Shown: positions 1 to 64,000 of the stretch, one piece after another
Numbering within the stretch: position 1 is the stretch's first letter
Layout of the letters: each line of letters starts with the position of its first letter
NCBI GenBank assembly: GCA_965221925.1
Contig: OZ244924.1
Location: 1,161,352 to 1,225,351, forward strand
Origin: Dehalococcoidia bacterium
Lineage (GTDB): Bacteria > Chloroflexota > Dehalococcoidia > Lucifugimonadales > UBA2985
Length of the DNA stretch: 64,000 nucleotides
Reading direction: 5' to 3'
The notes under the pieces: generated by a model
What the model saw: the letters and a program-made list of their open reading frames with translations, nothing else
Told to the model about the DNA's origin: nothing
Database searches by the model: none
Translations under genes and position numbers: made by a program

Positions 1-695
1 AGCGTCATGCCGTGGTCTTCGAGCAGGGCCAGCTCTACCACCCGCAGGCGCTCCTCCTCCTTCAGCCACCCAAGGCCCCTCCCCTCGTTGGGGTGAGCGT
101 CCTTCAGCTCCCGCCACTCGACGATGAGCGCCCACGCATCGCCGAACACATCCTCGTCGTCCTCGGCGGGCTCCCGCGTCACGAGGTCGGGGTACTCCCG
201 CCGCACCCTGGGTCTCGACGTGGGTTGTCTGCCCCGGCCCGACGCACCGCTCTCCGACTGGGAGGGACCGGCGCCGGCATGACCGGCCCCGGTCCCCTGG
301 GCATCGCTGCTCTTCAGCGCTTCAACCCGGCCCTCGACGGCAGCTATCCGCCTGCGCAAGTCCTTGCCCAGGGTGTCATATCCCTTCGCCATCTCGTCAC
401 CGCCCTTCTCCAGCGCCTCCACCCGCTTCTCCAACCTGTCGTTGCGCTCCCGCTGCCGGGCCGCAGCCGAGCCGACGCCCTCCTGCAACGCCCGCTCCAG
501 AGCCTGACGCACCCTCCGGGGCAGCTGCCCCGTCCTCGCGCACTCGGCCACCGTCCGCTGGTCCAGCTCCAGCACCCTCGCCGCGCCCTTGAAGCCCTTG
601 TCCCGCACCAGCTCTTGCAGCAGCGTCATGAGCCGCATGTGGTAGACGTTCTCCACGTCTTTGCTGTCCTCGATGCCGTGTTCGGTGGTCTTCAT
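1..695 (-). CDS. HTH + coiled-coil regulator-like protein; C-terminus runs off the window edge. Paralog of 39283..40116 and 38453..39181
   Basis: Reverse-strand ATG at 693-695 opens a frame with no stop inside the window, so it is absent from the ORF track. It reads MKTTEHGIEDSKDVENVYHMRLMTLLQELVRDKGFKGAARVLELDQRTVAECARTGQLPRRVRQALERALQEGVGSAAARQRERNDRLEKRVEALE...EDDEDVFGDAWALIVEWRELK. The motif order matches the two complete paralogs. The + strand ORF 12..713 is its antisense shadow. Confidence 0.7.
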   Translation of the reverse strand, partial: MKTTEHGIEDSKDVENVYHMRLMTLLQELVRDKGFKGAARVLELDQRTVAECARTGQLPRRVRQALERALQEGVGSAAARQRERNDRLEKRVEALEKGGDEMAKGYDTLGKDLRRRIAAVEGRVEALKSSDAQGTGAGHAGAGPSQSESGASGRGRQPTSRPRVRREYPDLVTREPAEDDEDVFGDAWALIVEWRELKDAHPNEGRGLGWLKEEERLRVVELALLEDHGMT

Positions 696-1178
696 CGACT
701 TTCCTCCTGCTGAAAACTCCGCCTGACCCTCCGGCCAGCCACTGTCCGGCCCTTCCCACGGTCTCCTGCCACGTTTTCCGGGGACGTCATGCACCCCCAC
801 TTCAATCGCATTTTCCTGGGCCTAATGTCATTGGGACGCCGCTTCAACAGAACCGCCGATGTCATTCCCCACGTTTGGCGATGTCATTGCCGTCCGGAAC
901 ACCGTGTTTCGACCAAGTGTTTCCTGTTCACGTCCTATAGAGGGGCGTTTTACCCTTGTTTCAGCTACGAAACCACGACTCTGGCCGCTCTGTTACCAAA
1001 CTCAAACTCCTGTACACCCCCAATACTGCACGAAAGGGGCTGAAAAAAAGAGGGCCTATAACCCCCCGCATCCCTGCGCAGAGCCACGGGGGAACGGCCT
1101 GTAACGCCCCGCATTCGTGCGCAGAGCTATGAGGGGTCTTATTTCCGGTTTCATTTGCTCACACTTTTCTGCGACCGC
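655..1178. repeat. Conserved ~520-bp non-coding module, copy 1 (copy 2 at 41625..42145); candidate oriT/operator region
   Basis: Near-colinear nucleotide similarity to 41625-42145. Shared blocks include GATGCCGTGTTCGG, ATGCACCCCCACTTCAA, three ATGTCATT repeats (825, 859, 881), CTGTACACCCCCAATACTGCACGAAAG and two 21-bp direct repeats CCCCGCATnCnTGCGCAGAGC (1064-1084, 1107-1127). ORFs 789..1043 and 859..1104 inside it look non-coding. Confidence 0.85.
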
Positions 1179-1230
1179 CGTAATCCGGCCATTGGCGGCA
1201 GACCGCAGAAGAGAGGTGAACGAGTTGGCG

Positions 1231-1830
1231 ATGAGAACGAAACTCCGATCCGTTAGACGGCTTCTTCCCCTGGCAACCGCGCTGGTCTTAGCGGCGCTTC
1301 TGGCAACCCCCGCAAGCAACATCGCCCTGGCCCAGGCCCCGCCCGGTAACGAGCTAACCCTGGTCAACGCCGACCGGGAACTGGTGGAGCGCAAGGGCGG
1401 CGGCGAGTTCGTCGCCCGTCCCATCTTCGACCGCGAGATCGAGAACCTCTTCTACGCCGTCCGCGACGCCGACACGGGCGACTGGATAACCGCCATGTAC
1501 CGGGTCAATGGGGGTGAGAAGAAGCTCCGCGAGGGCTGGGAGTACTCCTGGGAGTACCCCGACCTCGACGAGCACCCCGAGCTCGACCGGGACAGGGCCT
1601 ACCTGCTGGTCATGCTGGCCGTCGCCGAGGACGGCAGGAGAGGCGAGTTCTACGCCGTCGTCCCCATCCACGAACCCGGACGCATCTGGGACAAGATTCT
1701 GAGCGCCCTCAACCCCGCAAGATGGGCGAGGGCCTTCGCCGGCTGGGTGATCGAGGGAGTCCATGGGACCCTCTGCGGGGTGGTGGAGCGGGCCTCGGGC
1801 GGGGACGCCGACAACTGTGGGGGTGGGTAG
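1231..1830 (+). CDS. Secreted protein of unknown function; first gene of the T4SS-like operon
   Basis: ATG at 1231 in frame with ORF 1117..1830. N-terminus MRTKLRSVRRLLPLATALVLAALLATPASNIALAQA looks like a signal peptide. GAGAGG lies upstream. Confidence 0.6.
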   Translation: MRTKLRSVRRLLPLATALVLAALLATPASNIALAQAPPGNELTLVNADRELVERKGGGEFVARPIFDREIENLFYAVRDADTGDWITAMYRVNGGEKKLREGWEYSWEYPDLDEHPELDRDRAYLLVMLAVAEDGRRGEFYAVVPIHEPGRIWDKILSALNPARWARAFAGWVIEGVHGTLCGVVERASGGDADNCGGG

Positions 1831-1833
1831 CCC

Positions 1834-2811
1834 ATGAGCGACATCCTCACCGGCACCCCTCCCGACCTCACCTACGCCAACGACCTGGTGCGCCAGGCGT
1901 GGCTGGTCGTTTGGGCCGTCACATCGGGTGCCCTGGTGGTGATCCTCGGCTGGATGGGGCTGAGCCTCATCGTCTCCGAGCATCTTGGACGCCAGCAGGC
2001 GGGCTGGCGGGAGATGGTCCCCCGGCTCGTTTTGGGCCTTGTAGCCGCAGCGTCGTCCCTGTGGTGGTGCGCCCTGGTCATCGACGTGGCCGACGCCGTG
2101 TCCGGCTTCATCGCCGTCTCCCTCAACGTCACCCCCGGAGACATGCTGCGCTCAACGTTGAGCACGCTGCTGACGGCGGTGCAGGCCGGGAGCGTGGGCA
2201 TGGCGCTGCTACTGGCCCTGCTCTACCTGGTCTACGGCTTCTTCGTCCTCTACGTCATCGTGCAGATGGTGCTGCGCCTCGCCCTCATCGACATTCTCTT
2301 GGCCCTGGCCCCCATCGCTTTGGGGCTGTGGATTCTGCCCCACACGGCGGGCTGGGGCCGCCACTGGCTGCGGCTGTTCATGACGACGGTGTTCCAGCAG
2401 GCGGTGCAGCTCATCGCCCTGGCCCTGGGGCTCGGGTTCCTGGGCGAGTTCGCGGCCATCGCCGCCTTCGAGCCGGTGCAGGACCTGATCTGGAAGCTGC
2501 TGATGTCCCTGGCCTTCGTCTACATGGCGACCAGGGTGCCGTCGATGCTGGGCAACTCCGGCACCTTCGACTCCTGGCTCTCGATGCTCTATTTCGGCAT
2601 GAATCTGCCCTCGTCGCTGATGCGCTCGGCCCGGACCATCGGGCTGATGGCGGGCGGGGCCGCCGGAGGGCCGGGCGGGGTTGCGGTGGGAGCGGTTGCC
2701 GCGAGCGCGGGCCTGTCGGCGGCTGGCAGCGGCCTCAACTCGGCGGCTTCGATGGCGACGCCGTCGGCAGGGGGAGGCGGCGTCGGAGAGCCCCGGAGCA
2801 GCGGCGAGTAG
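1834..2811 (+). CDS. Polytopic membrane protein, VirB6/TrbL-like
   Basis: 325 aa with multiple long hydrophobic segments and a Gly/Ala-rich tail. It starts 4 nt after the previous stop and sits next to pilin-like and VirB4-like genes. Confidence 0.6.
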   Translation: MSDILTGTPPDLTYANDLVRQAWLVVWAVTSGALVVILGWMGLSLIVSEHLGRQQAGWREMVPRLVLGLVAAASSLWWCALVIDVADAVSGFIAVSLNVTPGDMLRSTLSTLLTAVQAGSVGMALLLALLYLVYGFFVLYVIVQMVLRLALIDILLALAPIALGLWILPHTAGWGRHWLRLFMTTVFQQAVQLIALALGLGFLGEFAAIAAFEPVQDLIWKLLMSLAFVYMATRVPSMLGNSGTFDSWLSMLYFGMNLPSSLMRSARTIGLMAGGAAGGPGGVAVGAVAASAGLSAAGSGLNSAASMATPSAGGGGVGEPRSSGE

Positions 2812-2978
2812 CCCAACACACGACAACAACGCAACGGCGCGGACGAGACCCGCGCCGGGCGAACGACACGACGGAGGACCAGCGATGTGCAGATAACGGG
2901 GAGTCACCGAGGAGACAAGACGAAGCGATGAACGCCGGTTGTGGGAGACCCGCCCGGCGGCAGAGAGGAGCAATAGCA

Positions 2979-3263
2979 ATGGAACAACTGACACAGACCA
3001 TCTCGAACCTGGTGGGCATCCTGCTGGGCGTCGTGGGAGCGGTGGGCGTCGGCTTCTTCATCTACGGCGCCTACATGTACCTCACCGCCAGTGGAGCGCC
3101 CAACCAGATGGAGCGCGGCAAGAGTGCCATGATGACCGCCCTCGCGGGCATCGTCCTGGCCCTGGTCACCTACGGCGTCGTGGAGCTGGTGATGAACGCG
3201 GTCGTGGACCCGGTCGTGGATATAGAGGACGCCCTGCCCACGCCGGAAGCCCCCAGCAGCTAA
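2979..3263 (+). CDS. Small two-TM protein, VirB2/TrbC pilin-like
   Basis: ATG at 2979 preceded by GAGAGGAG. The 94-aa product is MEQLTQTISNLVGILLGVVGAVGVGFFIYGAYMYLTASGAPNQMERGKSAMMTALAGIVLALVTYGVV, with two hydrophobic helices. Only the last 94 codons of track ORF 1722..3263 look coding. Confidence 0.55.
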   Translation: MEQLTQTISNLVGILLGVVGAVGVGFFIYGAYMYLTASGAPNQMERGKSAMMTALAGIVLALVTYGVVELVMNAVVDPVVDIEDALPTPEAPSS

Positions 3264-3292
3264 TAGGCGGACGCAGTAAGGAGGAACGAGAC

Positions 3293-5008
3293 ATGAGAGA
3301 ACACGAGGTGCCTACCCATGTGCAGGCCGAGGACAGGGTGCTGCTGGGGTTCACCTTCCCGCAGGTCGTGGCGGTGACGGCGGTGTGCGCCATCTCATAC
3401 GGCGCATACCGCTACGCCCCCGTAGGCCCGTCCGAGGTGCGCATGGCCCTGGCCGTCCTCTTCGGGCTGGTTGGCGTGGCGATGGTGGTGGGCAAGATAG
3501 GCGGTCGGCGGCCACCAAGGGCAGCCGCCGACCTGCTGAAGTACAGGCTGGGGGCGAGGCTCTACGCCGGGCCGGTCGCCCAGCTGGTGAGGGCCGAGCC
3601 GCCCGCGCCGGCGCAGCCGGTCAGGAGCGTCCCCGGTCCGCTGAGCCTGATGGCGAAACGAGTCGGGCGTGGGCTGGGAAGGCTGCGCAAGAAGGGGAAG
3701 ACCCGCAAGAACAAAGAGCGCCGCAACGGGCGGATGCGCTGGTTCGGCAAGCGCAGGGGGAAGGACGCCGGGAACAGGCGCGGCCAAGGGCATAAAGCCG
3801 AGACCTTGCAGAGCAGACGCAGGAAGCCCCGCATGGGCTGGATTCCGGTGGTGGCCCTAGCCGTCCTGATGGCGGCTGTCGTGGCCGTCCCTCAGTCGGC
3901 CTTGGCCGACGGCCACGAGCCCTGGCGGGACGAGATCGACTTCGAGGTGAAGGAGCCCGTCACCGGACGGCGGGTATTCGTCGAGGGGTTCACCGTCTCC
4001 GGCGACCGCGCCGCCGTGACCCTGCGGGCCGCCACGGAACTGGACATCCGCGTCCGTGCCTTTGGGGGGAGCGAGGGCAGCGCCCTCCGCTTCTGGGGGT
4101 CGGCAACGCTTGCCGAGGGGGAGCGGATCGACTACTCGCTCCCCCTCCACGGCCCCGCGCCGTCCTTCACCGTCTCGTGGGAGGACACCCTCGGCCAAGC
4201 CGGGGCCGTCACCTTCGAGGAAGCACAGCTTCCCTTCCCCCTTCCAGTCGTGGAGGGGGAGCTTTGCGACCTTCGCGTGACCTCCCTGGGCTGGACGCCC
4301 GGAGCCGTCAGCGGAGTTATCGAGTCCGAGTGCGTCACGCGCATCGAGCACCCGGTCGAGCTTCAGACGGTGGCCGGACACACCGACGTGATCCAGACGT
4401 CCCTGATGGACGCCCAGGTGACGGCGGTCACGGGCACCGTCGCCGCCGCGACCGGCGCGTCCCAGGCGAGCGTCGCCTTCGTCCCCAACGGCGAGACCAG
4501 CTTCCGGCTTCCCATCGGGGATAGTCAGGCGATTCACGCCGTGAGCGTGGACGTTAGCCTGGAGGCGAGCCTCCGCATCCCCATCCCCCCGCTGACGCAG
4601 CTCACCCACCACCCGGAGCGGGTCGAACACGTCACCAAGACCGTGCACCTCCATCGGCCGGGGGACAGCGACTCCGACAGTGAGACGGCGACGGGCACCT
4701 GCGAGGACGGCTCCACGTCGTCCGCCACCGCGACGGCCTACGCCTACGTCCCCAGCGCCACCATCGCCAGGGAGGTGACGGTGGAGGTCCTGCACAAGGA
4801 GCACGTCAAGGCCGAGACGGTGGAGCGAGAGCCGGTCACCCGCACCCGCGAGGAGTCCCTGAGCCTTGCGGCCGCAGTCGGCTCCGACGACCCCCTCGCC
4901 GTCCTGGTCCTGCCGGGGCCGGAGCCGGAGGACCCGCCCGCCGAGCAGGAGCCAGCGGACGGGTTGCGCAGCTGGTTCGACCTGCTGGGATGGGAGTGGC
5001 CCTGGTGA
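3293..5008 (+). CDS. PrgI/VirB3-like N-terminal membrane domain fused to a large extracytoplasmic region
   Basis: ATG at 3293 preceded by AAGGAGGA. N-terminus MREHEVPTHVQAEDRVLLGFTFPQVVAVTAVCAISYGAY resembles the PrgI-family signature (V/IPxxVxxEDrvLxxLTxxQ). A basic linker follows, then a second signal-like segment MGWIPVVALAVLMAAVVAVPQSALA at ~3833. Confidence 0.55.
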   Translation: MREHEVPTHVQAEDRVLLGFTFPQVVAVTAVCAISYGAYRYAPVGPSEVRMALAVLFGLVGVAMVVGKIGGRRPPRAAADLLKYRLGARLYAGPVAQLVRAEPPAPAQPVRSVPGPLSLMAKRVGRGLGRLRKKGKTRKNKERRNGRMRWFGKRRGKDAGNRRGQGHKAETLQSRRRKPRMGWIPVVALAVLMAAVVAVPQSALADGHEPWRDEIDFEVKEPVTGRRVFVEGFTVSGDRAAVTLRAATELDIRVRAFGGSEGSALRFWGSATLAEGERIDYSLPLHGPAPSFTVSWEDTLGQAGAVTFEEAQLPFPLPVVEGELCDLRVTSLGWTPGAVSGVIESECVTRIEHPVELQTVAGHTDVIQTSLMDAQVTAVTGTVAAATGASQASVAFVPNGETSFRLPIGDSQAIHAVSVDVSLEASLRIPIPPLTQLTHHPERVEHVTKTVHLHRPGDSDSDSETATGTCEDGSTSSATATAYAYVPSATIAREVTVEVLHKEHVKAETVEREPVTRTREESLSLAAAVGSDDPLAVLVLPGPEPEDPPAEQEPADGLRSWFDLLGWEWPW

Positions 5009-5322
5009 GGCGGGCGACGGCCCTGCTGCCGCTGACCGGCGCGGCCCTCGTCTTCATGGGGGCCTCGCCGGAAGAGGAAGCGATGCTTCACGCCTTCGAC
5101 CGCGTGCTCACGGCGATGGCCTACGCCGCCTCCGGCCTCTGCCTTTTCGCCATCGTCTGGGCCGGGTTCGTCCTGATGGCCGAGGGAGGCGAGGAGCGCG
5201 GCGGCGGACGGGCCAAGGCCGCCGTCGTCATGGCGGTCGTCGGCCTGGTGCTGGTGCTGTCGGCCAAGGGCGTCGCCGCCCTGCTGAAGCACGGCATCAT
5301 CCCATCCTTCCCAACCCCATAG
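4990..5322 (+). CDS. Small membrane protein, second pilin-like/TrbC-like candidate
   Basis: 110 aa with a signal-like N-terminus and two hydrophobic helices (LCLFAIVWAGFVLMA, AVVMAVVGLVLVLSA). It overlaps the previous gene's end by 19 nt. Confidence 0.45.
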   Translation: MGVALVRRATALLPLTGAALVFMGASPEEEAMLHAFDRVLTAMAYAASGLCLFAIVWAGFVLMAEGGEERGGGRAKAAVVMAVVGLVLVLSAKGVAALLKHGIIPSFPTP

Positions 5323-5342
5323 AGAAAAGGAAGCAAACCGAA

Positions 5343-7616
5343 TTGAAGAAGCTGATTGAACGAATCACGAGGCGCGGAGGGGAGACGCCGCCAAGCGAGT
5401 CTGCCGCTCCGCAGGAGATGCCGGAGGGCCAACTCCCCACGGAGTCAGCACCCTGTGGAACGACGGAGGCCGCGCCCAAGCCCCCGCCCGAGCTGCCCCT
5501 GTTCTTCATGCTGTCGCACCTGGACGACGACGGGCCGGTGCGCCTGGACGGGGTGAAGCTCGGCGTGTGCGAGGTGATGGGCCTGGAGATCGACGAGCCG
5601 AAGCTGGGGGCGTTCGCAGGGGCGCTCAACGCCCTGGACTTCCCCGCCCAGCTGCTCATCAGGCAGCACCCGCCGCGGCTCGGAGGGATGCGGGCGAAGC
5701 TGAAGGAGTCCCAACCGGACGACCTTCCCCCGCAGACGAGGGCCGCCGCCGAGTCCCTCCAGCGTCTCTTGACCGACCTGGAGGCCCGCGACGGCATCCT
5801 CGACCGGCGCTTCTACGCCGTGTGCGAGTTCGAGCGGGCCGACGAGCTGCGCGGCCTGCTGGCAAGGGCCGGTCTGTCCGTCCACCCCCTCAGAGGCCGC
5901 CAGCTTCGGATGTTTTTCGTAGCAGCCGCCCTGGGCGGCTCACCCTCCGAGCTTGACGAGGAGACGCCGGTGGAGGTGGAGATGCGCCGACGCGAGGTGC
6001 GCGTCGGAGACCGTCTGGTGCGCTCCCTCCACCTGGGCAAGTGGCCCCGCTCGCTGGCCCCCGGCTTCCTCCAGGGGCTGATGGCAGCCGGAGCGCCGAT
6101 GGACCTGGCAGTCCACGTCGGCCCAATACCCGCTGAGCAGGCGGCGAGGACGCTGGAGTGGCAGAAGGTCAGATTCGAGTCGGCGCAGAGCCTGTCATTC
6201 AAGCGGGGCCGCACCATGTCGCCCGAGGCGGAGATCGCCCTGGAGGACATCACCCGGCTGCGCGACGAGGTGCAGCGGGGACGGGAGAGGCTCTTTCATG
6301 CCTCTCTGTCGGTCACCCTGCACGCGAAGGACGAGGCGTCCCTGAAGGAGATGACCCAGCGGGCCAGGGCCCACTTCGCCGCCACGCTGGGCAAGCTCGA
6401 TCCCCTGGCCTTCCGGCAGCGCGAGGGCATCCTGTCCACGCTGCCCCTGGCCCTGAACGCCGTGGCCGAGTGGAGAACGCTGGACACGTCGTCCCTGGCC
6501 CGGCTCTTCCCCTTCTCGCCCCCCGACCTGGACACGAGGCAGGGCACCCTCTACGGCATCGACATGCGGGCCTGCGCCCCGGTGGTCTACGACCCCTGGG
6601 ACGGCACCCACCTGAACGCCAACACCGCCGTCCTCGCCCGCTCCGGCAGCGGCAAGAGCTTCGCCACGAAGCTCGGCGTGCTCAGGGGTCTGACGAGAGG
6701 CGTGACCGCCTACGTCATCGACCCCGAGGGCGAGTACGCGGACATGGCGAGGGCGGCGGGCGGGCGGGTGCTCTCTCCCGGAGTGCCGGGCCAGGGCATG
6801 AACCCCTTCGTCATCGACAGGGGCGACTCCGAGGAGCTGCTCCAGCGCATCGGCAGCCTCAGAAGGCTGATCGAGGTGATGGTGGGCGAGCGGCTGAGCG
6901 CCGACCGTCGCGCCTCCCTCGACCACGCCCTGGCGGGCTACTACGCCCAGACCCGCGAGCGCACCGGCTTTCGCGACTTCTACAGGTACCTCCAGGAAGA
7001 CGAGTCCGGAGACCCCGGTCTCGCAAGGCTGCTGCGCCCCTTCGCCACCGGCAGCCTGCGCCACCTCCTCTCCTACGAGGGCGACGACCTGCTGTCCAAC
7101 GAGGCCCTGGTGACGGTCTTCGACCTGCGGCTGCTGGAGCCGGAGCTTCGGCCCGCCGCCGCGATGGTCTGCACCGAGACGGTGTGGGCCGCCGCCCAGG
7201 ACCCCAAGCCGAGGCTGCTGGTGGTGGACGAGGTGTGGAGCATCATGCAGCACCCCGAAGGCGCGGCCTTCATGGTGTCGATGGCGAAGCGGGCGCGGAA
7301 GCACCGGCTGGGGTTGCAGTTCATCACCCAGGACGTCCAGGACCTGCTCAGCGAGGACACCTCCCGCGCCATCACCGGCCACAGCGGGAGGGCGCTGCTC
7401 CAGAACGCCGCCTTCAAATTGCTGCTCCAGCAGGACGCAGCCGCCATAAGCACGGTGGGCGACGCCTTCGACCTGCCCGAAGACCTTCAACGCTGGCTGC
7501 TTTCGTGCCCCAGGGGAGACGGCCTGCTGCTGGCGAAGGGATACCGCTTCCCCGTGCGCATCGAGGCGACGCCGGAGGAGACGGAGGTGATCGAGTGGAG
7601 GCCGGGCAGGCGCTAG
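5343..7616 (+). CDS. virB4: VirB4/TrbE-family T4SS ATPase
   Basis: Walker A is VLARSGSGKSFATK and Walker B is RLLVVDEVWSIM; size and context fit. The start is set at TTG 5343 because AAAGGAAG lies 9 nt upstream and the same upstream motif precedes the coupling-protein gene. An internal ATG at 5418 is an alternative. The track ORF 4866.. N-terminal extension looks non-coding. Confidence 0.85.
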   Translation: MKKLIERITRRGGETPPSESAAPQEMPEGQLPTESAPCGTTEAAPKPPPELPLFFMLSHLDDDGPVRLDGVKLGVCEVMGLEIDEPKLGAFAGALNALDFPAQLLIRQHPPRLGGMRAKLKESQPDDLPPQTRAAAESLQRLLTDLEARDGILDRRFYAVCEFERADELRGLLARAGLSVHPLRGRQLRMFFVAAALGGSPSELDEETPVEVEMRRREVRVGDRLVRSLHLGKWPRSLAPGFLQGLMAAGAPMDLAVHVGPIPAEQAARTLEWQKVRFESAQSLSFKRGRTMSPEAEIALEDITRLRDEVQRGRERLFHASLSVTLHAKDEASLKEMTQRARAHFAATLGKLDPLAFRQREGILSTLPLALNAVAEWRTLDTSSLARLFPFSPPDLDTRQGTLYGIDMRACAPVVYDPWDGTHLNANTAVLARSGSGKSFATKLGVLRGLTRGVTAYVIDPEGEYADMARAAGGRVLSPGVPGQGMNPFVIDRGDSEELLQRIGSLRRLIEVMVGERLSADRRASLDHALAGYYAQTRERTGFRDFYRYLQEDESGDPGLARLLRPFATGSLRHLLSYEGDDLLSNEALVTVFDLRLLEPELRPAAAMVCTETVWAAAQDPKPRLLVVDEVWSIMQHPEGAAFMVSMAKRARKHRLGLQFITQDVQDLLSEDTSRAITGHSGRALLQNAAFKLLLQQDAAAISTVGDAFDLPEDLQRWLLSCPRGDGLLLAKGYRFPVRIEATPEETEVIEWRPGRR

Positions 7617-7699
7617 CAGAGCGAAAGGAGGACGAGACGGATGGACGACGGACAACGGCGCGACTACGAACCGACCGACGACCCCAATAGAGAAAGGAA

Positions 7700-8869
<1,170 letters not shown>

Positions 8870-8882
8870 AAGGAAGAAAACC

Positions 8883-11443
8883 ATGAAGCTGAACTTCTTC
8901 AAGAGGCTTTCCGACGACCGCGACAGGAAGACCCCCGTGCTGCTGGCGGTGACGCCGCCGAGGACCGGGGAGCGCACCCTCCTGGGAGTCGAGAACATGC
9001 TCGGCTCCATCGCCGTCCCCGAACCCTTCTCCCTGGAGCTGGCCGGGGACGAGGACGGCGTGACGCTGATGGCCCGCTGCCTCGACGACGAGGTGGTGCG
9101 CGGCCAGCTCTCCGCCCACTATCCCCAGGCCCGCATCCGGAGGCTGGACCCGGACGACGACCCCCTGCGCATGGGCGAGGGCGAGCAGGCGTGGAGCATG
9201 ACCCTGCGGGCCGACGCCCCCGAGTACGTGCCCATGAGGACCTTCAGGGACGACGACCTGCTCGATCCCGGCTCAGACCCCCTCATCGCCCTCATGGGCG
9301 CTCTCTCCAACATCAACAAGGGTGAGCGCATCGTGGCGCGGCTGCTGCTGCGCTCCCTGGGACCCGAGTGGTCGCAGGCCCATCTGGAGAAGACCCACAA
9401 GCGGCCCGTGGACGACCGGCGAGACCCCTCCTACACCTATCAGACCAGGCCCCTCCAGACCGACGGCGTGACGATGGCCGTGCTGGGCGTGGCGGCCCTT
9501 GCCGCGCTGCGGGGCTACCTGTGGGTGCAGGCGGGGGAGACCTGGAAGGCCGTGGTCATGGGCATCGGCGTCGCCGCCGCTCTGACCGCCGGGGGCTGGT
9601 TGTGGCACCGCTGGAAGAAGGCCAAGAAGCGCGTCTACGACCCTCTGATCATCAGGGAGAAGGTCTCCCGCATCGCCTTCGAGGGGGAGATACAGGTGAC
9701 GGCCATCCTCCCCGCGACGGACGAGCCGCGGGAGGGACTGGAGCGGGCTAGGAGGGTACTTGAGCCCGTGGCGGCGGCATACCGCCACTACGACAACCCC
9801 GCCGGGGCGCGCCTCGACGTGAACCGGGTGCGACCCGCCGTGCCCGACCCCGCGATGCTCCACCCCGCAGGCTCCGGCCTGTTCGGGAAGCGCAGCGTCA
9901 TGGGGGTGCGGGAGGTGGCCTGCCTGTGGCACCCGCCGGGAGCGGGAGACGAAACCCCCCCTGGTGGAGCGTTCCGGCGCGCGGGCGCTCAGCCCCTCGG
10001 CCAAGGGCGTCCGGGGAGGGGCACTGGTGGGGGACACCACGGCGAGAGCCAAGCGGGAGATCCGCTTCCCCGAAGACCTGCTCCGCCGCCACCACCTCTA
10101 CGTGGCGAGGACCCGCATGGGCAAGTCCACCCTCATGCACCACCTCGTCGCCCACAAGATGCGGGAGAAGGCGGCGGGCAGGGACCCCGACGCCATCGTC
10201 GTCTATCCCCACGCCGACCTGGTGGCGGGGCTGCTCCGGCAGGCGCCGGAGTCCCTCATCGACCGGGTACGGCTCATCGACCTGGCCGACCAGCGGAGGG
10301 CGTCGGGCATCAACCTGCTGGACACCCGCATCTTCTCCGACCGGGACCGCACCGCCGATTCCGTCGTGCGCGTGTGCAAGGGGCTGTGGGACCAGTGGGG
10401 GCCGAGGATGCAGTCCATCCTAGAGCAGACCGTCAAGACCCTTCACGAGGCCAACGAGCGGACGGACGCGGGTGAGCAGTACACCATCCTGGACGGGCTA
10501 CGTATCCTGGCCGACGACGACTTCAAGGCCGAGGTGCTGGCGAAGGTCAACGACCCCTACCTACTCCAGTGGTGGGCCAGGGACTTCTTCGGCTGGCGGC
10601 GCGAGACCCGCGCCGAGGCCCTCGCCCCCGTGCAGACCCGCCTCTCCTACTACGCCTCCTCGAAGCGGGCAAGGGCCATCCTGGGCCAGCGCCGCTCCAC
10701 CATCGACCTGCGCCGGACGATCCACGACGGCGGCGTCCTGCTCGTCTCCACATCACAGGGGACGGTGGGCAGAGACGTGGCCTCCCTGGTGGGCGCGTCC
10801 CTGCTCAACCTGGTGGACGCCGTGATACGGGAGCAGGGACAGCCTGCCCCTGAGTAGAAGACGCGGCGCCCTTGTGGTGGTCGACGAGATGCAGTCGATG
10901 CCCGGCGTGGACTACGAGTCGATGCTCAGCGAGCTGGGCAAGTTCGGGGCATCCTTCGTCCTGGCGACCCAGAGCCTCGCCAAGCTCGACGACCTCTCCC
11001 GCACCATGCGCGACACCCTGCTTGCCAACGTCGGTTGCCTGGCCGTCTTCCAGGTGGCGGGCAACGACGCAAGGCAGCTCGTGTGGGAGCTGGGCAAGGA
11101 CCGCGTGTCCGAGGACGACATCGTGTCGCTGCCCGTCCACCACTGCTACGTCCGGGCCACCGTGGGCAAGGAGCGGATGCCCGCCTTCTCGATGATGGTC
11201 AGGAAGCCCGAGGAGGGAAACGCCGGCGCCGGCGCCCGCATCCGCGCGGCGGCGTCCGCATACACCGTCCCCGCCCCGCAGATTGCCTACGGCGACGCCG
11301 AGGGCGACCTGAAGGTGGAGGAGTACCGCAGGGGCGTCGACGAGCTTGGGAAGGACGACGGACAACAGCAGCAGAAGCAGGACGCCGAGCAGGGGCCGGA
11401 TCGCAGGAGCCAGCGGAGCAGGCGGAAGGAGGCTGAGGAATGA
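8883..11443 (+). pseudogene. VirD4/TraG-like T4SS coupling protein split over three reading frames by two frameshifts
   Basis: Frame 1 (8883..~9960) ends its sensible sequence at HPPGAGDETP. Frame 2 (LVERSGARAL...HHLYVARTRMGKSTLMHH, Walker A) runs to 10857. Frame 3 (RRRGALVVVDEMQ, Walker B; FVLATQSL) runs to 11443. The shifts lie at the C7 run 9955-9961 and near the GGG run 10836-10838. Confidence 0.75.
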
Positions 11444-13092
11444 GACCCGAAGGATGCGAACCCGACCTGCTCCGCGCCCTGGCGTCCATGCCCTTCCTCA
11501 ACCGGCTGGAGATGGTCGCCGTCACCGGCTGGTCCAGGGGCGCGGTCTACGAGGCCGTCGAAATGCTGGAGTCCGGCGGCCTCTGCGCCTCCGTGCTCCA
11601 CGCGACGGTGCTGCTTCCCCAGGCGCGGAGGTTCCACCTGACCGCCGCGGGGCTGCACAGGCTCGCAGGCGACGAGGGCATGGCCCCCGACGAGCTGGTG
11701 CGCCACTGGCCCGTCTCGGCCCAGTGGCGGCGCAGCCTGATGGAGCGCCTGGACGCCGTGGCATCGATCTACGACGTCGCCTCCGCCGTCTCCGACGTGG
11801 CGTTCCCCGTCCGCTTCCACTGGTACCGCTCCATCCCCCTGGACGCCGCCATGACGCTTCCCGATGGGAGGACCGTGGGCGTCGTCCGGCAGGGACTCAC
11901 CGCCGATAGGTCGGGCTTCGCCAAGCGCCTCTGGCGGCTGCGCGACTGGCCGATGCCCGGAACGGTGCTCGTCCTCGCGGCCGACGAGGTGCGGCTCAGG
12001 CACGCGCGAAGGGCGCTCTCGACCACCGACGCACCGGCGCTGCTGGCCCTCGAACGCGATGCGGTCCCGGCCGGAGCGGGCGACCCGGTATGGAGCCCGC
12101 CCAGGATCGGCGCATCCGTCGCCCTGCGCTACGCCCTCGAACGGGCCGCCCCGGGCGGCGGGCTGCCGGTGGAGCCGGAACCCGCACGGGCCGACCCGCC
12201 CGCCGACCTGCCGGACAGGGGAGCCGCGTCGGACATGACCGACCAGATGCTGCCCGTCATGCTCAGGCCCGCCGAGAAGCGCGCCCTCGACCTCATCTCC
12301 GATTGGCCCTGGATCGCCCTGGGGGAGTTGGCCGGGCTGATGGACGTCACGCCCCAGAGGGCCTCCAACATCGTCATACCCCTGGAGGGGTTCGGACTGG
12401 CGGCCCGTCCCCGGGAGGCGGGAGGACGACTGGCCCTCACCGACCGGGGGCTCTCCCTGCTCGCCCGCAGGGACCGCACTTCCGTCGCCGTGGCGAGGAG
12501 CCGGTGGAGCATCGCCCTGGAAGACATGGAAGGCCCCCTGGAGTGGCGCAACGTGACCGGCAGGAGAACACGGCAGCTGCTCAGGAACATGGAGCACACC
12601 TCAGCCGTCCACGGCTTCCTGGCCGCCCTCTCCGCCCAGGCCCGCCTGCTGGGGTGGGAGGTCGTCCAGCTCGACCCGCCCCGGAGGGCCTCCCGCCACT
12701 TCCGGCACGACGGCGGTATGCGCGCCATCAACCCCGACGCCTTCGGTGTCCTGCGCAAGGACGATACAACCTGGCCCTTCTTCCTGGAGTGGGAGAGACG
12801 GGCCGTGCGGCCCTCCACCATGTCCGACCGGCTGGCCCCCTATCTGCGCTACTACTCATCTCACCGGCCCACCGACGACCACGGCGCGAGGCCCTCGGTC
12901 CTGGTCGTCTTCGACGACGAGATCACCCGGACCCACTTCCTGCGCGTGGCGCGGGAGGAGATGCGGGCCGAGGGGGTGACGGTCCCCCTGTTGGTGTCCC
13001 ACAGGCAGGCCGTGGACGCCCTGGGGCCGCTGGGACGCGCATGGGGCTCCCCCGCCGACCCGCAGTCGCCCCAAGCCCTGCCGACCCCATGA
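11440..13092 (+). CDS. Replication-relaxation (Replic_Relax)-type protein with duplicated wHTH and a PD-(D/E)xK-like C-terminal region
   Basis: ATGA overlap with the previous gene. LLRALASMPFLNRLEMVAVTGWSRGAVYEAVEMLESGGL and a second wHTH EKRALDLISDWPWIALGELAGLMDV are present, plus a C-terminal NPDAFGVL...WPFFLEWERRA block. Paralog at 46375..48567. Confidence 0.65.
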   Translation: MRPEGCEPDLLRALASMPFLNRLEMVAVTGWSRGAVYEAVEMLESGGLCASVLHATVLLPQARRFHLTAAGLHRLAGDEGMAPDELVRHWPVSAQWRRSLMERLDAVASIYDVASAVSDVAFPVRFHWYRSIPLDAAMTLPDGRTVGVVRQGLTADRSGFAKRLWRLRDWPMPGTVLVLAADEVRLRHARRALSTTDAPALLALERDAVPAGAGDPVWSPPRIGASVALRYALERAAPGGGLPVEPEPARADPPADLPDRGAASDMTDQMLPVMLRPAEKRALDLISDWPWIALGELAGLMDVTPQRASNIVIPLEGFGLAARPREAGGRLALTDRGLSLLARRDRTSVAVARSRWSIALEDMEGPLEWRNVTGRRTRQLLRNMEHTSAVHGFLAALSAQARLLGWEVVQLDPPRRASRHFRHDGGMRAINPDAFGVLRKDDTTWPFFLEWERRAVRPSTMSDRLAPYLRYYSSHRPTDDHGARPSVLVVFDDEITRTHFLRVAREEMRAEGVTVPLLVSHRQAVDALGPLGRAWGSPADPQSPQALPTP

Positions 13093-13113
13093 ACGACGAG
13101 GAATGAGAGACCA

Positions 13114-13395
13114 ATGCGTACACAAGATGCCCATAAGCGGGAAGGCCCCCGGAGGCGCGGAGGACGGACCGTTGTCCAGCTCGACGTGGCGGCCCTCTGG
13201 AGGCGGCTCGCTGTGCTGAACCGCTCCCAGAACTGGCTCGCCAGGGAGATCGGGATAAGCCCCGGCTACGTGTCGAAGCTGGTCAACACGGGGCGCTCCC
13301 CCTCCGGTCGCATCCGCCGCCGGATGCTCAAGGCCCTGGAACTGACCGAGTTCGGAGACCTGTTCAGATTGGAGGATAGCGATAAACAACAGTAA
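13114..13395 (+). CDS. XRE-family HTH protein
   Basis: LAVLNRSQNWLAREIGISPGYVSKLVNTGRSPS is a classic Cro/C1-type HTH. Confidence 0.75.
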   Translation: MRTQDAHKREGPRRRGGRTVVQLDVAALWRRLAVLNRSQNWLAREIGISPGYVSKLVNTGRSPSGRIRRRMLKALELTEFGDLFRLEDSDKQQ

Positions 13396-13462
13396 CGACC
13401 CGACCCGTTTCGACGGGCAGGACAACCCCGTAGCCGATGGGACCCAGCCCCTGGAGGACGGC

Positions 13463-13708
13463 GTGCTGCCCGAGGACTTCGGTGAGCGCCTCGAACGCCT
13501 CAAGGAGCTCAGCGGCCTCAGCTGGCGCGGCATGGCCAAGGCCCTCGGCGTGGACCCCAAGCAGCTGCGCATGTGGCGCAGGAAGGGCGTCGAGCCCTGC
13601 GGCGGAGCAATGCTCTCCATCTGCCGCTTCGCGTCCCGGATACCCGGCGGCCTGCCGGTCATCCTGAGCGAGGGCTTCCAGATGACCTTCTTCAAGGAGG
13701 AGAGCTAG
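13463..13708 (+). CDS. Small HTH protein
   Basis: FGERLERLKELSGLSWRGMAKALGVDPKQLRMWRRKG. GTG start as given by the track. Confidence 0.55.
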   Translation: MLPEDFGERLERLKELSGLSWRGMAKALGVDPKQLRMWRRKGVEPCGGAMLSICRFASRIPGGLPVILSEGFQMTFFKEES

Positions 13709-13873
13709 ACACGCGGCCCCGCCGTGCGGCCGATGCGCGCTCTGCGCCCGGCGGGGCCTGAACCGGCTTGGAGGCCGCAGGCGCTCGCCCCCTCCGTCGG
13801 CGCCGGCGGCCCGGCCGCACAACCTGCAACGAGAGGCCATCGGCCCACAGAGACGCCGCTGCGACCACGCACC

Positions 13874-14098
13874 ATGAGAGATCCTAGAAGAAACAACGGA
13901 CGAAAGAGGCCTAGAGAGCAGGAGCTTGAAGACGCCCTAGAGCGCTCCATGCCGTCCTATACGCCTGAACATCGCAGGGCGGTCCTGAAGGGGCTGCGCA
14001 TCCTGGCGCGAGTCGCCATCCGCTCCTACATGGAGGAGCAGGTGGCCGCATCGCCCCGAGCCAAAACCGGGGAGGACGGCGGCGGGGAGGAGGGCTGA
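13874..14098 (+). CDS. Hypothetical small basic/acidic protein
   Basis: Internal ATG of ORF 13724..14098. No recognisable motif; coding status is uncertain. Confidence 0.25.
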   Translation: MRDPRRNNGRKRPREQELEDALERSMPSYTPEHRRAVLKGLRILARVAIRSYMEEQVAASPRAKTGEDGGGEEG

Positions 14099-14196
14099 TG
14101 GGGTGCGAGGGGGAGCGCGGACGCCAGTGCAGGTCTCGGGAGCCTGAGATGGCGGTGGTGCACGACGGGAGGGCGCGCGGCGGGCGCCGCAGCCTC

Positions 14197-14553
14197 CTAG
14201 TACATGATGAGATGGGTGGGAACGAGTCGCTGCGCAATGGGGTCCACCGCCAGCCTCAACCCCTCCAGGGTGTAGGCTCCCAGCAGAGCCGGGGCGTCGT
14301 CCTCTCCGAACACGACGAGAGTAACCTCGCTGGAGCCGTCGACCGTCGCCCAAGCTCTCCCAATGTCCATCTCCACCCGGCGACCGTCGGCGAGCAGGAA
14401 GACGCCCTTGTCCATCGGCTCGATCCCCAGCTCGCGCAACAGGCTGCCGGGCAGCGTCGTGTAGGCGGCCCAGGTGTCTACCGTCGCCTCTACGTCCCGC
14501 CCCTGTTGGCCGTCCATGCTGGAGATGCGCAGCTGGCACCTGAAAGTCCCCAT
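14197..14553 (-). CDS. Retropepsin-like (clan AA) aspartyl protease-like protein
   Basis: 118 aa. VEATVDTWAAYTTLP resembles the D-T/S-G-A active-site loop (here DTWA), and the size is typical of single-domain bacterial retropepsins. Confidence 0.45.
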   Translation of the reverse strand: MGTFRCQLRISSMDGQQGRDVEATVDTWAAYTTLPGSLLRELGIEPMDKGVFLLADGRRVEMDIGRAWATVDGSSEVTLVVFGEDDAPALLGAYTLEGLRLAVDPIAQRLVPTHLIMY

Positions 14554-14630
14554 AGAGAGAGCTTCTCCTTCTCAGTGTCTACCACCTCATTTTACTCCAT
14601 TCAGAGATCCCGTTATAGGGGCTGCATCCA

Positions 14631-14660
14631 TTGACAACGGCGGCCCGATTCGTCCATGAT
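14631..14660 (+). promoter_or_regulatory. Putative sigma70-type promoter for the RHH-recombinase pair
   Basis: TTGACA (14631-14636), an 18-nt spacer, then CATGAT (14655-14660), ~40 nt upstream of ATG 14701. Confidence 0.3.
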
Positions 14661-14700
14661 AAGGGTAAGACATTGTGCGACATCGAAAGGCAAAAAAAAC

Positions 14701-14919
14701 ATGCCGAAAAAACGAAGGACCGTCACCTTCTCACTGCCGCCCGAGATGGACGACCAGCTCAGGCAGGCGGTCAGGGAGGACGGCCGCACGCTGAGCGAGC
14801 TTCTGCGAGAGGCATTCCGCCTCTACCTGGAGGAGAGGGAGTGGCGCAGGCAGGAAAGGACGCAGATGCGGCGCTCACGCCGAACCAGCAGGAAGATACA
14901 AGGAGGAGCAGATGAGTGA
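14701..14919 (+). CDS. Ribbon-helix-helix (CopG-like) protein
   Basis: MPKKRRTVTFSLPPEMDDQLRQAVREDGRTLSELLREAFRLYLEE. Paralog at 45709..45912. It overlaps the recombinase start by 8 nt. Confidence 0.7.
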   Translation: MPKKRRTVTFSLPPEMDDQLRQAVREDGRTLSELLREAFRLYLEEREWRRQERTQMRRSRRTSRKIQGGADE

Positions 14920-16594
14920 ACGACACGACCGCACGCCGGCGGCCCTCTACGCCAGGGTCTCCAGCGACCGCCAGGACGTGGACCTGTCCGTGTCCACCCA
15001 GCTGAGAGCGCTCAGGGACTACGCCGACAAGAACGGCTACGAGATCGTCCGGGAGTACGTGGACGAAGCGGAGAGCGGGCGCGTGATGAACCGCCCCGAA
15101 TTCCTCAGGATGATGGACGAGACCAAGAAGACCAAGGCCCCTTTCGAGGAGATTTTGGTCTGGAAATTCTCCAGGTTCACCCGCAAGCGAGAGCACGCCG
15201 TCGTACTGAAGTCCATGCTCAGGCGCAAGGGCCTCCGCGTCGTCTCCATCACCGAGCAGGCCGAGGACAACCCCACGGGCAGGCTCCTGGAAGGCATCAT
15301 CGAGACCGTGGACGAGTTTTACAGTGACAATCTTGCCATGGAGGTCTTGCGCGGAATGCGCGAGGCCGCCTCCCGCGGCTTCTGAGTCGCTCCCATGGCC
15401 CCCTACGGCTACAGGAAGGTCAAGGTGCAGGACGGCCCCAAGGAGAGGCCCACCCTGGAACCGGACCCCGAAACGACCGGCATCGTCAAGCGCATCTTCG
15501 ACCTGGCCGAGTCCCGCAAGGGGATGCTGAAGATCGTCCGCATCCTCAACGACGAGGGCATCGCCAGCCCCGGGGGTAAGCTCTGGAACAAGCCCACCGT
15601 CCACAACATCCTCAGAAACGAGGCGTACTTGGGCACCCTCGTCTGGGGCAACAACGCCAAGGACGGGGCCGAGCCGGTGCGCGTGGAAAGGGCGTTCCCC
15701 GCCACCGTCTCCAAGGCCCAGTTCGACCGAGTGAACAGGATACTGCGCTCCCGCGCCCCCAAGGTCTCCCACCCCCGCAGGGTCGGAAGCACCTTCCTGC
15801 TGAGCGGCCTGGTCAAGTGCTACAGGTGCAAGAGGGCGCTCTCGGGCCGCTATTCCAGCAGGGGCACGTTCCCCTACTACGTCTGCCACTCCTTCGTAAA
15901 GCGCGCGCCCGGGTCCTGCGACTCGCCCAGGGTCGACGCCCGGCAGTTCGAGGAGCTGGGCGTCGGCCTGATTCGCTCCAACATCCTCACCGAGGGCAAC
16001 ATTCGGAGTCTGGTCAATGTCGTGGACGAGCAGATGGACGACGTGGCCGACGAGGAGCGCAAGCGGCTTGAGACCATCGAGTCGGAGCTTGCCGACGTGC
16101 GGGGCAGGCTGGGACGGCTCTACGACCTTGTGGAGACGACGACCGAGTTCAACATGGCCGACTTCGCCCATCGCATCCGAGACCACAAGGAGCGTCAGGA
16201 GCGCCTTGAGTCCGCCGCGGAGGGGGCGAGGGCAATCCTGGCTCAGCGCAGGGCGGTACTCGACGACATCAAGACGATCACCGCCTACGCCCAGGACATG
16301 AACAGGTTCCTGCAAAAGAGCGAGCTGACCGAGCGCAGGGCCTTCATCGAGACCTTCGTCAAGGAGATCGAGCTCCTGCCCGATAACGCCGTCGTCCGCT
16401 ACAGCGTGCCCATGCCCGACGACAGCTTGATTCCGGGGGGAAAAGTCCAGGAGATACCGCTGAACGGCTCGGTGGTATCTTCCGTAAAAGCTAGCCCACC
16501 AGGCTGTACTGTACTGCGAACTCGCCCGGTGAGGGCGACCTCGGCGGCGTCCGCTCCTCCTATGGGAGAGTCTTCCGGCGTAGGTATGGAGTAG
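14912..16594 (+). pseudogene. Large serine recombinase of element A, interrupted by an in-frame TGA at 15383-15385
   Basis: Resolvase domain ALYARVSSDRQDVDLSVSTQ...VWKFSRFTRKREH, then RGMREAASRGF-TGA-VAPMAPYGYRKV in the same frame (track ORFs 14912..15385 and 15395..16594). The paralog reads REFWVTSYAPYGYRRV, so the stop replaces a Trp codon. Confidence 0.85.
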
Positions 16595-17658
16595 ACGATG
16601 GCGGCCTTGCCGGGCTTGACCTCGACCTCCTTGACGAAGGAGTGGACGAACGCCTTGGTCTCGGTGAGCTCGCTGGTTTTGAGGAACTCGCTCATCTCGG
16701 CGGCGAAGGTGGCGATGGTGTCGGCGCTGTCGAGGAACTGCCGTCGCTCTGCGAGCAGCCCTCTCGCCTCCTCAGCGGCGGCCTCCAGCCTCTCTTTGCG
16801 CTCCCGGTGCTCCCTGATGCGGTCCGAGGCGTCGGCCATCTCGATGTCGGTGGTCTCGATGGCGTGCCATATCCGACCCAAGCGCCGCTTGACCTCCTCA
16901 AGCTCCTCCTCGATGGTCTGAAGCCTATGGCGCTGCTCGCGGGCGATGCCGTCCATCTCCTCGTCCACCAGCTTCACCAGGTCGCAGATGTTGCTCTCCG
17001 TGAGGATGTTCTCCCGGATGTTGCTGACGATCAGGTCCTCGAAGCGCTTAGAGTTGAGCCTGGGCGTCTTGCACATCCCCTGGCCCTTTTTGAGCAGGGA
17101 GTGGCAGACGTAGTAGGGGAACTGGCCGCTCTTGGAGTACTGGCCGGTGAGTGCCCTCTTGCAGGTCTTGCACTTGGCGATGCCGCTGAGCAGGTAGGGG
17201 CTGGAAGCCCGTCGGGGGTTCACCTTCTTGGGGGCGCGGGACCCCAGCAGCTTCTTGACCTTCCGGAACTCCCCCTTGGAGACGATGGCGGGGTGTGCGT
17301 CCTCGACCCGCACGGGCGGAGCGCCGTCCTTGGCGGTAGTCCCCCAGACCAGGGTGCCCGTGTAGGCTTCGTTGAGCAGCACGTTGTGGACGGTGGTCTT
17401 GAGCCACTGCTTTCCCCTGGGACTGGCAACGCCCTCGGCGTTGAGGGTCTTGGTCACGTCGAGGATGCTACTGCCCTGGAAGGCCATGTCGAAGATGCGC
17501 CGTACCACGGCGTCGGCGGGAGGGTCAACCTCCAGCTTGGGGCGCTTCTTCGGCCCGTCCTGGACGTAGACCCTCCTGTAACCGTAGGGGGCGTAGCTGG
17601 TGACCCAGAATTCCCTCGAAGCGGCCTCCCGCACCCCCCGCGTCACTTCTTGGGCCAA
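16399..17658 (-). pseudogene. C-terminal 418 codons of element B's large serine recombinase gene, whose 5' part is at 45266..45688
   Basis: Begins (L)AQEVTRGVREAASREFWVTSYAPYGYRRV, exactly after the resolvase domain, and is colinear with the 15395..16594 product. There is no catalytic domain upstream; attL follows instead. Confidence 0.85.
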
Positions 17659-17681
17659 GATATCGGTTATCCAATCAACAC
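17646..17681. other. attL of the 27.6-kb island (B arm, AA core, P' arm)
   Basis: CTTCTTGGGCC-AA-GATATCGGTTATCCAATCAACAC. The P' arm is the inverted repeat (20/23) of the arm at 45244-45266. Confidence 0.75.
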
Positions 17682-17951
17682 AAGAAAATCAGGTACACAT
17701 GGGCAGTGGGACTTGAGGTCAGTTGACGACAGGAGTTGATCGCGAGTCCTGTTTGGTTCGATCCCACGTAGGTTGGACAGCGTGTAGCAGGTGTCTCCGC
17801 GATTGTCTCTCTGTTCGATCAGGCCACAAGCGTTGACTAGGGTGTGCATCACCTGGCTGACTCGACCCTCGGAGACGCCCAGCCAGAGGGCCAGATGCTC
17901 GCTGGGATAATCGCGTGATCGGCCCCAATTGCCAGGATGGCTCAGCGTGAG
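17667..17951 (-). pseudogene. Winged-helix DNA-binding protein remnant with no canonical start codon
   Basis: The open frame reads ...RSRDYPSEHLALWLGVSEGRVSQVMHTLVNACGLIEQRDNRGDTCYTLSNL. The only ATG/GTG in frame (17852) lies inside the HTH. Confidence 0.35.
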
Positions 17952-17999
17952 TCAGAGGGTCTTGTGGTCATCTAAGCCGCCCTTGCTTAAGAATATCCG

Positions 18000-19910
18000 C
18001 TAATGGTTCGCCCGAAGGTAGCGAACGATTTCCATCATCACTTTGCAGTCGATCTCATTGTAGCGGGCAATCTCATCCATGAGCGGTACGCTGGTCATCG
18101 GCACACCTCTCCTTCGAGCCTCCTCATCGCAGCGCCAAGCCCCCACCATCGCCCCGAGGCCATCGACCTGGCTCTCGGCCCAGTTGGTTTCGATGAGGCC
18201 TTTCGAGTGCATGGCGTTGGCCACTGTCTTCAGACCGAAACCCAGCGCGCCTCTCACCGCCACTGGCTCCTCACGCATCACTTTCTGAAGGAAATCGTAC
18301 CAGCCTAATACCGGCCAATCTGCGGGTTGATTGTGCCTATTCCATGCTGAATTGTGAGCATTCTGCAGCGTAGTTGGTTCCGCGGGCGACCAGTGGAAAA
18401 TCCGAGGCTTGCCGTTGGTTGGATCAAGCCGATCCCGAACTGCGGACATATGATCCATCCATTCCTGGATTATGCGGATTTCTTCCGTTTCAGACAGTTC
18501 ATTGGCGACCAGCGAGTTGAATTGCCACTCCCCATTTTCCACGTGGCCGCAGCCGATCATAAATATGAGCGGCTGCCCACCCTTCTCAGGCAGTGTGGAA
18601 AAGTCATCGTTCAGATCGCTGCAATACTCGAAGTCGACGTAAAACTCGACATCGGGTACCGCGTGCCATTCTCCCTGAGTCTTCCCAATGTGCAACGGGA
18701 GGACCGACGGGCCGCCATCCCTGTTGACCGCTAGCAATTGCTGCAGTATTGCCCCCTGCTTTGGACCCGTAATTCCAACTTTCGATGGTGTAAGCCCTGG
18801 ATCGTCCCAACGGTAGATGCCGCCGGAATGGGCATCTTTGCGTTTGTTCACTCCGACCTGCCATAGCTGAGTCAATTCTTTCAACTCGTCCGCCAGCCAC
18901 CTTTTGACACTCTCCCACCGGTCGCTCGACCCATCTTCCTCGTCGCCCGGATCTAACTCGGCATAACTGCTTGCCAACATCATATCGTCGTCGGCACCGC
19001 CCATATTGGGATAGAGTTCAGGCAAGGACGGTTCGGGCAAAAGTTGCCAGTCCTTACCTTCTGTGCGGACCCGGCGCACCCAGTTGAAGGCCTCCTCCAC
19101 GGCTTCTGCGATGAGGACTTTGTTGGTGGTAGTCCCGTTCTGTGGTACCGGCCCGAGCCGTTCTAGCGCACGAGTACCGCGATGGGTAACACCCTTGCTC
19201 GTCAGTTGCCATCCGCGTCCCAACAGGTAAGATTCGGGTGGCTCGAATCCCTGCAGGCGGCCCAACATGCGGTTGTAAACATACAACTGCGCCTTATACG
19301 CTGGCCCGCTGCCATCGTTGCCCAACTCGGTGCCTGTTGAGTTCAGATGTATCGTCGTGAACTTCGTGTCCACGACCCGATAGTGCCATTTGTTGTCTCC
19401 TAGGTGGGGCGCGGGCACTGCCACCTCTTGCCCCGAGATGGAATCCGGGAACAGTTGGCGCAGGATATCGCTTCTCACCAGGAAATCAGGTGAGCCGTAG
19501 TTCAGATGCTGGGCGTCCCACAGAACTGCTTGGTAGATGATGGGAACACCTTTCACCATTGCCGAAAAGGTCTCCTCGGCTTTGTCCAGTTCGCGGATTT
19601 CCTCGTAGCCACCGGCAATAGTGGTCACTTCGTACTTCTCCTGCAGCAGCCGCAGGATGCCCGCCTCGAATCCTCTACCCTTCTCGAAGATAAACTCGAC
19701 AAAGTCCAATTCATTGGCATAACCGGCCAGTTCTTGCCTTGGGACATAGCCGCGGCTCCTGCCGTACAGTCGCAGCCAGTCGATTAGCGGAGCATTCAAC
19801 ATCCAATTCCGGGTCCGTCCTGCGCTTACCCATTGTCGCCAGTCATCGTGGGAAACGGGAGTTGCAACTCTCGATCCGTCGTTACGGTGTGTCAGCGCAT
19901 CAATGCCCAT
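18000..19910 (-). CDS. Fusion of a RecB/Cas4-like PD-(D/E)xK nuclease domain and a C-terminal RNase H-fold (DEDD-like) exonuclease domain
   Basis: GSPDFLVR...YRVVDTKFTT...YKAQLYVYNRML gives the D...DxK...QxxxY pattern. The C-terminal FYVDFEY, IFHWSPAE and RYNEIDCKVM resemble Exo I/II/III motifs. Visibly lower GC than the backbone. Confidence 0.6.
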   Translation of the reverse strand: MGIDALTHRNDGSRVATPVSHDDWRQWVSAGRTRNWMLNAPLIDWLRLYGRSRGYVPRQELAGYANELDFVEFIFEKGRGFEAGILRLLQEKYEVTTIAGGYEEIRELDKAEETFSAMVKGVPIIYQAVLWDAQHLNYGSPDFLVRSDILRQLFPDSISGQEVAVPAPHLGDNKWHYRVVDTKFTTIHLNSTGTELGNDGSGPAYKAQLYVYNRMLGRLQGFEPPESYLLGRGWQLTSKGVTHRGTRALERLGPVPQNGTTTNKVLIAEAVEEAFNWVRRVRTEGKDWQLLPEPSLPELYPNMGGADDDMMLASSYAELDPGDEEDGSSDRWESVKRWLADELKELTQLWQVGVNKRKDAHSGGIYRWDDPGLTPSKVGITGPKQGAILQQLLAVNRDGGPSVLPLHIGKTQGEWHAVPDVEFYVDFEYCSDLNDDFSTLPEKGGQPLIFMIGCGHVENGEWQFNSLVANELSETEEIRIIQEWMDHMSAVRDRLDPTNGKPRIFHWSPAEPTTLQNAHNSAWNRHNQPADWPVLGWYDFLQKVMREEPVAVRGALGFGLKTVANAMHSKGLIETNWAESQVDGLGAMVGAWRCDEEARRRGVPMTSVPLMDEIARYNEIDCKVMMEIVRYLRANH

Positions 19911-20074
19911 GTCCTATCTCCTGAGTCGTGTGGCTATATGTGGGTGAGCAGCAAGCACCGTCATCCAACGCATGCCTCCAACGATGGATTTCTCTCTCAC
20001 AGCTGGGTCTCGATCTTTCTTCTCCTTGTCCGTATTGTAAACCCTGGACGAAGGCTGCGGTCCTGGAGAGCGAT

Positions 20075-21763
20075 TCACCCAAAGGTCGGAAGGGTCACTA
20101 ACTCCTGCCCTTGCTTCAGCAATTTGAAGAATCTGTCGTAGTCAACTATGCGAAGCGGCCTATCATATGTGAACATCCATGGCCGGGGACAATTAACGAC
20201 GACCACACCTTCAACGGAATAGCTTTCATCAGGTGGCACTTCATACTCAGATGCAAGCTCCGTCAGGTGCTCAGTAAACCAGGACATCTGCAACTCTAAT
20301 TTCGCGATATAGTCGATGAACTCTTGCCGTTCGTTTCTCATTATTTTGGGAACGAATCCTTCGTTGGCCACGTTCTTGGCCTCAACTAGAATGAACCTAC
20401 GTGATCGCCGGTCAATCACAAACACATCGACGGGACCGAATCCCTGTCCTTTAGGGAGCGGTTGTCCCCCAACGTTGTCTTTTCTCAGTTTGCTTTCGAA
20501 TCCGAGGTCTGCGCACTTGTCGGCGATGTCTCGTTCGAATGGCAAGCCCAGTCTCTCTTGGAGGGTCCCAACCACTTCCTTGATCTGTCCATCATGGCTG
20601 TGCACGAAGTCGATGCGTCCTGACTCGATTCGGGCTAAGGCCATCTGAAGGCCCATACTTGTGGTTTCCACGCCATATAGACAATACCGTGAGCCTCCGC
20701 GTTCCAGTAGTACCACAGGCCTACGCAGAAGTCGGGAGTCGCGCCTAGCGTTTTCCACAGGGAGCATTTCTCTGATGTCGACGCTCTTCAGCATTTGGTT
20801 TGAGATTCCATAGTCCTGCAATAGGCAATCCAGCCGTTGGTCAAGCTTCCATTTCCTTGATAGGAATGAGGCAAGTCTAGGTTGTCTAGGAATCCTGACA
20901 TACTCCGTTTCACCAAAGGAATCGACTAGGCCAAGAGAAAACCTGATCCAATCGCTCATGCTGTAGCCCCGCTCTCGCGTGAGCGGTTCGTCTAGTTCCT
21001 TAAGGTCTATCTGGTCGATCATGTCCTCAACGGTCATCCCCTCTTGCGAGGATTGGAACATGTTGAACCGTTCGGCTTCGGACTCAGCCATACCAGGCAT
21101 CAAAGCGCTTCGGTAGGCTTCCAAGGCTTTCATAGCCTGGGGAGTAGGCCTAGGGACGGTGATAAAGTCACCATCGACTACAATATCGTGTTGAACGACC
21201 CTATGCGCTACAGTCTCCCAGGCCATGTCCCATTCGACTATGGCACGTGCCAATTCAATCAAGCGGTCAAATTTGGATCTGCCTACCGTTCCTCCGGTGT
21301 GGTTATAATGCTTGACGGCCACTTCGATAAGCCAACGGATGGATTCAGTATATGGGGATAGTCTTTCCCAAAGCCGTTGATTACCCATAGAGGATTCCTG
21401 AGAGTGTCCGTATTTCCGCTGAGCGGCCAAGTGATGGTGGCCTTTGAGTATGTGTCCCAGAAACTCCTCGTGTCGCTTGTACAAACGGATGCAGAGATCA
21501 AACGTATCCACCCAGGACAGTTCCTCCAATAGCTTATGGAACAAGCCGTCATAGACGGCTTGAACGTGCGGAAAGAGAGCGCCATCCAGGGAAGAATAAA
21601 CTCCTGGTTGGATACCGGAGTCCCTGATGAGTGACCTCTTCAAATCATCCACAAACGTAACTTGCCTTTGGGCCGGAGGTCTCAGCCCAGGCAATACATC
21701 GAAGCTCGACGGAGTATGGAATTGGCCGAGCGGCCATATGGGAGATGGTTCTTCAGGAGTCAC
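20075..21763 (-). CDS. 562-aa protein with a C-terminal PD-(D/E)xK (restriction-endonuclease-fold) motif; the N-terminal ~430 aa are unrecognised
   Basis: GPVDVFVIDRRSRRFILVEAKNV fits D...ExK. It lies upstream of and on the same strand as 18000..19910, with a 164-nt gap. Lower GC. Confidence 0.55.
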   Translation of the reverse strand: MTPEEPSPIWPLGQFHTPSSFDVLPGLRPPAQRQVTFVDDLKRSLIRDSGIQPGVYSSLDGALFPHVQAVYDGLFHKLLEELSWVDTFDLCIRLYKRHEEFLGHILKGHHHLAAQRKYGHSQESSMGNQRLWERLSPYTESIRWLIEVAVKHYNHTGGTVGRSKFDRLIELARAIVEWDMAWETVAHRVVQHDIVVDGDFITVPRPTPQAMKALEAYRSALMPGMAESEAERFNMFQSSQEGMTVEDMIDQIDLKELDEPLTRERGYSMSDWIRFSLGLVDSFGETEYVRIPRQPRLASFLSRKWKLDQRLDCLLQDYGISNQMLKSVDIREMLPVENARRDSRLLRRPVVLLERGGSRYCLYGVETTSMGLQMALARIESGRIDFVHSHDGQIKEVVGTLQERLGLPFERDIADKCADLGFESKLRKDNVGGQPLPKGQGFGPVDVFVIDRRSRRFILVEAKNVANEGFVPKIMRNERQEFIDYIAKLELQMSWFTEHLTELASEYEVPPDESYSVEGVVVVNCPRPWMFTYDRPLRIVDYDRFFKLLKQGQELVTLPTFG

Positions 21764-21991
21764 ACGTTTCCTCTCAGACTCTCACTGTGCGGCATCGTCC
21801 CTTGTTGTACCTCCATGTACTACTGCCGACACCTTGCCTAGCGCCGTGATCGGACCATTCGCTGAGTTGAGTTTCCGGAATAGCCATGTCTTCCCCGGTA
21901 CGATCCCTATAGCATCGTCAGCGCAGCCGTAGTTGCGGTTGTTGAGTGTTAGTGTAACTGCTATAATTCTGACATTCAAGGAGTTGTGCCG

Positions 21992-22588
21992 ATGCCGAGT
22001 TCGCCGGAACAGATCATGACCTACGCCGCTACCTTGCCCGAGGGCTCGCTGTTGCATCCGAAGGTACTGCTGCACCTGGGGACCAGGGCAGTAATTGACC
22101 AGGCGTTGTCCCGTCTTGTCAAGAAAAGAAGTTTGATGCGGGTTTGCCACGGCATCTACGTATGCCCCGTAGAGACCCGCTTCGGTCTTCGCCCGCCTGC
22201 CGTCGAGAAGGTGATCGCGTCGCTGTCGGTGCTCTGGGGAGAGACGATAGTGCCTTGTGGCGGAGCTGCAGCGAACGCCCTTGGGCTCACCACCCAGATG
22301 CCGGTGCAGTCGGTTTACCTGACTTCCGGACCTAATCGCAAGCTGACGCTCGGCGAGTTGACGGTGGGGTTGCGCCATGCCCCCCGTTGGCAACTGGCGG
22401 CACCGTACCGACCCGCAGGTGAGGCGGTTCGTGCGCTGTCGTGGTTGGGGCCTGACAAAGTAGAGGCGGGCTTGGATGTGATTGGGCGCAAACTCTCATC
22501 CGAGGACCTTGAGGAATTGGCCGCGTTGCGGGCTATCATGCCAACTTGGATCGCCGAACCAGCGAGCGCATTGGTCGCCGATAGGTAA
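21992..22588 (+). CDS. AbiEi-like/DUF6088-type wHTH protein with no AbiEii partner adjacent
   Basis: ALSRLVKKRSLMRVCHGIYVCP is typical of AbiEi-family N-termini. ATG 21992 lies 8 nt after AAGGAG, and TATAAT is at 21962-21967. Confidence 0.55.
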   Translation: MPSSPEQIMTYAATLPEGSLLHPKVLLHLGTRAVIDQALSRLVKKRSLMRVCHGIYVCPVETRFGLRPPAVEKVIASLSVLWGETIVPCGGAAANALGLTTQMPVQSVYLTSGPNRKLTLGELTVGLRHAPRWQLAAPYRPAGEAVRALSWLGPDKVEAGLDVIGRKLSSEDLEELAALRAIMPTWIAEPASALVADR

Positions 22589-22627
22589 CGCACATCTTCG
22601 ATGAATCAGAGATAGAGGAGATAGCGG

Positions 22628-25600
22628 TTGACCATCGACACCGCAATCCGTGAAGGGCAGGTACTGACCGGGCCGCTGTTCAGTGAACCGATGCGGGTGG
22701 AGACCGTTCGCACGAACGGTCTGGGTTCCGTGGAGGCGGGCCTTGTCGGGCAGCGCACCGAGCAATTCCGGCGTGTTACGTTGACCTCAGTCGACATCGC
22801 GAGACTCGTTATCGCCGACCCCACCCTTTCATACAACAGCGACGGACGGCTCCTGCGCCTTGGCCTCCAGGCGTATTCCCTCGGCATTGCCCACGAGTTC
22901 GACCCCTACTTCGGGTTGTCCATCTCTCGAGTGGACCCACTACCCCACCAGCTTGAGGCCGTCTACGACTATCTCCTGAAGCTCCCCAGCGTACGGTTCC
23001 TGCTGGCAGACGACGCTGGGGCCGGTAAGACCATCATGGCCGGTCTGCTCGTCCGCGAGCTCAAGTTGCGGGGGCTGGCCGAGCGGGTCCTTGTTGTGTG
23101 CCCGGCGAACCTGACCTTCCAGTGGCAGCGGGAGCTGAGAGAGAAGTTCGACGAGCGGTTCTTTGTCCTGAAAGGCGGCGATATCCGAGACCAGTTCGGC
23201 GTCAACCAGTGGCTCGACCAGAAGCAGACCATCACGTCCCTCGACCTCGCCAAGCGCGAAGATATTCTTCCCGGTCTACGGCAGGTGCGTTGGGACTTGG
23301 TGATTGTCGACGAGGCCCATCGCATGTCGGCGCGGGACGAGACCCACAAGAGCCAGCGCTACAGGCTGGGTGAGCTGCTCCGGGACAGCGCCGACAACGT
23401 CTTGCTGCTCACAGCTACACCTCACAAGGGTGACCCTCACAACTTCACGCTGTTCCTACAACTGCTGGATCGAGACGCCTATGCCGACGTAAAGTCCATT
23501 CGCGAGGCGATGGAACGGCGGCGAGCGCCCTTCTACCTTCGCCGCACCAAAGAGGCGATGGTCTACTTCCCTGAGCGCCAGCTAGACGGCGCTTGGGTCG
23601 CCAAGCCCGTGTTCACAAAGCGAATCACACGCACGGTCGGCTTCACCATGGATGATGCCGAGTTCGAGCTGTACCAAGCGGTTACCCGGTTCGTGAAACG
23701 GCAAAGCGCCCGCGCTGCGGCCCAGGGCGACGACTCGAGGGCTCGCGCCGTCGGCTTCCTCATGTCTTTGTATCAGCGACGGTTGGCCTCCAGCGCCCAC
23801 GCGATGCGCCGTTCGCTTGAGAATCGGGCCAACCGCCTGGAAGAGGGACTAAAGCAGGCCCAAGACTTGGCGCGGACTGCGCCGCCGAGACTTCCCGACT
23901 GGGAGGACCTAGAAGAGCTTGAGGACACCGAGCGCGAACGTTTTGAGCGGATGCTGGAGGCGGTCACGCTAGCAGGGAACGCCGACGAAGTCCGCAAGGA
24001 GATTGCCGAGCTCAAAGAACTCGCGGCTCAAGCGACCGCCGTGGAGTCATCGGGTGAGGAGGCCAAGCTCAGCAGACTCAAGGACATCATGCAAGAGCAG
24101 GGGTTCTTCGAAGACCCGGACCAACGGCTGCTGATATTCACTGAGTTCAGGGATACCCTGGACTATCTTGTGGAGAGGCTGAAGTCCTGGGGCTTCCGGG
24201 TAGGCTCCATCCACGGGGGCATGAGGCCCGGCTCACGGGATGAGGTTGGCTCCCGTCTCTACACCGAACAGCAGTTCCGCGACGGAAACATCCAGGTCTT
24301 GGTGGCGACCGAAGCGGCCGGCGAGGGAATTAACCTCCAGTGCTGCCACATCCTCTTCAACTACGACATTCCCTGGAACCCGAACCGGCTAGAACAGCGC
24401 ATGGGGCGCATCCACCGCTACGGCCAGCGTTTCGACTGCCTCATTTTCAACTTCGTAGCGGCTAACACCATCGAAGGGCATGTGCTCCAACGCCTCTTGA
24501 CCAAGCTTCAAGAGATCAGGGATGCCCTCGAAGATGACGCCGTGTTCAATGTCGTTGGCGAGGTTTTGCCCGCCGCCCAGGTGGACCGGGTCTTTCGCAA
24601 CTACTACTCTGGTAAGCTGGGCGACGCCGATCTTGAGGACCGTCTGCTGAGGGACGTGGATGAGGGACGCTTTCGACAGATCTGTCAGACGGCGCTTGAA
24701 GGTTTGGCTGCCAAAAAACTCAACTTGGAGATGCTGGTGGAACGCCGCGCACGCGCCCAGGAGCGCCGGGTGGTGCCGGAATCCATAGCCCGCTTTCTAT
24801 CGGAAAGCGCTGAGCAGGCATCCCTCACCCTCAACCCGGTGCGCCACTTGCCTCACTCCTTCGAGCCGGGCCGAACGCCGACTGCCTTGAAGAAGTATGA
24901 GCGCGATCCCGACTGGAGCCTTACCGAGTTGGTGTCCCGCTATCCGCGCCTATCTACGGACCGGGACATAGCGGAGGAGCACAATCTGGAATGGGTCACG
25001 CCCGGTCATCCGCTGTTCGAGGCGCTCCGCCGCCATTGCGTCGAAACCAGCAGGGACGCCTTTGCCACGGGAGCCTGTTTTCACTCTCTTGACCACGAGA
25101 CCCCGGCGCGCCTTGATTTCTACCGGGCGCGGGTCGTCGATGGTCTCGGACACGTGATCCACGAGCGGCTCTTCACCGTGGAACTAGCGGAGGGCGGTGT
25201 GCCTTGCCTCCGGGAGCCGGAGATACTCGGCAACCTGACTCCCACTGCCGCTCCGGAGGGCCTTCCCACGGTGGCATCGCTATCGGAGCCAACCGACTGG
25301 CTGAACGAGCACGCATTCACCCCCTTCATCGAAGAGGTACGCGCCGAGCGGGTGGCAGAAGTCGACCGCATCGCAGAGCACGTCGAGCTGTCGCTGACCG
25401 AGGTGCTGCTGCGGACCGACCAGGAGGTCGGCCGCGCCTCCGAGGATATGGAGAAGCAGGTCACAGGCGCTGAGGGGCGCTTGGCCCAAGCCGAATCCCG
25501 TCACGACGAGGCTATGGCACGCCGCGAGCGGCGGCGGCGTGAGCTTACCCAGCAGAGAGCGCTCACACTTCAGGGCGTCGAACGACTGGCCAGCATTCTG

Positions 25601-26065
25601 ATCCTGCCCCACCCAGAGCGCGAGACTCCCGAAGTAAAGCGCCTACGTCCGAACGCCGAGACTGAGATGACCGCCATGCGGGTGGTGATGGAGTACGAGG
25701 CCGCCAAGGGCCGCCAGGTGTACGACGTTCACGAGAAGAACCTTGGCTACGACGTGACCAGCCTGGATGTGAACTCTGGCGTATTGCGCCTGATAGAAGT
25801 AAAGGGCTTGGCCTCCGCCTCGGGTACTATCCTGTTGTCGCCAAATGAACGCCGGGTGGCCGAGGACCGCCGCGACTGCTACTGGCTATACGTCGTCACC
25901 AACTGCGCTGCCGATCCGCAGCTACAGGATCCCATCGAAGACCCAGCCCGCTTCCCTTGGCATGAGGTCAGCAAGGTGCAGCACTACTGGCTGAACGTGG
26001 ATGCCATGACCAAGCCCATGAGGATTGCGGACGAGCGGGCGCAATATGGAGAAAGACATGATTGA
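22628..26065 (+). CDS. SNF2/RapA-type helicase with a C-terminal DUF3883 (endonuclease-fold) domain
   Basis: Helicase motifs are LLADDAGAGKTIMAG, LVIVDEAHRM, LLLTATPHKGD, ATEAAGEGINLQ and QRMGRIHRYGQ. The C-terminus YDVHEKNLGYDVTSLDVNSGVLRLIEVKG...CYWLYVV is DUF3883-like. TTG start follows AGAGGAG. Confidence 0.9.
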   Translation: MTIDTAIREGQVLTGPLFSEPMRVETVRTNGLGSVEAGLVGQRTEQFRRVTLTSVDIARLVIADPTLSYNSDGRLLRLGLQAYSLGIAHEFDPYFGLSISRVDPLPHQLEAVYDYLLKLPSVRFLLADDAGAGKTIMAGLLVRELKLRGLAERVLVVCPANLTFQWQRELREKFDERFFVLKGGDIRDQFGVNQWLDQKQTITSLDLAKREDILPGLRQVRWDLVIVDEAHRMSARDETHKSQRYRLGELLRDSADNVLLLTATPHKGDPHNFTLFLQLLDRDAYADVKSIREAMERRRAPFYLRRTKEAMVYFPERQLDGAWVAKPVFTKRITRTVGFTMDDAEFELYQAVTRFVKRQSARAAAQGDDSRARAVGFLMSLYQRRLASSAHAMRRSLENRANRLEEGLKQAQDLARTAPPRLPDWEDLEELEDTERERFERMLEAVTLAGNADEVRKEIAELKELAAQATAVESSGEEAKLSRLKDIMQEQGFFEDPDQRLLIFTEFRDTLDYLVERLKSWGFRVGSIHGGMRPGSRDEVGSRLYTEQQFRDGNIQVLVATEAAGEGINLQCCHILFNYDIPWNPNRLEQRMGRIHRYGQRFDCLIFNFVAANTIEGHVLQRLLTKLQEIRDALEDDAVFNVVGEVLPAAQVDRVFRNYYSGKLGDADLEDRLLRDVDEGRFRQICQTALEGLAAKKLNLEMLVERRARAQERRVVPESIARFLSESAEQASLTLNPVRHLPHSFEPGRTPTALKKYERDPDWSLTELVSRYPRLSTDRDIAEEHNLEWVTPGHPLFEALRRHCVETSRDAFATGACFHSLDHETPARLDFYRARVVDGLGHVIHERLFTVELAEGGVPCLREPEILGNLTPTAAPEGLPTVASLSEPTDWLNEHAFTPFIEEVRAERVAEVDRIAEHVELSLTEVLLRTDQEVGRASEDMEKQVTGAEGRLAQAESRHDEAMARRERRRRELTQQRALTLQGVERLASILILPHPERETPEVKRLRPNAETEMTAMRVVMEYEAAKGRQVYDVHEKNLGYDVTSLDVNSGVLRLIEVKGLASASGTILLSPNERRVAEDRRDCYWLYVVTNCAADPQLQDPIEDPARFPWHEVSKVQHYWLNVDAMTKPMRIADERAQYGERHD

Positions 26066-28751
26066 CACAGACGTAATTGCCGGTACTCGACGGCTTCCGT
26101 CGGGCGCACGCTTCTTCAAATGTGCGCTCCAAGTGAATCCTCACCACTACGCTAAGACCTTTCGCGGCAAAGAGACCGCCGGTAGTCCAGAAGATTACGC
26201 CAAAGTTATCGTTGAGAAGGCTGAGGAACTTGACGTGTCGGTCCTTGCCATCACCGACCATAACAGCGTCACTGATGTCCGGATGTTTCGGGATGCCTCT
26301 AAAGGTCGCAGCGTCACGATACTCCCTGGATTCGAGCTTACCTCCTCTGATGGTATTCACGTTCTTTGCATTTACCCTCCGCACATCGCTGAAGAGCAGC
26401 TCGAACGGTTCTTGGGTGAGTTCGGGATTCGAAAGACCGAACCCTCGTCCGACCCATCCGGTGAGCCTTTCGATGATATCCTCAAGAAAGTCCGCGAACA
26501 GGGAGGAATCAGCATTGCCGCGCATGTCACAACCGCGCACGGACTCTTTAGTGTCCTAGAGGGGCAAGCACGAATCCGAGCATGGCAGTCTAACGACTTG
26601 CTTGCTATCCAGATTCCCGGTCCTACCAATGACCTGTCCGATGACGCGCGACCGATAGTGGAGAACAAGAATCGTGACTACCACCGTGCCCATAGCGCCG
26701 GAGAGGAACTGGCGGTTGCCGTAGTCAATGCCAAGGACATCACGAAGCCCGAGGACTTGGAAGATGACTCCGCAACCTGTTGGATAAAGATGTCTGAGGT
26801 TACTATTGAAGGATTGCGTCAAGCTTTCCTCGATCCGGACTCTAGGATACGCCTCAATAGTGATCCCACGCCGGAAGAGCATGCAGAGCTAGTCTCGCTT
26901 GGATGGGAAGGTGGGTTCCTAGACGACACGGCCATCCACTTCAATCAGAATCTCAACGTTCTGGTTGGAGGACGTGGTGCTGGAAAATCCACCGTCATAG
27001 AGAGTCTGAGGTATCTGCTTGACTTAGAGCCTGTCGGCGAAGAAGCACGCAAGGCCCATCAAGGGCTAGTGCGCCAAGTGCTCCGCAGTGGGACGAAGGT
27101 CTCGCTTCGTATACGCTCCTACCGTCCGGGGAAACAAGAATATCAAGTGGAGCGGACCGTGCCCAACCCACCTGTAGTCCGCGACGAGAATGGTCAGATT
27201 TCGAATCTCCTCCCTTCAGATATTCTCCCTCGGGTTGAGATTTACGGACAGCATGAAATATCCGAACTCGCCAGAAGTCCTGAGAAACTCACCTCGTTAC
27301 TCACTCGCTTCGTCAGGCGCGACGAAGCACTAGAAAGGCGCAAGGCTAGCGTGCGCCGGGACCTTGACCAGACCAGAAAGTCTCTTGGTGACGTGAGCTC
27401 TGAGATCCAGCAAATCGATGAGCGCATGTCTGCACTACCGGGCCTAGAGGAAACACTCAAGCGCTTTCAGGACGCTGGCCTTGAAGACCGTTTGCGCGAG
27501 CAGAGCCTCCTGGTTCGTGAAGAGCGTGTGCTCAATTCGATTCCTGAGCGTACGCGGGTTTTCCGAGAGTGCCTAGAGATGATCCGAGGGGAATTGCCTA
27601 TAGACCGTGCCTTCTTGTCAGAGAAGGCCCTTGAAGAGCTGCCCGGTAAAGACATTCTCACGGACGCCAACGGGGCACTCGAACGTCTTAGCCGTGACCT
27701 CGAGCAGATCGCGCAACAGATTGAGGAAGCGCTCCAACGAGCTGACGCAGGAATCAAAGAGGTTCAGGCCCGCTGGGGCGAACGTAAACGCGATGTAGAA
27801 GCTGCTTACCAGAAGATACTGCGGGATCTACAGCAGTCGGCTGTGGATGGGGAGGAATTCATCCGACTGAGACGTGAGATTGAAGGATTGCGCCCTCTAC
27901 GTGAGCGGCGACCTTTACTGGAAAGACTAGAGAGAGAACACCAGCAACATCGGCGCGAATCCCTTGCTGAGTGGGAGGACCTTAAATCCACCGAGTTTCG
28001 ATTGCTCGACAGCGCAGCAAGGAGCGTAAGCCACAAACTACGAAACCGTGTTCAGATTGAAGTCATTGCCGCAGGCAACCGGGAGAGCCTCTTCAACGTG
28101 TTCAAGGAGGAGATTGGAGGTCGCCTCTCGGAAGCCATAGACAGAATTAGGCAACTGTCAGAAGTCTCTTTACCTGAGTTCGTCAAGTGCTGTCGGGACG
28201 GTGCGGAGGCAGTTGAAAAGAAGTACGCGATTCCACCATCTCAAGCAGAACGGCTCGCCAAAGCACCCTCCGAGACCCTAATGCGTATCGAGGAGTTGGA
28301 GCTGCCACCAACAACAGTGATTAAGCTTAACACGGCCTCCGCTGGCGATCTCCCTTCCTGGCGTTCGCTCGACGAGCTCTCTACCGGCCAGAAGGCTACT
28401 GCGGTGCTCCTCCTTCTGCTGCTAGAGTCCGATGCGCCCCTCATCGTCGATCAGCCTGAGGACGACCTTGACAATCGCTTCATCACAGAGGGTGTAGTGC
28501 CTAAGATGCGGGAGGAGAAACGCCGCCGACAGTTTGTCTTCTCCACTCACAACGCGAACATTCCAGTCCTTGGTGATGCGGAACTAATTCTGGGGCTCAC
28601 CCCATTGGGTGAAGCAGGGAGGGGGAAGGCGACCATCAGACATGAGCATATGGGTTCGATCGATGATCGTCCAGTTCGCGAACTCGTTGAAGAGATACTT
28701 GAAGGAGGCAAAGATGCCTTCGAGACACGAAGGCTAAAGTATGGCTTCTGA
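26058..28751 (+). CDS. PHP-domain phosphoesterase fused to an SMC/RecF/OLD-like ABC ATPase with a long coiled coil
   Basis: PHP motifs are FKCALQVNPHHY, LAITDHNSV and ISIAAHV. The P-loop is VLVGGRGAGKSTVIESL, followed by ~400 aa of coiled coil and the signature/Walker B LSTGQKATAVLLLLLLESDAPLIVDQPEDDLD. ATG 26058 follows GGAG and overlaps the helicase stop; TTG 26025 and ATG 26046 are alternatives. Confidence 0.8.
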   Translation: MIDTDVIAGTRRLPSGARFFKCALQVNPHHYAKTFRGKETAGSPEDYAKVIVEKAEELDVSVLAITDHNSVTDVRMFRDASKGRSVTILPGFELTSSDGIHVLCIYPPHIAEEQLERFLGEFGIRKTEPSSDPSGEPFDDILKKVREQGGISIAAHVTTAHGLFSVLEGQARIRAWQSNDLLAIQIPGPTNDLSDDARPIVENKNRDYHRAHSAGEELAVAVVNAKDITKPEDLEDDSATCWIKMSEVTIEGLRQAFLDPDSRIRLNSDPTPEEHAELVSLGWEGGFLDDTAIHFNQNLNVLVGGRGAGKSTVIESLRYLLDLEPVGEEARKAHQGLVRQVLRSGTKVSLRIRSYRPGKQEYQVERTVPNPPVVRDENGQISNLLPSDILPRVEIYGQHEISELARSPEKLTSLLTRFVRRDEALERRKASVRRDLDQTRKSLGDVSSEIQQIDERMSALPGLEETLKRFQDAGLEDRLREQSLLVREERVLNSIPERTRVFRECLEMIRGELPIDRAFLSEKALEELPGKDILTDANGALERLSRDLEQIAQQIEEALQRADAGIKEVQARWGERKRDVEAAYQKILRDLQQSAVDGEEFIRLRREIEGLRPLRERRPLLERLEREHQQHRRESLAEWEDLKSTEFRLLDSAARSVSHKLRNRVQIEVIAAGNRESLFNVFKEEIGGRLSEAIDRIRQLSEVSLPEFVKCCRDGAEAVEKKYAIPPSQAERLAKAPSETLMRIEELELPPTTVIKLNTASAGDLPSWRSLDELSTGQKATAVLLLLLLESDAPLIVDQPEDDLDNRFITEGVVPKMREEKRRRQFVFSTHNANIPVLGDAELILGLTPLGEAGRGKATIRHEHMGSIDDRPVRELVEEILEGGKDAFETRRLKYGF

Positions 28752-28760
28752 GGGTGTGAG

Positions 28761-29990
28761 ATGAACCGATCTCAGCTCCTAGAGTTGTTATTGAATCGCG
28801 AGAACTCTGGCTTGGAGTTCAAACGAGACGACATACAACCAGAGAAGCTTGCGGCAGAGATTGTGGCTCTGCTGAATCTGGAGGGCGGGCACATCTTGCT
28901 TGGTGTCGAGGACGATGCAACTGTTACCGGCCTTACACGAGAGCCGCCTAAGGCCGAAGAATGGGTTATGCAAATAGCGCGAGACCACATCCAACCCAGT
29001 GTGATCCCGTATTGGGAGACACTAGATTGGGACAATGGCACTGTTATCGGAGTTGTCTCTCTTCCTGCGGATGCACCCGATAAGCCTTATAAGGCGAAGC
29101 GCGGCCCTTCTTGGGTCACACGAATCCGTGTGGGAACGACGACTCGGGACGCATCAAGAGAAGAGGAGGAGCGACTCTATCAACAATCTGGACGGTTGAG
29201 ATACGGCCTAAAACCAGTACTAGGAACAGGTCTCAACAGTCTAGATGTTAGACGCCTCCGGGACTATTTCGTTCGAGTGCGTGGAGAAGGTACCTTTCAT
29301 ACCGACGATGCAGACCAGTACCAAAGATTACTTTGCAACCTAGAGCTTGCCACAGAATCAGCCGGATATGCTTCGACGACGGTGGACGGAATACTGTTGT
29401 TTGGCCAAAACCCTGGTCGGTTCCTCCCCCAATCGGGTATACGAGCCATCTGTTACCTCGGTCAGGAACCGGACTATGCTGTCCGTGCAGACGAGGACAT
29501 CAAGGGGCCTCTTGTTCCCCTAGGGAGTGCCGATGGTTCGACAATTGAATTTGGAATTGTTGATAGAGCCTGGGACTTTGTTCGGCGCAATACCACACCA
29601 ATAGCGTGGCTTGAAGGAGCACAACGGCACGAGCGTTGGGAATACCCAGAAGATGCCCTCCGAGAAGTCTTGGTCAATGCACTGGTCCATCGGGACTACA
29701 GCATATCCGGTACCGACACCACGTTGTCTATCTTTTCCAACCGTCTAGAGATTCAAAGCCCAGGCAGGTTGCCAAATACCGTGACTATAGACGGGATGAG
29801 ATCAGGAATGCGTTATGCCCGAAATCAGACTTTGGTCAATGTCATGCGGGACTACGGCTACGTCGACGCTCGCGGGATGGGGGTACGGAACAAGGTAATT
29901 CCAAGTATGCTTGCCCACAATGGGACAGACCCCGACTTGATAGAGGGCGAGTACAGTTTCACGGTGCGCCTTTGGAAGGAGGCGACGTGA
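28761..29990 (+). CDS. AlbA_2 (Schlafen-type) N-terminal domain plus HATPase_c_4-like C-terminal domain protein
   Basis: N-terminal ENSGLEFKRDD...LLNLEGGHILLGVEDD and C-terminal REVLVNALVHRDYS...IQSPGRLP. It starts 9 nt after the previous gene. Confidence 0.8.
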   Translation: MNRSQLLELLLNRENSGLEFKRDDIQPEKLAAEIVALLNLEGGHILLGVEDDATVTGLTREPPKAEEWVMQIARDHIQPSVIPYWETLDWDNGTVIGVVSLPADAPDKPYKAKRGPSWVTRIRVGTTTRDASREEEERLYQQSGRLRYGLKPVLGTGLNSLDVRRLRDYFVRVRGEGTFHTDDADQYQRLLCNLELATESAGYASTTVDGILLFGQNPGRFLPQSGIRAICYLGQEPDYAVRADEDIKGPLVPLGSADGSTIEFGIVDRAWDFVRRNTTPIAWLEGAQRHERWEYPEDALREVLVNALVHRDYSISGTDTTLSIFSNRLEIQSPGRLPNTVTIDGMRSGMRYARNQTLVNVMRDYGYVDARGMGVRNKVIPSMLAHNGTDPDLIEGEYSFTVRLWKEAT

Positions 29991-29992
29991 CT

Positions 29993-32900
29993 ATGATCCC
30001 CACAGCGTGCAAGCGGCTCGCCGAGGTGGACTTCCCCATCGCAGAGGTGTCCAAGCACGCGGCGCGGGAGAAGTCGATACGCCACGGGCACCCATCCACG
30101 CTGCACTTGTGGTGGGCGCGGCGACCGTTGGCGTCGTCGCGGGCGGTGCTGATGGCGTTGCTGCTGCCGGACCCGTGCGACCCCCACTGCCCGCCGGGGT
30201 TCAAGTCGCAGGTGCGGGAACTGCTTCTCGCCATGCGCAGCCGCGCCTCCGGCTGGGACGCGGACGTCGCCACCGACGAAGGGCTGCGCCGGACGCTGCT
30301 GCGGTTCATCGCCGACTTTGCCAACTGGGACAACGCCGCCAATCCCGACTACCTGGAGACGGGCCGGGCGCTGGTGCGGGCCGCTCACCCGGAGGAGACG
30401 CCCCTGGTAGTCGACCCCTTCGCGGGCGGTGGTTCCATCCCCTTGGAGGCCCTGCGGTTGGGCTGCGAAGCCTTCGCCAGTGACCTCAACCCAGTTGCCT
30501 GCCTCATCCTCAAGGTGATGCTGGAAGACATCCCCCGCCATGGTCCGGGCCTCGCCAAGGAACTGCGCAAAGTCGGCGCAGAGATCAAGGCCAAGGCTGA
30601 GAAGGAGCTGGCCGACCTCTACCCCAAGGACCCGGACGGCGCAACGCCCATCGCCTACCTCTGGGCGCGGACGGTGCGCTGCGAAGCCCCCAACTGCGGC
30701 GCGGAGATTCCCCTCATGCGCTCCCTGTGGCTGTTGCAGGAAGCCCAATCGCAAGTGGGCACTCAAGACCAACGTGGTGCGGGATGACGGCGTTCCGCCA
30801 CGCGTGGAGTTTGAGATTTTCGAGCCAGAGTCCGATAGAGATGTGGCCGCAGGGACTGTGGCACGCGCCAGGGCAACCTGCGTCTGCTGCGGCGCGGTTC
30901 TGCCGCCGGACCGGGTGCGGACCCAGCTCTCCGTCCAGCGCGGCGGTGGCGACGCGGTATTTGACGAGAGCAGCAAGCGCGTTGGAGGGGCGCGTATGAC
31001 GGCGGTGGTGACGCTCAAACCCGGGGAGCAGGGCCGACACTACCGCCTTCCCACGGACGCCGACTACGAGGCGGTGCACCTAGCCCAGGAACGCGTCACG
31101 GAGATGCTGGACGAGTGGGAGCGTGGAGGCAGGCAGGGCCTCTGCCCCGTGCCGGACGAGCCGTTGAATCCAATCCGTCCCTCCCCGAATGCCCGAGGTC
31201 TCTCAGCGGTAACCCGTTATGGCATGTCTAGTTTCGGGGACCTATTCAATGTCCGCCAGAAGGCAGTTCTGGTGGAGTTAGGGCAGTTGGCTCAAAGGGA
31301 ACCGTCCAATGATTCGCCTATCATTCAAACAACGGTTGCGATGTGTCTGGATAAAGTCGCGATGCAGAACAGTTCGTGTTGCCGTTGGAAGCCTTCTGGT
31401 GAATCGTTAATGGACACGTTTGGTCGCCAGGCTCTTCCAATGGTTTGGGACTTCGCTGAGTCCAGCCCCATCAGCGGTTCGACCGGTGATTTTCAATCCC
31501 AAATGCAATGGCTTGTGCAGATTGTTGAGCGTTCCCCCATCAGGGTTTCTGCGAATGTCCAGTCCGCCGACGCAACTGCCCACCCTCTTCCGGATCAGTC
31601 TGCCGGGGTCTGGTTTACCGACCCGCCGTACTATGATGCGATCCCCTATGCGGACCTTTCCGACTTCTTTTTGGTCTGGCTCAATCGAACTCTGCCGCGT
31701 CATCCCTTGCTGCGCGATCCATTTGATGCAAGCAACACACTCTCACCCAAATTACAAGAGTGTGTGTGGAATCAATCCTACAGTTACGGTGGCAGGCCTA
31801 AAGATGCAGCATTCTTTGAGTCCACGATGGCGAAAGCCTTTGAGGAGAGCCGACGCTTTCTCTCTCAAGGAGGGGTAGGTGCGGTTATATTCGCACACCA
31901 GAGCACCGAAGGTTGGGAAGCATTCCTAGGTGGTCTAATCAAGTCTGGGTGGATAATGACTGCTTCGTGGCCTATAGCCACGGAAATGGCCTCCAGGATT
32001 CGCGCCCGCGACAATGCGTCTCTCGCCACCAGCGTCCACTTGATCTGCCGCCCGCGGCTTGAGGATGCGCCGGTCGGCGATTGGGCCGATGTGCTTCGGG
32101 AGCTGCCGGGCCGCGTTGGCGACTGGATGCAGCGACTGCAGGGCGAGGGCGTCCGGGGCGCGGACCTGGTCTTCGCCTGTGTCGGGCCAGCGCTGGAGAT
32201 ATACAGCCGCTACTCCGGTGTGGAGACGGCGGAGGGTCGGGTGGTCGCCCTGCCGGAGTACTTGGAGAGGGTGTGGGAGGTGGTGGGGCGCGAGGCGTTG
32301 CAGCAGGTCCTGGGCACGGCGGAGGCCCAGGCGCGCAACGGCGCGGCGGGCGCGCTGGAGGAGGACGCCCGCCTGACGGCGCTATTCCTCTGGACGATGC
32401 AGAGCACGGCGGACAGCACTCCCTCCGGTCACAGGACTGACCCAGGCGACGATGATGATAGTGACGACGAAGAGGATGAAGCGCCCAGCAGGAAGGCATC
32501 CGGATACAGCCTACCCTTCGACGTGGCCCGCCGTTTCGCCCAGCCTCTTGGCGTCCACTTGGACGACTGGGAGTCGCGCATCATCAGGACGGAGAAGGGC
32601 GTGGTCCGTCTCTTGCCCGTCTCGGAGCGGGGAAAGCAGCTCTTCGGCGAGTCCGGCGTTGCCGCCGCAGCCGACGAGATGGACGCCGCATCGAATGCTT
32701 CACCCCAGTTAAGCCTCTTCCCGGAAGATGCGCCGCCGGTGCGGGGCCGGGCGCGGCGTCGGGGTAAGTCAGCGACGGTGACGGCTGATGGGATAGAGCC
32801 TACGCTGTCGGCGACGACTCTGGATCGGGTCCATGCCGCCATGCTGCTACAGGCGTCGGGCCGCAGCCAGGCGCTCCGTAACCTGCTGCGGGCTGAACAG

Positions 32901-33011
32901 GAGCGCAGCCCCGACTTCCTGCGCCTAGCCAACGCCCTGACGGCCCTCTATCCTCGCGGCAGCGAAGAGAAGCGCCTGCTCGACGCTATGCTGCTGGCTG
33001 TGCCGCGGTGA
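29993..33011 (+). pseudogene. DUF1156-family DNA methyltransferase (DPPY type) interrupted by a +1 frameshift at ~30734
   Basis: MIPTACKRLAEVDFPIAEVSKHAAREKSIRHGHPSTLHLWWARRPLASSRAV is the DUF1156 hallmark. Motif I VVDPFAGGGSIPLEA lies in frame 1 and motif IV FTDPPYYDAIPYADLSDFF in frame 2. The junction reads SLWL|CRKPNRKWALK with an extra T in CTGTTGCAGG (track ORFs 29636..30787 and 30540..33011). Confidence 0.85.
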
Positions 33012-33054
33012 CCCGGCTCAATGAGGGCAAATACTTTCGTACAGGAGGGAAAAC

Positions 33055-33306
33055 ATGTCAGGTAACGGGAAACTCCTAGAGCGCATCACGGCGCGCCCAG
33101 ACGTCTTTGGCGGGAAACCGATTATCCGCGATATGCGGATATCGGTGGAGCTAATTCTGAGCTTGCTGAGCCAGGGAGCCCCCCAGGAGGAGCTCCTGGA
33201 CGACTACCCCGGACTGGAACCGGAAGACATCCGCGCCTGCATCGCCTACGCTCACACGGTCATAGCAGGGGACACGCTGGCTTCGGTTTCGGTTGCTGAG
33301 GCATGA
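33055..33306 (+). CDS. DUF433-family small protein (putative antitoxin)
   Basis: ITARPDVFGGKPIIRDMRISVELILSLLSQG...EDIRACIAYA. Confidence 0.8.
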   Translation: MSGNGKLLERITARPDVFGGKPIIRDMRISVELILSLLSQGAPQEELLDDYPGLEPEDIRACIAYAHTVIAGDTLASVSVAEA

Positions 33307-33659
33307 GGTTCCTGGTAGACCGATGCGCCGGACGCCGATTGGCAGAGTGGCTCCGCAATGACGGCCATGACGTGCTCGAAGCTCAAACCCTCGGCCCTGA
33401 TCCTGGGGACCGGGCCTTGCTGGAGCTTGCAAACTCGGAAGATCGAATTCTGGTCACAATAGATACGGACTTCGGGGAGTTGATTTATCTGCATGACGTC
33501 CCACACGCTGGACTGGTCCGCCTGCCGGATGTGCCGGTCGAGGAGCGCCTCGCACTGGCGGCTGAGGTGATCAATCGCCATCGGCAGGCATTGGAAGACC
33601 GTGCAGTGGTAACCATACGCGGCGGAAGAGTCCGGATATCACATCCGCCAACGCCTTGA
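33303..33659 (+). CDS. DUF5615-family PIN-like protein (putative toxin partner of DUF433)
   Basis: MRFLVDRCAGRRLAEWLRNDGHDVLEA...ILVTIDTDFGELI. ATGA overlap with the DUF433 gene. Confidence 0.75.
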   Translation: MRFLVDRCAGRRLAEWLRNDGHDVLEAQTLGPDPGDRALLELANSEDRILVTIDTDFGELIYLHDVPHAGLVRLPDVPVEERLALAAEVINRHRQALEDRAVVTIRGGRVRISHPPTP

Positions 33660-33682
33660 GTGAGGGGGTAAGAGTCTTGCCA

Positions 33683-36472
33683 ATGGAACCCTGGTACAAA
33701 GTAGTAACTCTCCGGAAGGAAGTCCGCGAAGGGCGGTCCTTTAGCCCGGACGAATTCGCCATCGCCTTGGAGCAGGTGGTTGCAGGGACTGCGCCGCCGG
33801 ACTACAGCGACCCGGCGCAGTTCTTCTCCCGCACCTGCTTCACACGCGCGCTGACGGAGCACTCCGGCATGGTGCTGCGACGCCTGTCCGGTAGGACGGA
33901 GAACACCGCGCCAGTCCTGACACTCATCACCCAATTCGGCGGCGGAAAGACCCACACCCTCGCCTCGCTGTATCACCTCGCCAATGCCGGACGGGATGCC
34001 GGCGCTTTGCCCGGCGTCTCGGAGCTTCTGCGGGAATCAGGAATCTCTGAGGCCCCTGCCGCTCGTGTCGGCGTCTTTGTTGGCAACGCCTGGGATCCGT
34101 CCGAGGGGAAGGAGACCCCCTGGATCGATTTGGCCCGGCAACTGGCGGGCAATGATGGCGTCGCCGCCCTCGGCAGCGCAGCAGAAACAACACCCCCTGG
34201 GACCGAGGCATTGGCAAGGGTGTTCGCCGCAGCCAATGCGCCCGTGCTGCTCCTGTTCGACGAGGTGCTGAACTTCGTCAACCGCCACCGTCCCATGGCC
34301 GACTCCTTCCATGCATTCCTTCAGAACCTCACTGTCGCCGTCACCGGTTCGACCCATGCGGCTGCGATCGTCAGCCTGCCCCGCAGTCAGATTGAGATGA
34401 CCGAGTGGGACCAGGAGTGGCAAGACCGCATCACTAAGGTCGTGCGCCGCGTCGCTCGCGACCTCATCGCCAACGGCGAGTCGGAGATCAGCGAGGTCGT
34501 TCGCCGACGCCTGTTCGAGGACCTGGGTAGCGAGCGTGTTCGACGACGCATCGCCCAGACCTTCGCGGACTGGTGCTTCGAGCGTAGCGCGCGCCTTCCC
34601 TCGGAGTGGACGGCCGTGGACACGGCTACTAAATCGCCGAGAGGGAGGGATGTTCTCAGGAGCCGCTTCGAGGCGTGCTATCCCTTCCATCCCGCGACCC
34701 TCTCCGTCTTCCAGCGGAAGTGGCGCGCCCTCCCCCAGTTCCAGCAGACACGGGGCGCGCTGGCAATGCTGGCGCAATGGATTTCCTGGACCTCACGGGA
34801 GCAGTTCCGGCAAGCGCGGACGGAGCCGCTTATCACCCTTGGGTCCGCGCCTCTGGACGTACCGGAGTTCCGCGCGGTGGTCCTAGGACAGCTGGGCGAG
34901 TCCCGTCTCGACGTAGCCATAGACGCAGACCTCGCTGGGGAGACGGCGCAAAGCAGTGCCCTGGACGCAGATACCAAGGGGGCTCTACGCGACATCCACC
35001 GCAGGGTTGGCACAGCGATCCTGTTTGAGTCCTCCGGCGGACAGGTCGACAAGGTGGCACACCTGCCGGAGCTGCGATTCGCCCTCGGCGAGCCGGAGAT
35101 CGAAACGACTACCATCGACAATGCTGCCTCGGCCTTGGAGAAGTCCGGCTTCTTCATGCGCAAGGTCGGTACGGACGGCTATCGCATCCACCATCAGGCG
35201 ACGCTGCGGAAGGTGGTCAGCGATCGGCGCGCCTCCCTTGACGAGGAGACAGAGATCAAGCCTGCAGTCCGCAAGGTCGTGCAGGAAGAATTCACCCGCG
35301 GCGCACCGGTTCCCGTCAACTACTTCCCGGAGGATGGCGACGCAGTGCAGGACTCGCCCCGCCTGACGCTGATCGTCCTGGACCCTGCGGAAGAGTGGCG
35401 GGGGAGCGACCAGCTTGCAGAACGCATTGGCCGTTGGACCAAGGAACGTGGGAAGTCCCCGCGACTCTACCCTGGGGCATTGGTCTGGTGCGCCAGGAAG
35501 CCGGGGCGTGAGCTGCGTGAGAGCGTCGAGTTGTGGCTTGCCTGGCGAAGAGTGGCCCAGGAGGTTTCGCAGGGCATTCTTGGCGCTGAGTTTGACCAGG
35601 CGGAGCGCGCCGATTTGCAGGCCAGGGTCAGGGATGCGGAAGAGGCGGCCAAGGACGAGGTATGGGTGGGGTACCGCTTCGTGGCGCTGGGGGATACGCA
35701 AGCGTCGGATGGGCTGAAGGTGATCGACCTCGGCTCCGGCCATTCCAGCGGGAGCGAGACGCTCTGCGGGCGCGTTATCGCTGCGTTGAAATCGGGGGCG
35801 TTGCTCAACGAGTCCGTGGGCGCAGGGTACATCGATCGACATTGGCCGCCAGCGTTCAAGGAGGCGGGAGCCTGGCCGCTAACCAGTCTGCGCCAGAGTT
35901 TCCTGAACGGAGCTTTGACTCGACTGATGGACCCGGACGCCGTGCTTCGACAGCGGATTGTGGAGTTCGTGGATGCAGGAGACTTTGGGCTGGCCTCAGG
36001 AGATAAGGGAGGCGGCGAATATGAAAGGGTGTGGTACAGGGAACCGGTAGGGACGGATGAGGTAGCTTTTGAGTCTGGGGTCTTTCTGTTGACCAAGGCC
36101 AAGGCTGAGCAACTTCGGAAGACACCCGATGACACGAAGCCCGCGCAACCGGACCCTCAGCCTAACCCAAGCACTACGACTGAGCCGGATCCCCCGCCCG
36201 GTCCTGGCGAAACCCAGGTCGGGCTTCCCATCCAGACTGGTCAGAGAGCGACACTGCGTATCAAGGGAACCGTGCCCCCGGAAGTCTGGAATCGGCTCGG
36301 AACGCGATTCCTGCCGAAGCTGCGTTCTGGTGATGACTTGATCGTGGGCGTCGAGTTCTCTGTAAGCGTCGATGCAGGTCTATCACAAGGCTTCCAGTTG
36401 GAGTTGCGGCAAGCCCTCACAGATCTAGGTCTCCAAGAACAAGTATCGGTGGAGACATCGCAAGGTCAGTAG
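33683..36472 (+). CDS. DUF499-family ATPase
   Basis: MEPWYKVVTLRKEVREGRSFSPDEFAIALEQVV...PAQFFSRTCFTRAL...LITQFGGGKTHTLASLYHL. ATG 33683 follows GAGGGGG; TTG 33656, overlapping the DUF5615 stop, is the alternative start. Confidence 0.85.
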   Translation: MEPWYKVVTLRKEVREGRSFSPDEFAIALEQVVAGTAPPDYSDPAQFFSRTCFTRALTEHSGMVLRRLSGRTENTAPVLTLITQFGGGKTHTLASLYHLANAGRDAGALPGVSELLRESGISEAPAARVGVFVGNAWDPSEGKETPWIDLARQLAGNDGVAALGSAAETTPPGTEALARVFAAANAPVLLLFDEVLNFVNRHRPMADSFHAFLQNLTVAVTGSTHAAAIVSLPRSQIEMTEWDQEWQDRITKVVRRVARDLIANGESEISEVVRRRLFEDLGSERVRRRIAQTFADWCFERSARLPSEWTAVDTATKSPRGRDVLRSRFEACYPFHPATLSVFQRKWRALPQFQQTRGALAMLAQWISWTSREQFRQARTEPLITLGSAPLDVPEFRAVVLGQLGESRLDVAIDADLAGETAQSSALDADTKGALRDIHRRVGTAILFESSGGQVDKVAHLPELRFALGEPEIETTTIDNAASALEKSGFFMRKVGTDGYRIHHQATLRKVVSDRRASLDEETEIKPAVRKVVQEEFTRGAPVPVNYFPEDGDAVQDSPRLTLIVLDPAEEWRGSDQLAERIGRWTKERGKSPRLYPGALVWCARKPGRELRESVELWLAWRRVAQEVSQGILGAEFDQAERADLQARVRDAEEAAKDEVWVGYRFVALGDTQASDGLKVIDLGSGHSSGSETLCGRVIAALKSGALLNESVGAGYIDRHWPPAFKEAGAWPLTSLRQSFLNGALTRLMDPDAVLRQRIVEFVDAGDFGLASGDKGGGEYERVWYREPVGTDEVAFESGVFLLTKAKAEQLRKTPDDTKPAQPDPQPNPSTTTEPDPPPGPGETQVGLPIQTGQRATLRIKGTVPPEVWNRLGTRFLPKLRSGDDLIVGVEFSVSVDAGLSQGFQLELRQALTDLGLQEQVSVETSQGQ

Positions 36473-36722
36473 CGATTCTCGTCACTTCAAGCTGGAGAAG
36501 GCAAGAACTGGCTGGACCATTTGCGCCTGAGCGATCCGCGGAATGAGATTGGTTTGAGTAATCCCTAGCCGTGAGACATTCGTTGGGAGATGACGAAGAT
36601 AAGTAGGAAGGTCCAAGCTGATCGCCGATGAAATCGACCATGTGCTGGCAGACACCACGGCTTCAATAGCAGGATGGATGGAAGAAATAGACCAGTACCC
36701 ATGAGGATGAGGCGTCGTCCAG

Positions 36723-37781
36723 ATGTCGTTTGACAGAACAACATTGGAAAGTCTTCTTCTTGAAGAGGAATGACCATATCTCGATTTCAAGTCCGAGCAG
36801 TATCGGTTTATTGGGGAAAGCAGCAGCGTCAAGAGCGAACTGCTCAAGGACATCCTGGCGTTCGTTAACAGCAATCGATACCGCACTGCCCACATCTTGA
36901 TGGGTGTCCGGGAAGTTACAGGCGGACCAAGCGAGATCATTGGCGTAGATCGGCACTTGGATGACGCTGAGTTGCACCAATTCGTCAATAGCAAGACAAA
37001 CAGACCGGCAGAGTTCAACTATATCCCATTTCGGTTCGACGACAAAGAGATCGGGGTGCTTAACATTCCTCTTCAGATCCGTCCGGTCTATTCACTAAAG
37101 AATTACGGAAAAGTGGACGCGAACACCGTGTACCTGCGAGATGGGAGTTCAACAGGAATAGCCAATCCTGACGACATTGCAGACATGGGGCGTGCCCAGA
37201 CGCCTAAATTCCTTGAGTGGTTCATTCGACGACTACGGAATACTGCGATGCACGCTGTGACGGTTACTGAACAGCAATGGTTCGACCATCCTGGGCGACA
37301 ACGTGAGCACGATTCACTGGGACGTCCACAAGACTACAGAGGGGCCTGCGACTTGATTCTACGGCTAACAGAATCCAGACCGCTGGAGCCCACAGTCTTT
37401 TCGAAGGGTATCGATTCGTACGGCTCCCTCCGTTGGGTCTTTAGGATATTTGAAGAATTGGCCGCTCATTGCACCCAAGCAGTTCGAATCACTGGCCCCT
37501 CCCTCATCGAATTTGGGGCGCTGGCGCGGGCAATCTTGGAAATGGAAGGACGGGTGAACTCCGAGGCGAGAGTTTGGGATGAATTCCGGATCAGGATGAA
37601 AGATGAAGGGGACAGTCTGCCCAACCCGGCCAACTACAACGTCTTGAGCTTGGCACTTAAGGCGGTGCGTTTTGTTGAGGTTCTGGAGGACGAGGAACAC
37701 TACAGGGATCCCGACGTTATCGATCAGTTTAGAGGCGAGGTGCTACTGCAATCTCCCGAGTGGGGAGACTGGCGAAAGTAG
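36723..37781 (+). pseudogene. Second AlbA_2-domain protein, with an in-frame TGA at 36771-36773
   Basis: ATG 36723 gives MSFDRTTLESLLLEEE-TGA-PYLDFKSEQYRFIGESSSVKSELLKDILAFVNSNRYRTAHILMGVREV, in frame with track ORF 36897..37781. LDFK and ILMGV match the AlbA_2 pattern seen in 28761..29990. Confidence 0.5.
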
Positions 37782-37920
37782 CAACGGTCAGCTAAGGCAC
37801 CTGTCGGCTGCCAGAATCCGCGCTTCAGTCCGATGCCAAAGCCATTGTAGTAAATGGCAACCGTCATCCCTGTGGCTCGTAGTCTTCGTCCACCGAAAGA
37901 ATCGCCCCGAAGCGTCGCCC

Positions 37921-38457
37921 TTAGCCTGCTTCGACCATGTCCTGCTCAACTTGTTGTGAGGGGGCAAGACTCTTCTTAGACAACTGACGGGACCTGGCAG
38001 TCCTGCGCTCGGCGGGAGCGTCAGCACTCTCGTCGCGCACGGCGAGGTCCGCGACCATATCCCAGTCCAGTGCTATGCCCAGGCACTCCTCGGCAGCAAG
38101 AAACCAGTTCCGGGCCTGCCGCCACTCGTAAATCAGGTCCTCCACTTTGCGCTGCGCCGCCGCACCCGGGCGCCACCAGGGTGGGCCGTTTCTAGTCCCG
38201 GTACGTCCGCTCTCATCGGCGCCGGTCTCATCGCTGGCGGGGGTCTCTGGCGCCGTGGCTGCGTGGCTCAGCACCAAGGCGGCCATTTGTCTCTCAACCC
38301 GACGCTGGTGACTGGCATGCGCCCGCCGCTGTCCGTCGAGTGCGGTTCTCGGTTCCTCTAGGCCGCTTCGGAGCCCCTCCTCCAACGCATCGAGCCGCTT
38401 CCCCAACTGGACGTTGCGCTTTCGCTGCCCGGGGGCGGCACAGCCTTCTCCATCAGC
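37921..38457 (-). pseudogene. Partial third copy of the HTH/coiled-coil family (coiled-coil and C-terminal parts only)
   Basis: ADGEGCAAPGQRKRNVQLGKRLDALEEGLRSGLEE parallels GVGSAADRQRERSDKLEARMDKLEAQLKEMKENLRSGLKG of the neighbour, and VEDLIYEWRQARN parallels LIVEWRELK. It abuts the stop of 38453..39181 in a frame offset by one at a GGG run. Confidence 0.3.
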
Positions 38458-39181
38458 CCACGCCCACGTCGGACAAATGGTCCTTAACCTCTTGCGAGCA
38501 GGCAAGGTTCCTCCGTGACACCCGAGTCGGCCCAGGAATCCCAGGCTCGGAGGGCGCATCAGCTTTCTCGTCACTACGGCCGGGTGGCGCCGACGTGCCC
38601 CACTCGACCACCCCGTTCGTCCGCTCCCTTGCATCCACCAACTCGGCCAGTGTCGGGTCCGTGAGCTTCCCTGGGAACCCTGTGCCGGCTGCGACGCTTC
38701 TCGCCCCAGGACCGCCACTCCCATCATCTGTGGGTGCTCCGGTTTCCGTACTGTCACGGTCCGCTTCCAAGACCAAGAGACGCTGCTCGATTAGCCGACG
38801 CTGTACGCCGTAGTATTTCCGCACCCCGTCCAGTGACATCCTCAATCCCTTGAGACCGCTCCTGAGATTCTCCTTCATCTCCTTGAGTTGGGCCTCCAGC
38901 TTGTCCATCCGGGCCTCCAGCTTGTCGCTGCGCTCCCGTTGCCTGTCGGCTGCGGATCCCACTCCGTGCTGAAGCGCCCTTTGCAGGCTCTCACGCACCC
39001 GGTGTGTCAGCTGGCCCGACTGCATGCTGGAGGTCACCGTCCTGGGGTCGATCTCCAGCACCCGCGCAGTACCTGTGCACCCCCATGTCCGCACCAGCTC
39101 CTGCAACAGCGCCATGAGCCTCAGGTGGTGCATGTCTCGAACACTATTTCTCCCTACGATGAGTGGATCTTTGCGTTTCAT
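38453..39181 (-). CDS. HTH + coiled-coil regulator-like protein (paralog 2)
   Basis: MKRKDPLIVGRNSVRDMHHLRLMALLQELVRTWGCTGTARVLEIDPRTV...GVGSAADRQRERSDKLEARMDKLE. ATG 39181 follows GAGGGGG. The C-terminal tail diverges from the family. Confidence 0.6.
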   Translation of the reverse strand: MKRKDPLIVGRNSVRDMHHLRLMALLQELVRTWGCTGTARVLEIDPRTVTSSMQSGQLTHRVRESLQRALQHGVGSAADRQRERSDKLEARMDKLEAQLKEMKENLRSGLKGLRMSLDGVRKYYGVQRRLIEQRLLVLEADRDSTETGAPTDDGSGGPGARSVAAGTGFPGKLTDPTLAELVDARERTNGVVEWGTSAPPGRSDEKADAPSEPGIPGPTRVSRRNLACSQEVKDHLSDVGVG

Positions 39182-39282
39182 TCGGCCCCCTCTCTCTCTG
39201 TATAAACCGTCCATATGTTCAATCTCTTTGTCCCGGCACAACGCCACCGAACCGGCTAGAACACCCCAGCACCCCGGTCCGG

Positions 39283-40116
39283 CTACTTCCACAGACGTCG
39301 GAAGGTCAGCGTGTTCAGAAGCTCACGCTTCTTCAGCGCCCTCCGCGTGTCGGAGAGCGCTGTCTTCCGCCAGTTGACCTGGCCGTTGCGGTCGAAGCCC
39401 CGCAGAGGAAACGTCGCCGGGGGAAGCGTCAGCCCGTGCTCCTCCAAGAGCGTCAGCTCCAACGCCAGGAACCGCTCCTCGGTCGTCAGCCAGGACAGGC
39501 TCTTGCCTTCGTCGGGATGAACGGCCTTAAGCTCCCGCCACTCAACGATCAGGGACCAGACCTCGCCGAACATGTCCTCGTCGTCCTCGGCGGGCTCCAA
39601 CGTCACGAGGTCGGGGAACTCCCGCCGCAGCGTCGCTCTTCGCCTGAGCTGCGGGCCGGCGCCGTTCGCCTGCGCCCCGTCCTGCCCACCCCGTCCCGTC
39701 TCAAGACCCGCCAGCATCTTCTCCACCTTGTGAAAGCCCTGGGCCACCTCCTCCCGAATGGCCCTGTCTCTGTCCTCGCTCGCCCTGTTGTTCGCCCGCA
39801 TCTCCTTGCCCTGCTCCTCGACCTTGCCTTCCAGCTCTTCCAGCCGGTCCGCCAGCTGGTCGTTGCGGTCCCGCTGCTCGGCGGCTGCGGAGCCCACACC
39901 TGCTTGAAGAGCCTTGTCCAACGCTCCCCGCATGCGCCTCGACAGCGCCCCCTCATCCAGGCTGATGTCCAGCGTCCTGCGGTCCACCCCCAGGAGCTCG
40001 GCAGCCTGCTTCCGACCGTGTTCCCGCTCCAGCTCTTGAAGCAGCGCCATGAGCCTCAGGTGGTGCATGTCGGCCACCTCCCCGCTGCCTTCGATGACTG
40101 GTCTTCTCTGTTTCAT
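39283..40116 (-). CDS. HTH + coiled-coil regulator-like protein (paralog 1, apparently complete)
   Basis: MKQRRPVIEGSGEVADMHHLRLMALLQELEREHGRKQAAELLGVDRRTL...GVGSAAAEQRDRNDQLADRLEELE...EDDEDMFGEVWSLIVEWRELK. ATG follows GGGAGG. Confidence 0.7.
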   Translation of the reverse strand: MKQRRPVIEGSGEVADMHHLRLMALLQELEREHGRKQAAELLGVDRRTLDISLDEGALSRRMRGALDKALQAGVGSAAAEQRDRNDQLADRLEELEGKVEEQGKEMRANNRASEDRDRAIREEVAQGFHKVEKMLAGLETGRGGQDGAQANGAGPQLRRRATLRREFPDLVTLEPAEDDEDMFGEVWSLIVEWRELKAVHPDEGKSLSWLTTEERFLALELTLLEEHGLTLPPATFPLRGFDRNGQVNWRKTALSDTRRALKKRELLNTLTFRRLWK

Positions 40117-40249
40117 TCGGTTCGACCTCCCTCTGTGACCTATTCACAAGCTCGATTCTCCGTACTCAGGTTTGTCCCACCGACCTACTCACGCCCCGTC
40201 ACTCCTGTAGAGGGCTTTCCCGCCACAGCGGATTGCCCGATTACTGCAC

Positions 40250-40771
40250 CTAGCGTCCCCGCCAGCCAAACCGCCGTCCGGCCTGCTCCCGCTCTGGGTC
40301 CAGCGCATCACCGGGCTCACCCTGCTGCCCTTCCCCCTCCGTATCCTCGCTCTCATGCCCCGCAGCCTCGTCGCTGGACTCTGCCTCCTGTTCCTTCGTC
40401 TGTGGCTGTGGCCGCGCCTCCTCCAACGCTTCCACTCGCAGCGTCAGTCTGTCGACAAGCCCGTAGATTTCGTCCACGGACTCGACGAGACCACTGACCT
40501 GCGACTCAATCCGGTCCAGAGGCATGACTTCCTGCGCCACGGGGTCATCCAGATTGGCCAGGAGCGTCTGGACTGCGTGCGTCATCCTGCCCGTCAGCCG
40601 TTCCCGGCGCAGCGCCAGGGCCACCGTCTTCCTGTTCACCCCCAGGATCTCAGCCGTCCGCCGCTGCCCCTCCCGCCTCACCAGCCACTCCACAGCCCAC
40701 TTGAAGCCCCGCTGCCCGGACCTCGCCTCAGCCTCCGGTCTGCCGTTCTTCTCCTCAGTCTTGCTCGCCAT
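40250..40771 (-). CDS. Shorter HTH protein related to the same family
   Basis: RRTAEILGVNRKTVALALRRERLTGRMTHAVQTLL followed by a coiled-coil segment and an acidic tail. ATG follows AGGAGG. Confidence 0.6.
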   Translation of the reverse strand: MASKTEEKNGRPEAEARSGQRGFKWAVEWLVRREGQRRTAEILGVNRKTVALALRRERLTGRMTHAVQTLLANLDDPVAQEVMPLDRIESQVSGLVESVDEIYGLVDRLTLRVEALEEARPQPQTKEQEAESSDEAAGHESEDTEGEGQQGEPGDALDPEREQAGRRFGWRGR

Positions 40772-41624
40772 CTCATGCCTCCTGTAGGGGGTGGCCCATT
40801 TTTGTAATCGGGGCCTCTCTTCCGCCGGACTGGGGCCTTAACTCAAAGTGTTCACAGAAACCGTCCAATGTACCCCGAAACCATGCTGCTTCCCTAGCTA
40901 AATGGCCCAGAATGTCCGTTTCTACCCAAAGTCTCTTTTCCCTGTACAGCCCCTTGACTGCAATTGGCCTCTGGACCGATGGGCCAACCTGGGCCACCTG
41001 TGGAGCAATCGCATCCCCTGAAAGTGCTCGATTTGGGATTGATGCCTTCGCCCTGAACGGCTTATCCCCTTCAGATATCGCCGCTGGGCGGTGTCCAGGC
41101 CGGAGGCGCATGCCTGCCGCTGCTCCGCCTCCAATCACAGCACAACGAAGGCCGCCTGCAAATCCCTTGGAAGGGGCGACATTTGTGTACCCCCGTTCAG
41201 GCAGTTTCCCACCGAGCTGCGGCCGTTCACACTTGAATCGAGCGGCCCGGGTCCCCGCTGGCGGTCTCGCCGCGAATAGGCCGAGCGAAACCGAGCTCAT
41301 GGTTGCGAAGACGCCGCCGGCGCCTGTGCCCCCGACCATGCCAGCGGCCGATGCGCCGACCGTCAATCACTCTGGGCAAAGGTAGCTGCAACTGGACGAT
41401 ATGAAAGATACGAAGACGGAACTCACCAGCCAGGGAGAGGCAATGCACGGCCGGAAGGGGCTCTCTTCCAGATGCCCGGCACGCCGACCACTGTTGACGG
41501 GCGTCGGCGTGATGCGGTCAGACCCGTTTCACAAGCGGCATCAGTGGCCGCTGACGCGTTCATCGATCAGCCAAGAGGCCCCGAACCTGACAGTCCAGCG
41601 GGTCGCGCCCCTTCTCCTGCAACA

Positions 41625-42145
41625 CGTCCCTGCTGTCCTCGATGCCGTGTTCGGTCGTTTTCTTCGACTTTCATCCTTCCCAAACCTCCGTCTGAACCTC
41701 CGGTCGGCTGAGGTCCGGCCGTTCCCCTGGTCTTCGGCCAGGTTTTTGGGGCACGTCATGCACCCCCACTTCAAGCGCCATTTTCGGGGCCTAATGTCAT
41801 TGGGACGCCGCCCCCACGGACCCGCCGATGTCATTCCCCCCGTTTGGCGATGTCATTGCAGTCCGGAACGCACCCTTTCTGAAAGTGTTCACTGGTTACG
41901 TCCTGTAGGGGGGCAATTTACCCCTGTTTCAGCTACGAAATCACGACTCTGGCCGCTCTGTTACAAAACTGAAACTCCTGTACACCCCCAATACTGCACG
42001 AAAGAGGCCGAAAAAAAGAGAGTCCATAGCCCCCCGCATTCGTGCGCAGAGCCACGGGGGGACGGCCCGTAACGCCCCGCATTCGTGCGCGGAGTTATGA
42101 GGGGTCTTATTTCCAGTTTCATTTGGTCACACTTTTTGCGACCGC
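41625..42145. repeat. Conserved non-coding module, copy 2 (copy 1 at 655..1178)
   Basis: Same block order as copy 1. It includes a decayed remnant of the HTH gene start (ATGAAAGTCGAAGAAAACGACCGAACACGGCATCGAGGACAGC on the minus strand at ~41640-41682), three ATGTCATT repeats and the 21-bp direct repeats at 42032-42052 and 42075-42095. Confidence 0.85.
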
Positions 42146-42148
42146 AAC

Positions 42149-42349
42149 ATGAAAGATCCCAACGGACAGAACAGAAGGCGAAAGCCCACCAGGGACGCCC
42201 CCGAGCTGAGGGTCGTCGGCATCGACGTCAAACCCGCGCCCGACGCCCAGGACCGGCTGCGCCGAATCTTCACCATCCTGCTGGAACACGCAGCCGGCGA
42301 GAGGCACGCCGCGCCCGACGAGGACTCCCTTCCAGAGGCGGAAGCCTGA
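42149..42349 (+). CDS. Hypothetical 66-aa protein
   Basis: Starts directly after the conserved module. Its stop overlaps the ATG of the next gene (TGATG). No recognisable motif. Confidence 0.35.
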   Translation: MKDPNGQNRRRKPTRDAPELRVVGIDVKPAPDAQDRLRRIFTILLEHAAGERHAAPDEDSLPEAEA

Positions 42350-43502
42350 TGCAGCCGGAACGGCGCCCAACCGACGTCACCCACTACCAGGCCGTCTTCG
42401 GCGACGTGTCGAAGATCATCGACGCCGCCAGGGAGTCGGCCGCCCGCTCGGTGAACGCCGCCATGACCGCCGCGTACTGGCTGGCCGGGCGGCGCATCAT
42501 CGAGTTCGAGCAGTCGGGACAGGAGCGGGCCGAGTACGGGGCCGCGCTGATCGAGAGGCTGGCCGAGGACCTGACCGTGCGGTTCGGGGACGCGGCTTCT
42601 CACGCCAGAACATCCAGAACATGCGCCTGTTCTACCTCTCATACCCAATCGGGCAGATTCGCCAGACACCGTCTGGCAAATTGGCTCGACTCCCCGCACG
42701 GCAGATTCGCCAGACGCCGCCTGGAGAATTCGATCCCCCATCCGTCGAGGTGCGCTTCGACGACCTTCGCACGGCCTTTCCGCTGCCTTGGTCCGCCTAC
42801 GTGCGGCTGCTGTCGGTCAGGGACGAGCACGCCCGCGCCTTCTACGAAGCCGAGGCGCTGCGCGGGGGATGGTCGGTCCGCCAGCTCGACCGGCAGATCG
42901 GCTCCCAGTTCTACCAGCGCACGGCCCTATCGAAGAACAGGGCCGCCGTGCTCGCAGATGGGCAGAGGAAGCGTCCAGAGGACATCGCACTTCCCGGCGA
43001 GCAGATCAAGGACCCCTTCGTCTTGGAGTTTCTGGACCTAAAGGATGAGTACTCCGAGAGCGACCTGGAGGAGGCCCTCATCCGCCACCTGGAGACCTTC
43101 CTCTTGGAGTTGGGAGACGACTTCTGCTTCATGGGCAGGCAGAGGCGTCTGCGCGTCGGCGGTCGGTGGTACCGGGTGGACCTACTGTTCTACCACCGGA
43201 GCCTGAGATGCCTCGCGGTCATAGACCTGAAGATCGGGGCGTTCACCCACGCCGACGCCGGGCAGATGCACTTCTACCTGAACTATGCGCGGGAGCACTG
43301 GATGCGCGAGGGAGAGAACCCGCCCGTCGGACTGATCCTATGCTCCGAGAAGGACGAGGCGCTGGCGCAGTATGCCCTGGAGGGGCTGTCGAACAAGGTA
43401 ATGGCTGCGGAGTACCGGATCGCCCTGCCCGACGAGACGGTCCTGGCGGCGGAGCTCGACCGGACGAGGCAGGCGATGGAGCAGCGCCCGGACGCTCTTT
43501 GA
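42349..43502 (+). pseudogene. DUF1016/YhcG-type PD-(D/E)xK nuclease with a frameshift at the G run 42586-42589
   Basis: Frame 1 reads MQPERRPTDVTHYQAVFGDVSKIIDAARESAARSVNAAMTAAYWLAGRRIIEFEQSGQERAEYGAALIERLAEDLTVRF. Frame 3 continues GRGFSRQNIQNMRLFYLSYP...WSAYVRLLSV...LEFLDLKDEYSESDLEEALI...DLLFYHRSLRCLAVIDLKIG. Both halves are typical of DUF1016. Confidence 0.8.
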
Positions 43503-43686
43503 TGCCATCCTGTTCAACGCGGTAAAATGGCGGGCAGAGGTTGGCCCGGCGATGCTGCAAACACCCCGGTCCGTGGCGCCACCTGTTGGGACAGGTGATG
43601 CGAAGTAATTGTACTACTCGCAGACCCGCTCCCGGCAGGAGGCGGGTCTTCTTCATTTTGGAGGGTAAGAAAGAGAGGAGGGAGCC

Positions 43687-45303
43687 ATGCCGGGGATCAA
43701 GGTGAAGCGCCGTAAGGCGAAGGAGAACAGGGCAGCCATATACGCCCGCGTCTCCGACCAGAGCCAGGACACGGAGGACAAGACATCCATCACGGAGCAG
43801 ACGTCCGAAATGGAGGCCCACTGCGAACGCCGGGGGCTGACCGTCGTCGCCCGCTACCAGGAGGTGGGCCAGGGCTGGTCGAAGAAGCGCCCTGAGTTCC
43901 AGAGGATGCTGGCCGACGCCAAGCGCGGACGTTTCGACACCATCGTCTGCTGGAAGTCCGACCGCCTCAGCCGGGGCATGTACCCCGCCGCCGCTCTTAT
44001 GGAGGTCGTCGAGGCCCATCAGATAGAGCTTGAAGCCGTTATGGACGCCATCGACATGAAGACCTTCGGCCTCATGGCCGCCATCGGCAAGATCGAGCTG
44101 GACAACTTCAGGGAGCGCGCGTCGATGGGCAAGCGGGGCACGGCCAAGCAGGGGCGCATCCCGGTCAGCAACATCCCCTACGGATACCGCGTCCGAGACG
44201 ACGGCAGGCCCGAGATAGTGGAGTCCGAGGCCGAGGTCGTGCGGCGCATCTACCGCATGTGCGTGAAGGACGGACTGGGGGCGCGGGTGATCGGCCAGCG
44301 GTTGATGGCCGACGGCGTTCCCGCAGCCAATAATGCCAAGCGGTGGTGGGACGGTCAGGTCTACCGCGTCCTGAGCAACGAGACCTACAAGGGAACCTGG
44401 TGGTACGGCAAGGCCCGCTACATCTCGACGGAGGACGGGATACGGGTCCACGAGAAGGACAAGGAGACGTGGATACCGGTGCCGTTCCCTGAGATAGTGG
44501 ACGAGCACACCTGGGACCTGGCGCAGAGCATCATGAAGAAGCGAAGGACCCGCTCCGGGCGCAACACCAAGATATTCTACCTGTTGCAGCACATGGTCCG
44601 GTGCACCGGGTGCGGGATGCTCATGGGATGCATGGCCACCAGGAAGCGGACAGTCAAGCGCAACGGCAAGGTCTACAAGTACGAGCTGGAGACTCCGCGC
44701 CGATACTACAAGTGCTATGGAGTGCAGCATTTCCGCACGGGATGCCGGGAGCACACGATGATCCGGGCGGAACGGCTGGAGGGCCTGGTCTGGGGCCAGG
44801 TCAAGAAGGTGATGGAGAACCCCGACCTCATCGTCGCTGGAATCGAGTCCCTGGACTCCCAGGAAGGCGAGGGGTTGGAGAAGCAGATCGCCGGGACGGA
44901 GCGCGAGCTCCAGAAGGTGCAGTTCGAGGAGGACCGGGCCATCAGGCTGTACGTGTCAGAGAAGATAACCGAGGAGCAGCTGGACCGGCAGCGCAAGTTC
45001 ATCACCGAGAGGCTGGAAACTCTGAGGGCGAGGCTGGCCGACTACCGGGCCAAGGAGACCGCCTCAATTGAGAAGCGGGCGCTGGGGGAGCACGTGGTGG
45101 AATGGGCTAACAGGGTTGGCGACGGGCTGGACGACCTGCCCCAGGAGAAGCGGCGAGACGTGCTGCGGCTGCTGCTGGACGAGGTGACCATCGACGGGGA
45201 GAACAACGTCAATCTCACGCTGGCAGTCCCAACCGAAGAGTTGGTGTCGATTGGATCACCGGTATCAAATTCTCACTGTAGAATTCGTCCACGGACTCGA
45301 TGA
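43687..45303 (+). CDS. Large serine recombinase (integrase of element C); the only uninterrupted one in the window
   Basis: AAIYARVSDQSQ...VCWKSDRLSRG (resolvase domain), a recombinase domain PYGYRVRDDGRPEI, a zinc-ribbon CTGCGMLMGC...YYKCYG and a coiled coil. ATG follows AGAGGAGGGAG. The ORF crosses attR, so its last 12 codons are flank-encoded. Confidence 0.9.
   Translation: MPGIKVKRRKAKENRAAIYARVSDQSQDTEDKTSITEQTSEMEAHCERRGLTVVARYQEVGQGWSKKRPEFQRMLADAKRGRFDTIVCWKSDRLSRGMYPAAALMEVVEAHQIELEAVMDAIDMKTFGLMAAIGKIELDNFRERASMGKRGTAKQGRIPVSNIPYGYRVRDDGRPEIVESEAEVVRRIYRMCVKDGLGARVIGQRLMADGVPAANNAKRWWDGQVYRVLSNETYKGTWWYGKARYISTEDGIRVHEKDKETWIPVPFPEIVDEHTWDLAQSIMKKRRTRSGRNTKIFYLLQHMVRCTGCGMLMGCMATRKRTVKRNGKVYKYELETPRRYYKCYGVQHFRTGCREHTMIRAERLEGLVWGQVKKVMENPDLIVAGIESLDSQEGEGLEKQIAGTERELQKVQFEEDRAIRLYVSEKITEEQLDRQRKFITERLETLRARLADYRAKETASIEKRALGEHVVEWANRVGDGLDDLPQEKRRDVLRLLLDEVTIDGENNVNLTLAVPTEELVSIGSPVSNSHCRIRPRTR
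45244..45286. other. attR of the 27.6-kb island (P arm, AA core, B' arm)
   Basis: GTGTCGATTGGATCACCGGTATC-AA-ATTCTCACTGTAGAATTC. Confidence 0.75.
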
Positions 45304-45688
45304 TGGCCTCAAGGAGCCTGCCGGTGGCGGTGTCGTCGGCCTGCTCAGTGATGGAGACGACCCGGACGCCGCGCCGCCGGAGCATGGCCTTGAAGGCGAC
45401 GGCGTGCTCTCGCTTTCGGGTGAATCTCGAGAATTTCCAAACAAGAATCTCCCTGAAAGGGGACTCCGGCTTGGCCGCCTCGTCCAGCATCCTTTGGAAC
45501 TGGGGCCTATCGGCGATGCGCCCGCTCTCGGCCTCGTCCACGTACTCGCGGGCGATCAGGTAGTCGTTCTTTTCGGCGTAGTCCCTGAGCGCCCGAAGCT
45601 GGGCGGCGATGGACAGGTCCACGTCATGGCGGTCGCTGGACACTCTTGCGTAGAGGGCCACCGGCGTCAGATTGAGTCGGTCATTCAT
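45266..45688 (-). pseudogene. N-terminal 141 codons (resolvase domain) of element B's serine recombinase gene, whose 3' part is at 16399..17658
   Basis: MNDRLNLTPVALYARVSSDRHDVDLSIAAQ...VWKFSRFTRKREH...IIESVDEFYSENL, then the frame enters the island arm and stops at 45215. ATG 45688 follows AAGGAGGA. Confidence 0.85.
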
Positions 45689-45708
45689 CGGTGTCTCCTC
45701 CTTGTGCT

Positions 45709-45912
45709 TCACTCTGTCCGGTCTTGGCGGGAGCGCAACCGTTCCAGCCGCTCCCGTCTGCGCCACTCCCGTTCATCCATGAACAGGCGTATGGCCTGGC
45801 GGAGCAGCTCGCTCACGGAGAGGTCATCCTCCTTCATCACCTGGCGCACCTGCGCCTCCATCTCCGGGGGCAGGGAGAAGGTGAGGGTCTTGGACTTTCT
45901 GGGTGTGGACAC
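45709..45912 (-). CDS. Ribbon-helix-helix (CopG-like) protein, paralog of 14701..14919
   Basis: MSTPRKSKTLTFSLPPEMEAQVRQVMKEDDLSVSELLRQAIRLFMDE. It lies 20 nt upstream of the recombinase start. Confidence 0.7.
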   Translation of the reverse strand: MSTPRKSKTLTFSLPPEMEAQVRQVMKEDDLSVSELLRQAIRLFMDEREWRRRERLERLRSRQDRTE

Positions 45913-46374
45913 TCCTTTAGTCTCCTGTTGTAGTATATTGTCTTACTATACACCATCATGACACCGGCCCGCAACCCCAATGAGGGTGGAGTCGTCGCGG
46001 GTCTGGGCGCTGCAACAATTGTCACGATTTGACCTGTTGGGGGCTGACACGGCAAGCGTAGGGAATGCCCTTTTGCCCCCTATAGGAAGTCCTAGGAACG
46101 GATTAACGTCGGTCGTGGAACATGCTCCACTGGCAATGTTGCCGCTGTGTCCGAGGCTGCCTGGCAAGGCTGTTGTTGCTAGGAGCCGTAGCTGATGGGC
46201 CATAGGGAAAGGCGGTGTGTGGCGTGTCAACGATGACGGCCTGGCCTGTCAGTTCTGCACCACTTTGTAATCGGGAGGGCGTAAGAGGCATGAGGGGTTG
46301 CAGGTGGGCGGACAATGGTCCCAGCAGCCATGCTGGGACACCTTTGCAGGAAGTGTTCGGAACGGCGAAAGTGG

Positions 46375-48567
46375 TCATTCTGCAAGTTGCTCCAGGGATG
46401 ATAACGGCCTTCTGTCTAGGGAATGGGGCGGCGGAAGTATCCATACGTCGCCCAGGATGCAATGCTCGGCAAGGGCCTCTGTGTTGGATGTGATGATAGG
46501 CACGTCATCCACCCCGTCGGCGATGTCGAGGAAGGCAGTCTCACTGCTGGGGGACTCGAACACGAAGAGCACCCGAGGCAGGTGTCCCTCGTGGTCACGC
46601 TCTGCCCAGCCGCTCTGGAAGTAGCGGCGGTAGGACTCTAGGCGTTTGGGGATTCGCTTCGGCGTCGTGGCCCGACGCTCGAACTCCAGGAGGAAGGGAC
46701 GACACCGGCCCTGGTACTCCAGGGTGAAGGAGGCGTCGGGGTGAATCACGTAGGTGGTCCAGTCGTAGCGGTAGCCGATGCTGGAGCGATGAGTGGGCAG
46801 CAGGTCGAACAGGTCGTAGTCGGGGGAGCGGGCGACCTCGGCAGACAGGGCGGCGGCGAAGCCGGTGACGCCGGCGTGATGCCGCGACTGGGAGGAGAGG
46901 ACGCGCAGGGCGGTCCCTGCGTAGACCGAAGGATTTATGTAGGAAGGTTGGGCGCTCCAGCGATCGAGGGTCAACCCCACGGCGGCCCGGTCCCTCCGGG
47001 CCAGGTACGTCAGCCCCTCGTCGGTGAGCACGTGCAGGGAGTCATCCTCCCGCGCGAGGCCATGCTGCCGCAGGGAGCGGAGCACCTGATTGACCCGGCG
47101 CAGGGTGACCCCGCCCATCAGTCCGGCAAGCTGCTCGCGGGTGCCCAGCGGCCATGCTGCCAGCAGGTTGAGGGCGTCCTTCTCGGCGCTGGTCAGCTGA
47201 ACCGAGAGGGTTGATGTGAGTTGCTCAGTAGGCTCCGGCATGGAGGCCTGCACGCCGGAGGGGTAGAGCGTGCCGGGCTTCGGCTTCGGGTTGTCACGAA
47301 GGAAGGGGTAGGACGACTCCAGCAACCGCTCCGCCCACGCTATGATACCTGCCGGGGATCCGTCGGGTGAGATACGCACTGGAGGGTTTTCGCCCAGGCC
47401 GCTACCACACTGCTGCCAGACGACCCCGGTGTGGTCTCCGGCCAGAAGCTCTCCCTCCGTCACCGCGAAGGTCCTGCAGTGCTCCCTCGGATCGCCCAGG
47501 GAGCGGATGGCCCTGCGGGTGGCCTGGTCTGCGTGGGTCAACACCAGGGTGACGGAGGGCGTCTCGAAGCTGTGCAGCCGCTCGATGCTCCTCAGGCGGT
47601 AGTGCAGATTGGCCGTGGGCAGCGTAGGCCCCTGGCGAACCAGGCCGATGGAGCGGCCCCCGGACAGGGTGAACAGCATGTCGTAGGGGCCGTTGCGGTA
47701 GTGGTCCACGCGCACGGGGTCGTTGTGGGGGTCGGCGCCGGCGATCATGGCGGCGACGCGGTAGAGCACAGCCGCGGCGTCCAGCCGCTCGGCCAGTAGC
47801 CGGAACCACTGCTTCGACACCGGGTAGGCCCCCAGCATGTGCTTTCGGCCCTTGGTGGCCGCGCCTGCGGCGGTGACGCCTTCCTCGGTCGGGAAGTAGC
47901 GGCGCTGCGGGCGAGACCCCAGCACACTCAGCTGGTGTTGTACTGAATCCACAAGACCCCGTTTGGCGAGCTTCCAAAGCCGTTCCCGCAGCGTGGATGC
48001 GGGAACGCGCCCGAACCGGGACAGTTCGTCCACGGTGGCCAGGGGTGTGCTGCACAGCAGCAGGAGCGTTTCCTCAAGACCCTCGCGCAGGGACCGCAGT
48101 GCCGGATCAGGCCGCAGGCCCTCCAGGTCGATGATGATCTCCAGCGTGGCGGCTTCCAGCGCCTCGACGTCCCCGCCGACGGAGTTGAGGACGGCGTGGG
48201 GCACAGCCCGCCCCGTGTGGCCCCGTTCGAGGAACCGCCACAGGGTGTGGCGGGACACGCCGAGGTCCTCGGCTGTCTTCCTCTGTCCATGCAGCGACGC
48301 GTAGGCGCGCACGTAGCGCCGAACTGCTCTCCTGAGGTTCGGTCCGGCTGGCGCAGCGCCGTTGATTCTTGCAGCTTGTGGATTCGTGGCTACCAATCCG
48401 ATGCTCCAACTTGCTAATGTCCCAATATCCCATCTTGAGGGGAAAACTGCTCGCATGTAATGCCCTGCAAGCCATTGTTTAGGGTGGGGTTTTGTGGTAG
48501 GGGGGAGGGGTGGCTGGGTCTGCCCCACCGCTACCGGGCAGCGAGCGGAAGGAGGCGTTAGCTTCAC
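46375..48567 (-). CDS. Replication-relaxation-type protein of element B; start uncertain (48567 or an internal ATG such as 48456)
   Basis: PLATVDELSRFGRVPASTLRERLWKLAKRGLV, a second wHTH EKDALNLLAAWPLGTREQLAGLMGV and a C-terminal HPDASFTLEYQGRCRPFLLEFERRA block, colinear with 11440..13092. Confidence 0.65.
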   Translation of the reverse strand: MKLTPPSARCPVAVGQTQPPLPPTTKPHPKQWLAGHYMRAVFPSRWDIGTLASWSIGLVATNPQAARINGAAPAGPNLRRAVRRYVRAYASLHGQRKTAEDLGVSRHTLWRFLERGHTGRAVPHAVLNSVGGDVEALEAATLEIIIDLEGLRPDPALRSLREGLEETLLLLCSTPLATVDELSRFGRVPASTLRERLWKLAKRGLVDSVQHQLSVLGSRPQRRYFPTEEGVTAAGAATKGRKHMLGAYPVSKQWFRLLAERLDAAAVLYRVAAMIAGADPHNDPVRVDHYRNGPYDMLFTLSGGRSIGLVRQGPTLPTANLHYRLRSIERLHSFETPSVTLVLTHADQATRRAIRSLGDPREHCRTFAVTEGELLAGDHTGVVWQQCGSGLGENPPVRISPDGSPAGIIAWAERLLESSYPFLRDNPKPKPGTLYPSGVQASMPEPTEQLTSTLSVQLTSAEKDALNLLAAWPLGTREQLAGLMGGVTLRRVNQVLRSLRQHGLAREDDSLHVLTDEGLTYLARRDRAAVGLTLDRWSAQPSYINPSVYAGTALRVLSSQSRHHAGVTGFAAALSAEVARSPDYDLFDLLPTHRSSIGYRYDWTTYVIHPDASFTLEYQGRCRPFLLEFERRATTPKRIPKRLESYRRYFQSGWAERDHEGHLPRVLFVFESPSSETAFLDIADGVDDVPIITSNTEALAEHCILGDVWILPPPHSLDRRPLSSLEQLAE

Positions 48568-48749
48568 ACCTACAAGAAGCTCTGCGTGAGCAGCACGATA
48601 GGGGTTAGGGCAATTGGGGAGGCGGGTGGAGCGGACGGGACGGGACGGGACGGGACTGTGGCAGGAACTACGTCGCGTCTCAACTTGCAGACTGTAGCGG
48701 AGCTAGGCGATTGGGGCATCTGGCCGGTGATTGCGAAACCCTCAAGTAC

Positions 48750-49637
48750 CTATTTGACAAGGCCGAGTAGATCATTGGCAATATCGTCAGCGCTCTTTAA
48801 CGATGTGTTCAAAGCTACCTTGTCTGCCAGTGTTGGACTGTAATGGGCGACTTCATCTACCGAAACTTTGTGCCAAATCGGAAGAATCCGACTAAGCCCC
48901 TGAGCTTCAAGGGCAACAAGCCCATCAAGCTCCTTTTGTGGCCACTCCTTCTTGAAAAAGGCTTCTGAGAGAACCACCACCCCAAATCGTGAATTCACCA
49001 ACCCACGGCCAATCTCCCGACGCAGGCTGTCCCCGACTTTGAGCGTGAATTCATCGTACCAGACACTGGCTCTCTTGCTTTCAAGGGCCTCTGCTAGCTG
49101 GCGAACGAAACCTTCCTTATCTTCGCTGGCGTGGGAGATGAAGAAATCATAGTATTTTGGGCTGGGAGGATCAATCACAAGCTCCCCATGTACTTGAGCA
49201 CGTTGCATGATTTCTCCTGTAATCCGACGCTCATGTGCCTCTCGTTCTCGAATCAGGCGCTTCTGTTCTTCAGCGGCTACCCTTCTCTCCTCCGTACTCT
49301 TCCGGGCTTGACGTTCTCTCTCAGTAGCAAGCTTCTTCCGCTCTCCCTCATTCTCTCTCGCGTGACGTTCTTCATAGGAGTGCAATCTCTTGGACTTGTC
49401 GGCTATCTGACTTGCCAGATTCGCCATCCTTTTCTCTACTGTGGCAAGGTCTCTACAGGCGTTCTCCATCTCTCTGGCCCTTGACTTGAGGGTCGCGGAG
49501 TTCTTTGTTCTCGAAGCAGCAGCGTTCGCTCGGTTGACCCTCGTAAGCAGCCCGGCTTGTTTCTCTCGCTCTCGCGCCTCGCGCTCCCTTAGTGTGGCGA
49601 TCTCTCTATTGAGGTTGTCAATCTGGCTAGTAGTCAT
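48750..49637 (-). CDS. Coiled-coil + TIR-domain protein
   Basis: About 150 aa of charged heptad-like sequence are followed by YYDFFISHASEDKEGFVRQLAEALESKRASVWYDEFTLKVGDSLRREIGRGLVNSRFGVVVLSEAFFKKEWPQKELDGL (TIR, with a conserved Glu). Its ATG overlaps the helicase stop (ATGA). Confidence 0.85.
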   Translation of the reverse strand: MTTSQIDNLNREIATLREREAREREKQAGLLTRVNRANAAASRTKNSATLKSRAREMENACRDLATVEKRMANLASQIADKSKRLHSYEERHARENEGERKKLATERERQARKSTEERRVAAEEQKRLIREREAHERRITGEIMQRAQVHGELVIDPPSPKYYDFFISHASEDKEGFVRQLAEALESKRASVWYDEFTLKVGDSLRREIGRGLVNSRFGVVVLSEAFFKKEWPQKELDGLVALEAQGLSRILPIWHKVSVDEVAHYSPTLADKVALNTSLKSADDIANDLLGLVK

Positions 49638-52600
49638 TCAGGCATCACCACCTGGTAGCAAACGACTCCCAAGTCGTCCTCGGTGATGGGCTCGGGAGCT
49701 GGTGGAGCTTCTATTGGCCGCAGACCAAACCTCTCAACCACTTCAATGATTCGGCGAATGCAGTCCGTCACGCTCATTCCGCCGCCTTCATACTCCCGGC
49801 GAAGCTCCGAGAGCTTGCGGCGCACCAAGTTGTTCCTGCCGACCGAGAGGGCTTGGTCAGCCTCGTCGTACTCGTCACCGGCGGGAGCATCCGGCGACCG
49901 TAGCACGTCCAGCGCCCAACGCTGGCTGGCTGGCAATGCTGCGAACCTGGCTTCGGGGTCGAGAAGGGCGTTGTGTGCCGCGCAGATGTCGGCTGCTGCT
50001 ATGGCAAACATCCGCTCCAAGTCGAGGCTGTCGGGAATGGGGCAGCCAGGCTGCTCTTGCGGGTCTATCAGCCGCAGCATCGGCAGATTTTCCCTGTACA
50101 GGATCTGTCCAGATTGCGACACCATACGCCAGTACCGCTCATCTCTACGCGTCCGGCATGCGAAGAACACTGTAGACTCTGCCAGTGTCGGTGACCGCTG
50201 CACGAAAGCGGCGCCTATGCCCCAAGGCATGTCCCGGAGCCTGGCAATCTCGCCCTCTTCGGCAGCGCGGCGAAGATATGAGCGGAAGAGCTCTCCGGCG
50301 AAGGCGGAGCTGGTCTCCCCGCCACTCTCCTGCTCGTCCAGCAGGGTGGCATCCCCCCTGGCGAGACGTTCGGCAAAGGTGGTCAGGTCAGCGTACACCC
50401 GGGATTCCGCCTCTACGTTGGCAAGTACCGGAGTTTCCATGCCCACCGAGGCGTTCGCCGCCATGATCTTTACCTGGAGCTTGGCCTCCAACTTTAGCAG
50501 CCGGTCCAAGTCACCCTGCTTGGGAAGTAGGGTGTAGAGATATGCCGTGTCGTGCGGGCTGCGCAGGCGGATGATGCGTCCGTTGCGCTGCACCACACGT
50601 TGAGGATTCCAGGGCATATCGAAGGAGAGCACCGCCTGGGCCTGCTGCAAGTTCTGCCCCTCGGAGAGGATGTCAGTGCTGATAATCACGTCTACTTCGC
50701 CGCCGTCCGGCCGATAGCCTTGCTCTCCCGTCACCGACTCCGGACAAAATCGTTCTAGCTCTCTCGTGCGGGCGTCGGCGCTGGTTTCCGAGCCAATGGC
50801 CACCGTCCATTTGCGGTCTCCCAGCAGGTCCGGTTGGCTCTCGATTCGCTCCTTCAGATAGGTCGCCGTATCCTGGAATGCCGTAAAGACGGCGACTTTA
50901 CGCGACGGCGTTGTCGCCATCACTGCTCTGAGCGTGTCCAGTTTGGGGTCAGGTCTGTTCTTCAAGCTCTCCAACCGTGCTGACATGGTTGACAGTGCAT
51001 CCCAGTCTTTCTGCAAGTCGGTCAAGAACTGGTCGTTGAAACTATCGGCGGCAATCCCACCTTCCGAGCCTGCCAATGCCTCGTCGATCAGGTCGGCGCT
51101 AAGGAATGTGTCGTCCTCTCCCGCATTGCCAACCAGGTCCCTAATGGCTTCCGGCGGGGGAACCGCTCCACGCTCTGCGATGACCCTGAGCATCACTTCG
51201 TTCCCATCCCGCATCCTGTTCACAGTTTGCAGGGCCGCATACCAGGACGACTCGAATCGTTTCAGCAGTTGCGACTGCATGAGTCCGGCCAGCGCTTCTT
51301 CCGATGCCGACTCTCCCTGTTTGTCCAACCTGTAGGCCGATGGGCGGTAACGCGCCATCGTCAGCCCGTCGATTCCGTCGTAGATGGCTTGCACGATTCC
51401 AGGGTGCGCTCTGTCCAAGTCGTAGCGGCATTCGTGCAGTTCTGGCTCCGGAAACTTCACCGGCGTTCCGTCGGCGAAGCGCTCGTCGCGATACCGCTTC
51501 TTGATGAAGGCCCGATCACGCCGCACTGTCAGTGCATCGATTAGCGGGAAGAGCTTGGCTTCCGACAGGTTCTCGGACTTGGAGGCCCCGGCATCGGCGA
51601 AGAACTTCCGCAGGCTCGGAATCCTCAGCGGCTCACCGTTGAATCTCCCATCGTGCCGACCGAACAGCAGGAAGAGATTGTGCAGGTCCCATAGGGAGTT
51701 GTTGACCGGAGTCGCGGTCAGAAGCAGCAACTTCTTCGGCGTTCCTCCCATAAGCCGGTCCAGCACCGCATACCAGGTGTTGTCCACGTTGCGGTAAGCG
51801 TGGGCCTCGTCGATGATGACGAAACGGTACACGTCCTTGTTCACTGGCAGGACCCTTTGCCCTCCATCAGGGGACAGTTGCCGGTCCTGGGCCAGCTGCT
51901 GGTAGGACACCACGGTCCCCGGCAGGTTCTCCTCAGCCAGGCGCTGCTGCCAGAGGCGGTCCCGGAGCTGGGCCGGGGAGATGACCAACACGTGCTGGCC
52001 CAGGTCACGGGTGTGTTCGCGGATGAACTGGACGCCTATCTCCGTCTTGCCCATGCCAACGCCATCGGCGTAGAGAACGCCACCGTAGCGGTCAAGGATA
52101 CGCTTTGCCCGCGCCAGCCCGTCCCGCTGGAAAGCGGTGAGCGTATGCAGATCGGGTAGAGGTCCATCGTCTTCTAGCTCGCCCTCGTAAAGCTCCAGCA
52201 GGGCGCGTAGGAAGACGGTCTGAGGGTCGCTCTCCAAGGCAGGGGGCCGCAGCAGCTCTAGCAGCTCCTCACGAAAGTCCTGGGCGTCGTCCCAGAGGCG
52301 CTGATACCAGTCCAATGCCCTGCCGACGACGTTGGGTTGGTAATGCACCATGCCCAGCTCGAGATTGGCGACCAAGCCGCCCTGTGTCAGGTTGGCCGAC
52401 GACACCAGCGCCGCCCCCGGCCCTACCGGAGACCCGGCGTTGCTCAGTTCGCCGATGACGTAGGCTTTGCCGTGGAGGAAGCGCCGGACGTAGCGCCGCG
52501 CCGCAACGCCGTCGGACTCGAAGAAGCGGGTCACCCGCTCCAGGACGGCTCGCCGGGCGGTGGGAAAGGCCGAGAAGTCGCGTTGGCGGCGTAGCGCCGA

Positions 52601-52876
52601 GACAGATTGCTCGAAACGGTCGGCGACGGTTTCCCCCGCCGGGCCGATCAAGGCCTCCGGCACTGCACCTATCAATAAGCGTGTAGGCCGTTCCGGCTCC
52701 GCCGCTATCCTGGTCAGAGCGTCCAGCCCCTCTAGGCCAACGTAGCCCGTGGCAACGCTCAGAGGCCCCGCGTAGTGCTCCGCCAGCCACGCCAACGCCT
52801 GCTGGTGGTTGCCGTAGTCAACGTTGTCCACCAACTCGAAGGGGCCGTGCTGGGATGGATGGCTTTGGCTCGTCAT
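49634..52876 (-). CDS. PLD-family nuclease domain fused to an SNF2-family helicase
   Basis: PLD motif is FLHGKAYVIGE...ALVSSANLT. SNF2 motifs are YADGVGMGKTEIG, VIIDEAHAYRN, LLLLTATPVNN, STDILSEGQNLQ and QRNGRIIRLRS. Confidence 0.9.
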   Translation of the reverse strand: MTSQSHPSQHGPFELVDNVDYGNHQQALAWLAEHYAGPLSVATGYVGLEGLDALTRIAAEPERPTRLLIGAVPEALIGPAGETVADRFEQSVSALRRQRDFSAFPTARRAVLERVTRFFESDGVAARRYVRRFLHGKAYVIGELSNAGSPVGPGAALVSSANLTQGGLVANLELGMVHYQPNVVGRALDWYQRLWDDAQDFREELLELLRPPALESDPQTVFLRALLELYEGELEDDGPLPDLHTLTAFQRDGLARAKRILDRYGGVLYADGVGMGKTEIGVQFIREHTRDLGQHVLVISPAQLRDRLWQQRLAEENLPGTVVSYQQLAQDRQLSPDGGQRVLPVNKDVYRFVIIDEAHAYRNVDNTWYAVLDRLMGGTPKKLLLLTATPVNNSLWDLHNLFLLFGRHDGRFNGEPLRIPSLRKFFADAGASKSENLSEAKLFPLIDALTVRRDRAFIKKRYRDERFADGTPVKFPEPELHECRYDLDRAHPGIVQAIYDGIDGLTMARYRPSAYRLDKQGESASEEALAGLMQSQLLKRFESSWYAALQTVNRMRDGNEVMLRVIAERGAVPPPEAIRDLVGNAGEDDTFLSADLIDEALAGSEGGIAADSFNDQFLTDLQKDWDALSTMSARLESLKNRPDPKLDTLRAVMATTPSRKVAVFTAFQDTATYLKERIESQPDLLGDRKWTVAIGSETSADARTRELERFCPESVTGEQGYRPDGGEVDVIISTDILSEGQNLQQAQAVLSFDMPWNPQRVVQRNGRIIRLRSPHDTAYLYTLLPKQGDLDRLLKLEAKLQVKIMAANASVGMETPVLANVEAESRVYADLTTFAERLARGDATLLDEQESGGETSSAFAGELFRSYLRRAAEEGEIARLRDMPWGIGAAFVQRSPTLAESTVFFACRTRRDERYWRMVSQSGQILYRENLPMLRLIDPQEQPGCPIPDSLDLERMFAIAAADICAAHNALLDPEARFAALPASQRWALDVLRSPDAPAGDEYDEADQALSVGRNNLVRRKLSELRREYEGGGMSVTDCIRRIIEVVERFGLRPIEAPPAPEPITEDDLGVVCYQVVMPE

Positions 52877-52888
52877 GTCACCAACCGC

Positions 52889-53674
52889 CTAGTCTGACTT
52901 GAGAATGGGGTACTGCCCGGACAACGGGTGACAACCGTTCTTTGCATGCAGGATAAACCGGTCTATCACTTGCCGTGCGGTTTTTATTACGTCACTTCGC
53001 TCACTTCCAGAGAGGTGTTTCGCCTCTCCATGGTGCTGGTATTTGCTGAAGTCTTCTAGCTTTGTAGTTAGTGCCTGGTCAATGCGCAGACATTCCCTCA
53101 TACTGATCCATGATTTCTTGGCTCTAGCCTTCTCCTTATCTTCTGAGTTAACGAAATGCTGTCTGAGGCTCTCGATGGCCCGGTAGGCAAACAGGCCTGT
53201 GTCATGGGGCATTCGATACGCTCTTCCGACGTCTCCCAGAGCGCGGCGAAGCGGGTCCGTTATAGAGGCACTATTAGATCCCACTGAAAATAGAACCTCG
53301 GCAATCTCCTCGTACTTCTTTTCGGTCTCTTCGGTCCAGCTAAAGTTGGATCCTGTTCTATACTCGAACTCTGGCGACAACCCATTATTCGCACATACTG
53401 CCAATCGGATCTCCATATCAAGACCTTTCCTTGCCGCATATCCGTATGCATCAACAAGGCTTCTCGCGATGGTGTCAATGCAGTTGCGTAGCGTGGCGAT
53501 GTCCTTGACCTCTGTGTCACTATGCGCCGCCACTGATATTTGAGATTGGTGAATTGATAGCGTCACCCCAAGGTCAAATTCAACATCGGGAAACTTAACA
53601 TGGCCGCTGACCGGAGGAAGGGTCAGTCCCAGGCGCTCCGGTATAACGACCCCATAGAAAATGTATGTGAACAT
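52889..53674 (-). CDS. 261-aa protein of unknown function
   Basis: Clean ORF with a purine-rich stretch upstream, 22 nt after the methylase stop and 12 nt before the helicase start. Visibly AT-richer than its neighbours. I recognise no motif. Confidence 0.7.
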   Translation of the reverse strand: MFTYIFYGVVIPERLGLTLPPVSGHVKFPDVEFDLGVTLSIHQSQISVAAHSDTEVKDIATLRNCIDTIARSLVDAYGYAARKGLDMEIRLAVCANNGLSPEFEYRTGSNFSWTEETEKKYEEIAEVLFSVGSNSASITDPLRRALGDVGRAYRMPHDTGLFAYRAIESLRQHFVNSEDKEKARAKKSWISMRECLRIDQALTTKLEDFSKYQHHGEAKHLSGSERSDVIKTARQVIDRFILHAKNGCHPLSGQYPILKSD

Positions 53675-53696
53675 TTCTGTTATCCTTCTCCCTCAC

Positions 53697-56600
53697 CTAC
53701 AGCCCCTCGAACTTCTCCAGAACCTGCCGCCGGTAGGCGGGGCTGACGGCGTTCTCCGTGAAGTCGGTGAAGATGAAGCGCAGCTCGTCCTCGGTCAGGC
53801 CGTAGGCGCGGGCAACCAGTGCGTCTATCTCCGCTCGCATGTCGTTGTGCTGAGCCTCGGTCAACACCCCGCACTCCACCCCGGCCTCCACCGCGAACTC
53901 GGCGAACCGATCATCCACGCAGGACAGCCGGGCAGCCAACCTACCGATGTGCTCCCACGGCGTGTTGTCTGGAGGCGGGAGGGTGAGACTGTTGAGAACG
54001 TAGAAGTTGAGATGCGTTTCGACGTATCTTCGCGCCACCCAGTCGAAGGGGACACTGTTCAACACACCCAGCAGATTCGCCTGCGAGATAGGGTCCCATC
54101 CCGCAAGCACGAGGTATGGTGCGCTATTCGTGAGTGGGGTTGTGGGGGGTATGAGACAGGCTATCGATGTGCGAGAGTCGGTAGCTCGCCCTATGTCCCG
54201 GAACGCTACGCGGCAGTGGTTCATCGGATGGGTCTTGGGATCGGCTAGGACCTCTTTGGAAAACATGCGCTTGAAGACGGGAGAGCGCATCCGTTTGGTC
54301 TGCACGAAGTCCAAAACCTCATCCCGTACAGAGTATCCAGCGGGTTCATTGCCATGCGGCTCGTATTGGTTGAAGGAACGGCCCTTCCACACGGGGGTGC
54401 CTTGGGAATGGGAGAAAAGGGCGCGCTGCTGTGTCTCATCTAGCTCCCTATGCGGAACTGCATGAGACACAGCAGCGCGCCCTTTTGCGGATTTTTGCAT
54501 TTCAGGGCTTTGAAGTGCATCGAACTGGATGCCGCGCCGCAGCTTGGCGAGCACGTCGGCGTGCTTCTGGCTTGGCATGAGTGGCACTACATGGGCGCTA
54601 CCCAGGGAGGACGTAGGGATGGTAATACCATCGCCTTGAGCGGATGCCTGAAACTCGTCAAGGCTTGCTGACGGACCGGTGACTTGAAAGGCGGCCTGAC
54701 CGGTTGGAGTGTGGCGTTGGCTAGTCAGCAGCGCAATCGTGTATTGTGGATGAATAGTGAACGCCCAACTTCGGTTATTCAGCAGAAGGTCGAGACGCCG
54801 CACGCTGTTACGGGTAAAGAGCCATTGCCTGAAGCGCCTGGCCCCTTCCGCAAGAAACGCACTTCTGGGCAGCACCACGCCCAGCCGCCCATCTTGCCTG
54901 ACGAGGTGGCTGTATCGCTCGCAAAAGAGTTGGTAGAGGTCTTTGTCGCCCACTCCCTGAAGCTTGTATCCCCCGCTCTCGGAGAAAAATCCCCTGACGG
55001 TCGCCAACTGTTGCTGCTGGGATCCAAACTCTCCACGCCAGTCGGGTTGCTGCTCATCGAGCGCGGCGATGCGCTTTCTCCTATCGGCCAAACTCGGCAG
55101 TCCACGCAACCCGGGTTCCCGCAGCGCGTAGAAGGCAAGCTCTTCGACCGTAACTTCGTTCCACGGTGGGTTGCCGACCACTACGTCGAAGCCGGGGCGG
55201 TCGCGGTGGAAGACGTTGGGGAACTCCAGGGGCCAGTGGAAGAAACTGAATCGATCGGCAACGCCGCCCGCCTCTTCGATGGCCACGCGGACATCGGCGG
55301 ATGCAGCGCCTTCGACGATGGCGTCGGCGTTGATTTCCAGCGTGTGGCGAGCGCCGTCCAACCCCAGCGGTTCTGCCGCCCATAGGTCGAAGGCGGCGCG
55401 CAGCCCAACGGTGGCCTCCTCCCTTCGGACTCCCAACTCCTCGGACTGCTTGACCTCTTCAGGTGTACGGTCGGGAACGGCGGCCTGTTCCCGCTGTAAC
55501 TGTGCGGCTTGCTCCATAGCATTCCGCACCGTCTGGCCGGTGAAGAGCGGGCTGTCGCTGGCGCCGACGACGGATGGGTCGGCCACGCCGATGAGGGCGT
55601 CGCCGCACTTGAGGTTGCTGCCGAGGTAGGAGAGGGCTAGGCCGGGCACGAAGGACGCGAGCCACAGGGTGACGTTGGCAACCTCCACGGCCATGGGCGA
55701 AAGGTCTACGCCGTAGATGCAGCGTTTGAGTATGAGCCTCCGCAGCAGGTCGCCGTCCTCCGGCTGTTGGGCAATCGGCCCGCTGTCCTGGCTCAACTCG
55801 CTGAGCAGCTGGGCAATGCCGGGCAGGCCGCCTACCTCGGCGAGGAAGATTTCGATGCGGTCGGCGATCATGTCCAGGGCCGCCGTGAGGAAGTGGGCGC
55901 TTCCCATCGCCGGATCCACCACCGAGAAATCGAACAGCTGGCGCGCTGCTTCATTCGGGTCACGGCCGGCTACCTGTTTGACCTCGGCCAAGTGGTCCTC
56001 AAGAGCGGGCAGCAATGAATGGTTGAGCAGGTGAGACACAAACTCGTGGCGTGTATAGAACACGCCTACGGCCTTGCGTCCACCCGCTTCGGCTTGGTAG
56101 TAGAGCTGCGCCCTAGTCACCTCCGGGCGCTCACCGGCGCGGAGTGGCCGGAATACGTCCTGCCTGGCGTCGTAGGCCAGGTCTTCGGGAGCGTGGGTCA
56201 GCCGAAAGGTGAGCAACGCTTCGTAGATGGCTCCAAGGTGGCCGACTTGCAACCCGGCGTAGTCCAGTCCCGGAGCGTCGGGTTTGTCCGTCTCGTAGGA
56301 GATGGCCGTGAGCGCAGGAGCGAGATAGACATCGGCTATTTCGGCCCGTTCCAGCAATGCGCTGCCAGGGAAGCCATCGGCAGCGAAGAGGCTGCCGTTG
56401 TAGGCGGGTACCCCGGCCGAGCGGTCTCCTGTGCGCACCATCCGCACCAGCGTCCGCATCCGATCCCATCGCTGTGTTGCCCTCCGGCTGTAGGATGCCC
56501 GGGCCAGCCGGGAGTCCTCGGCAAGCTGGCGTGCGCTGTAGGGCCGGTAGGCCGCCGAGCCGATGGGCAGATAACCGCGTGCCTCGGTGTGCAGCAGGAA

Positions 56601-57674
56601 CATGAACCGGAACACCAGCGTCAGCGCCGCCTCCTCTATCTGCCGGAGTTGCTCCCGGTCACGCATTTCCGCGCCCTGCGATTCAAGATACTCGCCGAGC
56701 CCCCGTGCGATATTGGGCAGCGCGTCCTTGATGAGCCGCTCCTCAAGTCCCTTTCGCAGCTCCTCTCCAAAGTCCTTCGCCTCACCGACCCACGCGGTCA
56801 GCCAGCCGTTCTCCTTCAGCGATTCGGGCGCGAGCAGGCCGAGGTAGAGGCGGTCCTTCCGCTCCAACTCGCCAAGGTCTATCTCCACGTGTTGCCCGGT
56901 CGCCGGTCCTACCGGAGGCCGCCGCTGAAACAGCCGATAGCGGCCCTCTGCTGTCAATACGCCCCAATGCGCCCCGTGCTGCCCGCAGTCCGCCAGCACC
57001 AAGCCCTCGGGCAGCTCTCCGTTGTCCGTGAGACGGCTGAACTGCGAGGCGTCCCGGTGAGGATGCACCACGGCAACTGGGGCATTATCGTGCCTCAGTA
57101 AATAGCCGCGCTGTGGGAGCTGCTCGACCTGATAACCCATGCCTTGGAATAGCGTCCGCCATGGCATGTTGCCGGTAGACGCGATACCTTCTACGGTACC
57201 GGACAATCGCTGCTCGTTGATGGGCCAGCGCAGACGTTCCCGCAAGAAGTGAGGGGTGAGGAGGTCTTTGACCCGCAGACCGGGGACGACAGCCTCTTCA
57301 AGACGGCTGAACTCCCTGGCCAGGAAGGACGCTGCTTCGCGGGCCGCCAGACTGCGGCTCGTCTCCAACAGATCGAGGACTCGGCTGACTGGCAACTCTC
57401 GAACGGGCCGGGCATCCTGCGGCCCGGCGACCCGGACTTTGTCTACGTCGTCCGACCGGGCCAGCAAGACAACCGGATAGGCTTGACGGCCTTTCCGTGC
57501 TTCCCACAGCCTCCGTAGTTCCACATCGCTCGCTGCATCATCGAACCACAGAAGATGGTAAGCAGGCGTCTCCCAGACCGTTGCGGACTGCCCTGCCTGC
57601 GACGTCCAGTCGCGCCCAAAGCCGAATGTGGCTTCGAGGTATGCGGACGTCTGATTGGCGGTAGGTGAGGTCAT
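53697..57674 (-). CDS. 1325-aa gamma-class N6-adenine DNA methyltransferase (Eco57I/PglX/DrmMI-like architecture)
   Basis: Motif I is FSVVDPAMGSAHFLTAALD and motif IV is FDVVVGNPPWNEV, with long N- and C-terminal extensions. Confidence 0.85.
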   Translation of the reverse strand: MTSPTANQTSAYLEATFGFGRDWTSQAGQSATVWETPAYHLLWFDDAASDVELRRLWEARKGRQAYPVVLLARSDDVDKVRVAGPQDARPVRELPVSRVLDLLETSRSLAAREAASFLAREFSRLEEAVVPGLRVKDLLTPHFLRERLRWPINEQRLSGTVEGIASTGNMPWRTLFQGMGYQVEQLPQRGYLLRHDNAPVAVVHPHRDASQFSRLTDNGELPEGLVLADCGQHGAHWGVLTAEGRYRLFQRRPPVGPATGQHVEIDLGELERKDRLYLGLLAPESLKENGWLTAWVGEAKDFGEELRKGLEERLIKDALPNIARGLGEYLESQGAEMRDREQLRQIEEAALTLVFRFMFLLHTEARGYLPIGSAAYRPYSARQLAEDSRLARASYSRRATQRWDRMRTLVRMVRTGDRSAGVPAYNGSLFAADGFPGSALLERAEIADVYLAPALTAISYETDKPDAPGLDYAGLQVGHLGAIYEALLTFRLTHAPEDLAYDARQDVFRPLRAGERPEVTRAQLYYQAEAGGRKAVGVFYTRHEFVSHLLNHSLLPALEDHLAEVKQVAGRDPNEAARQLFDFSVVDPAMGSAHFLTAALDMIADRIEIFLAEVGGLPGIAQLLSELSQDSGPIAQQPEDGDLLRRLILKRCIYGVDLSPMAVEVANVTLWLASFVPGLALSYLGSNLKCGDALIGVADPSVVGASDSPLFTGQTVRNAMEQAAQLQREQAAVPDRTPEEVKQSEELGVRREEATVGLRAAFDLWAAEPLGLDGARHTLEINADAIVEGAASADVRVAIEEAGGVADRFSFFHWPLEFPNVFHRDRPGFDVVVGNPPWNEVTVEELAFYALREPGLRGLPSLADRRKRIAALDEQQPDWRGEFGSQQQQLATVRGFFSESGGYKLQGVGDKDLYQLFCERYSHLVRQDGRLGVVLPRSAFLAEGARRFRQWLFTRNSVRRLDLLLNNRSWAFTIHPQYTIALLTSQRHTPTGQAAFQVTGPSASLDEFQASAQGDGITIPTSSLGSAHVVPLMPSQKHADVLAKLRRGIQFDALQSPEMQKSAKGRAAVSHAVPHRELDETQQRALFSHSQGTPVWKGRSFNQYEPHGNEPAGYSVRDEVLDFVQTKRMRSPVFKRMFSKEVLADPKTHPMNHCRVAFRDIGRATDSRTSIACLIPPTTPLTNSAPYLVLAGWDPISQANLLGVLNSVPFDWVARRYVETHLNFYVLNSLTLPPPDNTPWEHIGRLAARLSCVDDRFAEFAVEAGVECGVLTEAQHNDMRAEIDALVARAYGLTEDELRFIFTDFTENAVSPAYRRQVLEKFEGL

Positions 57675-57713
57675 CGACTCTCTCTTGATAGTTAGCTCAG
57701 GAGCGCAATGTCT

Positions 57714-57742
57714 TTGACATTATCCAACTATCACTGTACAGT
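57714..57742 (+). promoter_or_regulatory. Near-consensus sigma70-type promoter upstream of abiEi
   Basis: TTGACA (57714-57719), a 17-nt spacer, then TACAGT (57737-57742), in the 116-nt divergent gap between the methylase and AbiEi genes. Confidence 0.5.
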
Positions 57743-57790
57743 TGCAAGTAGTTGCTCTTTTGTCTGGGTGCAAAGTTTGGAGTCCGTCCA

Positions 57791-58630
57791 ATGACTACTA
57801 GCGCAAGGCCCAAGCAATCTCTGGTCGGCATCGAGTTGGTCCGGCTGCTCGCCTATGAGGGGGACCGCATCTTCACCACGGACCGGGCTCGGGAACTTGC
57901 GCCTCGTGTAGGCCTAAAGAATGCCTACCTCGGAGAGTCACTGTACCATCTCCGGAGGAACAATTGGATCGTCCCACTGCGCCGAGGGCTTTATGCGCTG
58001 TCCCCCACTGTTCCTGGCGTCGCGGCCGCCCACGAATTCGAGATAGCTATGGCCCTAGTCGATCCCGCCGCAATCTCCCACTGGTCGGCCTTGCACCATC
58101 ACGGGCTGACTGAACAGATACCCAGGGACGTATTTGTCCTAACGACAACCGGAACTTGGATCCCTCGCCCTAGGAAGAACCGGCAAGGACAGCTTGGAGG
58201 TGGGTACCAGGTGGGGGATACCACGTACCGATTCCTTCAGATCAAGCCCAACCACTTCTTCGGCGCTGAGAAGGTGTGGGTCGGCGATGCCCGCGTGTCC
58301 GTCACAGACCTGGAGCGCACCTTGCTGGACGGGTTGTACACGCCCCAACGCTGCGGCGACTTCGCAGAAGTGCTCCATGCCTTCCAGCTAGGAATGAATC
58401 GGCTGAACACCGAGCGCATCACTGAGTATGCCATCAGACTAGGCGTGACGACGGCCAAGCGCCTGGGATGGGTGCTCGAAGCTCAGGGAGCCGCCTCGTC
58501 CGAACTCGAAAAGCTGTCCTCACTGCCCATCAAGGGCTACCGCAAGCTAGATGCTGCGGGGCCTCGAAAGGGACCTTGCAACAGTCACTGGATGGTCCAG
58601 GAGAACCTGCCGGGAATGGTTGCGACATGA
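57791..58630 (+). CDS. abiEi: AbiEi-family antitoxin/transcriptional regulator
   Basis: MTTSARPKQSLVGIELVRLLAYEGDRIFTTDRARELAP...LRRNNWIVPLRRGLYAL. ATG 57791 lies 9 nt after GGAG. Its stop overlaps the next start (ATGA). Confidence 0.75.
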   Translation: MTTSARPKQSLVGIELVRLLAYEGDRIFTTDRARELAPRVGLKNAYLGESLYHLRRNNWIVPLRRGLYALSPTVPGVAAAHEFEIAMALVDPAAISHWSALHHHGLTEQIPRDVFVLTTTGTWIPRPRKNRQGQLGGGYQVGDTTYRFLQIKPNHFFGAEKVWVGDARVSVTDLERTLLDGLYTPQRCGDFAEVLHAFQLGMNRLNTERITEYAIRLGVTTAKRLGWVLEAQGAASSELEKLSSLPIKGYRKLDAAGPRKGPCNSHWMVQENLPGMVAT

Positions 58631-59505
58631 GACCTCTCCGCACGCGCCTTCAGGAAGCACGCCAGCGTCTGGGCATCCCCTGGGAGGCACTCGAACGGGA
58701 CTATCTGTTGTCTTGGGTGTTGGCCGGGATTAGCCAGACGCCGGTGCTCCAGAACACGCTGGTCTTCAAAGGCGGCACAGCCCTCAGGAAGTGCTACTTC
58801 GGCGACTACCGCTTTTCCGAAGACCTGGACTTCTCTGCACTGGAAGGCGTCCCCACCGGACAGGAGATGGAGCGATTGGTGATGGAAGCGTGCGAGACTG
58901 CCGTTAGACTGTTGAACGAATACGCTCCCGTAGAGATCGTCTGCGAGCGTTACACGGAGCGCGAGCCGCATCCTGGTGGCCAGGAAGCCTTCACGATTCA
59001 CGCTAGGTTCCCGTGGCAGAGCCGTCCCCAGACCCGCGTCATGATCGAGATCACGTTGGACGAGAGAATCCTGCGGCCAGCCGAGAAGCGGCAGGTCATC
59101 CACGAGTACGGGGAACCGCTCGACGCGGAAGTGAAGGTGTATTCCCTCGAAGAGATCGTTGCCGAAAAGCTGCGAGCGCTCCTGCAACAGGCGGAAATGT
59201 TCGAGAGGAGAGGTTGGAGCCGCTCACGCGCCCGCGACTACTACGACCTCTGGCGGGTGCTCGGGACTTACGGAGACCAGATGGCCCTAGTGAGCTTCGA
59301 CTCGCTGCTGCGTGAGAAGTGCGGCGTCCGAGATGTCACCTTTACAGGCCCGGAGGACTTCTTACATGACGCCATGCTTGCTTATGTCGAGGAGACTTGG
59401 GAGCAGTGGCTCGGCCCGCTGGTGCCGGACTTGCCAATATTCGAGACTGTGATCAGCGAACTGCGGCCACAGGTGGCGCAGCTGGTTCGTTCAGGCGGCG
59501 CATAG
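58627..59505 (+). CDS. abiEii: AbiEii/DUF1814 nucleotidyltransferase toxin
   Basis: MRPLRTRLQEARQRLGIPWEALERDYLLSWVLAGIS...LVFKGGTALRKCYFGDYRFSEDLDFS. Confidence 0.85.
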   Translation: MRPLRTRLQEARQRLGIPWEALERDYLLSWVLAGISQTPVLQNTLVFKGGTALRKCYFGDYRFSEDLDFSALEGVPTGQEMERLVMEACETAVRLLNEYAPVEIVCERYTEREPHPGGQEAFTIHARFPWQSRPQTRVMIEITLDERILRPAEKRQVIHEYGEPLDAEVKVYSLEEIVAEKLRALLQQAEMFERRGWSRSRARDYYDLWRVLGTYGDQMALVSFDSLLREKCGVRDVTFTGPEDFLHDAMLAYVEETWEQWLGPLVPDLPIFETVISELRPQVAQLVRSGGA

Positions 59506-59663
59506 TATGTTTTGGGTGAGGGGACACACTCACAGGACCAGCCGCATCTCGAAGATGGTTCTGCCTACCGTCCCCTCAGCTCCACCACGTCTCCAGAATA
59601 GCGTCTAGAGAAGAATTCAGCGGGCAGGCGGAATAGACGGGTTAGACTCGCTCCGAATCGGCA

Positions 59664-59707
59664 GACGATGGGGCATGGACCGTGATCACGGTCCATGCCC
59701 CATCGTC
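59664..59707. repeat. Perfect 44-bp palindrome between convergent genes; possible bidirectional terminator or protein-binding site
   Basis: GACGATGGGGCATGGACCGTGA|TCACGGTCCATGCCCCATCGTC. No flanking T tract. Confidence 0.9.
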
Positions 59708-59725
59708 ATGGCGATTGCGCCGCGT

Positions 59726-60874
59726 CTAGGAGGCAGTGCAACCGGTCACTGCCCTGGTTACCTTGTTATAAGTGCAAGTCCCTATTTCAGCCCCCACGGG
59801 CCGACCAAACCCATCTATCGTCGCTAGATCTGCTCGACCCGGCATGGGGACCCCGCCGGTTTTCCCCCCAGACAGCCAACTCGAGTAGCGCCCGTAGTAG
59901 CTGTTGAACAGATTTCTGCCGTGCGCGCTACCGTGGTAAGCATACATCTTGCAGGAGCCGTTATTGCAAGACACGCTGTACATGCCGCCGTCGCTCCCAC
60001 GGCATGCATGGCAGAGGCCCGGCATCAATGTGCAACTGCTGGGAACGGCCGGCGCCTGACGCTCAGCCCTGATCTTAACTGGCTCCTCCTTGTATCTTCC
60101 CAGCCAGCCGTCAGGGTCCGTACAGCCGCGTTGGGCGAGGATGCCTCGACGCCTCGCCTCGTCGCTTCCCGCCGTAGCAAGACCTTTCACCGCGTACTTG
60201 AGCTTCTCGCACACCGCGTCGTCATTGAGCAGCAAAAGCGCAGAGGGCGCCGGCGCCGCCGGCTCGGCGGCAACCACTGCCGGCTCGGCGGCAACCACTG
60301 CCGGCTCGGCGGCAACCACTGCCGGCTCGGCGGCAGCCACAACCGGCTCGGCGGCAGCCACAACCGGCTCGGCGGCAGCCACAACCGGCTCGGGCGGGGG
60401 CTGCGCATCGTCGTTTCGGATGGTGCCGAAGGCAGTGTCCTTGCCAACCACAACATCTGCAGGGAGACGGTAACTACCCCTGCGCGGGAAGATGCGCACA
60501 CTGATGCGCTCGTCGGACTCGTACTTGCTATCCTGCGTCGTCCTGATCCTGACGGTCGTGGATGTTGTCCTCGGCTTGATCTTCACGTGGCCGGACTGAC
60601 CGCTCGGGTAGTCCCCGTCCGACTCCTGAGCCTCTGCATCGGAGATGCGCCACCCCATCTTGATCGGCTTATCGATGGGCGTGGATACGCTCACGGTGAA
60701 ATAAAGGGCGCCTCCCTCCTGCGCGCTGGCGTCCGCAATGGACACCGTGGGAGCGCCGGACGCGGAGGCAGGAGTCGCCGCCATCGCCATCACGATGACC
60801 ATCAACAGCCCGAAGGGCAAACTTGCCCACAAGCGCGGCGCCGGTCGGTGCATTCCTGCCAGGACATTCTTCAT
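59726..60874 (-). CDS. Secreted Calx-beta-domain protein with an EPVVAAA/EPAVVAA repeat linker and a Cys-rich C-terminal domain
   Basis: ATG 60874 follows GGGGAGG. The signal peptide is LPFGLLMVIVMAMAATPASASG, and Calx-beta-like sequence runs VSIADASAQEGGALYFTVSVS...TAFGTIRNDD. Confidence 0.7.
   Translation of the reverse strand: MKNVLAGMHRPAPRLWASLPFGLLMVIVMAMAATPASASGAPTVSIADASAQEGGALYFTVSVSTPIDKPIKMGWRISDAEAQESDGDYPSGQSGHVKIKPRTTSTTVRIRTTQDSKYESDERISVRIFPRRGSYRLPADVVVGKDTAFGTIRNDDAQPPPEPVVAAAEPVVAAAEPVVAAAEPAVVAAEPAVVAAEPAVVAAEPAAPAPSALLLLNDDAVCEKLKYAVKGLATAGSDEARRRGILAQRGCTDPDGWLGRYKEEPVKIRAERQAPAVPSSCTLMPGLCHACRGSDGGMYSVSCNNGSCKMYAYHGSAHGRNLFNSYYGRYSSWLSGGKTGGVPMPGRADLATIDGFGRPVGAEIGTCTYNKVTRAVTGCTAS
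60261..60386. repeat. Six in-frame 21-nt tandem repeats (3 + 3 of two subtypes) inside 59726..60874
   Basis: GGCTCGGCGGCAACCACTGCC x3, then GGCTCGGCGGCAGCCACAACC x3. Confidence 0.95.
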
Positions 60875-61079
60875 TTTTGGCCTCCCCTTTGATTTTCCTG
60901 TTCCATCGAAATTATGCATTGGATTATGGAGGAGGGAGTGATTAATGTCAAATACCCTGGCGCTCCTTCAGATATCGAGTATTTACCCATCGAAAATATC
61001 CACAATCTGCTTCTCCTCTTCTCTCTGGGGAATGAGCAGCGAGCGGCATTGAGCCAGGGGATTCAGGCCGTTGGCCTTT

Positions 61080-62283
61080 GTAGGGGCGGTTCGCGAACCG
61101 CCCCTACGCTTGGTTAGTTGTCCGCAGGGCGTGAGCGGGTAGGGCGCCACGAACGGTAGCGGGGCGTTAGCGGGTCCCCTTTCCGTTCGTCCTGAGCTTG
61201 TCGAAGGGCGTGAGCGGGGCACCATCCCACAGGCGCGCCGCGGGCCCAGGGCACTACCTCGAGGTGGAGTCTGGGTCAAGCACCATCCCACAGGCGCGCC
61301 GCGGGCCCCTCACCTGGGTGAGGGGCCCGCTATCGTCGGTTGGCGTTGCCGCCGTCGGCCTTTGTAGGGGCGGTTCGCGAACCGCCCCTACGCTTGGTTG
61401 GTTGTCCGAAGGACCACAACGGGAACTCGCCCGCTCGCATGGTTCGACAGGCTCACCACGAACGGGCGTAGGGGAGGGCACGAACGGGCCGGAGGAGCAC
61501 GAACTGGCAGGGGAGCCATCCCACAGGCGCGCCGCGGCCCCTCACCTGGGTGAGGGGCCCACTATCCTCGGTTGGCGTTGCCGCCGTCGGCCTTTGTAGG
61601 GGCGGTTCGCGAACCGCCCCTACACTTGGTTAGTTGTCCGCAGGGCGTGAGGGGGCAACCATCCCGTGCCCCATCCCCCTTTCCGTTCGTCCTGAGCTTG
61701 TCGAAGGGCCACAATGGGAACCAACTCGCCCGCTCGCATGGTTCGACAGGCTCACCACGAACGGGCGTAGGGGAGGGCACGAACGGGCCGGGGGAGCACG
61801 AACTGGCAGGGGAGCCATCCCACAGGCGCGCCGTGGGCCCCTCACCTGGGTGAGGGGCCAGCTATCGTCGGTTGGCGTTGCCGCCGTCGGCCTTTGTAGG
61901 GGCGGTTCGCGAACCGCCCCTACGCTTGGTTAGTTGTCCGCAGGGCGTTAGCGGACCCCCTTTCCGTTCACCCTGAGCTTGTCGAAGGCCACAACGGGAA
62001 CCAACTCGCCCGCTCGCATGGTTCGACAAGCTCACCACGAACGGGCGTAGGTAAGGGCACGAACGGGCGTAGGGGAGGGCACGAACGGGCCGGGGGCGCC
62101 ATGAACGGTAGCGGGGCGTGAGCGGGTCCCCTTTTCCGTTCACCCTGAGCTTGTCGAAGGGCGTGAGCGGCGCGCCATCCCACAGGCGCGCCGCGGGCCC
62201 ATCACAGGGGTGAGGGGCCCGCTATCGTCGGTTGGCATTGCCGCCGTCGGCCTTTGTAGGGGCGGTTCGCGAACCGCCCCTAC
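61080..62283. repeat. Block of five tandemly reiterated composite palindromic (REP/MITE-like) units
   Basis: The perfect hairpin GTAGGGGCGGTTCGCGAACCGCCCCTAC occurs at 61080, 61364, 61596, 61896 and 62256. It is interleaved with GGCCCCTCACCTGGGTGAGGGGCC hairpins and with inverted arm pairs CCGTTCGTCCTGAGCTTGTCGAAGGGC / TTCGACAGGCTCACCACGAACGG. The short ORFs here are translation artefacts. Confidence 0.9.
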
Positions 62284-62318
62284 ACTTGGTTACGTGTGCC
62301 GCCGTCAGTCTTTAGCCG

Positions 62319-64000
62319 TTAGGCGGCTGCGTTGCGGCGCTGCATGAAGACCACGCCTGCCGCCACGCCCGCTACTATCAGTATCAGGATGGCCACCAGC
62401 CATATCGGGAACCCGCCGCCGCCCTCATCAACCGGCGTGGCCGTTGGGGCCGGTGTGGCTGTTGGGGCCGGCGTAGCCGTTGGGACCGGTGTGGCCGTTG
62501 GTTCCGGCGTTGCTGTTGGTTCCGGCGTTGGCGTTGGGGTGGGAGGAATGGCCGCCACCATCACCGTCACGGTCTGCGTGGCGAAGTGGCCGTACGGGTC
62601 GGTTGCGGTTATCGTGATCACGGCCTCGCCGGGGCTGAGCGGCCGCGAGACCAGAATGCTCTCGCCCTCCAGCAGGATCGCTGCCGCAACGGCCTCGTTG
62701 TCCGACTCCGCCGTGTAGGCAAGCTCATCGCCATCCGCGTCCGTGAAGTAGTCGCTTGTGTCGACTTCCTGCGAGGCCCCGCCGGCCCTCATGGCCTGGG
62801 TTTGTATGGAGCCCACCGCCTCCGGTGGGGTGTTGGCCCTCACCGAGGCCTGCTGCATGGCGGTCTCATCGAAGCGGTCCGTGGCGACTATGGTCACCGT
62901 TGCCTCGCCGGCGGCCACCCACATCAGGGTGAGAAGGCTGCCGGTAATGTCCACGGTCACCGCCTCCACGTTGTCGGACTCCGCCGTGTAGGTCAGGTTG
63001 TCGCCGTCCCCGTCTGAGAAGTACGGGGCTATGTCCATTGTCAGCGGCTCCGCGCCAACCACCTGGTCTTGAATCGTGCCTTTCGCCTCCGGCCCAACGT
63101 TGGCCGGCTGCACTGTTATGGCGAACGACTGGAACGCCGTCCCGCCCGTTGGGTCTATGGCTATGACCGTCATGGTGGTCGAGCCGGGCCTGACCATGTT
63201 GAACACTACCGTGTTGCCGCTTACGGACGCCGTCACCACCGTTGGGTCGGACGACATTGGCTGGTAGCGCAGCCTGTCGTTATCCGGGTCACGGAAGAAC
63301 TCGCTCACGTCAAGCGTGCTGTTGGAGCCGATCATCACCATCTGTTCCGGGATTGTCCCCACCCTGGAGGGAGGGGCGTTCGGCGCTGCCACGCGCCTGG
63401 CCAGCGCAAACTGGCTGAAGCTCGCTATGTTCTTCACGTCGATGACGCCCATGTTGTCGTTGTCCGCGCTCGGTAGCGTCACGCTGTAGCACTCCACCTT
63501 GTCGTCCGTTGCGCACTTGGGGACCGGCGTCCAGCGTGAGGAATCGTCTGAGCGCCTGTGGAAGGTGAAGCTGCTGTCGCTGTACTTCAGCGTGGCCCAT
63601 GCTTCGCTGTCCAGCTTCACCTCTATGCTGGCGTCCGTCCGGCTGAGGTCCGTGGTGGCAGCGCCTGTAACTTCCATGCACAGCCGGATGGAACGGGAAC
63701 TTATTCTGCTGCCGCATTCGGTCCTTGCTGTGATGGCGGCGGTGAGTTTCCCGGCGTCAACGGGGGCGTAAACTGTCCCCGTCACGCCATCCAGCGTCGA
63801 GGTTGCCGAGGTCGGCTTGAGGGTTACGTTCAGGGTTGCGTTGGCTATGTCGCTTGCCGTTGGAGTTGCCGAGTGGCCGGTCTTGCCGTTGACCTCTGCC
63901 GTGACCGTGAAGGAGGCGCCCACGCCGTTTGTGAGCGCATAGTCGCCAAGGTCGGCGTTCGCCGCTGCGTAGAGCTTTTCGGCGAAGTCCTTGACGCAGG
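62319..64000 (-). CDS. Cell-surface protein, N-terminus outside the window: tandem Ig/cadherin-like ~95-aa repeats, a Pro/Thr linker and a C-terminal TM anchor
   Basis: Three repeats of the type VGTIPEQMV...FFRDPDNDRLRYQ...TVTVIAID are followed by PTPTPTPEPTATPEPTATPVPTATPAPTATP and FPIWLVAILILIVAGVAAGVVF. The frame stays open upstream of the track start 63923 to the window end. Confidence 0.75.
   Translation of the reverse strand, partial: CVKDFAEKLYAAANADLGDYALTNGVGASFTVTAEVNGKTGHSATPTASDIANATLNVTLKPTSATSTLDGVTGTVYAPVDAGKLTAAITARTECGSRISSRSIRLCMEVTGAATTDLSRTDASIEVKLDSEAWATLKYSDSSFTFHRRSDDSSRWTPVPKCATDDKVECYSVTLPSADNDNMGVIDVKNIASFSQFALARRVAAPNAPPSRVGTIPEQMVMIGSNSTLDVSEFFRDPDNDRLRYQPMSSDPTVVTASVSGNTVVFNMVRPGSTTMTVIAIDPTGGTAFQSFAITVQPANVGPEAKGTIQDQVVGAEPLTMDIAPYFSDGDGDNLTYTAESDNVEAVTVDITGSLLTLMWVAAGEATVTIVATDRFDETAMQQASVRANTPPEAVGSIQTQAMRAGGASQEVDTSDYFTDADGDELAYTAESDNEAVAAAILLEGESILVSRPLSPGEAVITITATDPYGHFATQTVTVMVAAIPPTPTPTPEPTATPEPTATPVPTATPAPTATPAPTATPVDEGGGGFPIWLVAILILIVAGVAAGVVFMQRRNAAA

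Follow-up and report, generated by a model that had tools for sequence, protein, structure and literature searches.

Element C, an island of 27,610 bp that splits the integrase gene (intB) of another mobile element, is very probably an integrative island moved by its own serine integrase, IntC, with a dedicated attB site inside integrase genes of the IntB family. The window, that is, the whole stretch of DNA that was analysed (64,000 nucleotides of contig OZ244924.1 from a Dehalococcoidia bacterium), holds the following features of element C and the neighbouring elements A and B:

14912 to 16594, plus strand: intA, a paralogous large serine recombinase gene located at the end of an ICE-like element (product 59% identical to IntB)
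16399 to 17655, minus strand: C-terminal fragment of intB (second half of helix E, recombinase domain, zinc ribbon, coiled coil)
17656 to 45265: element C, the inserted island, its ends ambiguous within the TTG shared by both junctions
17659 to 17676, minus strand: P arm of element C, GATTGGATAACCGATATC; the TT core comes next, at 17658-17657 (attR)
43687 to 45303, plus strand: intC, an intact large serine recombinase gene of 538 aa (by domain profile and family alignment)
45249 to 45266, minus strand: P' arm of element C, GATACCGGTGATCCAATC, following the TT core at 45268-45267 (attL)
45266 to 45688, minus strand: N-terminal fragment of intB (catalytic core and first half of helix E)
45709 to 45912, minus strand: a ribbon-helix-helix (RHH)-like gene of 67 aa, directly upstream of intB
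46375 to 59505: body of element B (right end provisional), with a Replic_Relax relaxase-like gene at 46375-48567

Translation of the open reading frames gave an N-terminal intB fragment of 141 codons (45688 down to 45266), ending in ...VDEFYSENL, and a C-terminal fragment of 418 codons (17655 down to 16402, or to 16399 with the stop). When joined, they form an in-frame ORF of 559 codons plus stop, which encodes the large serine recombinase IntB with Pfam domains Resolvase (10-155), Recombinase (190-279) and Zn_ribbon_recom (296-355). This is the domain order of serine integrases (resolvase-type catalytic domain, recombinase domain, zinc ribbon), and IntC has it as well. The Resolvase match runs continuously over the joint at residue 141. 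The rebuilt protein aligned without a gap at L141/A142 with 13 intact homologues (78-85% identical), in all of which SVDEFYSENLAQEV at the joint is invariant, and its alignment with the product of intA is likewise uninterrupted there. Neither fragment contains a stop or frameshift over the 559 codons. The original prediction, that the two fragments join in frame through a single Leu codon, was thus borne out by the homologues. It had also placed the break exactly between the catalytic and recombinase domains; motif alignment puts it instead inside helix E of the catalytic domain, at about residue 122 of Tn3/gamma-delta resolvase. In its present state the N-terminal ORF reads on for 17 codons into element C (IPVIQSTPTLRLGLPA, then a stop). 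Homology to the IntB family stops near 16497 (GG528), and the last ~31 codons are non-native, being the antisense of the converging intA.

IntC keeps every family-invariant residue, including S23 and Q27, and its catalytic motif YARVSDQSQ is invariant throughout within its family. It is 98% identical to the homologue P0121 and to the integrases of loci L002 and L003. The integrase gene of one element is therefore interrupted by an element with an intact serine integrase of its own, as had been proposed. IntC is the sole intact integrase within the window, where intB is split and intA carries an in-frame TGA at 15383-15385 (TGG to TGA), and element C is probably active at present. The claim that only element C can move accordingly stands within the window; it does not extend beyond, where paralogous integrases may be encoded elsewhere. 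The intC ORF crosses attL, and its last 12 codons (NSHCRIRPRTR and stop) are the antisense of the target's IIESVDEFYSEN.

The ends of element C are imperfect inverted repeats around a dinucleotide repeated at both junctions, each of which holds a TTG (Leu) codon, and a continuous attB could be reconstructed. As reconstructed, attP forms an imperfect palindrome, GATTGGATAACCGATATC-TT-GATACCGGTGATCCAATC, the arms of which match at 16 of 18 positions. The P' arm, which lies within the last codons of intC, is conserved across 41 attL junctions. The P arm recurs at the attR junctions of L001 and L053 and is more diverged in L065, and the left ~75 nt of element C are conserved in L001, L053, L055, L057 and L065. 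The Leu codon reads CTG or TTG at the 41 attL junctions, its G being constant, and TTG, CTC, CTC and CTT at four attR junctions. From this variation, the crossover falls at bases one and two of the codon (TT when read along the gene, AA on the plus strand), in agreement with the AA core named previously. Conservative excision at this core would rebuild the 559-codon ORF exactly, also as predicted. Among the attL junctions recovered by pattern the core is TT in 13 and CT in 27, although the elements are closely related. Since serine integrases need identical cores in attP and attB, either the core changes easily or the cut position is misjudged by one base. Excision junctions, proposed earlier as a check, did not appear: JGI metagenomes and IMG/VR, scanned by pattern, yielded neither an excised circle nor a relevant attP junction, the single match of the attP scan being a chance match in an AT-rich contig. 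The same A/B architecture without element C is present in L082, at only 80% identity.

The occupied codon is a recurrent landing site. Our comparison, with 80 related genome regions, covered 81 loci holding IntC relatives, and all IntC relatives found belong to Dehalococcoidia/Chloroflexota genomes. At 40 of the 81 loci an antisense N-terminal fragment of the IntB family (...DEFYSENL), ending at residue ~141, lies directly against the gene of an IntC relative with 69-98% identity; these 40 loci represent about 35 Dehalococcoidia genomes. All junctions recovered by pattern read ...(I/V)IE(S/T)(V/I)DE(F/Y)YSENL, and over half of the 120 IntC homologues listed bear the tail predicted from antisense translation of the motif, with synonymous variation. 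A second site, Leu243 (...YTGTL/VWG), is occupied in nine loci, with one complete element of 10.6 kb (L052), and in four loci (L053, L055, L057, L065) one target gene is split at both sites. Nine loci of the IntC clade adjoin other sequences, so the specificity of the clade is not absolute. In the window and in L082 the targets adjoin Replic_Relax, T4CP and VirB4 genes, which identifies them as conserved genes carried by elements of conjugative or mobilisable type.

Element and target identity proved to be uncoupled. The integrase genes of L001, L002 and L003 are 99.8-99.9% identical to one another and 98.2-98.4% identical to intC of the window, while their target fragments are only 86-90% identical to one another and 80-81% identical to that of the window; no pair of target fragments among the loci exceeds 91% identity. 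Elements that are 99.8-99.9% identical thus occupy different target genes in different species-level genomes, and such near-identical integrase genes in divergent targets indicate recent and independent integrations. Repeated targeting of this recombinase position, for which the original prediction had proposed a check, was therefore found.

A chimeric assembly, or a rearrangement between inverted paralogues, could in principle produce a split gene of this kind. intA, whose codon-141 site is empty, converges tail-to-tail on intB, and the two form long inverted repeats (I1-I4) 30 kb apart. A homologue of the RHH-like gene also lies upstream of intA (repeat I3), its counterparts in L001 and L082 being annotated RHH_1. 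Furthermore, the source appears to be a long-read metagenome assembly. However, the junction and att arms recur in the 40 independent loci from ~35 assemblies, a palindromic attP and a common dinucleotide mark the junctions, and the fragments keep the strand and order of a simple insertion. We regard an artefact as extremely improbable.

Integration into a dedicated attB would proceed as follows. The attB would be a stretch of 40-50 bp inside IntB-family genes, the integrases of ICE/IME-type elements in Dehalococcoidia. It would encode the invariant helix-E motif SVDEFYSENL/AQEVTRG, so that its DNA would be conserved over many elements and genomes, and cutting it would damage no host gene. IntC dimers are predicted to bind attB and the palindromic attP, the latter overlapping the 3' end of intC. 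Both sites would be cut at the central YT dinucleotide (TT here), and rotation and religation would leave the island between the intB halves. As long as element C stays integrated, no IntB can be made; excision by IntC and a putative directionality factor would restore the intB frame exactly. The anatomy of the locus, its junctions and the repeated use of the target are direct observations; for the strand-exchange chemistry and the need for a directionality factor we draw on what is known of the serine-integrase family.

The remainder of element C carries defence genes and a conserved backbone:

18000 to 22393, minus strand: three ORFs of 636, 562 and 203 aa, in the low-GC left end
22628 to 26065, plus strand: HmaA (Hma defence)
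26025 to 28751, plus strand: Ppl-like PHP-ATPase
28761 to 29990, plus strand: Schlafen/AlbA_2 protein
~30005 to 33011, plus strand: HmaB (Hma defence), frameshifted near 30750
33656 to 36472, plus strand: HmaC (Hma defence)
36723 to 43499: conserved backbone common to L001-L003, with genes for a Schlafen-like protein and a YhcG/DUF1016 nuclease, and several small ORFs

PADLOC models strongly matched HmaA (helicase), HmaB (methylase) and HmaC (ATPase) of the putative Hma system, with E-values of 6.5e-172, 4.3e-66 and 1.3e-92, respectively; HmaB, however, is split by its frameshift, and its gene is separated from that of HmaA by two others. The three left-hand ORFs had no match in Pfam, PADLOC, NCBIfam or PDB. 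The small backbone ORFs are of 181, 242, 277 (HTH_8), 173, 223 and 66 aa, and in the YhcG/DUF1016 gene (42349-43499) a G run at ~42586 contains 2 inserted nucleotides. The frameshifts in HmaB and YhcG could reflect decay of this copy or homopolymer errors of long-read assembly. GC content falls to 51-56% in parts of the element, and its right-hand 7-12 kb are 91-96% identical to L001-L003. No relaxase or transfer domain was found among the element C ORFs scanned, which places it outside the IME definition. No phage genes were found in it either, and IntC relatives are absent from viral contigs. Defence-related cargo is present in the window element and in 6 of 10 sampled relatives. Besides its relaxase-like gene, the body of element B holds a TIR protein, a PLD-SNF2 helicase, an Eco57I-type methylase and AbiEi/AbiEii.

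The original prediction held that excision would re-arm element B, which now appears doubtful. The catalytic motif of IntB, YARVSSDRH, keeps Y, R and S of the consensus Y-x-R-V-S-x-x-x-Q but has His for Gln (Q21H, in the motif RVSSDR(Q)D), at a position that is Q in 120 of 120 homologues. The equivalent residue of Tn3 resolvase is Q14, where all six substitutions assayed abolished recombination (PMC2794168). In addition, IntB departs from its homologues at 20 columns of 97% or higher conservation (homologue median 0, 95th percentile 7). By this residue-level comparison, the rebuilt IntB of this copy is probably catalytically impaired through Q21H, so element B is most likely immobile already and most likely inactive now.

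These deviations, together with the nonsense codon of intA and the frameshifts in HmaB and YhcG, would also fit an old, frozen insertion in which neither C nor B is mobile and all parts decay. We consider such a relic unlikely. IntC is full length with its invariant residues in place, the two att arms are undamaged and agree with those of relatives, and both intB fragments are open throughout. Nine of the 20 deviations form a single cluster at 307-321, where the sequence is similar to that of intA; this points to a patch of gene conversion and not to decay. Moreover, copies that occupy different targets in other species share 98.2-98.4% identity with C at its integrase end, which indicates that the lineage of element C moved recently.

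Another reading, close to the skin-like or active-lysogeny switch of the original prediction, takes element C as a controllable plug whose regulated excision (for example, under stress) restores IntB and licenses B to move. Excision would be scarless; of 38 full-length N-terminal fragments of split genes in other genomes, about 35 remain intact ORFs that include the catalytic motif, compatible with a later need; and the upstream RHH gene is kept alongside the N-terminal fragment. All three, however, follow equally from recent insertions. Scans of public collections for attP and of the element C ORFs gave no regulator, directionality factor or excision product, and Q21H also speaks against a restorable IntB. 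A domesticated, vertically inherited element would not be expected to occur nearly identical in different targets and species, nor would a skin-like element sit in the integrase gene of another mobile element rather than in a host gene with a stage-specific need. We know of no differentiation programme in this group of organisms, which are represented by MAGs only. A developmental or active-lysogeny switch is unnecessary as an explanation when the codon is the dedicated attB of a whole integrase clade, and we judge it improbable.

Nested integrative elements are already known, and element C is best seen as a case in which the integrase gene itself has become the dedicated attB. Serine-integrase IMEs nest in Tn5252-superfamily ICEs of Firmicutes within traG (two sites), SNF2-like and Maff2-like genes (Guedon et al. 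2017, PMC5704250; ICEscreen, PMC9585547), with tandem accretions in the same regions. As in these 'Matryoshka' composites, a serine-recombinase element disrupts a conserved gene of another integrative element, with two sites used in one target gene and up to several nested elements. Here, in contrast, the target is the host element's own integrase gene, so it is excision that the host element loses, not transfer or an accessory function; the inserted element differs further in its lack of a recognisable relaxase, its host (Dehalococcoidia, Chloroflexota) and its anti-phage cargo. In Tn6103 of C. difficile, with nested Tn6104, Tn6105 and Tn6106 (Brouwer et al. 2011, PMC3158075), serine-recombinase elements likewise lie within ORFs of a larger conjugative element with a 2-bp direct repeat at the crossover, and excision of one inner element was demonstrated. 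Its insertions were not reported within a recombinase gene, and no clade-wide dedicated target is evident there.

Gene-intervening elements such as skin/sigK (SpoIVCA), SPbeta/spsM (SprA; PMC4191935), the C. difficile skin element (PMC5025042), and the fdxN element (XisF) and other heterocyst interruption elements (PMC4874684) also split a coding sequence that is rebuilt on conservative excision of a large serine recombinase element. These elements interrupt host genes that a terminally differentiating cell needs, and several are immobilised and vertically inherited, whereas element C lies in another mobile element and is horizontally mobile. Active lysogeny at comK (Listeria phi10403S/A118-type prophage) resembles it in placing a serine-integrase element in a coding sequence with possible on/off control; element C, however, is not phage-like, and there is no evidence of regulated or reversible excision here. 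Large serine recombinase clusters with conserved intragenic attB are described in passages of Durrant et al. (2022, PMC10083194); as there, related integrases share one gene-family site, the integrase lies <500 nt from att, and the core dinucleotide is modular. The survey names a Mg-chelatase-like gene, a prolyl isomerase and competence genes as targets, and the passages searched make no mention of recombinase genes.

It is possible, and we put it forward tentatively, that this reflects an evolved strategy in which transfer-incompetent defence islands use the invariant helix-E site and the look-alike Leu243 site of ICE/IME integrase genes as a universal landing pad. Landing inside a transmissible element would be guaranteed, no host gene would be harmed, and the element would be locked until the island leaves. 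Russian-doll islands would thereby arise in Dehalococcoidia, many of them from sponges, with ICE mobility under passenger control.

When these genomes are annotated, a split recombinase gene should not simply be written off as a pseudogene. If the pattern holds, the clade offers dozens of natural integrase/attP/attB triplets of graded divergence, with two related target sites and TT/CT core variants, useful for studies of specificity change in serine integrases and for orthogonal genome-engineering tools. Integrase genes would then be not only engines but also a conserved, host-neutral landing site on which other elements specialise, giving defence islands a simple route to stack inside one another. 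One element could also immobilise another, possibly reversibly, which bears on the taming or stabilisation of conjugative elements in symbiont genomes.

Examination of the interrupted integrase gene of element B located its two pieces, and the integrase gene carried between them by element C, at the following positions:

45688..45266, minus strand: N-terminal fragment of intB, 141 residues, ending ...VDEFYSENL
17655..16399, minus strand: C-terminal fragment of intB, 418 residues and stop, starting AQEVTRGV
43687-45303, plus strand: intC, intact, for a 538-aa large serine recombinase, in the 27,610-bp insert

The positions and translations of the fragments agree with the original prediction, and the joined pieces make up a 559-aa protein, IntB. 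Its Pfam domains are Resolvase (residues 10-155), Recombinase (190-279) and Zn_ribbon_recom (296-355), with the Resolvase match continuous through the joint. More than 4,600 homologues of IntB were found, the best being intact and 78-85% identical. In an alignment of IntB with 13 homologues, L141/A142 was gap-free and SVDEFYSENLAQEV was invariant; the paralogue intA (14912-16594, 59% identical to IntB) likewise aligned through the insertion site without a break. The proposal that the interruption falls between the catalytic and recombinase domains was approximately right only, since alignment to structures 3guv, 3g13 and 3bvp placed the break halfway along helix E, within the catalytic domain. 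The N-terminal product consists of 141 aa plus a 17-aa tail, and is deprived of half of helix E and all DNA-binding domains. Insertion of element C abolishes IntB.

On the gene strand, the island junction attL reads GAGAAT-TTG-ATACCGGTGATCCAATC, and attR reads GATTGGATAACCGATATC-TTG-GCCCAAGAA. The insert ends are inverted repeats around TT, matching at 16 of 18 positions, as is characteristic of a serine-integrase attP. The attP of element C was reconstructed as ...GGATAACCGATATC-TT-GATACCGGTGATCC..., and the repaired attB in intB as ...TACAGTGAGAAT-TT-GGCCCAAGAAGTG... The P' arm lies within the last codons of intC, whose ORF extends 12 codons into the flank. In the integrated state, the last 11 residues of IntC (Arg-rich, NSHCRIRPRTR) come from the antisense strand of the target; in the excised circle the predicted tail is a different set of 22 residues (RYRLSNQHKKIRYTWAVGLEVS). 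The same state-dependent tail applies to all relatives at the codon-141 site. A 26-nt stretch inside element C, GTAGATTTCGTCCACGGACTCGACGA (40460-40488), matches the B arm of attB (45278-45303) with 92% identity; it is contained in a 173-aa ORF (40250-40771, minus strand) and would encode ..VESVDEIY... Exact-sequence look-ups of IntC and protein P0123 returned no record.

IntC has numerous homologues, and more than half of the 120 listed carry an 11-residue tail after ...PVS, of the form (D/N/G)(S/F)x(C/S)R(T/I)RPxxR. This tail is IIESVDEFYSEN translated antisense, with synonymous variation. By scanning one genome per species, 428 relatives of IntC were found, and 80 loci were kept, all of them in Dehalococcoidia/Chloroflexota MAGs, a few with sample names typical of sponge metagenomes; a protein scan of IMG/VR viral contigs yielded no relative. 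An antisense N-terminal fragment of the IntB family, ending near residue 141, directly abuts the integrase gene in 40 of 81 loci, these 40 coming from about 35 different assemblies, and all pattern-recovered junctions read ...DE(F/Y)YSENL. Related elements thus repeatedly hit the same position of recombinase genes, a possibility that had been raised for checking. Of 38 full-length split N-terminal fragments, about 35 have kept an intact ORF and the RVSSDRQD motif; decay was seen at loci L018 (Arg to His), L037 (frameshift) and L046. Other integrase sub-clades have the C-terminal tails ...SIAGPEPITACTPCARRRGAPGASGR, ...SIAGQ...SGSR and ...RPPPSSRPRPPRRR, and no recombinase fragment was found downstream in their loci; only part of the integrase family therefore targets recombinase genes.

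The collected junctions narrowed the point of crossover. G occupies the third position of the Leu codon in all 41 attL junctions (CTG in 27 and TTG in 13 of those recovered by pattern), and the codon at four attR junctions is TTG, CTC, CTC and CTT. Since attL and attR share only the first two bases of this codon, the crossover dinucleotide is YT. A crossover at TG instead of TT was rejected, because three of the four attR junctions have no G at position 3. For the window the crossover is TT on the gene strand, in agreement with the AA core originally proposed. Closely related elements differ in their core, which is TT or CT.

In nine loci, the integrase abuts an IntB-family fragment that ends near residue 243:

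L052, 927-11570: element at the Leu243 site
L033, L053, L055, L057, L058, L065, L069 and L079, near 11520-11600: integrase junctions at the Leu243 site

The element in L052 is complete, at 10.6 kb, and its flanks join as ...YTGTL/VWGTTAKD, again with a palindromic attP; in the recombinase family the context of this site is ...NEAYTGTL/VWG. Most integrases at this site belong to a group that shares about 67% identity with IntC and has a diverged P' arm, and class-1-like arms occur there in L033 and L065. The codon-141 site, TACAGYGAGAAY-YT-GGCCCARGAR, and the Leu243 site, TACACSGGMACY-YT-GGTYTGGGGC, are alike at 14 of 24 nt; with a CT core, the Leu243 look-alike site reads TACACCGGCACC-CT-GGTCTGGGGC. 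Judged from these sequences, a sub-clade seems to have specialised on the Leu243 site as a pseudo-attB. In L053, L055, L057 and L065, a fragment of residues 141-243 is flanked by elements of both kinds, so that one recombinase gene lies in three pieces. A further split recombinase adjoins the element in L001.

Comparison of integrases with their targets bears on how recently these elements have moved. Among L001, L002 and L003 the integrase ends share 99.8-99.9% identity with one another and 98.2-98.4% with that of the window, but for the adjoining target fragments the figures are no more than 86-90% among the three loci and 80-81% against the window. Across the set, no pair of target fragments exceeds 91% identity, and no orthologous insertion is common to two loci. 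It follows that one and the same element entered different recombinase genes in different species, recently and in independent events. The attP junction of excised element C had a single match in a JGI metagenome scan, L084, which was rejected as a chance match on an unrelated AT-rich contig; a pattern scan of IMG/VR gave none. By analogy with characterised serine integrases, IntC would recombine its own attP with attB inside intB at the TT core, and excision would need IntC together with a directionality factor. As to the claim that only element C can move, it is indeed the sole element of the window with an intact integrase, and it may still move; the public data scanned yielded no attP junction.

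Excision of element C had been expected to re-arm element B. It would rebuild intB exactly, with the reading frame restored as predicted, but residue 21 of the rebuilt IntB is His, whereas it is Gln in 120 of 120 homologues. By motif alignment (Y6/R8/S10/Q14 = Y13/R15/S17/Q21), this residue corresponds to Q14 of Tn3 resolvase, at which none of the six substitutions made (A, E, R, K, N and L) left any recombination, either in vivo or in vitro; His was not among the six residues (PMC2794168). In addition, IntB departs from the family at 20 columns of at least 97% conservation; in homologues the median number is 0 and the 95th percentile 7. Nine of these 20 deviations fall in one tract, 307-321, which resembles intA and is probably a gene conversion. 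H21 and the deviant conserved columns argue that in this genome element B has probably been disarmed already. The data can be read without a regulated switch, and a rebuilt protein with H21 weakens the proposal of one.

The cargo of element C includes an Hma defence system (HmaA, HmaB and HmaC), among whose genes lie those for a Ppl-like ATPase and a Schlafen/AlbA protein, and the backbone of the element comprises conserved small ORFs and a YhcG nuclease gene. Defence-type proteins were present in six of ten sampled relatives. HmaB is frameshifted at 30740-30790 (ORFs 29636-30787 and 30540-33011) relative to models or relatives, and the YhcG/DUF1016 gene at 42586 by a 2-nt insertion relative to L001. 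Both frameshifts may be real decay or long-read homopolymer assembly error; for YhcG either is possible because the shift sits in a G run. The lowest-GC part of element C, at its left end, contains the following genes:

18000-22393, minus strand: three adjacent ORFs of 636, 562 and 203 aa

Neither these ORFs, which may constitute an undescribed cargo system, nor the conserved backbone ORFs matched Pfam, PADLOC, NCBIfam or PDB, so no candidate directionality factor can be named. The 277-aa HTH_8 and 223-aa backbone proteins of C-type elements have 46-49% identical counterparts at window positions 3-1100, in genes adjoining the conjugation genes of element A; there is a hint here that the C backbone was derived from ICE modules. 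About 150 nt near the left end (17775-17922) are conserved at 74-77% in four loci outside C-type elements:

L014, 13801-13948: copy of the 150-nt stretch
L028, 17269-17418: copy of the 150-nt stretch
L039, 15538-15685: copy of the 150-nt stretch
L041, 16948-17095: copy of the 150-nt stretch

Third-position variation suggests that this stretch encodes a small winged-helix-like ORF on the minus strand; in the window, the copy contains a 1-nt gap and lacks a clear start codon. An Rfam scan of the whole window gave no match.

Element A, left of 16497, is ICE-like, with VirB6/TrbL, VirB4/TraC, coupling-protein and Replic_Relax genes and an IS110 insertion, whose transposase gene (7712-8785, minus strand) lies among the conjugation genes. 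It ends in intA, where a TGG to TGA change at 15383-15385 creates an in-frame stop where homologues have Trp158; the integrase of element A is thus knocked out too. The codon-141 site of intA (..FYSDNLAME.., CT core) is empty. The body of element B, right of 45688, carries an RHH gene, a Replic_Relax relaxase-like gene, and genes for a TIR protein, a PLD-SNF2 helicase, an Eco57I-type methylase and AbiE. A search of the window for the right boundary of element B turned up neither an inverted copy of the intB 3' arm nor a tRNA gene. Five copies of a unit of about 130 nt, spaced 232-360 nt, lie at 60999-62304 between genes for repeat-rich Ig-like or Calx-beta surface proteins; each contains a perfect 30-nt palindrome (TGTAGGGGCGGTTCGCGAACCGCCCCTACA), and the array is not CRISPR-like.

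The genes intA and intB meet tail-to-tail (16480-16500), with 8 nt (AAAGCTAG) separating the ends of family homology, and each ORF takes its last 30 or so codons and stop from the antisense strand of the other. The same layout with both genes intact occurs in L082 (11485-11680) and L083. About a fifth of IntB homologues (about 25 of 120) have antisense-recombinase tails and others end in apparent antisense tRNA 3' ends, which indicates that B-type integrases cross over inside their own codon at about 528. The frequent facing of two such elements could reflect a third recombinase-gene target, or inversion at a palindromic core.

The nearest analogues of element C are serine-integrase IMEs inserted in conserved genes of Tn5252-type ICEs, including two traG sites (PMC5704250), and 'Matryoshka' ICE/IME composites (PMC9585547). 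Having no recognisable relaxase, element C falls outside the definition of an IME. The large-serine-recombinase intervening elements skin, SPbeta and fdxN share its rebuild-on-excision logic, but unlike element C they are inserted in host genes and have for the most part been domesticated; element C is not skin-like, being neither immobile nor in a host developmental gene. In the literature searched, nested ICE/IMEs and gene-intervening elements are described, and no serine integrase with another serine integrase gene as its dedicated attB was found, which is not proof of absence; passages of the Durrant survey text mention other target genes (PMC10083194). The choice of this attB makes sense: many co-resident mobile elements have the gene, this is the best conserved part of its coding sequence, and disruption of intB is costless to the host.

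Follow-up and report, generated by a model that had tools for sequence, protein, structure and literature searches.

A large serine recombinase island inserted in a conjugative element's integrase gene

We analyzed a 64-kb stretch of a Dehalococcoidia genome (64,000 nucleotides, here called the window) and found a 27.6-kb island which splits the integrase gene of another mobile element. The island, consisting of 17659-45266 plus one copy of an AA core, was very probably inserted by its own large serine recombinase (LSR), Int, through recombination of attP with attB.

The two junctions described in the original prediction can be read exactly from the window sequence as CTTCTTGGGCC-AA-GATATCGGTTATCCAATCAACAC on the left (17646-17681) and GTGTCGATTGGATCACCGGTATC-AA-ATTCTCACTGTAGAATTC on the right (45244-45286). 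The inner arms (17659-17681 and 45244-45266) match each other in inverted orientation at 20 of 23 positions around a common AA, as had been claimed, and this match stops at the arm ends and is not extendable. With up to 3 mismatches allowed, the 23-nt arm occurs at two places only in the window, the two ends of the island, compared to 0.00 copies expected from 100 shuffles. It is therefore not a dispersed repeat. The arms have no similarity to the target sequence. Imperfect dyad symmetry and an identical core, present once per junction, are the properties of LSR attachment sites. Deletion of 17659-45268, which joins 17658 to 45269, opens a minus-strand frame (...VDEFYSENLAQEVTRGV...) for a recombinase of about 560 aa, LSR-B, with the predicted reading DEFYSENL|AQEVTRGV at attB. 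The restored LSR-B is in frame, shows no indel relative to intact homologues and covers them to 100%.

Table 1. Features of the island and of its insertion site (window positions)
Feature	Position	Strand	Description and basis
LSR-B, C-terminal part	16399..17658	-	Recombinase, Zn ribbon and coiled coil (Pfam); residues 132-528 (tblastn)
attL	17636..17681	no strand	B arm to 17656, core AA 17657-17658, P' arm GATATCGGTTATCCAATCAACAC 17659-17681
Left-end block	17682..17730	no strand	consensus ACACAAAAAACTGCGGTACTCGTGGGCGGTAGGCCTGGAGGC, conserved just inside the P' arm
Cargo ORF, 636 aa	18000..19910	-	GC 0.56; no recognisable family
Cargo ORF, 562 aa	20075..21763	-	GC 0.51; no recognisable family
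HmaA	22628..26065	+	SNF2 helicase with NOV_C nuclease-like C-terminus; PADLOC E=6.5e-172; Pfam SNF2-rel_dom, Helicase_C, NOV_C
Ppl-like PHP-domain ATPase, embedded	26025..28751	+	PADLOC Ppl E=4.2e-42; Pfam AAA_21, AAA_23, PHP
Schlafen/AlbA_2 + HATPase_c_4 protein, embedded	28761..29990	+	Pfam
HmaB DNA methylase	29636..33011	+	two frames, 29636-30787 and 30540-33011
Small pair, toxin-antitoxin-like	33055..33659	+	33055-33306 no family assigned; 33303-33659 DUF5615/PIN-like, the sole Pfam basis of the pair
HmaC AAA+ ATPase (DUF499)	33656..36472	+	PADLOC E=1.3e-92; Pfam DUF499
Two tandem paralogous HTH proteins	38453..40116	-	MHHLRLMALLQEL...; translations, repeats D1-D4, blastn
Apparently non-coding region	41623..42145	no strand	three ATGTCATT repeats (D13), two tandem GC hairpins
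YhcG/DUF1016 PDDEXK nuclease	42085..43502	+	frameshifted by a 2-nt insertion near 42586
Int	43687..45303	+	538-aa LSR at the right end of the island
attR	45244..45292	no strand	P arm GTGTCGATTGGATCACCGGTATC 45244-45266, core AA 45267-45268, B' arm ATTCTCACTGTAGAATTCGTCCAC
LSR-B, N-terminal catalytic domain	45269..45688	-	residues 1-141; Pfam Resolvase
RHH gene	~45709-45942		upstream of the N-terminal part of LSR-B

Int contains the Resolvase (PF00239), Recombinase (PF07508) and zinc ribbon (PF13408) domains of an LSR (Pfam), with an AIYARVS motif at residues 17-23, and belongs to a large Dehalococcoidia family. Its nearest relatives of solved structure are SPbeta SprA (YokA) and the TP901-1 integrase (PDB sequence search), and an exact-protein look-up gave no record for Int of the window or for P0003. 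The P arm and the core are located inside the last codons of Int, and its last 11 codons are antisense strand of the target gene. The predicted tail of Int thus comprises 11 aa from target antisense DNA if the island is integrated and 22 aa (RYRLSNQHKKIRYTWAVGLEVS) if it is circular. Selection on the circular-form tail was considered and rejected, as left ends of the L053 type have a frame-breaking indel while the DNA stays conserved. A recombination directionality factor was not recognised in the island by Pfam-type scans, to which these factors offer no common signature.

The left-end block is kept even in sister-clade islands with different P' arms (alignment), and an indel between its copies argues against protein coding. 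A GGTTCGATCCC-like string near 17790 was rejected as a tRNA gene, since the tRNA search returned no tRNA, and Rfam gave no match in the whole window.

The interrupted gene and its paralogue

The attB site is the coding sequence of the LSR-B alpha-E helix (VDEFYSEN|LAQEV), and the crossover falls on the first two bases of a Leu codon, which read TT in target sense here and CT in most relatives. More than 4,700 database proteins match LSR-B at E<=1e-20. Among the matches listed (120), the homologues are full length and 80-85% identical, so the two halves found apart in the window are contiguous elsewhere; the closest intact one among them is 85% identical and is no isogenic empty site. The paralogue LSR-A (14912-16594) carries the motif DEFYSDNLAMEVLRGM on the plus strand at 15311-15358. 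It is unbroken at the insertion site, as originally predicted, but has an in-frame TGA at 15383-15385.

Genes for a T4SS and relaxase-like proteins flank LSR-A in the window. The LSR family of the target adjoins genes for a T4SS, a coupling protein and relaxase-like proteins, which places a conjugative element nearby, as is expected for an IME. In L006, L004 and L005, DNA of the T4SS element (homologous to window 3394-14028) is close to, or directly adjoins, either the target or an LSR paralogue. In L002 the intact homologue likewise has an RHH_1 gene upstream, and so does the fragment in L001. Judged by these sequence neighbourhoods, LSR-B is the integrase of a T4SS conjugative element (ICE) and part of the RHH-LSR integration module of that element.

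Insertion at the same codon in related genomes

The P arm with the core abuts one LSR-B-type codon (VDEFYSEN|L) in 41 loci, which comprise 39 of 80 related genome loci, the ENA metagenome contig L001 and the window. Besides that of the window, attL junctions at the mirror position were identified in L001 (13630), L053, L054 and L055, five in total. These junctions bear out the original view of a single integrated element, and the empty sites it had called for in related genomes were found as well: L002, L003 and L070 have an AG core and L065 has an AA core. In L002 and L003 the encoded motif is the same, VDEFYSENLAQEVTRG, without any indel. Removal of the element from the window restores an attB which matches these empty sites. 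A natural contiguous P-AG-P' junction (...ATC-AG-GATATC...), in agreement with the predicted attP architecture, is present in L073.

Between the window and L001, L004 and L005, identity is 99.5% over the final 420 nt of island sequence and drops sharply at the junction, to about 80% in the 420 nt beyond it. Because the island is so much more similar than the adjacent target, the insertions were recent, independent events. The core is AA in the window but AG in most relatives, and closely related islands with identical P arms carry either of them. Frequent core switching is therefore required, which counts against the explanation we prefer.

A sister clade inserts elsewhere in this LSR gene, at a second site (residue 246). 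Its complete islands L052 and L056 follow the same logic, with an arm symmetry of 14/23 around AG in L052, and some LSR target genes hold both insertions. One clade of the Int family inserts at a SNF2 helicase motif, and the family has further target sites.

Cargo and conserved backbone

HmaA, HmaB and HmaC are co-located and in order, with HmaB frameshifted. The two HmaB halves match the N- and C-terminal parts of the PADLOC profile separately (E 4.3e-66 and 2.6e-48); the split reflects either a frameshift or an error in sequencing. Together with the Ppl-like, Schlafen/AlbA and toxin-antitoxin-like genes, this agrees with the predicted defence cargo, which on gene content is a putative anti-phage Hma system with embedded genes. 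The two large low-GC ORFs at the left end of the cargo (18000..19910 and 20075..21763) had no match in Pfam, PADLOC or a PDB sequence search. Cargo varies among islands whose Int proteins are 98% identical.

The island backbone consists of the left-end block, the HTH regulators, a regulatory-looking region, the YhcG nuclease and Int, with a variable cargo slot between them. A third HTH paralogue lies in the neighbouring ICE (window ~1-700). The 523-nt region 41623..42145 shares 86% identity with window 654-1178, which precedes the T4SS genes of the ICE, and is on this similarity a candidate regulatory region common to island and ICE. It could hold a putative oriT or operators. RNA folding of the hairpins at 41990-42125 was no better than that of shuffled sequences (z = -0.63). 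The YhcG nuclease is intact (383 aa) in L001.

Alternative explanations

The insertion may be a real product of serine recombination while the copy in the window is a fossil which is no longer mobile. We consider this possible, though rather unlikely. HmaB lies in two frames, YhcG has a 2-nt insertion and the neighbouring LSR-A ends prematurely, so the region looks like a pile-up of decaying mobile elements. In addition, a circular attP was not detected: IMG/VR contained no match to the pattern GGNANCARGATATCGGTTAT, and the 53 matches to this pattern in JGI metagenomes were rejected as chance or unrelated hits, since none continues into either arm. However, Int is complete and retains every domain, the att sites at the two ends are undamaged and share one core, and the frameshifts might instead be assembly errors. 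Copies with 98-99.5% identity in targets of only 80% identity in other genomes indicate that the lineage moved very recently.

The position of the crossover leaves much less room for doubt. A CAA run is common to attL and attR of the window, and the crossover could be read as CA (45266-45267 / 17656-17657) instead of the predicted AA. All 41 attR junctions read C-A-R, and the third base is A or G among islands with identical P arms, as if it were target-derived. But attL of L001 and L053 reads G-AG and the empty sites L002, L003 and L070 read A-AG; the base just 5' of the core is therefore derived from the target and can differ from C. The constant C of attR belongs to the P arm as its final base, and the dyad axis of the arms runs between the two bases of the AA core, in line with the junction in L073. 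On the attL and empty-site evidence we rejected CA as very improbable and retain the 2-nt AA crossover.

That the element is a prophage or a phage satellite is even harder to maintain. Temperate phages are the best-known source of large serine integrases and SprA of SPbeta is the nearest solved relative of Int, but domains for structural, packaging or lysis functions are absent from the main ORFs (Pfam), Int relatives and the att pattern are absent from IMG/VR, and the backbone shares its regulator and upstream region with the T4SS element. A chimeric join at recombinase repeats, for which the apparently MAG-type assembly, three paralogous recombinase genes and several frameshifts in the region might speak, can practically be dismissed, since about 40 independent assemblies, whose flanks have diverged, show the identical junction base for base and the arms, being unlike the target, offer no repeat for a mis-join.

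Proposed mechanism and significance

Under the preferred explanation of an island inserted by its own LSR, Int would recombine a 48-bp attP, predicted to lie inside the 3' end of int, with attB in a conservative reaction with a 2-nt crossover. Insertion parts the catalytic domain of LSR-B from its DNA-binding domains, and the ICE integrase is thereby inactivated; precise excision would restore the gene in frame. The island may still be mobile, may spread by riding on the host ICE or by being mobilised by it, and may be co-regulated with it. A relaxase, a mobilisation domain or an oriT was not recognised in the main island ORFs by Pfam-type scans, and a near-identity search of PLSDB with both flanks gave no match. 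As a speculative and rather improbable extension, the islands may be hyperparasites or switches of ICEs: they would split the integrase reversibly at either motif and lock the ICE until they leave, sense ICE induction via the shared regulator and upstream region, and thereby couple excision, integrase repair and transfer, with the AA and AG cores tracking the Leu codon families TTR and CTN.

Beyond the original prediction, the analysis adds the ICE integrase as target, the AG core of most relatives, the attP inside the Int ORF and the further sites. It fully specifies a serine-integrase system that is replicated in nature, with a 48-bp attP and its attB, a choice of two usable cores and about 40 target variants from natural genomes, in a phylum, Chloroflexota, with almost no genetic tools. 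The slot of one island backbone exchanges Hma and CBASS-like defence systems. The question is raised whether an ICE ridden by such an island is immobilised, or regulated, by it.

Comparison with known systems

Islands which use a serine recombinase to hunt conserved genes on conjugative elements are known already, and the present ones are a variant with an integrase gene as target. In the literature we surveyed, the coverage of which is incomplete, we found no report of an LSR island in an LSR or ICE integrase gene. In Firmicutes, serine-recombinase IMEs enter conserved genes of Tn5252-superfamily ICEs, namely Maff2-like, SNF2-like and traG/VirD4 genes (Guedon et al., 2017; PMC5704250). As in these IMEs, one LSR inserts the island site-specifically in a conserved ICE coding sequence and disrupts the gene, several islands per ICE are possible, and a SNF2 helicase motif is targeted by one clade. 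In contrast, the present islands enter the integrase gene of the ICE itself, at either of two distinct conserved motifs, the host belongs to the Chloroflexota (Dehalococcoidia), and the cargo is predicted anti-phage defence instead of antibiotic resistance. With no relaxase or oriT recognised, the island is a putative IME. ICE-hunting mobile elements are thus extended from Firmicutes to Chloroflexota, with the integrase gene of the host element as a new target type.

The core dinucleotide of LSRs is modular (Durrant et al., 2022; PMC10083194). Like the systems of phiC31, Bxb1, TP901-1, A118 and SPbeta SprA, the island has a three-domain LSR, an attP of about 50 bp with imperfect dyad, a weakly symmetric attB, and attL and attR with an identical 2-nt core. 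Unlike these phage-type systems, it is not a phage, integration alters the C-terminal tail of Int because attP and the 3' end of int overlap, and its two natural cores, AA and AG, match two Leu codon families of the target.

Hma is a defence system of helicase, methylase and ATPase with embedded genes (PADLOC paper, PMC8565338; bioRxiv 10.1101/2024.01.29.577857). The island shows the same order with strong profile matches and nested defence-type genes, but HmaB is in two frames and the defence role is deduced from the genes.

Some LSR-excised elements rebuild a gene when they leave, such as skin/SpoIVCA and SPbeta/SprA in spsM of B. subtilis and the fdxN element/XisF of Anabaena. Like these, the island is a large element which splits a coding sequence, carries its LSR at one end and is predicted to restore the exact reading frame upon excision. 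Unlike in these elements, programmed or developmental excision is without support here, and what is interrupted is a gene of another mobile element, not one of the host.

Junctions of the island and reconstruction of its target

Both junctions of the 27.6-kb island (17659-45266 plus one AA core) agree base for base with the original description. The left junction (attL) reads CTTCTTGGGCC-AA-GATATCGGTTATCCAATCAACAC at 17646-17681 and the right junction (attR) reads GTGTCGATTGGATCACCGGTATC-AA-ATTCTCACTGTAGAATTC at 45244-45286. The island-side arms, P and P', are indeed inverted repeats of each other, the reverse complement of the left arm matching the right arm at 20 of 23 positions, where the similarity ends. 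With up to three mismatches, the arm occurs in the window only at the two junctions and has no match in 100 dinucleotide-preserving shuffles; therefore, the arms are not a dispersed repeat. Joining the outer flanks (17658 to 45269) restores, as had been proposed, a single open frame of about 560 aa on the minus strand. This gene, here called LSR-B, encodes a large serine recombinase (LSR) which runs from MNDRLNLTPV... through ...VDEFYSENLAQEVTRGV... to the C-terminus. Pfam assigns its right-hand piece to Resolvase and its left-hand piece to Recombinase and Zn_ribbon_recom. The predicted attP of the island is GTGTCGATTGGATCACCGGTATCAAGATATCGGTTATCCAATCAACAC, and the predicted repaired attB contains ...CTTCTTGGGCCAAATTCTCACTGTAGAATTC....

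The crossover dinucleotide

CAA is common to attL and attR in the window, and a core of CA or of AA would both fit this locus alone. CA was favoured at first since every attR reads C-A-R; it was rejected because of the bases found at attL and at empty sites. The sequence is G-AG in the attL of L001 (an ENA metagenome contig) and of the genome locus L053, and A-AG in the empty sites of L002, L003 and L070. The base 5' of the core differs among these sites and is therefore target-derived and variable, and the P arm accounts for the constant C in attR, which is its final base. The symmetry axis of the two arms lies between the core bases. By these two lines of evidence, AA is the correct core of the island in the window. 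Across 41 junctions the core is AG in 29 and AA in 12, and identical P arms are found with either. In the sense strand of the target it forms the first two bases of a Leu codon, TT or CT, and empty sites of both kinds occur. Modularity of the core is a known property of LSR sites (PMC10083194). An A/G difference between cores leaves a G-T wobble in one product, which we infer may occasionally be tolerated.

The island integrase and its relatives

The closest solved relatives of Int, the recombinase encoded by the island itself, are SPbeta SprA and the TP901-1 integrase. At E<=1e-20 Int has more than 1,100 matches among database proteins, with identities of 67-98% in the 120 that were listed. 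Scanning GTDB with one genome for each species brought up 269 relatives, and 80 loci were kept. Nearly all of these are Dehalococcoidia MAGs, with a few labelled just Chloroflexota or Tepidiformaceae; plasmid and viral collections yielded nothing related. The attP overlaps the final codons of int, and the C-terminus reads ...PVS-NSHCRIRPRTR in the integrated state and ...PVS-RYRLSNQHKKIRYTWAVGLEVS in the predicted circular form.

Recurrence of the insertion site

The reconstructed LSR-B was compared with all loci, and every Int 3' end was aligned. Of the 80 genome loci, 39 show a P arm and then AA or AG at the end of the Int gene, and so does L001. Directly past the core, the sequence of these Int genes becomes the antisense strand of an LSR-B-type gene, from the codon following VDEFYSEN. 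Counting the window, attR has this single position in 41 cases. In the clade defined by an Int identity of at least 69%, the site is used by 39 of 52 loci. The mirror position holds attL in five cases: the window, a second island in L001, L053, L054 and L055.

The two recombinase halves are contiguous in relatives, intact LSR-B homologues being extremely common: 4,743 proteins match at E<=1e-20, with 80-85% identity and complete (100%) query coverage in the 120 that were listed. Empty sites, for which a search in related genomes had been proposed, are present in L002 and L003, which encode the identical motif without an indel; L065 and L070 have uninterrupted sites as well. The predicted attP architecture occurs in nature as well, as contiguous ...CGATTGAACCACCGGCATC-AG-GATATCGGTTATCCAATCAAC... 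in L073, which may be an unintegrated or tandem element using the integrase family of Int. This junction (6640-6690) lies 3' of an Int homologue, on a contig of 3.07 Mb whose end is 6.6 kb away. Its neighbours are Replic_Relax (relaxase-like), DUF3800 and HTH genes to one side, and to the other a ParA-like gene and a transposase.

Between the window and L001, L004 and L005, identity drops from 99.5% in the last 420 nt of the island to about 80% in the first 420 nt of the flank, and the break coincides with the predicted crossover. Since the island is near-identical while its flanks are not, it entered diverged target copies independently and recently. The recurrence of the site and the recent, independent insertions are thus established by comparison.

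Cargo and backbone

Features of the island
Part	Feature	Position in window	Remarks
Cargo	Two ORFs	18000-21763	636 and 562 aa; low GC, 0.51-0.56
Cargo	HmaA		
Cargo	Ppl-like PHP-ATPase		
Cargo	Schlafen/AlbA protein		
Cargo	HmaB	29636-33011	in two frames
Cargo	Small two-gene pair	33055-33306 (unassigned ORF)	ORF of unassigned family and DUF5615/PIN-like gene
Cargo	HmaC		
Backbone	Two paralogous HTH proteins and small ORF		minus strand
Backbone	Apparently non-coding stretch	41623-42145	523 nt
Backbone	YhcG-type nuclease	~42586 (2-nt insertion)	frameshifted relative to L001
Backbone	Int	43687-45303	538 aa; right end; three large serine recombinase domains and AIYARVS catalytic motif

The cargo was correctly described as defence genes: a helicase-methylase-ATPase (Hma) system and embedded defence-type genes occupy the region between the left end and the backbone. 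The 636-aa and 562-aa ORFs have no match in Pfam, PADLOC or PDB sequences and are candidates for new cargo or defence genes. In place of this cargo, L004 has a SMODS cyclase and L005 a PKD-repeat protein and an IS21 element; the cargo slot is therefore exchangeable. The split of HmaB and the insertion in the YhcG gene reflect either decay of this copy or assembly errors.

The backbone, from about 38.5 kb to the right end, is 96-99% identical to L001, L004 and L005. Its 523-nt apparently non-coding stretch is 86% identical to window 654-1178, which is located between a third HTH paralogue and the type IV secretion (T4SS) genes of the integrative conjugative element (ICE) on the left. The adjacent HTH regulator genes are less well conserved than this pair (71-78%). 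The stretch contains three ATGTCATT repeats and two tandem GC hairpins, and a core of about 170 nt recurs upstream of Int in L007-L014. Within a 173-aa ORF, 26 nt at 40463-40488 (GTAGATTTCGTCCACGGACTCGACGA) match the target-side B' flank at 45278-45303 in 24 of 26 positions; the bases upstream form no proper att site. At the left end, a block of about 45 nt on the inside of the P' arm (17682-17730) is kept in both clades even where the P' arms differ. An indel between copies speaks against a coding role for this block, which may be an accessory-factor site or a promoter.

The target gene is an ICE integrase

A small RHH gene stands in front of LSR-B-type genes. Window 3394-14028 encodes a T4SS pilin, a VirB4-like ATPase, a coupling protein and a Replic_Relax protein. 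DNA homologous to this segment directly adjoins the target LSR in L006; in L004 and L005 it adjoins a paralogous LSR a few kb away. In the window, the paralogue LSR-A sits at the end of the left-hand T4SS element, and LSR-B sits at the equivalent place in a second, inverted element, with RHH and Replic_Relax as the next genes. From this position beside T4SS-element DNA, the target family is the integrase of T4SS-type ICEs. Insertion leaves the N-terminal 141 residues of LSR-B followed by 15 unrelated ones, and a C-terminal piece without the catalytic domain. Judging from these predicted products, the split integrase must be inactive until the island departs. LSR-A (14912-16594, plus strand) does carry DEFYSDNLAMEVLRGM at 15311-15358 with an uninterrupted site, as had been stated, but the gene itself is not intact. 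Its frame contains a TGA at 15383-15385 in place of the TGG (Trp) of homologues, and given this stop codon the integrase of the left-hand ICE looks inactive as well.

LSR-A (plus strand) and LSR-B (minus strand) overlap tail to tail at 16399-16594 (centre ~16495-16504). The conserved C-terminus of the family stops at ...STVRHGGP and the tails past it vary between homologues, which places the family's own crossover in the 3' end of the gene. Two P-type ends are fused directly at the overlap (P_A - CCCACCAGG - reverse P_B). The arrangement might represent a single element in which two convergent integrases surround an attP, or the attR x inverted-attR product of two ICEs. The right-hand element contains a defence-like cluster at 48750-57674 with a TIR-domain protein, a PLD-SNF2 helicase (1080 aa) and an Eco57I-type methylase (1325 aa).

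Other insertion sites of the integrase family

In a sister clade (Int ~67% identical), whose P arm is GCAATTGGAAACCCCGAACC, the insertion follows NEAYTGT, at LSR residue 246. This site is used by L052-L056, L065 and L070 and also by L035, a member of the main clade. A whole 10.6-kb island is present in L052 and L056; its arms match at 14 of 23 positions around AG, and its reconstructed attB is in frame and reads EVYTGTLVWG. In L053, L054 and L055 the LSR fragment comprises only residues ~141-246 (105 codons; ~11570-11890), so that both kinds of island reside in one gene.

Another Int clade (L050, L051, L061-L063, L068, L071, L074 and L075) abuts a conserved stretch encoding ...QASRRSWRIGQ... 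(junction ~11563), which we take to be SNF2 helicase motif VI; Pfam gave no match for this short fragment. The SNF2-like target echoes the SNF2 targets of integrative mobilizable elements (IMEs) in Firmicutes. The Int homologues of L077 and L078 abut a ...MNPCPCG-like sequence, presumably ComM/Mg-chelatase-like. Main-clade islands are also found singly in unrelated host genes (M28 peptidase, IrrE-like, inositol monophosphatase, glyoxalase), and an insertion in an MFS transporter (L060) belongs to a 66%-identical Int relative. By inspection, the host-gene flanks have a common B' pattern, ..TC...GTA.A. The flank that follows the Int homologue of L083 (~11557-11600) encodes VPMPDDSLIPG on the same strand; this peptide is the C-terminus of an LSR-A-type protein. 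The flank may represent a third target site in the same gene family.

Mechanism and comparison with known systems

The island has inserted in the manner of an LSR element, at a defined 2-nt core within the part of an ICE integrase gene that encodes alpha-E. The original claim is well founded, and comparison with relatives gave a fuller picture than anticipated. The island presumably still excises, and might spread as a passenger of the ICE or by ICE mobilisation. No relaxase, oriT or directionality factor was identified in it. The 523-nt stretch is a candidate for a shared operator/promoter or an oriT, and such a shared upstream region could couple expression of the island to induction of the ICE.

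Recombination chemistry and site architecture are the same as in phage-type serine integrases, and the underlying mechanism is conventional. In a literature search of incomplete coverage, no LSR element came up that targets the gene of an LSR or of an ICE integrase, which is absence of evidence only. The closest lifestyle is that of the serine-recombinase IMEs of Firmicutes, whose insertion sites are conserved genes (Maff2, SNF2, traG) of Tn5252-type ICEs and which have been called hunters of conjugative elements (PMC5704250). Unlike these, the island belongs to Chloroflexota, carries predicted anti-phage defence genes and targets the ICE's own integrase gene, at two motifs. It further differs from known systems in that two cores coexist in its family and that its attP lies inside int.

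Follow-up and report, generated by a model that had tools for sequence, protein, structure and literature searches.

Introduction

The Hma defence system (Payne et al. 2021; PMC12839542; PMC11232893) consists of three genes that lie on one strand in the order A-B-C and encode a SNF2-NOV_C helicase, a DUF1156 N6-methyltransferase and a DUF499 ATPase, with cargo genes at the A-B and B-C junctions. A comparative survey equates Hma with the type 1 DUF499-centred BREX-related systems, whose defining feature is an active PD-(D/E)xK nuclease at the C-terminus of the helicase; type 2 is marked by a DUF3780 gene and an N-terminal HKD domain on the helicase (PMC12839542). The methyltransferase of type 1 has an N-terminal DUF1156 helical domain and an insert, the target-recognition domain (TRD), at a published position (PMC12839542). 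According to the same survey, Hma and type 3 BREX share homologous ATPase, methyltransferase and helicase components, and the DUF499 ATPases form clades apart from BrxC (PMC12839542). Insertions, including Septu, PARIS and Ppl, are present in 66.5% of hma loci (PMC11232893); both gene junctions, hmaA-hmaB and hmaB-hmaC, have been published as hotspots of insertion. In Halomonas meridiana, defence needs the HmaA helicase and its NOV_C/DUF3883 nickase, while phage sensitivity is unchanged by overexpression of HmaB; E. coli is protected from T4 by HmaA alone, with the NOV_C nickase required (PMC11232893). Because HmaB overexpression is without effect in Halomonas, a methylation-based model of self/non-self discrimination is unproven.

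Ppl is reportedly a single-gene defence system of E. coli, described by Gao et al. in 2020, that combines a PHP domain with an ATPase, and DUF433 (COG2442)-PIN pairs are said to have been predicted as type II toxin-antitoxin systems by Makarova et al. in 2009. The mechanism of Ppl is summarised in a review (PMC12904381). Prokaryotic Schlafen (pSlfn) proteins carry the catalytic motif E-x4-(E/D)-x-K and have a reported role in defence; among their architectures only the DUF262 and Ig-like fusions defended, and the HisKinase type is not one of these (bioRxiv 10.1101/2025.07.24.666596). In at least 1017 taxa, Schlafen-HisK genes are linked to BREX/BREX-related core loci, where 'Schlafen RNase + minimal histidine kinase + wHTH' is regarded as a backup effector; PIN RNases figure in this survey only as less common accessories (PMC12839542). 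The methylation-associated defence system MADS has eight genes, mad1-mad8, of which those for MAD6-8 are mandatory (bioRxiv 10.1101/2023.03.30.534895).

Here we describe a locus in a 64,000-nt stretch of Dehalococcoidia DNA (hereafter the window). Judged from sequence, the locus at 21986-36472 is likely to be a composite of separately described modules that share one orientation, their co-transcription being only probable.

Results

The ORF listing contains seven tightly packed plus-strand genes at 22628-36472. Single ORFs are present at 22628-26065 (hmaA, 1145 aa), 26025-28751 (a TrlF-family gene, 908 aa), 28761-29990 (a Schlafen gene, 409 aa), 33055-33306 (DUF433, 83 aa), 33303-33659 (PIN-like, 118 aa) and 33656-36472 (hmaC, 938 aa); the methylase gene, hmaB, is represented by two ORFs, 29636-30787 and 30540-33011. 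We computed the spacing with gene starts refined from homologues: hmaA overlaps the TrlF gene (ATG 26058) by 8 nt, gaps of 9 and 2 nt flank the Schlafen gene on the TrlF and hmaB (ATG 29993) sides, 43 nt separate hmaB from the DUF433 gene, and the latter overlaps the PIN-like gene by 4 nt. The PIN-like gene overlaps hmaC by another 4 nt if hmaC starts at TTG 33656, or is followed by a 23-nt gap if the probable start, ATG 33683, is used; DNA homology of hmaC to its relatives begins at 33678-33683 (blastn). These figures bear out the initial annotation, which had described seven plus-strand genes with overlaps or gaps of at most 43 nt, and Pfam and PADLOC agree with its domain assignments (SNF2/DUF3883, PHP-ATPase, AlbA_2 with HATPase_c_4, DUF1156, DUF433, DUF5615 and DUF499). 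Domain E-values reach 6.5e-172 (HmaA), which excludes chance. Catalytic motifs are intact in all operon proteins, and the six genes besides hmaB are full length.

An eighth co-directional gene, overlooked in that annotation, lies 39 nt upstream of hmaA (21986-22588) and encodes a DUF6088 (AbiEi-like) protein of 200 aa (Pfam DUF6088, 1e-22), a putative regulator that may control the operon. It precedes hmaA in eight Chloroflexota loci, and also in two contigs, L166 and L167. A minus-strand ORF at 21782-22393, considered as a conserved neighbour, was rejected as the shadow of this gene. Scanning for sigma-70 promoters and terminators gave fewer sites than in shuffled sequences and none in the intergenic gaps, a result that is uninformative for a Chloroflexota-like genome; tRNA and Rfam scans were empty across the whole window. 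Adjoining the locus is a second Schlafen-like gene with an in-frame TGA within its catalytic motif, and recombinase genes without a resolvase domain are found nearby.

HmaA (22628-26065) matches the PADLOC profile PDLC00659 over residues 46-1091 (model 45-1131 of 1176; 6.5e-172), and contains the Pfam domains SNF2-rel_dom, Helicase_C and NOV_C (1.2e-20, residues 1013-1099). Its motifs GAGKT131, DEAH228, QRMGRIHR590 and D1042...E1057-V-K1059 are intact, so the helicase carries the extra C-terminal PD-(D/E)xK nuclease of type 1 with the active-site residues in place. Identity to 80 homologues is 72-95%, and the search with HmaA places the nearest relatives among metagenome-assembled genomes of Dehalococcoidia/Chloroflexota. 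HmaC (33656-36472) matches PDLC00662 over residues 10-845 (1.3e-92) and Pfam DUF499 (9.4e-13), with a Walker A motif GGGKT at 95-99 and a Walker B motif LLLFDE at 198-203. HmaB, a DUF1156 N6-adenine DNA methyltransferase (29993-33011; DUF1156, 5.2e-23), is matched by PADLOC in both halves (2.6e-48 and 4.3e-66), with the gene frameshifted. The three genes occupy less than 14 kb of one strand in the order A-B-C, and the type 2 marks DUF3780 and HKD have no Pfam match in any operon protein. By these profiles and motifs, the helicase, methylase and ATPase are the PADLOC Hma system, and hence a type 1 DUF499-centred BREX-related system. The locus departs from described Hma loci in the frameshift of hmaB, in a DUF499 ATPase that lacks an N-terminal HEPN fusion, in the DUF6088 gene that precedes hmaA in this lineage, and in its cargo: in the Halomonas prototype, slot 1 is occupied by Septu and slot 2 by AAA_21 with an unknown gene.

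Recognition of the trio as a previously predicted restriction-modification-like defence module is thereby upheld, as is the statement that the operon has no stand-alone restriction endonuclease. The suggested overlap with MADS does not stand. MADS resembles the window locus as a multi-gene defence operon with a methyltransferase in a defence hotspot, and in PADLOC the methylase gives a weak, generic match to mad2 (1.6e-5) and the TrlF ATPase one to mad3 (1.5e-12); the gene set is a different one, however, and no window protein matches the required MAD6, MAD7 or MAD8. Another BREX-type system would agree with the homology of the Hma components to the type 3 BREX ATPase, methyltransferase and helicase, but PADLOC finds no PglZ match among the eight operon proteins (for two of them, among the best 25 families), and DUF499 ATPases belong to clades separate from BrxC (PMC12839542). 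We therefore regard assignment to MADS or another BREX-type system as exceedingly improbable. The effector had been left as an open choice between DUF3883, the PHP domain and the PIN-like protein; the first of these is the one that work on Halomonas identifies, as the NOV_C nickase (PMC11232893), so that the question is largely answered.

The genes between the Hma components have the properties of inserts, as proposed earlier. Homology to the closest Hma loci ends at 26046 and restarts at 29993 (blastn against L006, L008, L001 and L002), which delimits a first cargo slot at 26047-29992, in the hmaA-hmaB junction. In two of these loci (L006 and L008), nucleotide identity to the window is 91-92% through hmaA, breaks exactly at 26047-29992, and a RES gene stands in place of the TrlF and Schlafen genes. 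The slot has a GC content of 0.53-0.55 against 0.62-0.68 in the hma genes, about 8-15 points lower. Among 67 related loci, hmaA and hmaB abut in four and are separated by 0.6-7.6 kb in 63; where the slot is empty, the stop codon of hmaA (TGA) overlaps the start codon of hmaB (ATG). Cargo found here in relatives includes YhcG nuclease, AAA_21 with DUF4276, ThsB-TIR, an OLD-family ATPase-TOPRIM, GmrSD-AlbA_2, a CAP12/Pycsar-type TIR domain protein, RES and HEPN proteins. The view that extra enzymatic parts make the window locus a version of its own is thus not sustained, insertions, Ppl among them, being present in 66.5% of hma loci.

The second slot, between hmaB and hmaC, holds a small gene pair. 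The upstream gene (33055-33306) encodes a DUF433 protein of 83 aa (Pfam 1.5e-23), a putative type II antitoxin, and the downstream gene (33303-33659) a PIN-like protein of 118 aa (DUF5615 1.5e-18, Mut7-C 1.1e-6, PIN_10 7.4e-5), a putative toxin RNase. By adjacency they form a putative type II toxin-antitoxin gene pair, and like the predicted DUF433-PIN pairs they combine a small DUF433 gene with an overlapping PIN-like (DUF5615/Mut7-C) gene, here in a constant location between hmaB and hmaC. Among 40 related loci, this position is occupied by DUF433 in 22, by a PIN-like gene in 20 (19 of them with DUF433), and by either or both in 23, while seven have no cargo (gap 48-245 nt). The pair, whole or in part, is the commonest occupant of slot 2 in this Hma clade.

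An integrated system of seven or eight components, in which the DUF499/DUF1156/DUF3883 machine would require the PHP-ATPase, Schlafen and PIN/DUF433 proteins as subunits or use them as alternative effectors, was the reading of the initial annotation. It has in its favour the tight packing on one strand, the 49 of 78 TrlF-Schlafen pairs that lie in Hma or Hma-like loci, and the recurrence of the whole arrangement in L166 and L167, where DUF6088, hmaA, TrlF, Schlafen and hmaB are collinear with the window in a single alignment block. We nevertheless consider it improbable: four related loci dispense with cargo between hmaA and hmaB and seven between hmaB and hmaC, the closest hmaA relatives (95% at the amino acid level) have another cargo gene, the cassette differs from the hma genes in GC content, TrlF-Schlafen pairs are also found beside housekeeping genes, remote from any Hma gene, and HmaA works alone in E. 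coli (PMC11232893). The seven genes do not correspond to any one characterised system; each module has its own, separately described counterpart, in keeping with the composite that we favour. The collinear block in L166 and L167, together with a correlated divergence of TrlF and HmaA (r = 0.77, 16 loci), indicates that the modules were inherited together in this lineage, where they might be functionally coupled.

The first gene of slot 1 (26058-28751, with a ggag ribosome-binding site before its ATG) encodes a PHP and ABC/SMC-like ATPase of 897 aa. It scores 526 bits over positions 2-944 of 944 in the NCBIfam model TrlF_fam_ATP (NF045780; curated cut-off 350 bits), and 201.6 bits against Ppl_antiphage (NF042955; curated equivalog cut-off 1000 bits), with the best-scoring stretch at residues 82-633; PADLOC matches it to Ppl at 4.2e-42. 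Pfam finds a weak PHP domain and AAA_21/AAA_23/SMC_N, and the motifs include Walker A GGRGAGKS, LSTGQ, LIVDQPE and the PHP motifs NPHH and ITDHN. On these scores, TrlF is a relative of Ppl that lies outside Ppl proper. Both proteins have an N-terminal PHP domain, an ABC/SMC-like ATPase, a long coiled-coil insert and a length of about 890 aa. A PDB sequence search gave no match for TrlF, and a literature search for the origin of its name, which plasmid homologues also bear in their annotation, returned nothing relevant.

The second gene (28761-29990) encodes a prokaryotic Schlafen protein of 409 aa, with SLFN_AlbA_2 (2e-14) and a histidine-kinase-like ATPase domain, HATPase_c_4 (3.1e-19). Residues 14-21, ENSGLEFK, correspond to the E-x4-(E/D)-x-K motif of pSlfn, and the sole PDB match is 3lmm, an uncharacterised protein. 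The protein resembles the HisKinase/HisKinase-HTH type of pSlfn in its AlbA_2 domain with E-x4-E-x-K, its C-terminal HATPase_c_4 and its place inside a BREX-related core locus. The fixed position directly after TrlF seen in the window goes unmentioned in the two studies of such proteins (bioRxiv 10.1101/2025.07.24.666596; PMC12839542).

This position is nearly invariant: a Schlafen gene directly follows TrlF in 77 of 78 related loci, the intervening gap having a median of about 10 nt. What was earlier listed as two separate inserts, a PHP-ATPase and an AlbA_2 gene, is accordingly one conserved two-gene cassette. Its 78 contexts comprise 27 close Hma loci, 22 distant Hma-like loci and 29 in which no Hma was seen, the flanks of the last including housekeeping genes. 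Conversely, slot 1 contains a Schlafen-type gene in 12 Hma loci, and TrlF is absent from the slot in nine of them. As TrlF of this subclade is almost never alone and Schlafen often occurs without TrlF, the dependence would be that of TrlF on its Schlafen partner. Two broader formulations were tried and set aside. Pairing does not extend to the whole TrlF family, because TrlF genes on Xanthomonas and Staphylococcus plasmids (31-35% identity) stand alone, and a pairwise-identity correlation of 0.43 speaks weakly for a tightly co-evolving TrlF-Schlafen unit. A literature search for the pairing of a PHP-ABC protein with Schlafen found no description, and we consider this near-obligate pairing the most novel element of the locus. 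Ppl is described as a single-gene system, whereas this TrlF subclade is nearly always paired.

The initial annotation had also noted a broken methylase frame, and this is correct. In hmaB one extra T lies in the TT doublet at 30734-30735, where seven close homologues have one T fewer; the site reads GTGGCTGTTGC in the window. The N-terminal frame ends at the TGA at 30785-30787, and deletion of one T yields a product that can be aligned to intact homologues over residues 3-1007. The start, ATG 29993, has the context ATGATCCC, common to most of 12 homologues compared, two of which use GTG. Further downstream, 31162-31608 shows no DNA-level alignment to any close relative (the blastn alignments to L001, L002, L006, L008, L166 and L167 are interrupted at 31160-31248 and continue from 31559-31609), and this variable segment is presumably the target-recognition domain, whose insert lies at this point in the methyltransferase architecture of the survey (PMC12839542). 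Since the +1 frameshift separates the SAM-binding motif DPFAGGG from the catalytic motif DPPY, the modification arm is probably inactive as sequenced, though the extra T could be an assembly error.

From this lesion one might conclude that the locus is a decaying, non-functional remnant, its restriction-modification-like arm dead, the whole being lost, and its gene order a matter of history rather than present function. The interrupted Schlafen-like gene and the incomplete recombinase genes beside the locus would agree with decay, as would lesions in relatives: hmaA is split in L166 and has a premature stop in L008, and an IS lies inside hmaB in L167. Yet the remaining six genes show neither truncation nor loss of a catalytic motif, HmaA shares 95% identity with relatives of full length, the single-base indel may be an assembly error, and it is plausible that HmaA and the two cargo modules function in the absence of HmaB. 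Decay of the entire locus thus strikes us as a possible but rather unlikely explanation, and we retain the composite of separate modules.

Discussion

The locus adds one more example of a system that has already been named and surveyed, and that is the subject of one experimental paper. If its components act as their relatives do, scanning or recognition of DNA would fall to HmaC, an ORC/Cdc6-like AAA+ ATPase, and the marking of host DNA to HmaB with its variable recognition domain, both roles following published comparative analysis. Attack on invading DNA would be the task of HmaA, a Snf2 translocase with a PD-(D/E)xK nickase, which could still act alone without HmaB, as in E. coli. The DUF433/PIN pair would serve as an addiction module or a backup RNase.

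For the cassette in slot 1, the analogy with E. coli Ppl suggests for TrlF the activity of an NTP-gated 3'-5' ssDNA exonuclease that senses DNA ends; since its score falls well short of the Ppl equivalog cut-off, TrlF may not share the Ppl mechanism. The most likely role of Schlafen-HisK is that of an abortive-infection effector that cleaves tRNA/RNA, or else of a regulator. We tentatively propose, with less than even confidence, that the TrlF subclade (at least about 54% identity to the window protein) and the Schlafen-HisK gene about 10 nt downstream form an obligate, undescribed two-gene defence system, in which a Ppl-like DNA-end/nucleotide-pool sensor or exonuclease is coupled to a tRNA-cleaving Schlafen effector and which rides preferentially in the cargo slot of Hma/BREX-related loci.

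Our data independently confirm that cargo is held at both Hma junctions, in slots whose boundaries are sharp to the base pair. The repeated independent lesions—frameshift or IS in hmaB, split or early stop in hmaA—hint at a fitness cost of the restriction-modification-like arm, and bear on the question whether HmaA needs HmaB. The TrlF and Schlafen-HisK genes stay together as one unit over at least 77 loci in diverse contexts, and their pairing gives a concrete, testable partner both to Ppl-type proteins, which have been treated as single-gene systems, and to the commonest bacterial Schlafen architecture.

Identity and layout of the operon

ORF listing and domain searches recover all seven plus-strand genes of the initial annotation at 22628-36472, with the domains assigned to them: a 1145-aa SNF2/Helicase_C/NOV_C (DUF3883) protein (hmaA), a PHP and ABC/SMC-like ATPase of ~900 aa (TrlF), a 409-aa SLFN_AlbA_2 and HATPase_c_4 protein (Schlafen-HisK), a DUF1156 N6-methyltransferase split over two frames (hmaB), a DUF433 protein, a DUF5615/Mut7-C/PIN protein and a DUF499 ATPase (hmaC). 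We refined the starts of TrlF, hmaB and hmaC by comparison with homologues: TrlF begins at ATG 26058, with a ggag ribosome-binding site; hmaB begins at ATG 29993, in a context (ATGATCCC) common to most of 12 relatives compared, GTG being used in two; and hmaC probably begins at ATG 33683. With these starts neighbouring genes still overlap or lie no more than 43 nt apart at every junction, as described earlier. The inventory had overlooked an eighth gene on the same strand, encoding a 200-aa DUF6088/AbiEi-like protein (21986-22588), 39 nt upstream of hmaA; eight Chloroflexota loci, as well as the two nearest full relatives (L166, L167), have it 5' of hmaA too. The initial observation is real, but its interpretation was right only in part.

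PADLOC profiles match HmaA (6.5e-172), HmaC (1.3e-92) and both halves of HmaB (down to 4e-66). The trio is Hma, a type 1 DUF499-centred BREX-related system, and the locus is a further case of an already described system type; its reading as a restriction-modification-like module stands. The name Hma goes back to Payne et al. 2021 and was replaced in a NAR 2026 survey, the first sighting being credited to the 2013 HEPN survey of L. Aravind and colleagues; type 1 is defined by a Snf2 helicase with an extra C-terminal active PD-(D/E)xK nuclease (PMC12839542). The window HmaA has intact GAGKT, DEAH, QRMGRIHR and D...E-V-K motifs, HmaC has GGGKT and LLLFDE, and HmaB retains DPFAGGG and DPPY. The effector domain had been left as an open question, but for the Hma backbone it already has an experimental answer: in a 2024 study Halomonas HmaA by itself guards E. 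coli against T4, and both its helicase and its NOV_C nickase are needed for defence (PMC11232893). The suggested overlap with MADS does not hold: MAD6-8 are mandatory in the detection model of that eight-gene operon (bioRxiv 10.1101/2023.03.30.534895), whereas the window locus has only weak generic PADLOC matches to mad2 and mad3.

Cargo slots

Scanning the genome collection with HmaA yielded 80 loci (L001-L080, with hmaA near position 10001 of each). HmaA identity is 72-95% over loci from Chloroflexota, Latescibacterota, Binatia, Alpha- and Gammaproteobacteria, Acidobacteriota, Gemmatimonadota, Spirochaetia and further groups, and such identity over many phyla suggests that this hma clade has recently spread widely by horizontal transfer.

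Window proteins were mapped onto these loci, and hmaA-hmaB spacing was scored in 67. The two genes adjoin in four (the hmaA TGA overlaps the hmaB ATG as ATGA in three, and 12 nt separate them in one), and 0.6-7.6 kb lies between them in the other 63. The cargo of this first slot includes YhcG nucleases, AAA_21 with DUF4276, ThsB-type TIR, OLD-family ATPase-TOPRIM, GmrSD-AlbA_2, a CAP12/Pycsar-type TIR domain protein, RES and HEPN proteins. The closest loci, L006 and L008 (HmaA 95% identical), align to the window at 91-92% nucleotide identity over 21932-26046 and again from 29993, with a RES-domain gene in between, which fixes both ends of the slot with single-base precision (26047-29992). GC content in the slot is 0.53-0.55, versus 0.62-0.68 in the hma genes. 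This picture agrees with the published figure of insertions, Ppl included, in 66.5% of hma loci (PMC11232893); the window inserts are cargo in already known slots.

The second slot, between hmaB and hmaC, holds a DUF433 and/or PIN-like gene in 23 of 40 related loci (both genes in 19) and is essentially empty in seven. Compared with the window pair, these genes are ~29% to 92% identical, a far wider spread than in flanking genes, which suggests that the pair evolves fast or is repeatedly replaced.

TrlF and Schlafen-HisK as one cassette

The PHP-ATPase matches the NCBIfam TrlF family end to end at 526 bits (cut-off 350), yet reaches just 201.6 bits against the Ppl equivalog (cut-off 1000); it is related to Ppl but is not Ppl itself. 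Searching metagenomes with this protein yielded 80 loci (L081-L160; 54-68% identity), 78 of them with room downstream. The gene that follows is an AlbA_2 and HATPase_c_4 homologue in 77 of these 78, at a median gap of ~10 nt. The first slot of the window locus thus holds one cassette, not two separate inserts. Its association with the trio holds for 27 pairs in close Hma loci and 22 in more remote Hma-like loci (some at different positions), 49 together, but not for 29 pairs with no Hma in view, flanked by genes ranging from restriction-modification genes to DAHP synthase, aminotransferases and RmuC.

More divergent TrlF genes, from Xanthomonas and Staphylococcus plasmids (L161, L162; 31-35% identity), are solitary, without a Schlafen partner, so the pairing is a trait of a TrlF subclade. 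Conversely, of 12 Hma loci whose first slot contains a Schlafen-type gene, 9 have no TrlF gene there. TrlF-partnered Schlafen genes are no closer to the window gene than solitary ones, and pairwise identities of TrlF and Schlafen correlate at just 0.43. The window Schlafen retains its E-x4-E-x-K catalytic motif. Among bacterial Schlafens this architecture occurs most often (bioRxiv 10.1101/2025.07.24.666596), and it is reported as a frequent accessory in BREX and BREX-related loci (PMC12839542); we found no mention of a PHP-ABC partner in either paper or in other searchable literature.

Block inheritance and lesions

The contig of the closest TrlF homologue (94%) carries DUF6088, hmaA, TrlF, Schlafen-HisK, an intact 970-aa hmaB and hmaC. 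On a second contig, a 74% homologue is part of the full eight-gene arrangement, DUF433 and DUF5615 included. Both contigs (L166, L167) are collinear with 21840-31160 of the window in a single alignment each (84.6% and 78.5% nucleotide identity): the composite locus is inherited as one block.

The broken methylase frame reported earlier is confirmed as one extra T. The N-terminal frame stops at 30787; the C-terminal one is already open before 30540. Removing one T at 30734 restores a 1007-aa product, residues 3-1007 of which align to intact homologues at 46-80% identity. In seven close relatives the TT doublet at 30734-30735 is one T shorter, most of them reading GTGGCTG-TGC against GTGGCTGTTGC in the window. 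The extra T may be an assembly error. Phase variation is unlikely, since the site lies outside any repeat tract. As sequenced, HmaB is probably inactive, because the break separates the SAM-binding from the catalytic motif. Within hmaB, 31162-31608 has no DNA-level alignment to any relative, and its position fits the recognition-domain insert published for these methyltransferases (PMC12839542).

Lesions differ from locus to locus. The hmaA of L166 (2412-5848) is in two pieces of 836 and 295 aa, which may be an error as the contig is labelled 4x; L167 has an insertion sequence with a DDE transposase within hmaB (12956-17129); L008 has a premature stop in hmaA (about 12934-13009). The DUF6088 match of L006 (9361-9955) falls into three fragments, probably through frameshifts. 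Together with the window frameshift, these lesions suggest that the restriction-modification-like arm is recurrently inactivated.

Neighbouring genes

Directly downstream of hmaC lies a second plus-strand Schlafen/AlbA_2-type gene (36723-37781, 352 codons; Pfam 2e-11), a probable pseudogene given an in-frame TGA (36771-36773) within its E-x4-D-x-K motif. The extra segment (36517-37914) has a low GC content of 0.54; in L002 the downstream flank directly follows hmaC and matches the window only from 37915. Upstream, two convergent, partly overlapping Recombinase and Zn_ribbon_recom genes (15395-16594, plus strand; 16399-17658, minus strand) leave no space for an N-terminal resolvase catalytic domain. 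Their regions (15332-16413 and 16609-17730) match one L002 segment in opposite orientations and thus form an inverted duplication.

A minus-strand gene in a low-GC segment (20075-21763; 0.51-0.56) encodes a 562-aa protein with 94 homologues in the protein collection and no match in Pfam, NCBIfam or PADLOC. In three other contigs it is solitary among transposases and defence-type genes (GmrSD_C, SIR2_2, AAA_21), and its C-terminal D...E-A-K pattern recalls PD-(D/E)xK nucleases; we regard the gene as a candidate for a defence function not yet characterised. The neighbouring minus-strand 636-aa protein (18000-19910) has >1000 homologues of near-constant length (about 636 aa; up to 94% identity) and no significant family match, the sole match being RNase_H_2 at the C-terminus (E-value 0.16). 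A second defence cluster (48750-57674, minus strand) comprises a TIR protein (PADLOC PDC-S66, 5.6e-90), an HKD + Snf2 helicase (C3a139, 1.7e-42) and a 1325-aa type IIG/DrmMI-like restriction-methyltransferase (6.2e-119).

Proposed mechanism

HmaB would mark self DNA, HmaC would scan DNA and HmaA would nick DNA lacking the modification; with hmaB broken, HmaA may work independently of methylation, or this arm may be decaying. DUF6088 could regulate transcription, and the DUF433/PIN pair could stabilise the locus or serve as a backup RNase. The Ppl protein of E. coli is an exonuclease acting 3'-5' on ssDNA; NTPs inhibit it, and nucleotide depletion and 3'-OH ends trigger it (PMC12904381). Some bacterial Schlafens cleave tRNA upon phage sensing (bioRxiv 10.1101/2025.07.24.666596). 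TrlF and Schlafen-HisK would act as an independent sensor/effector pair, and their near-obligate pairing is the single lead here that is worth experimental work.
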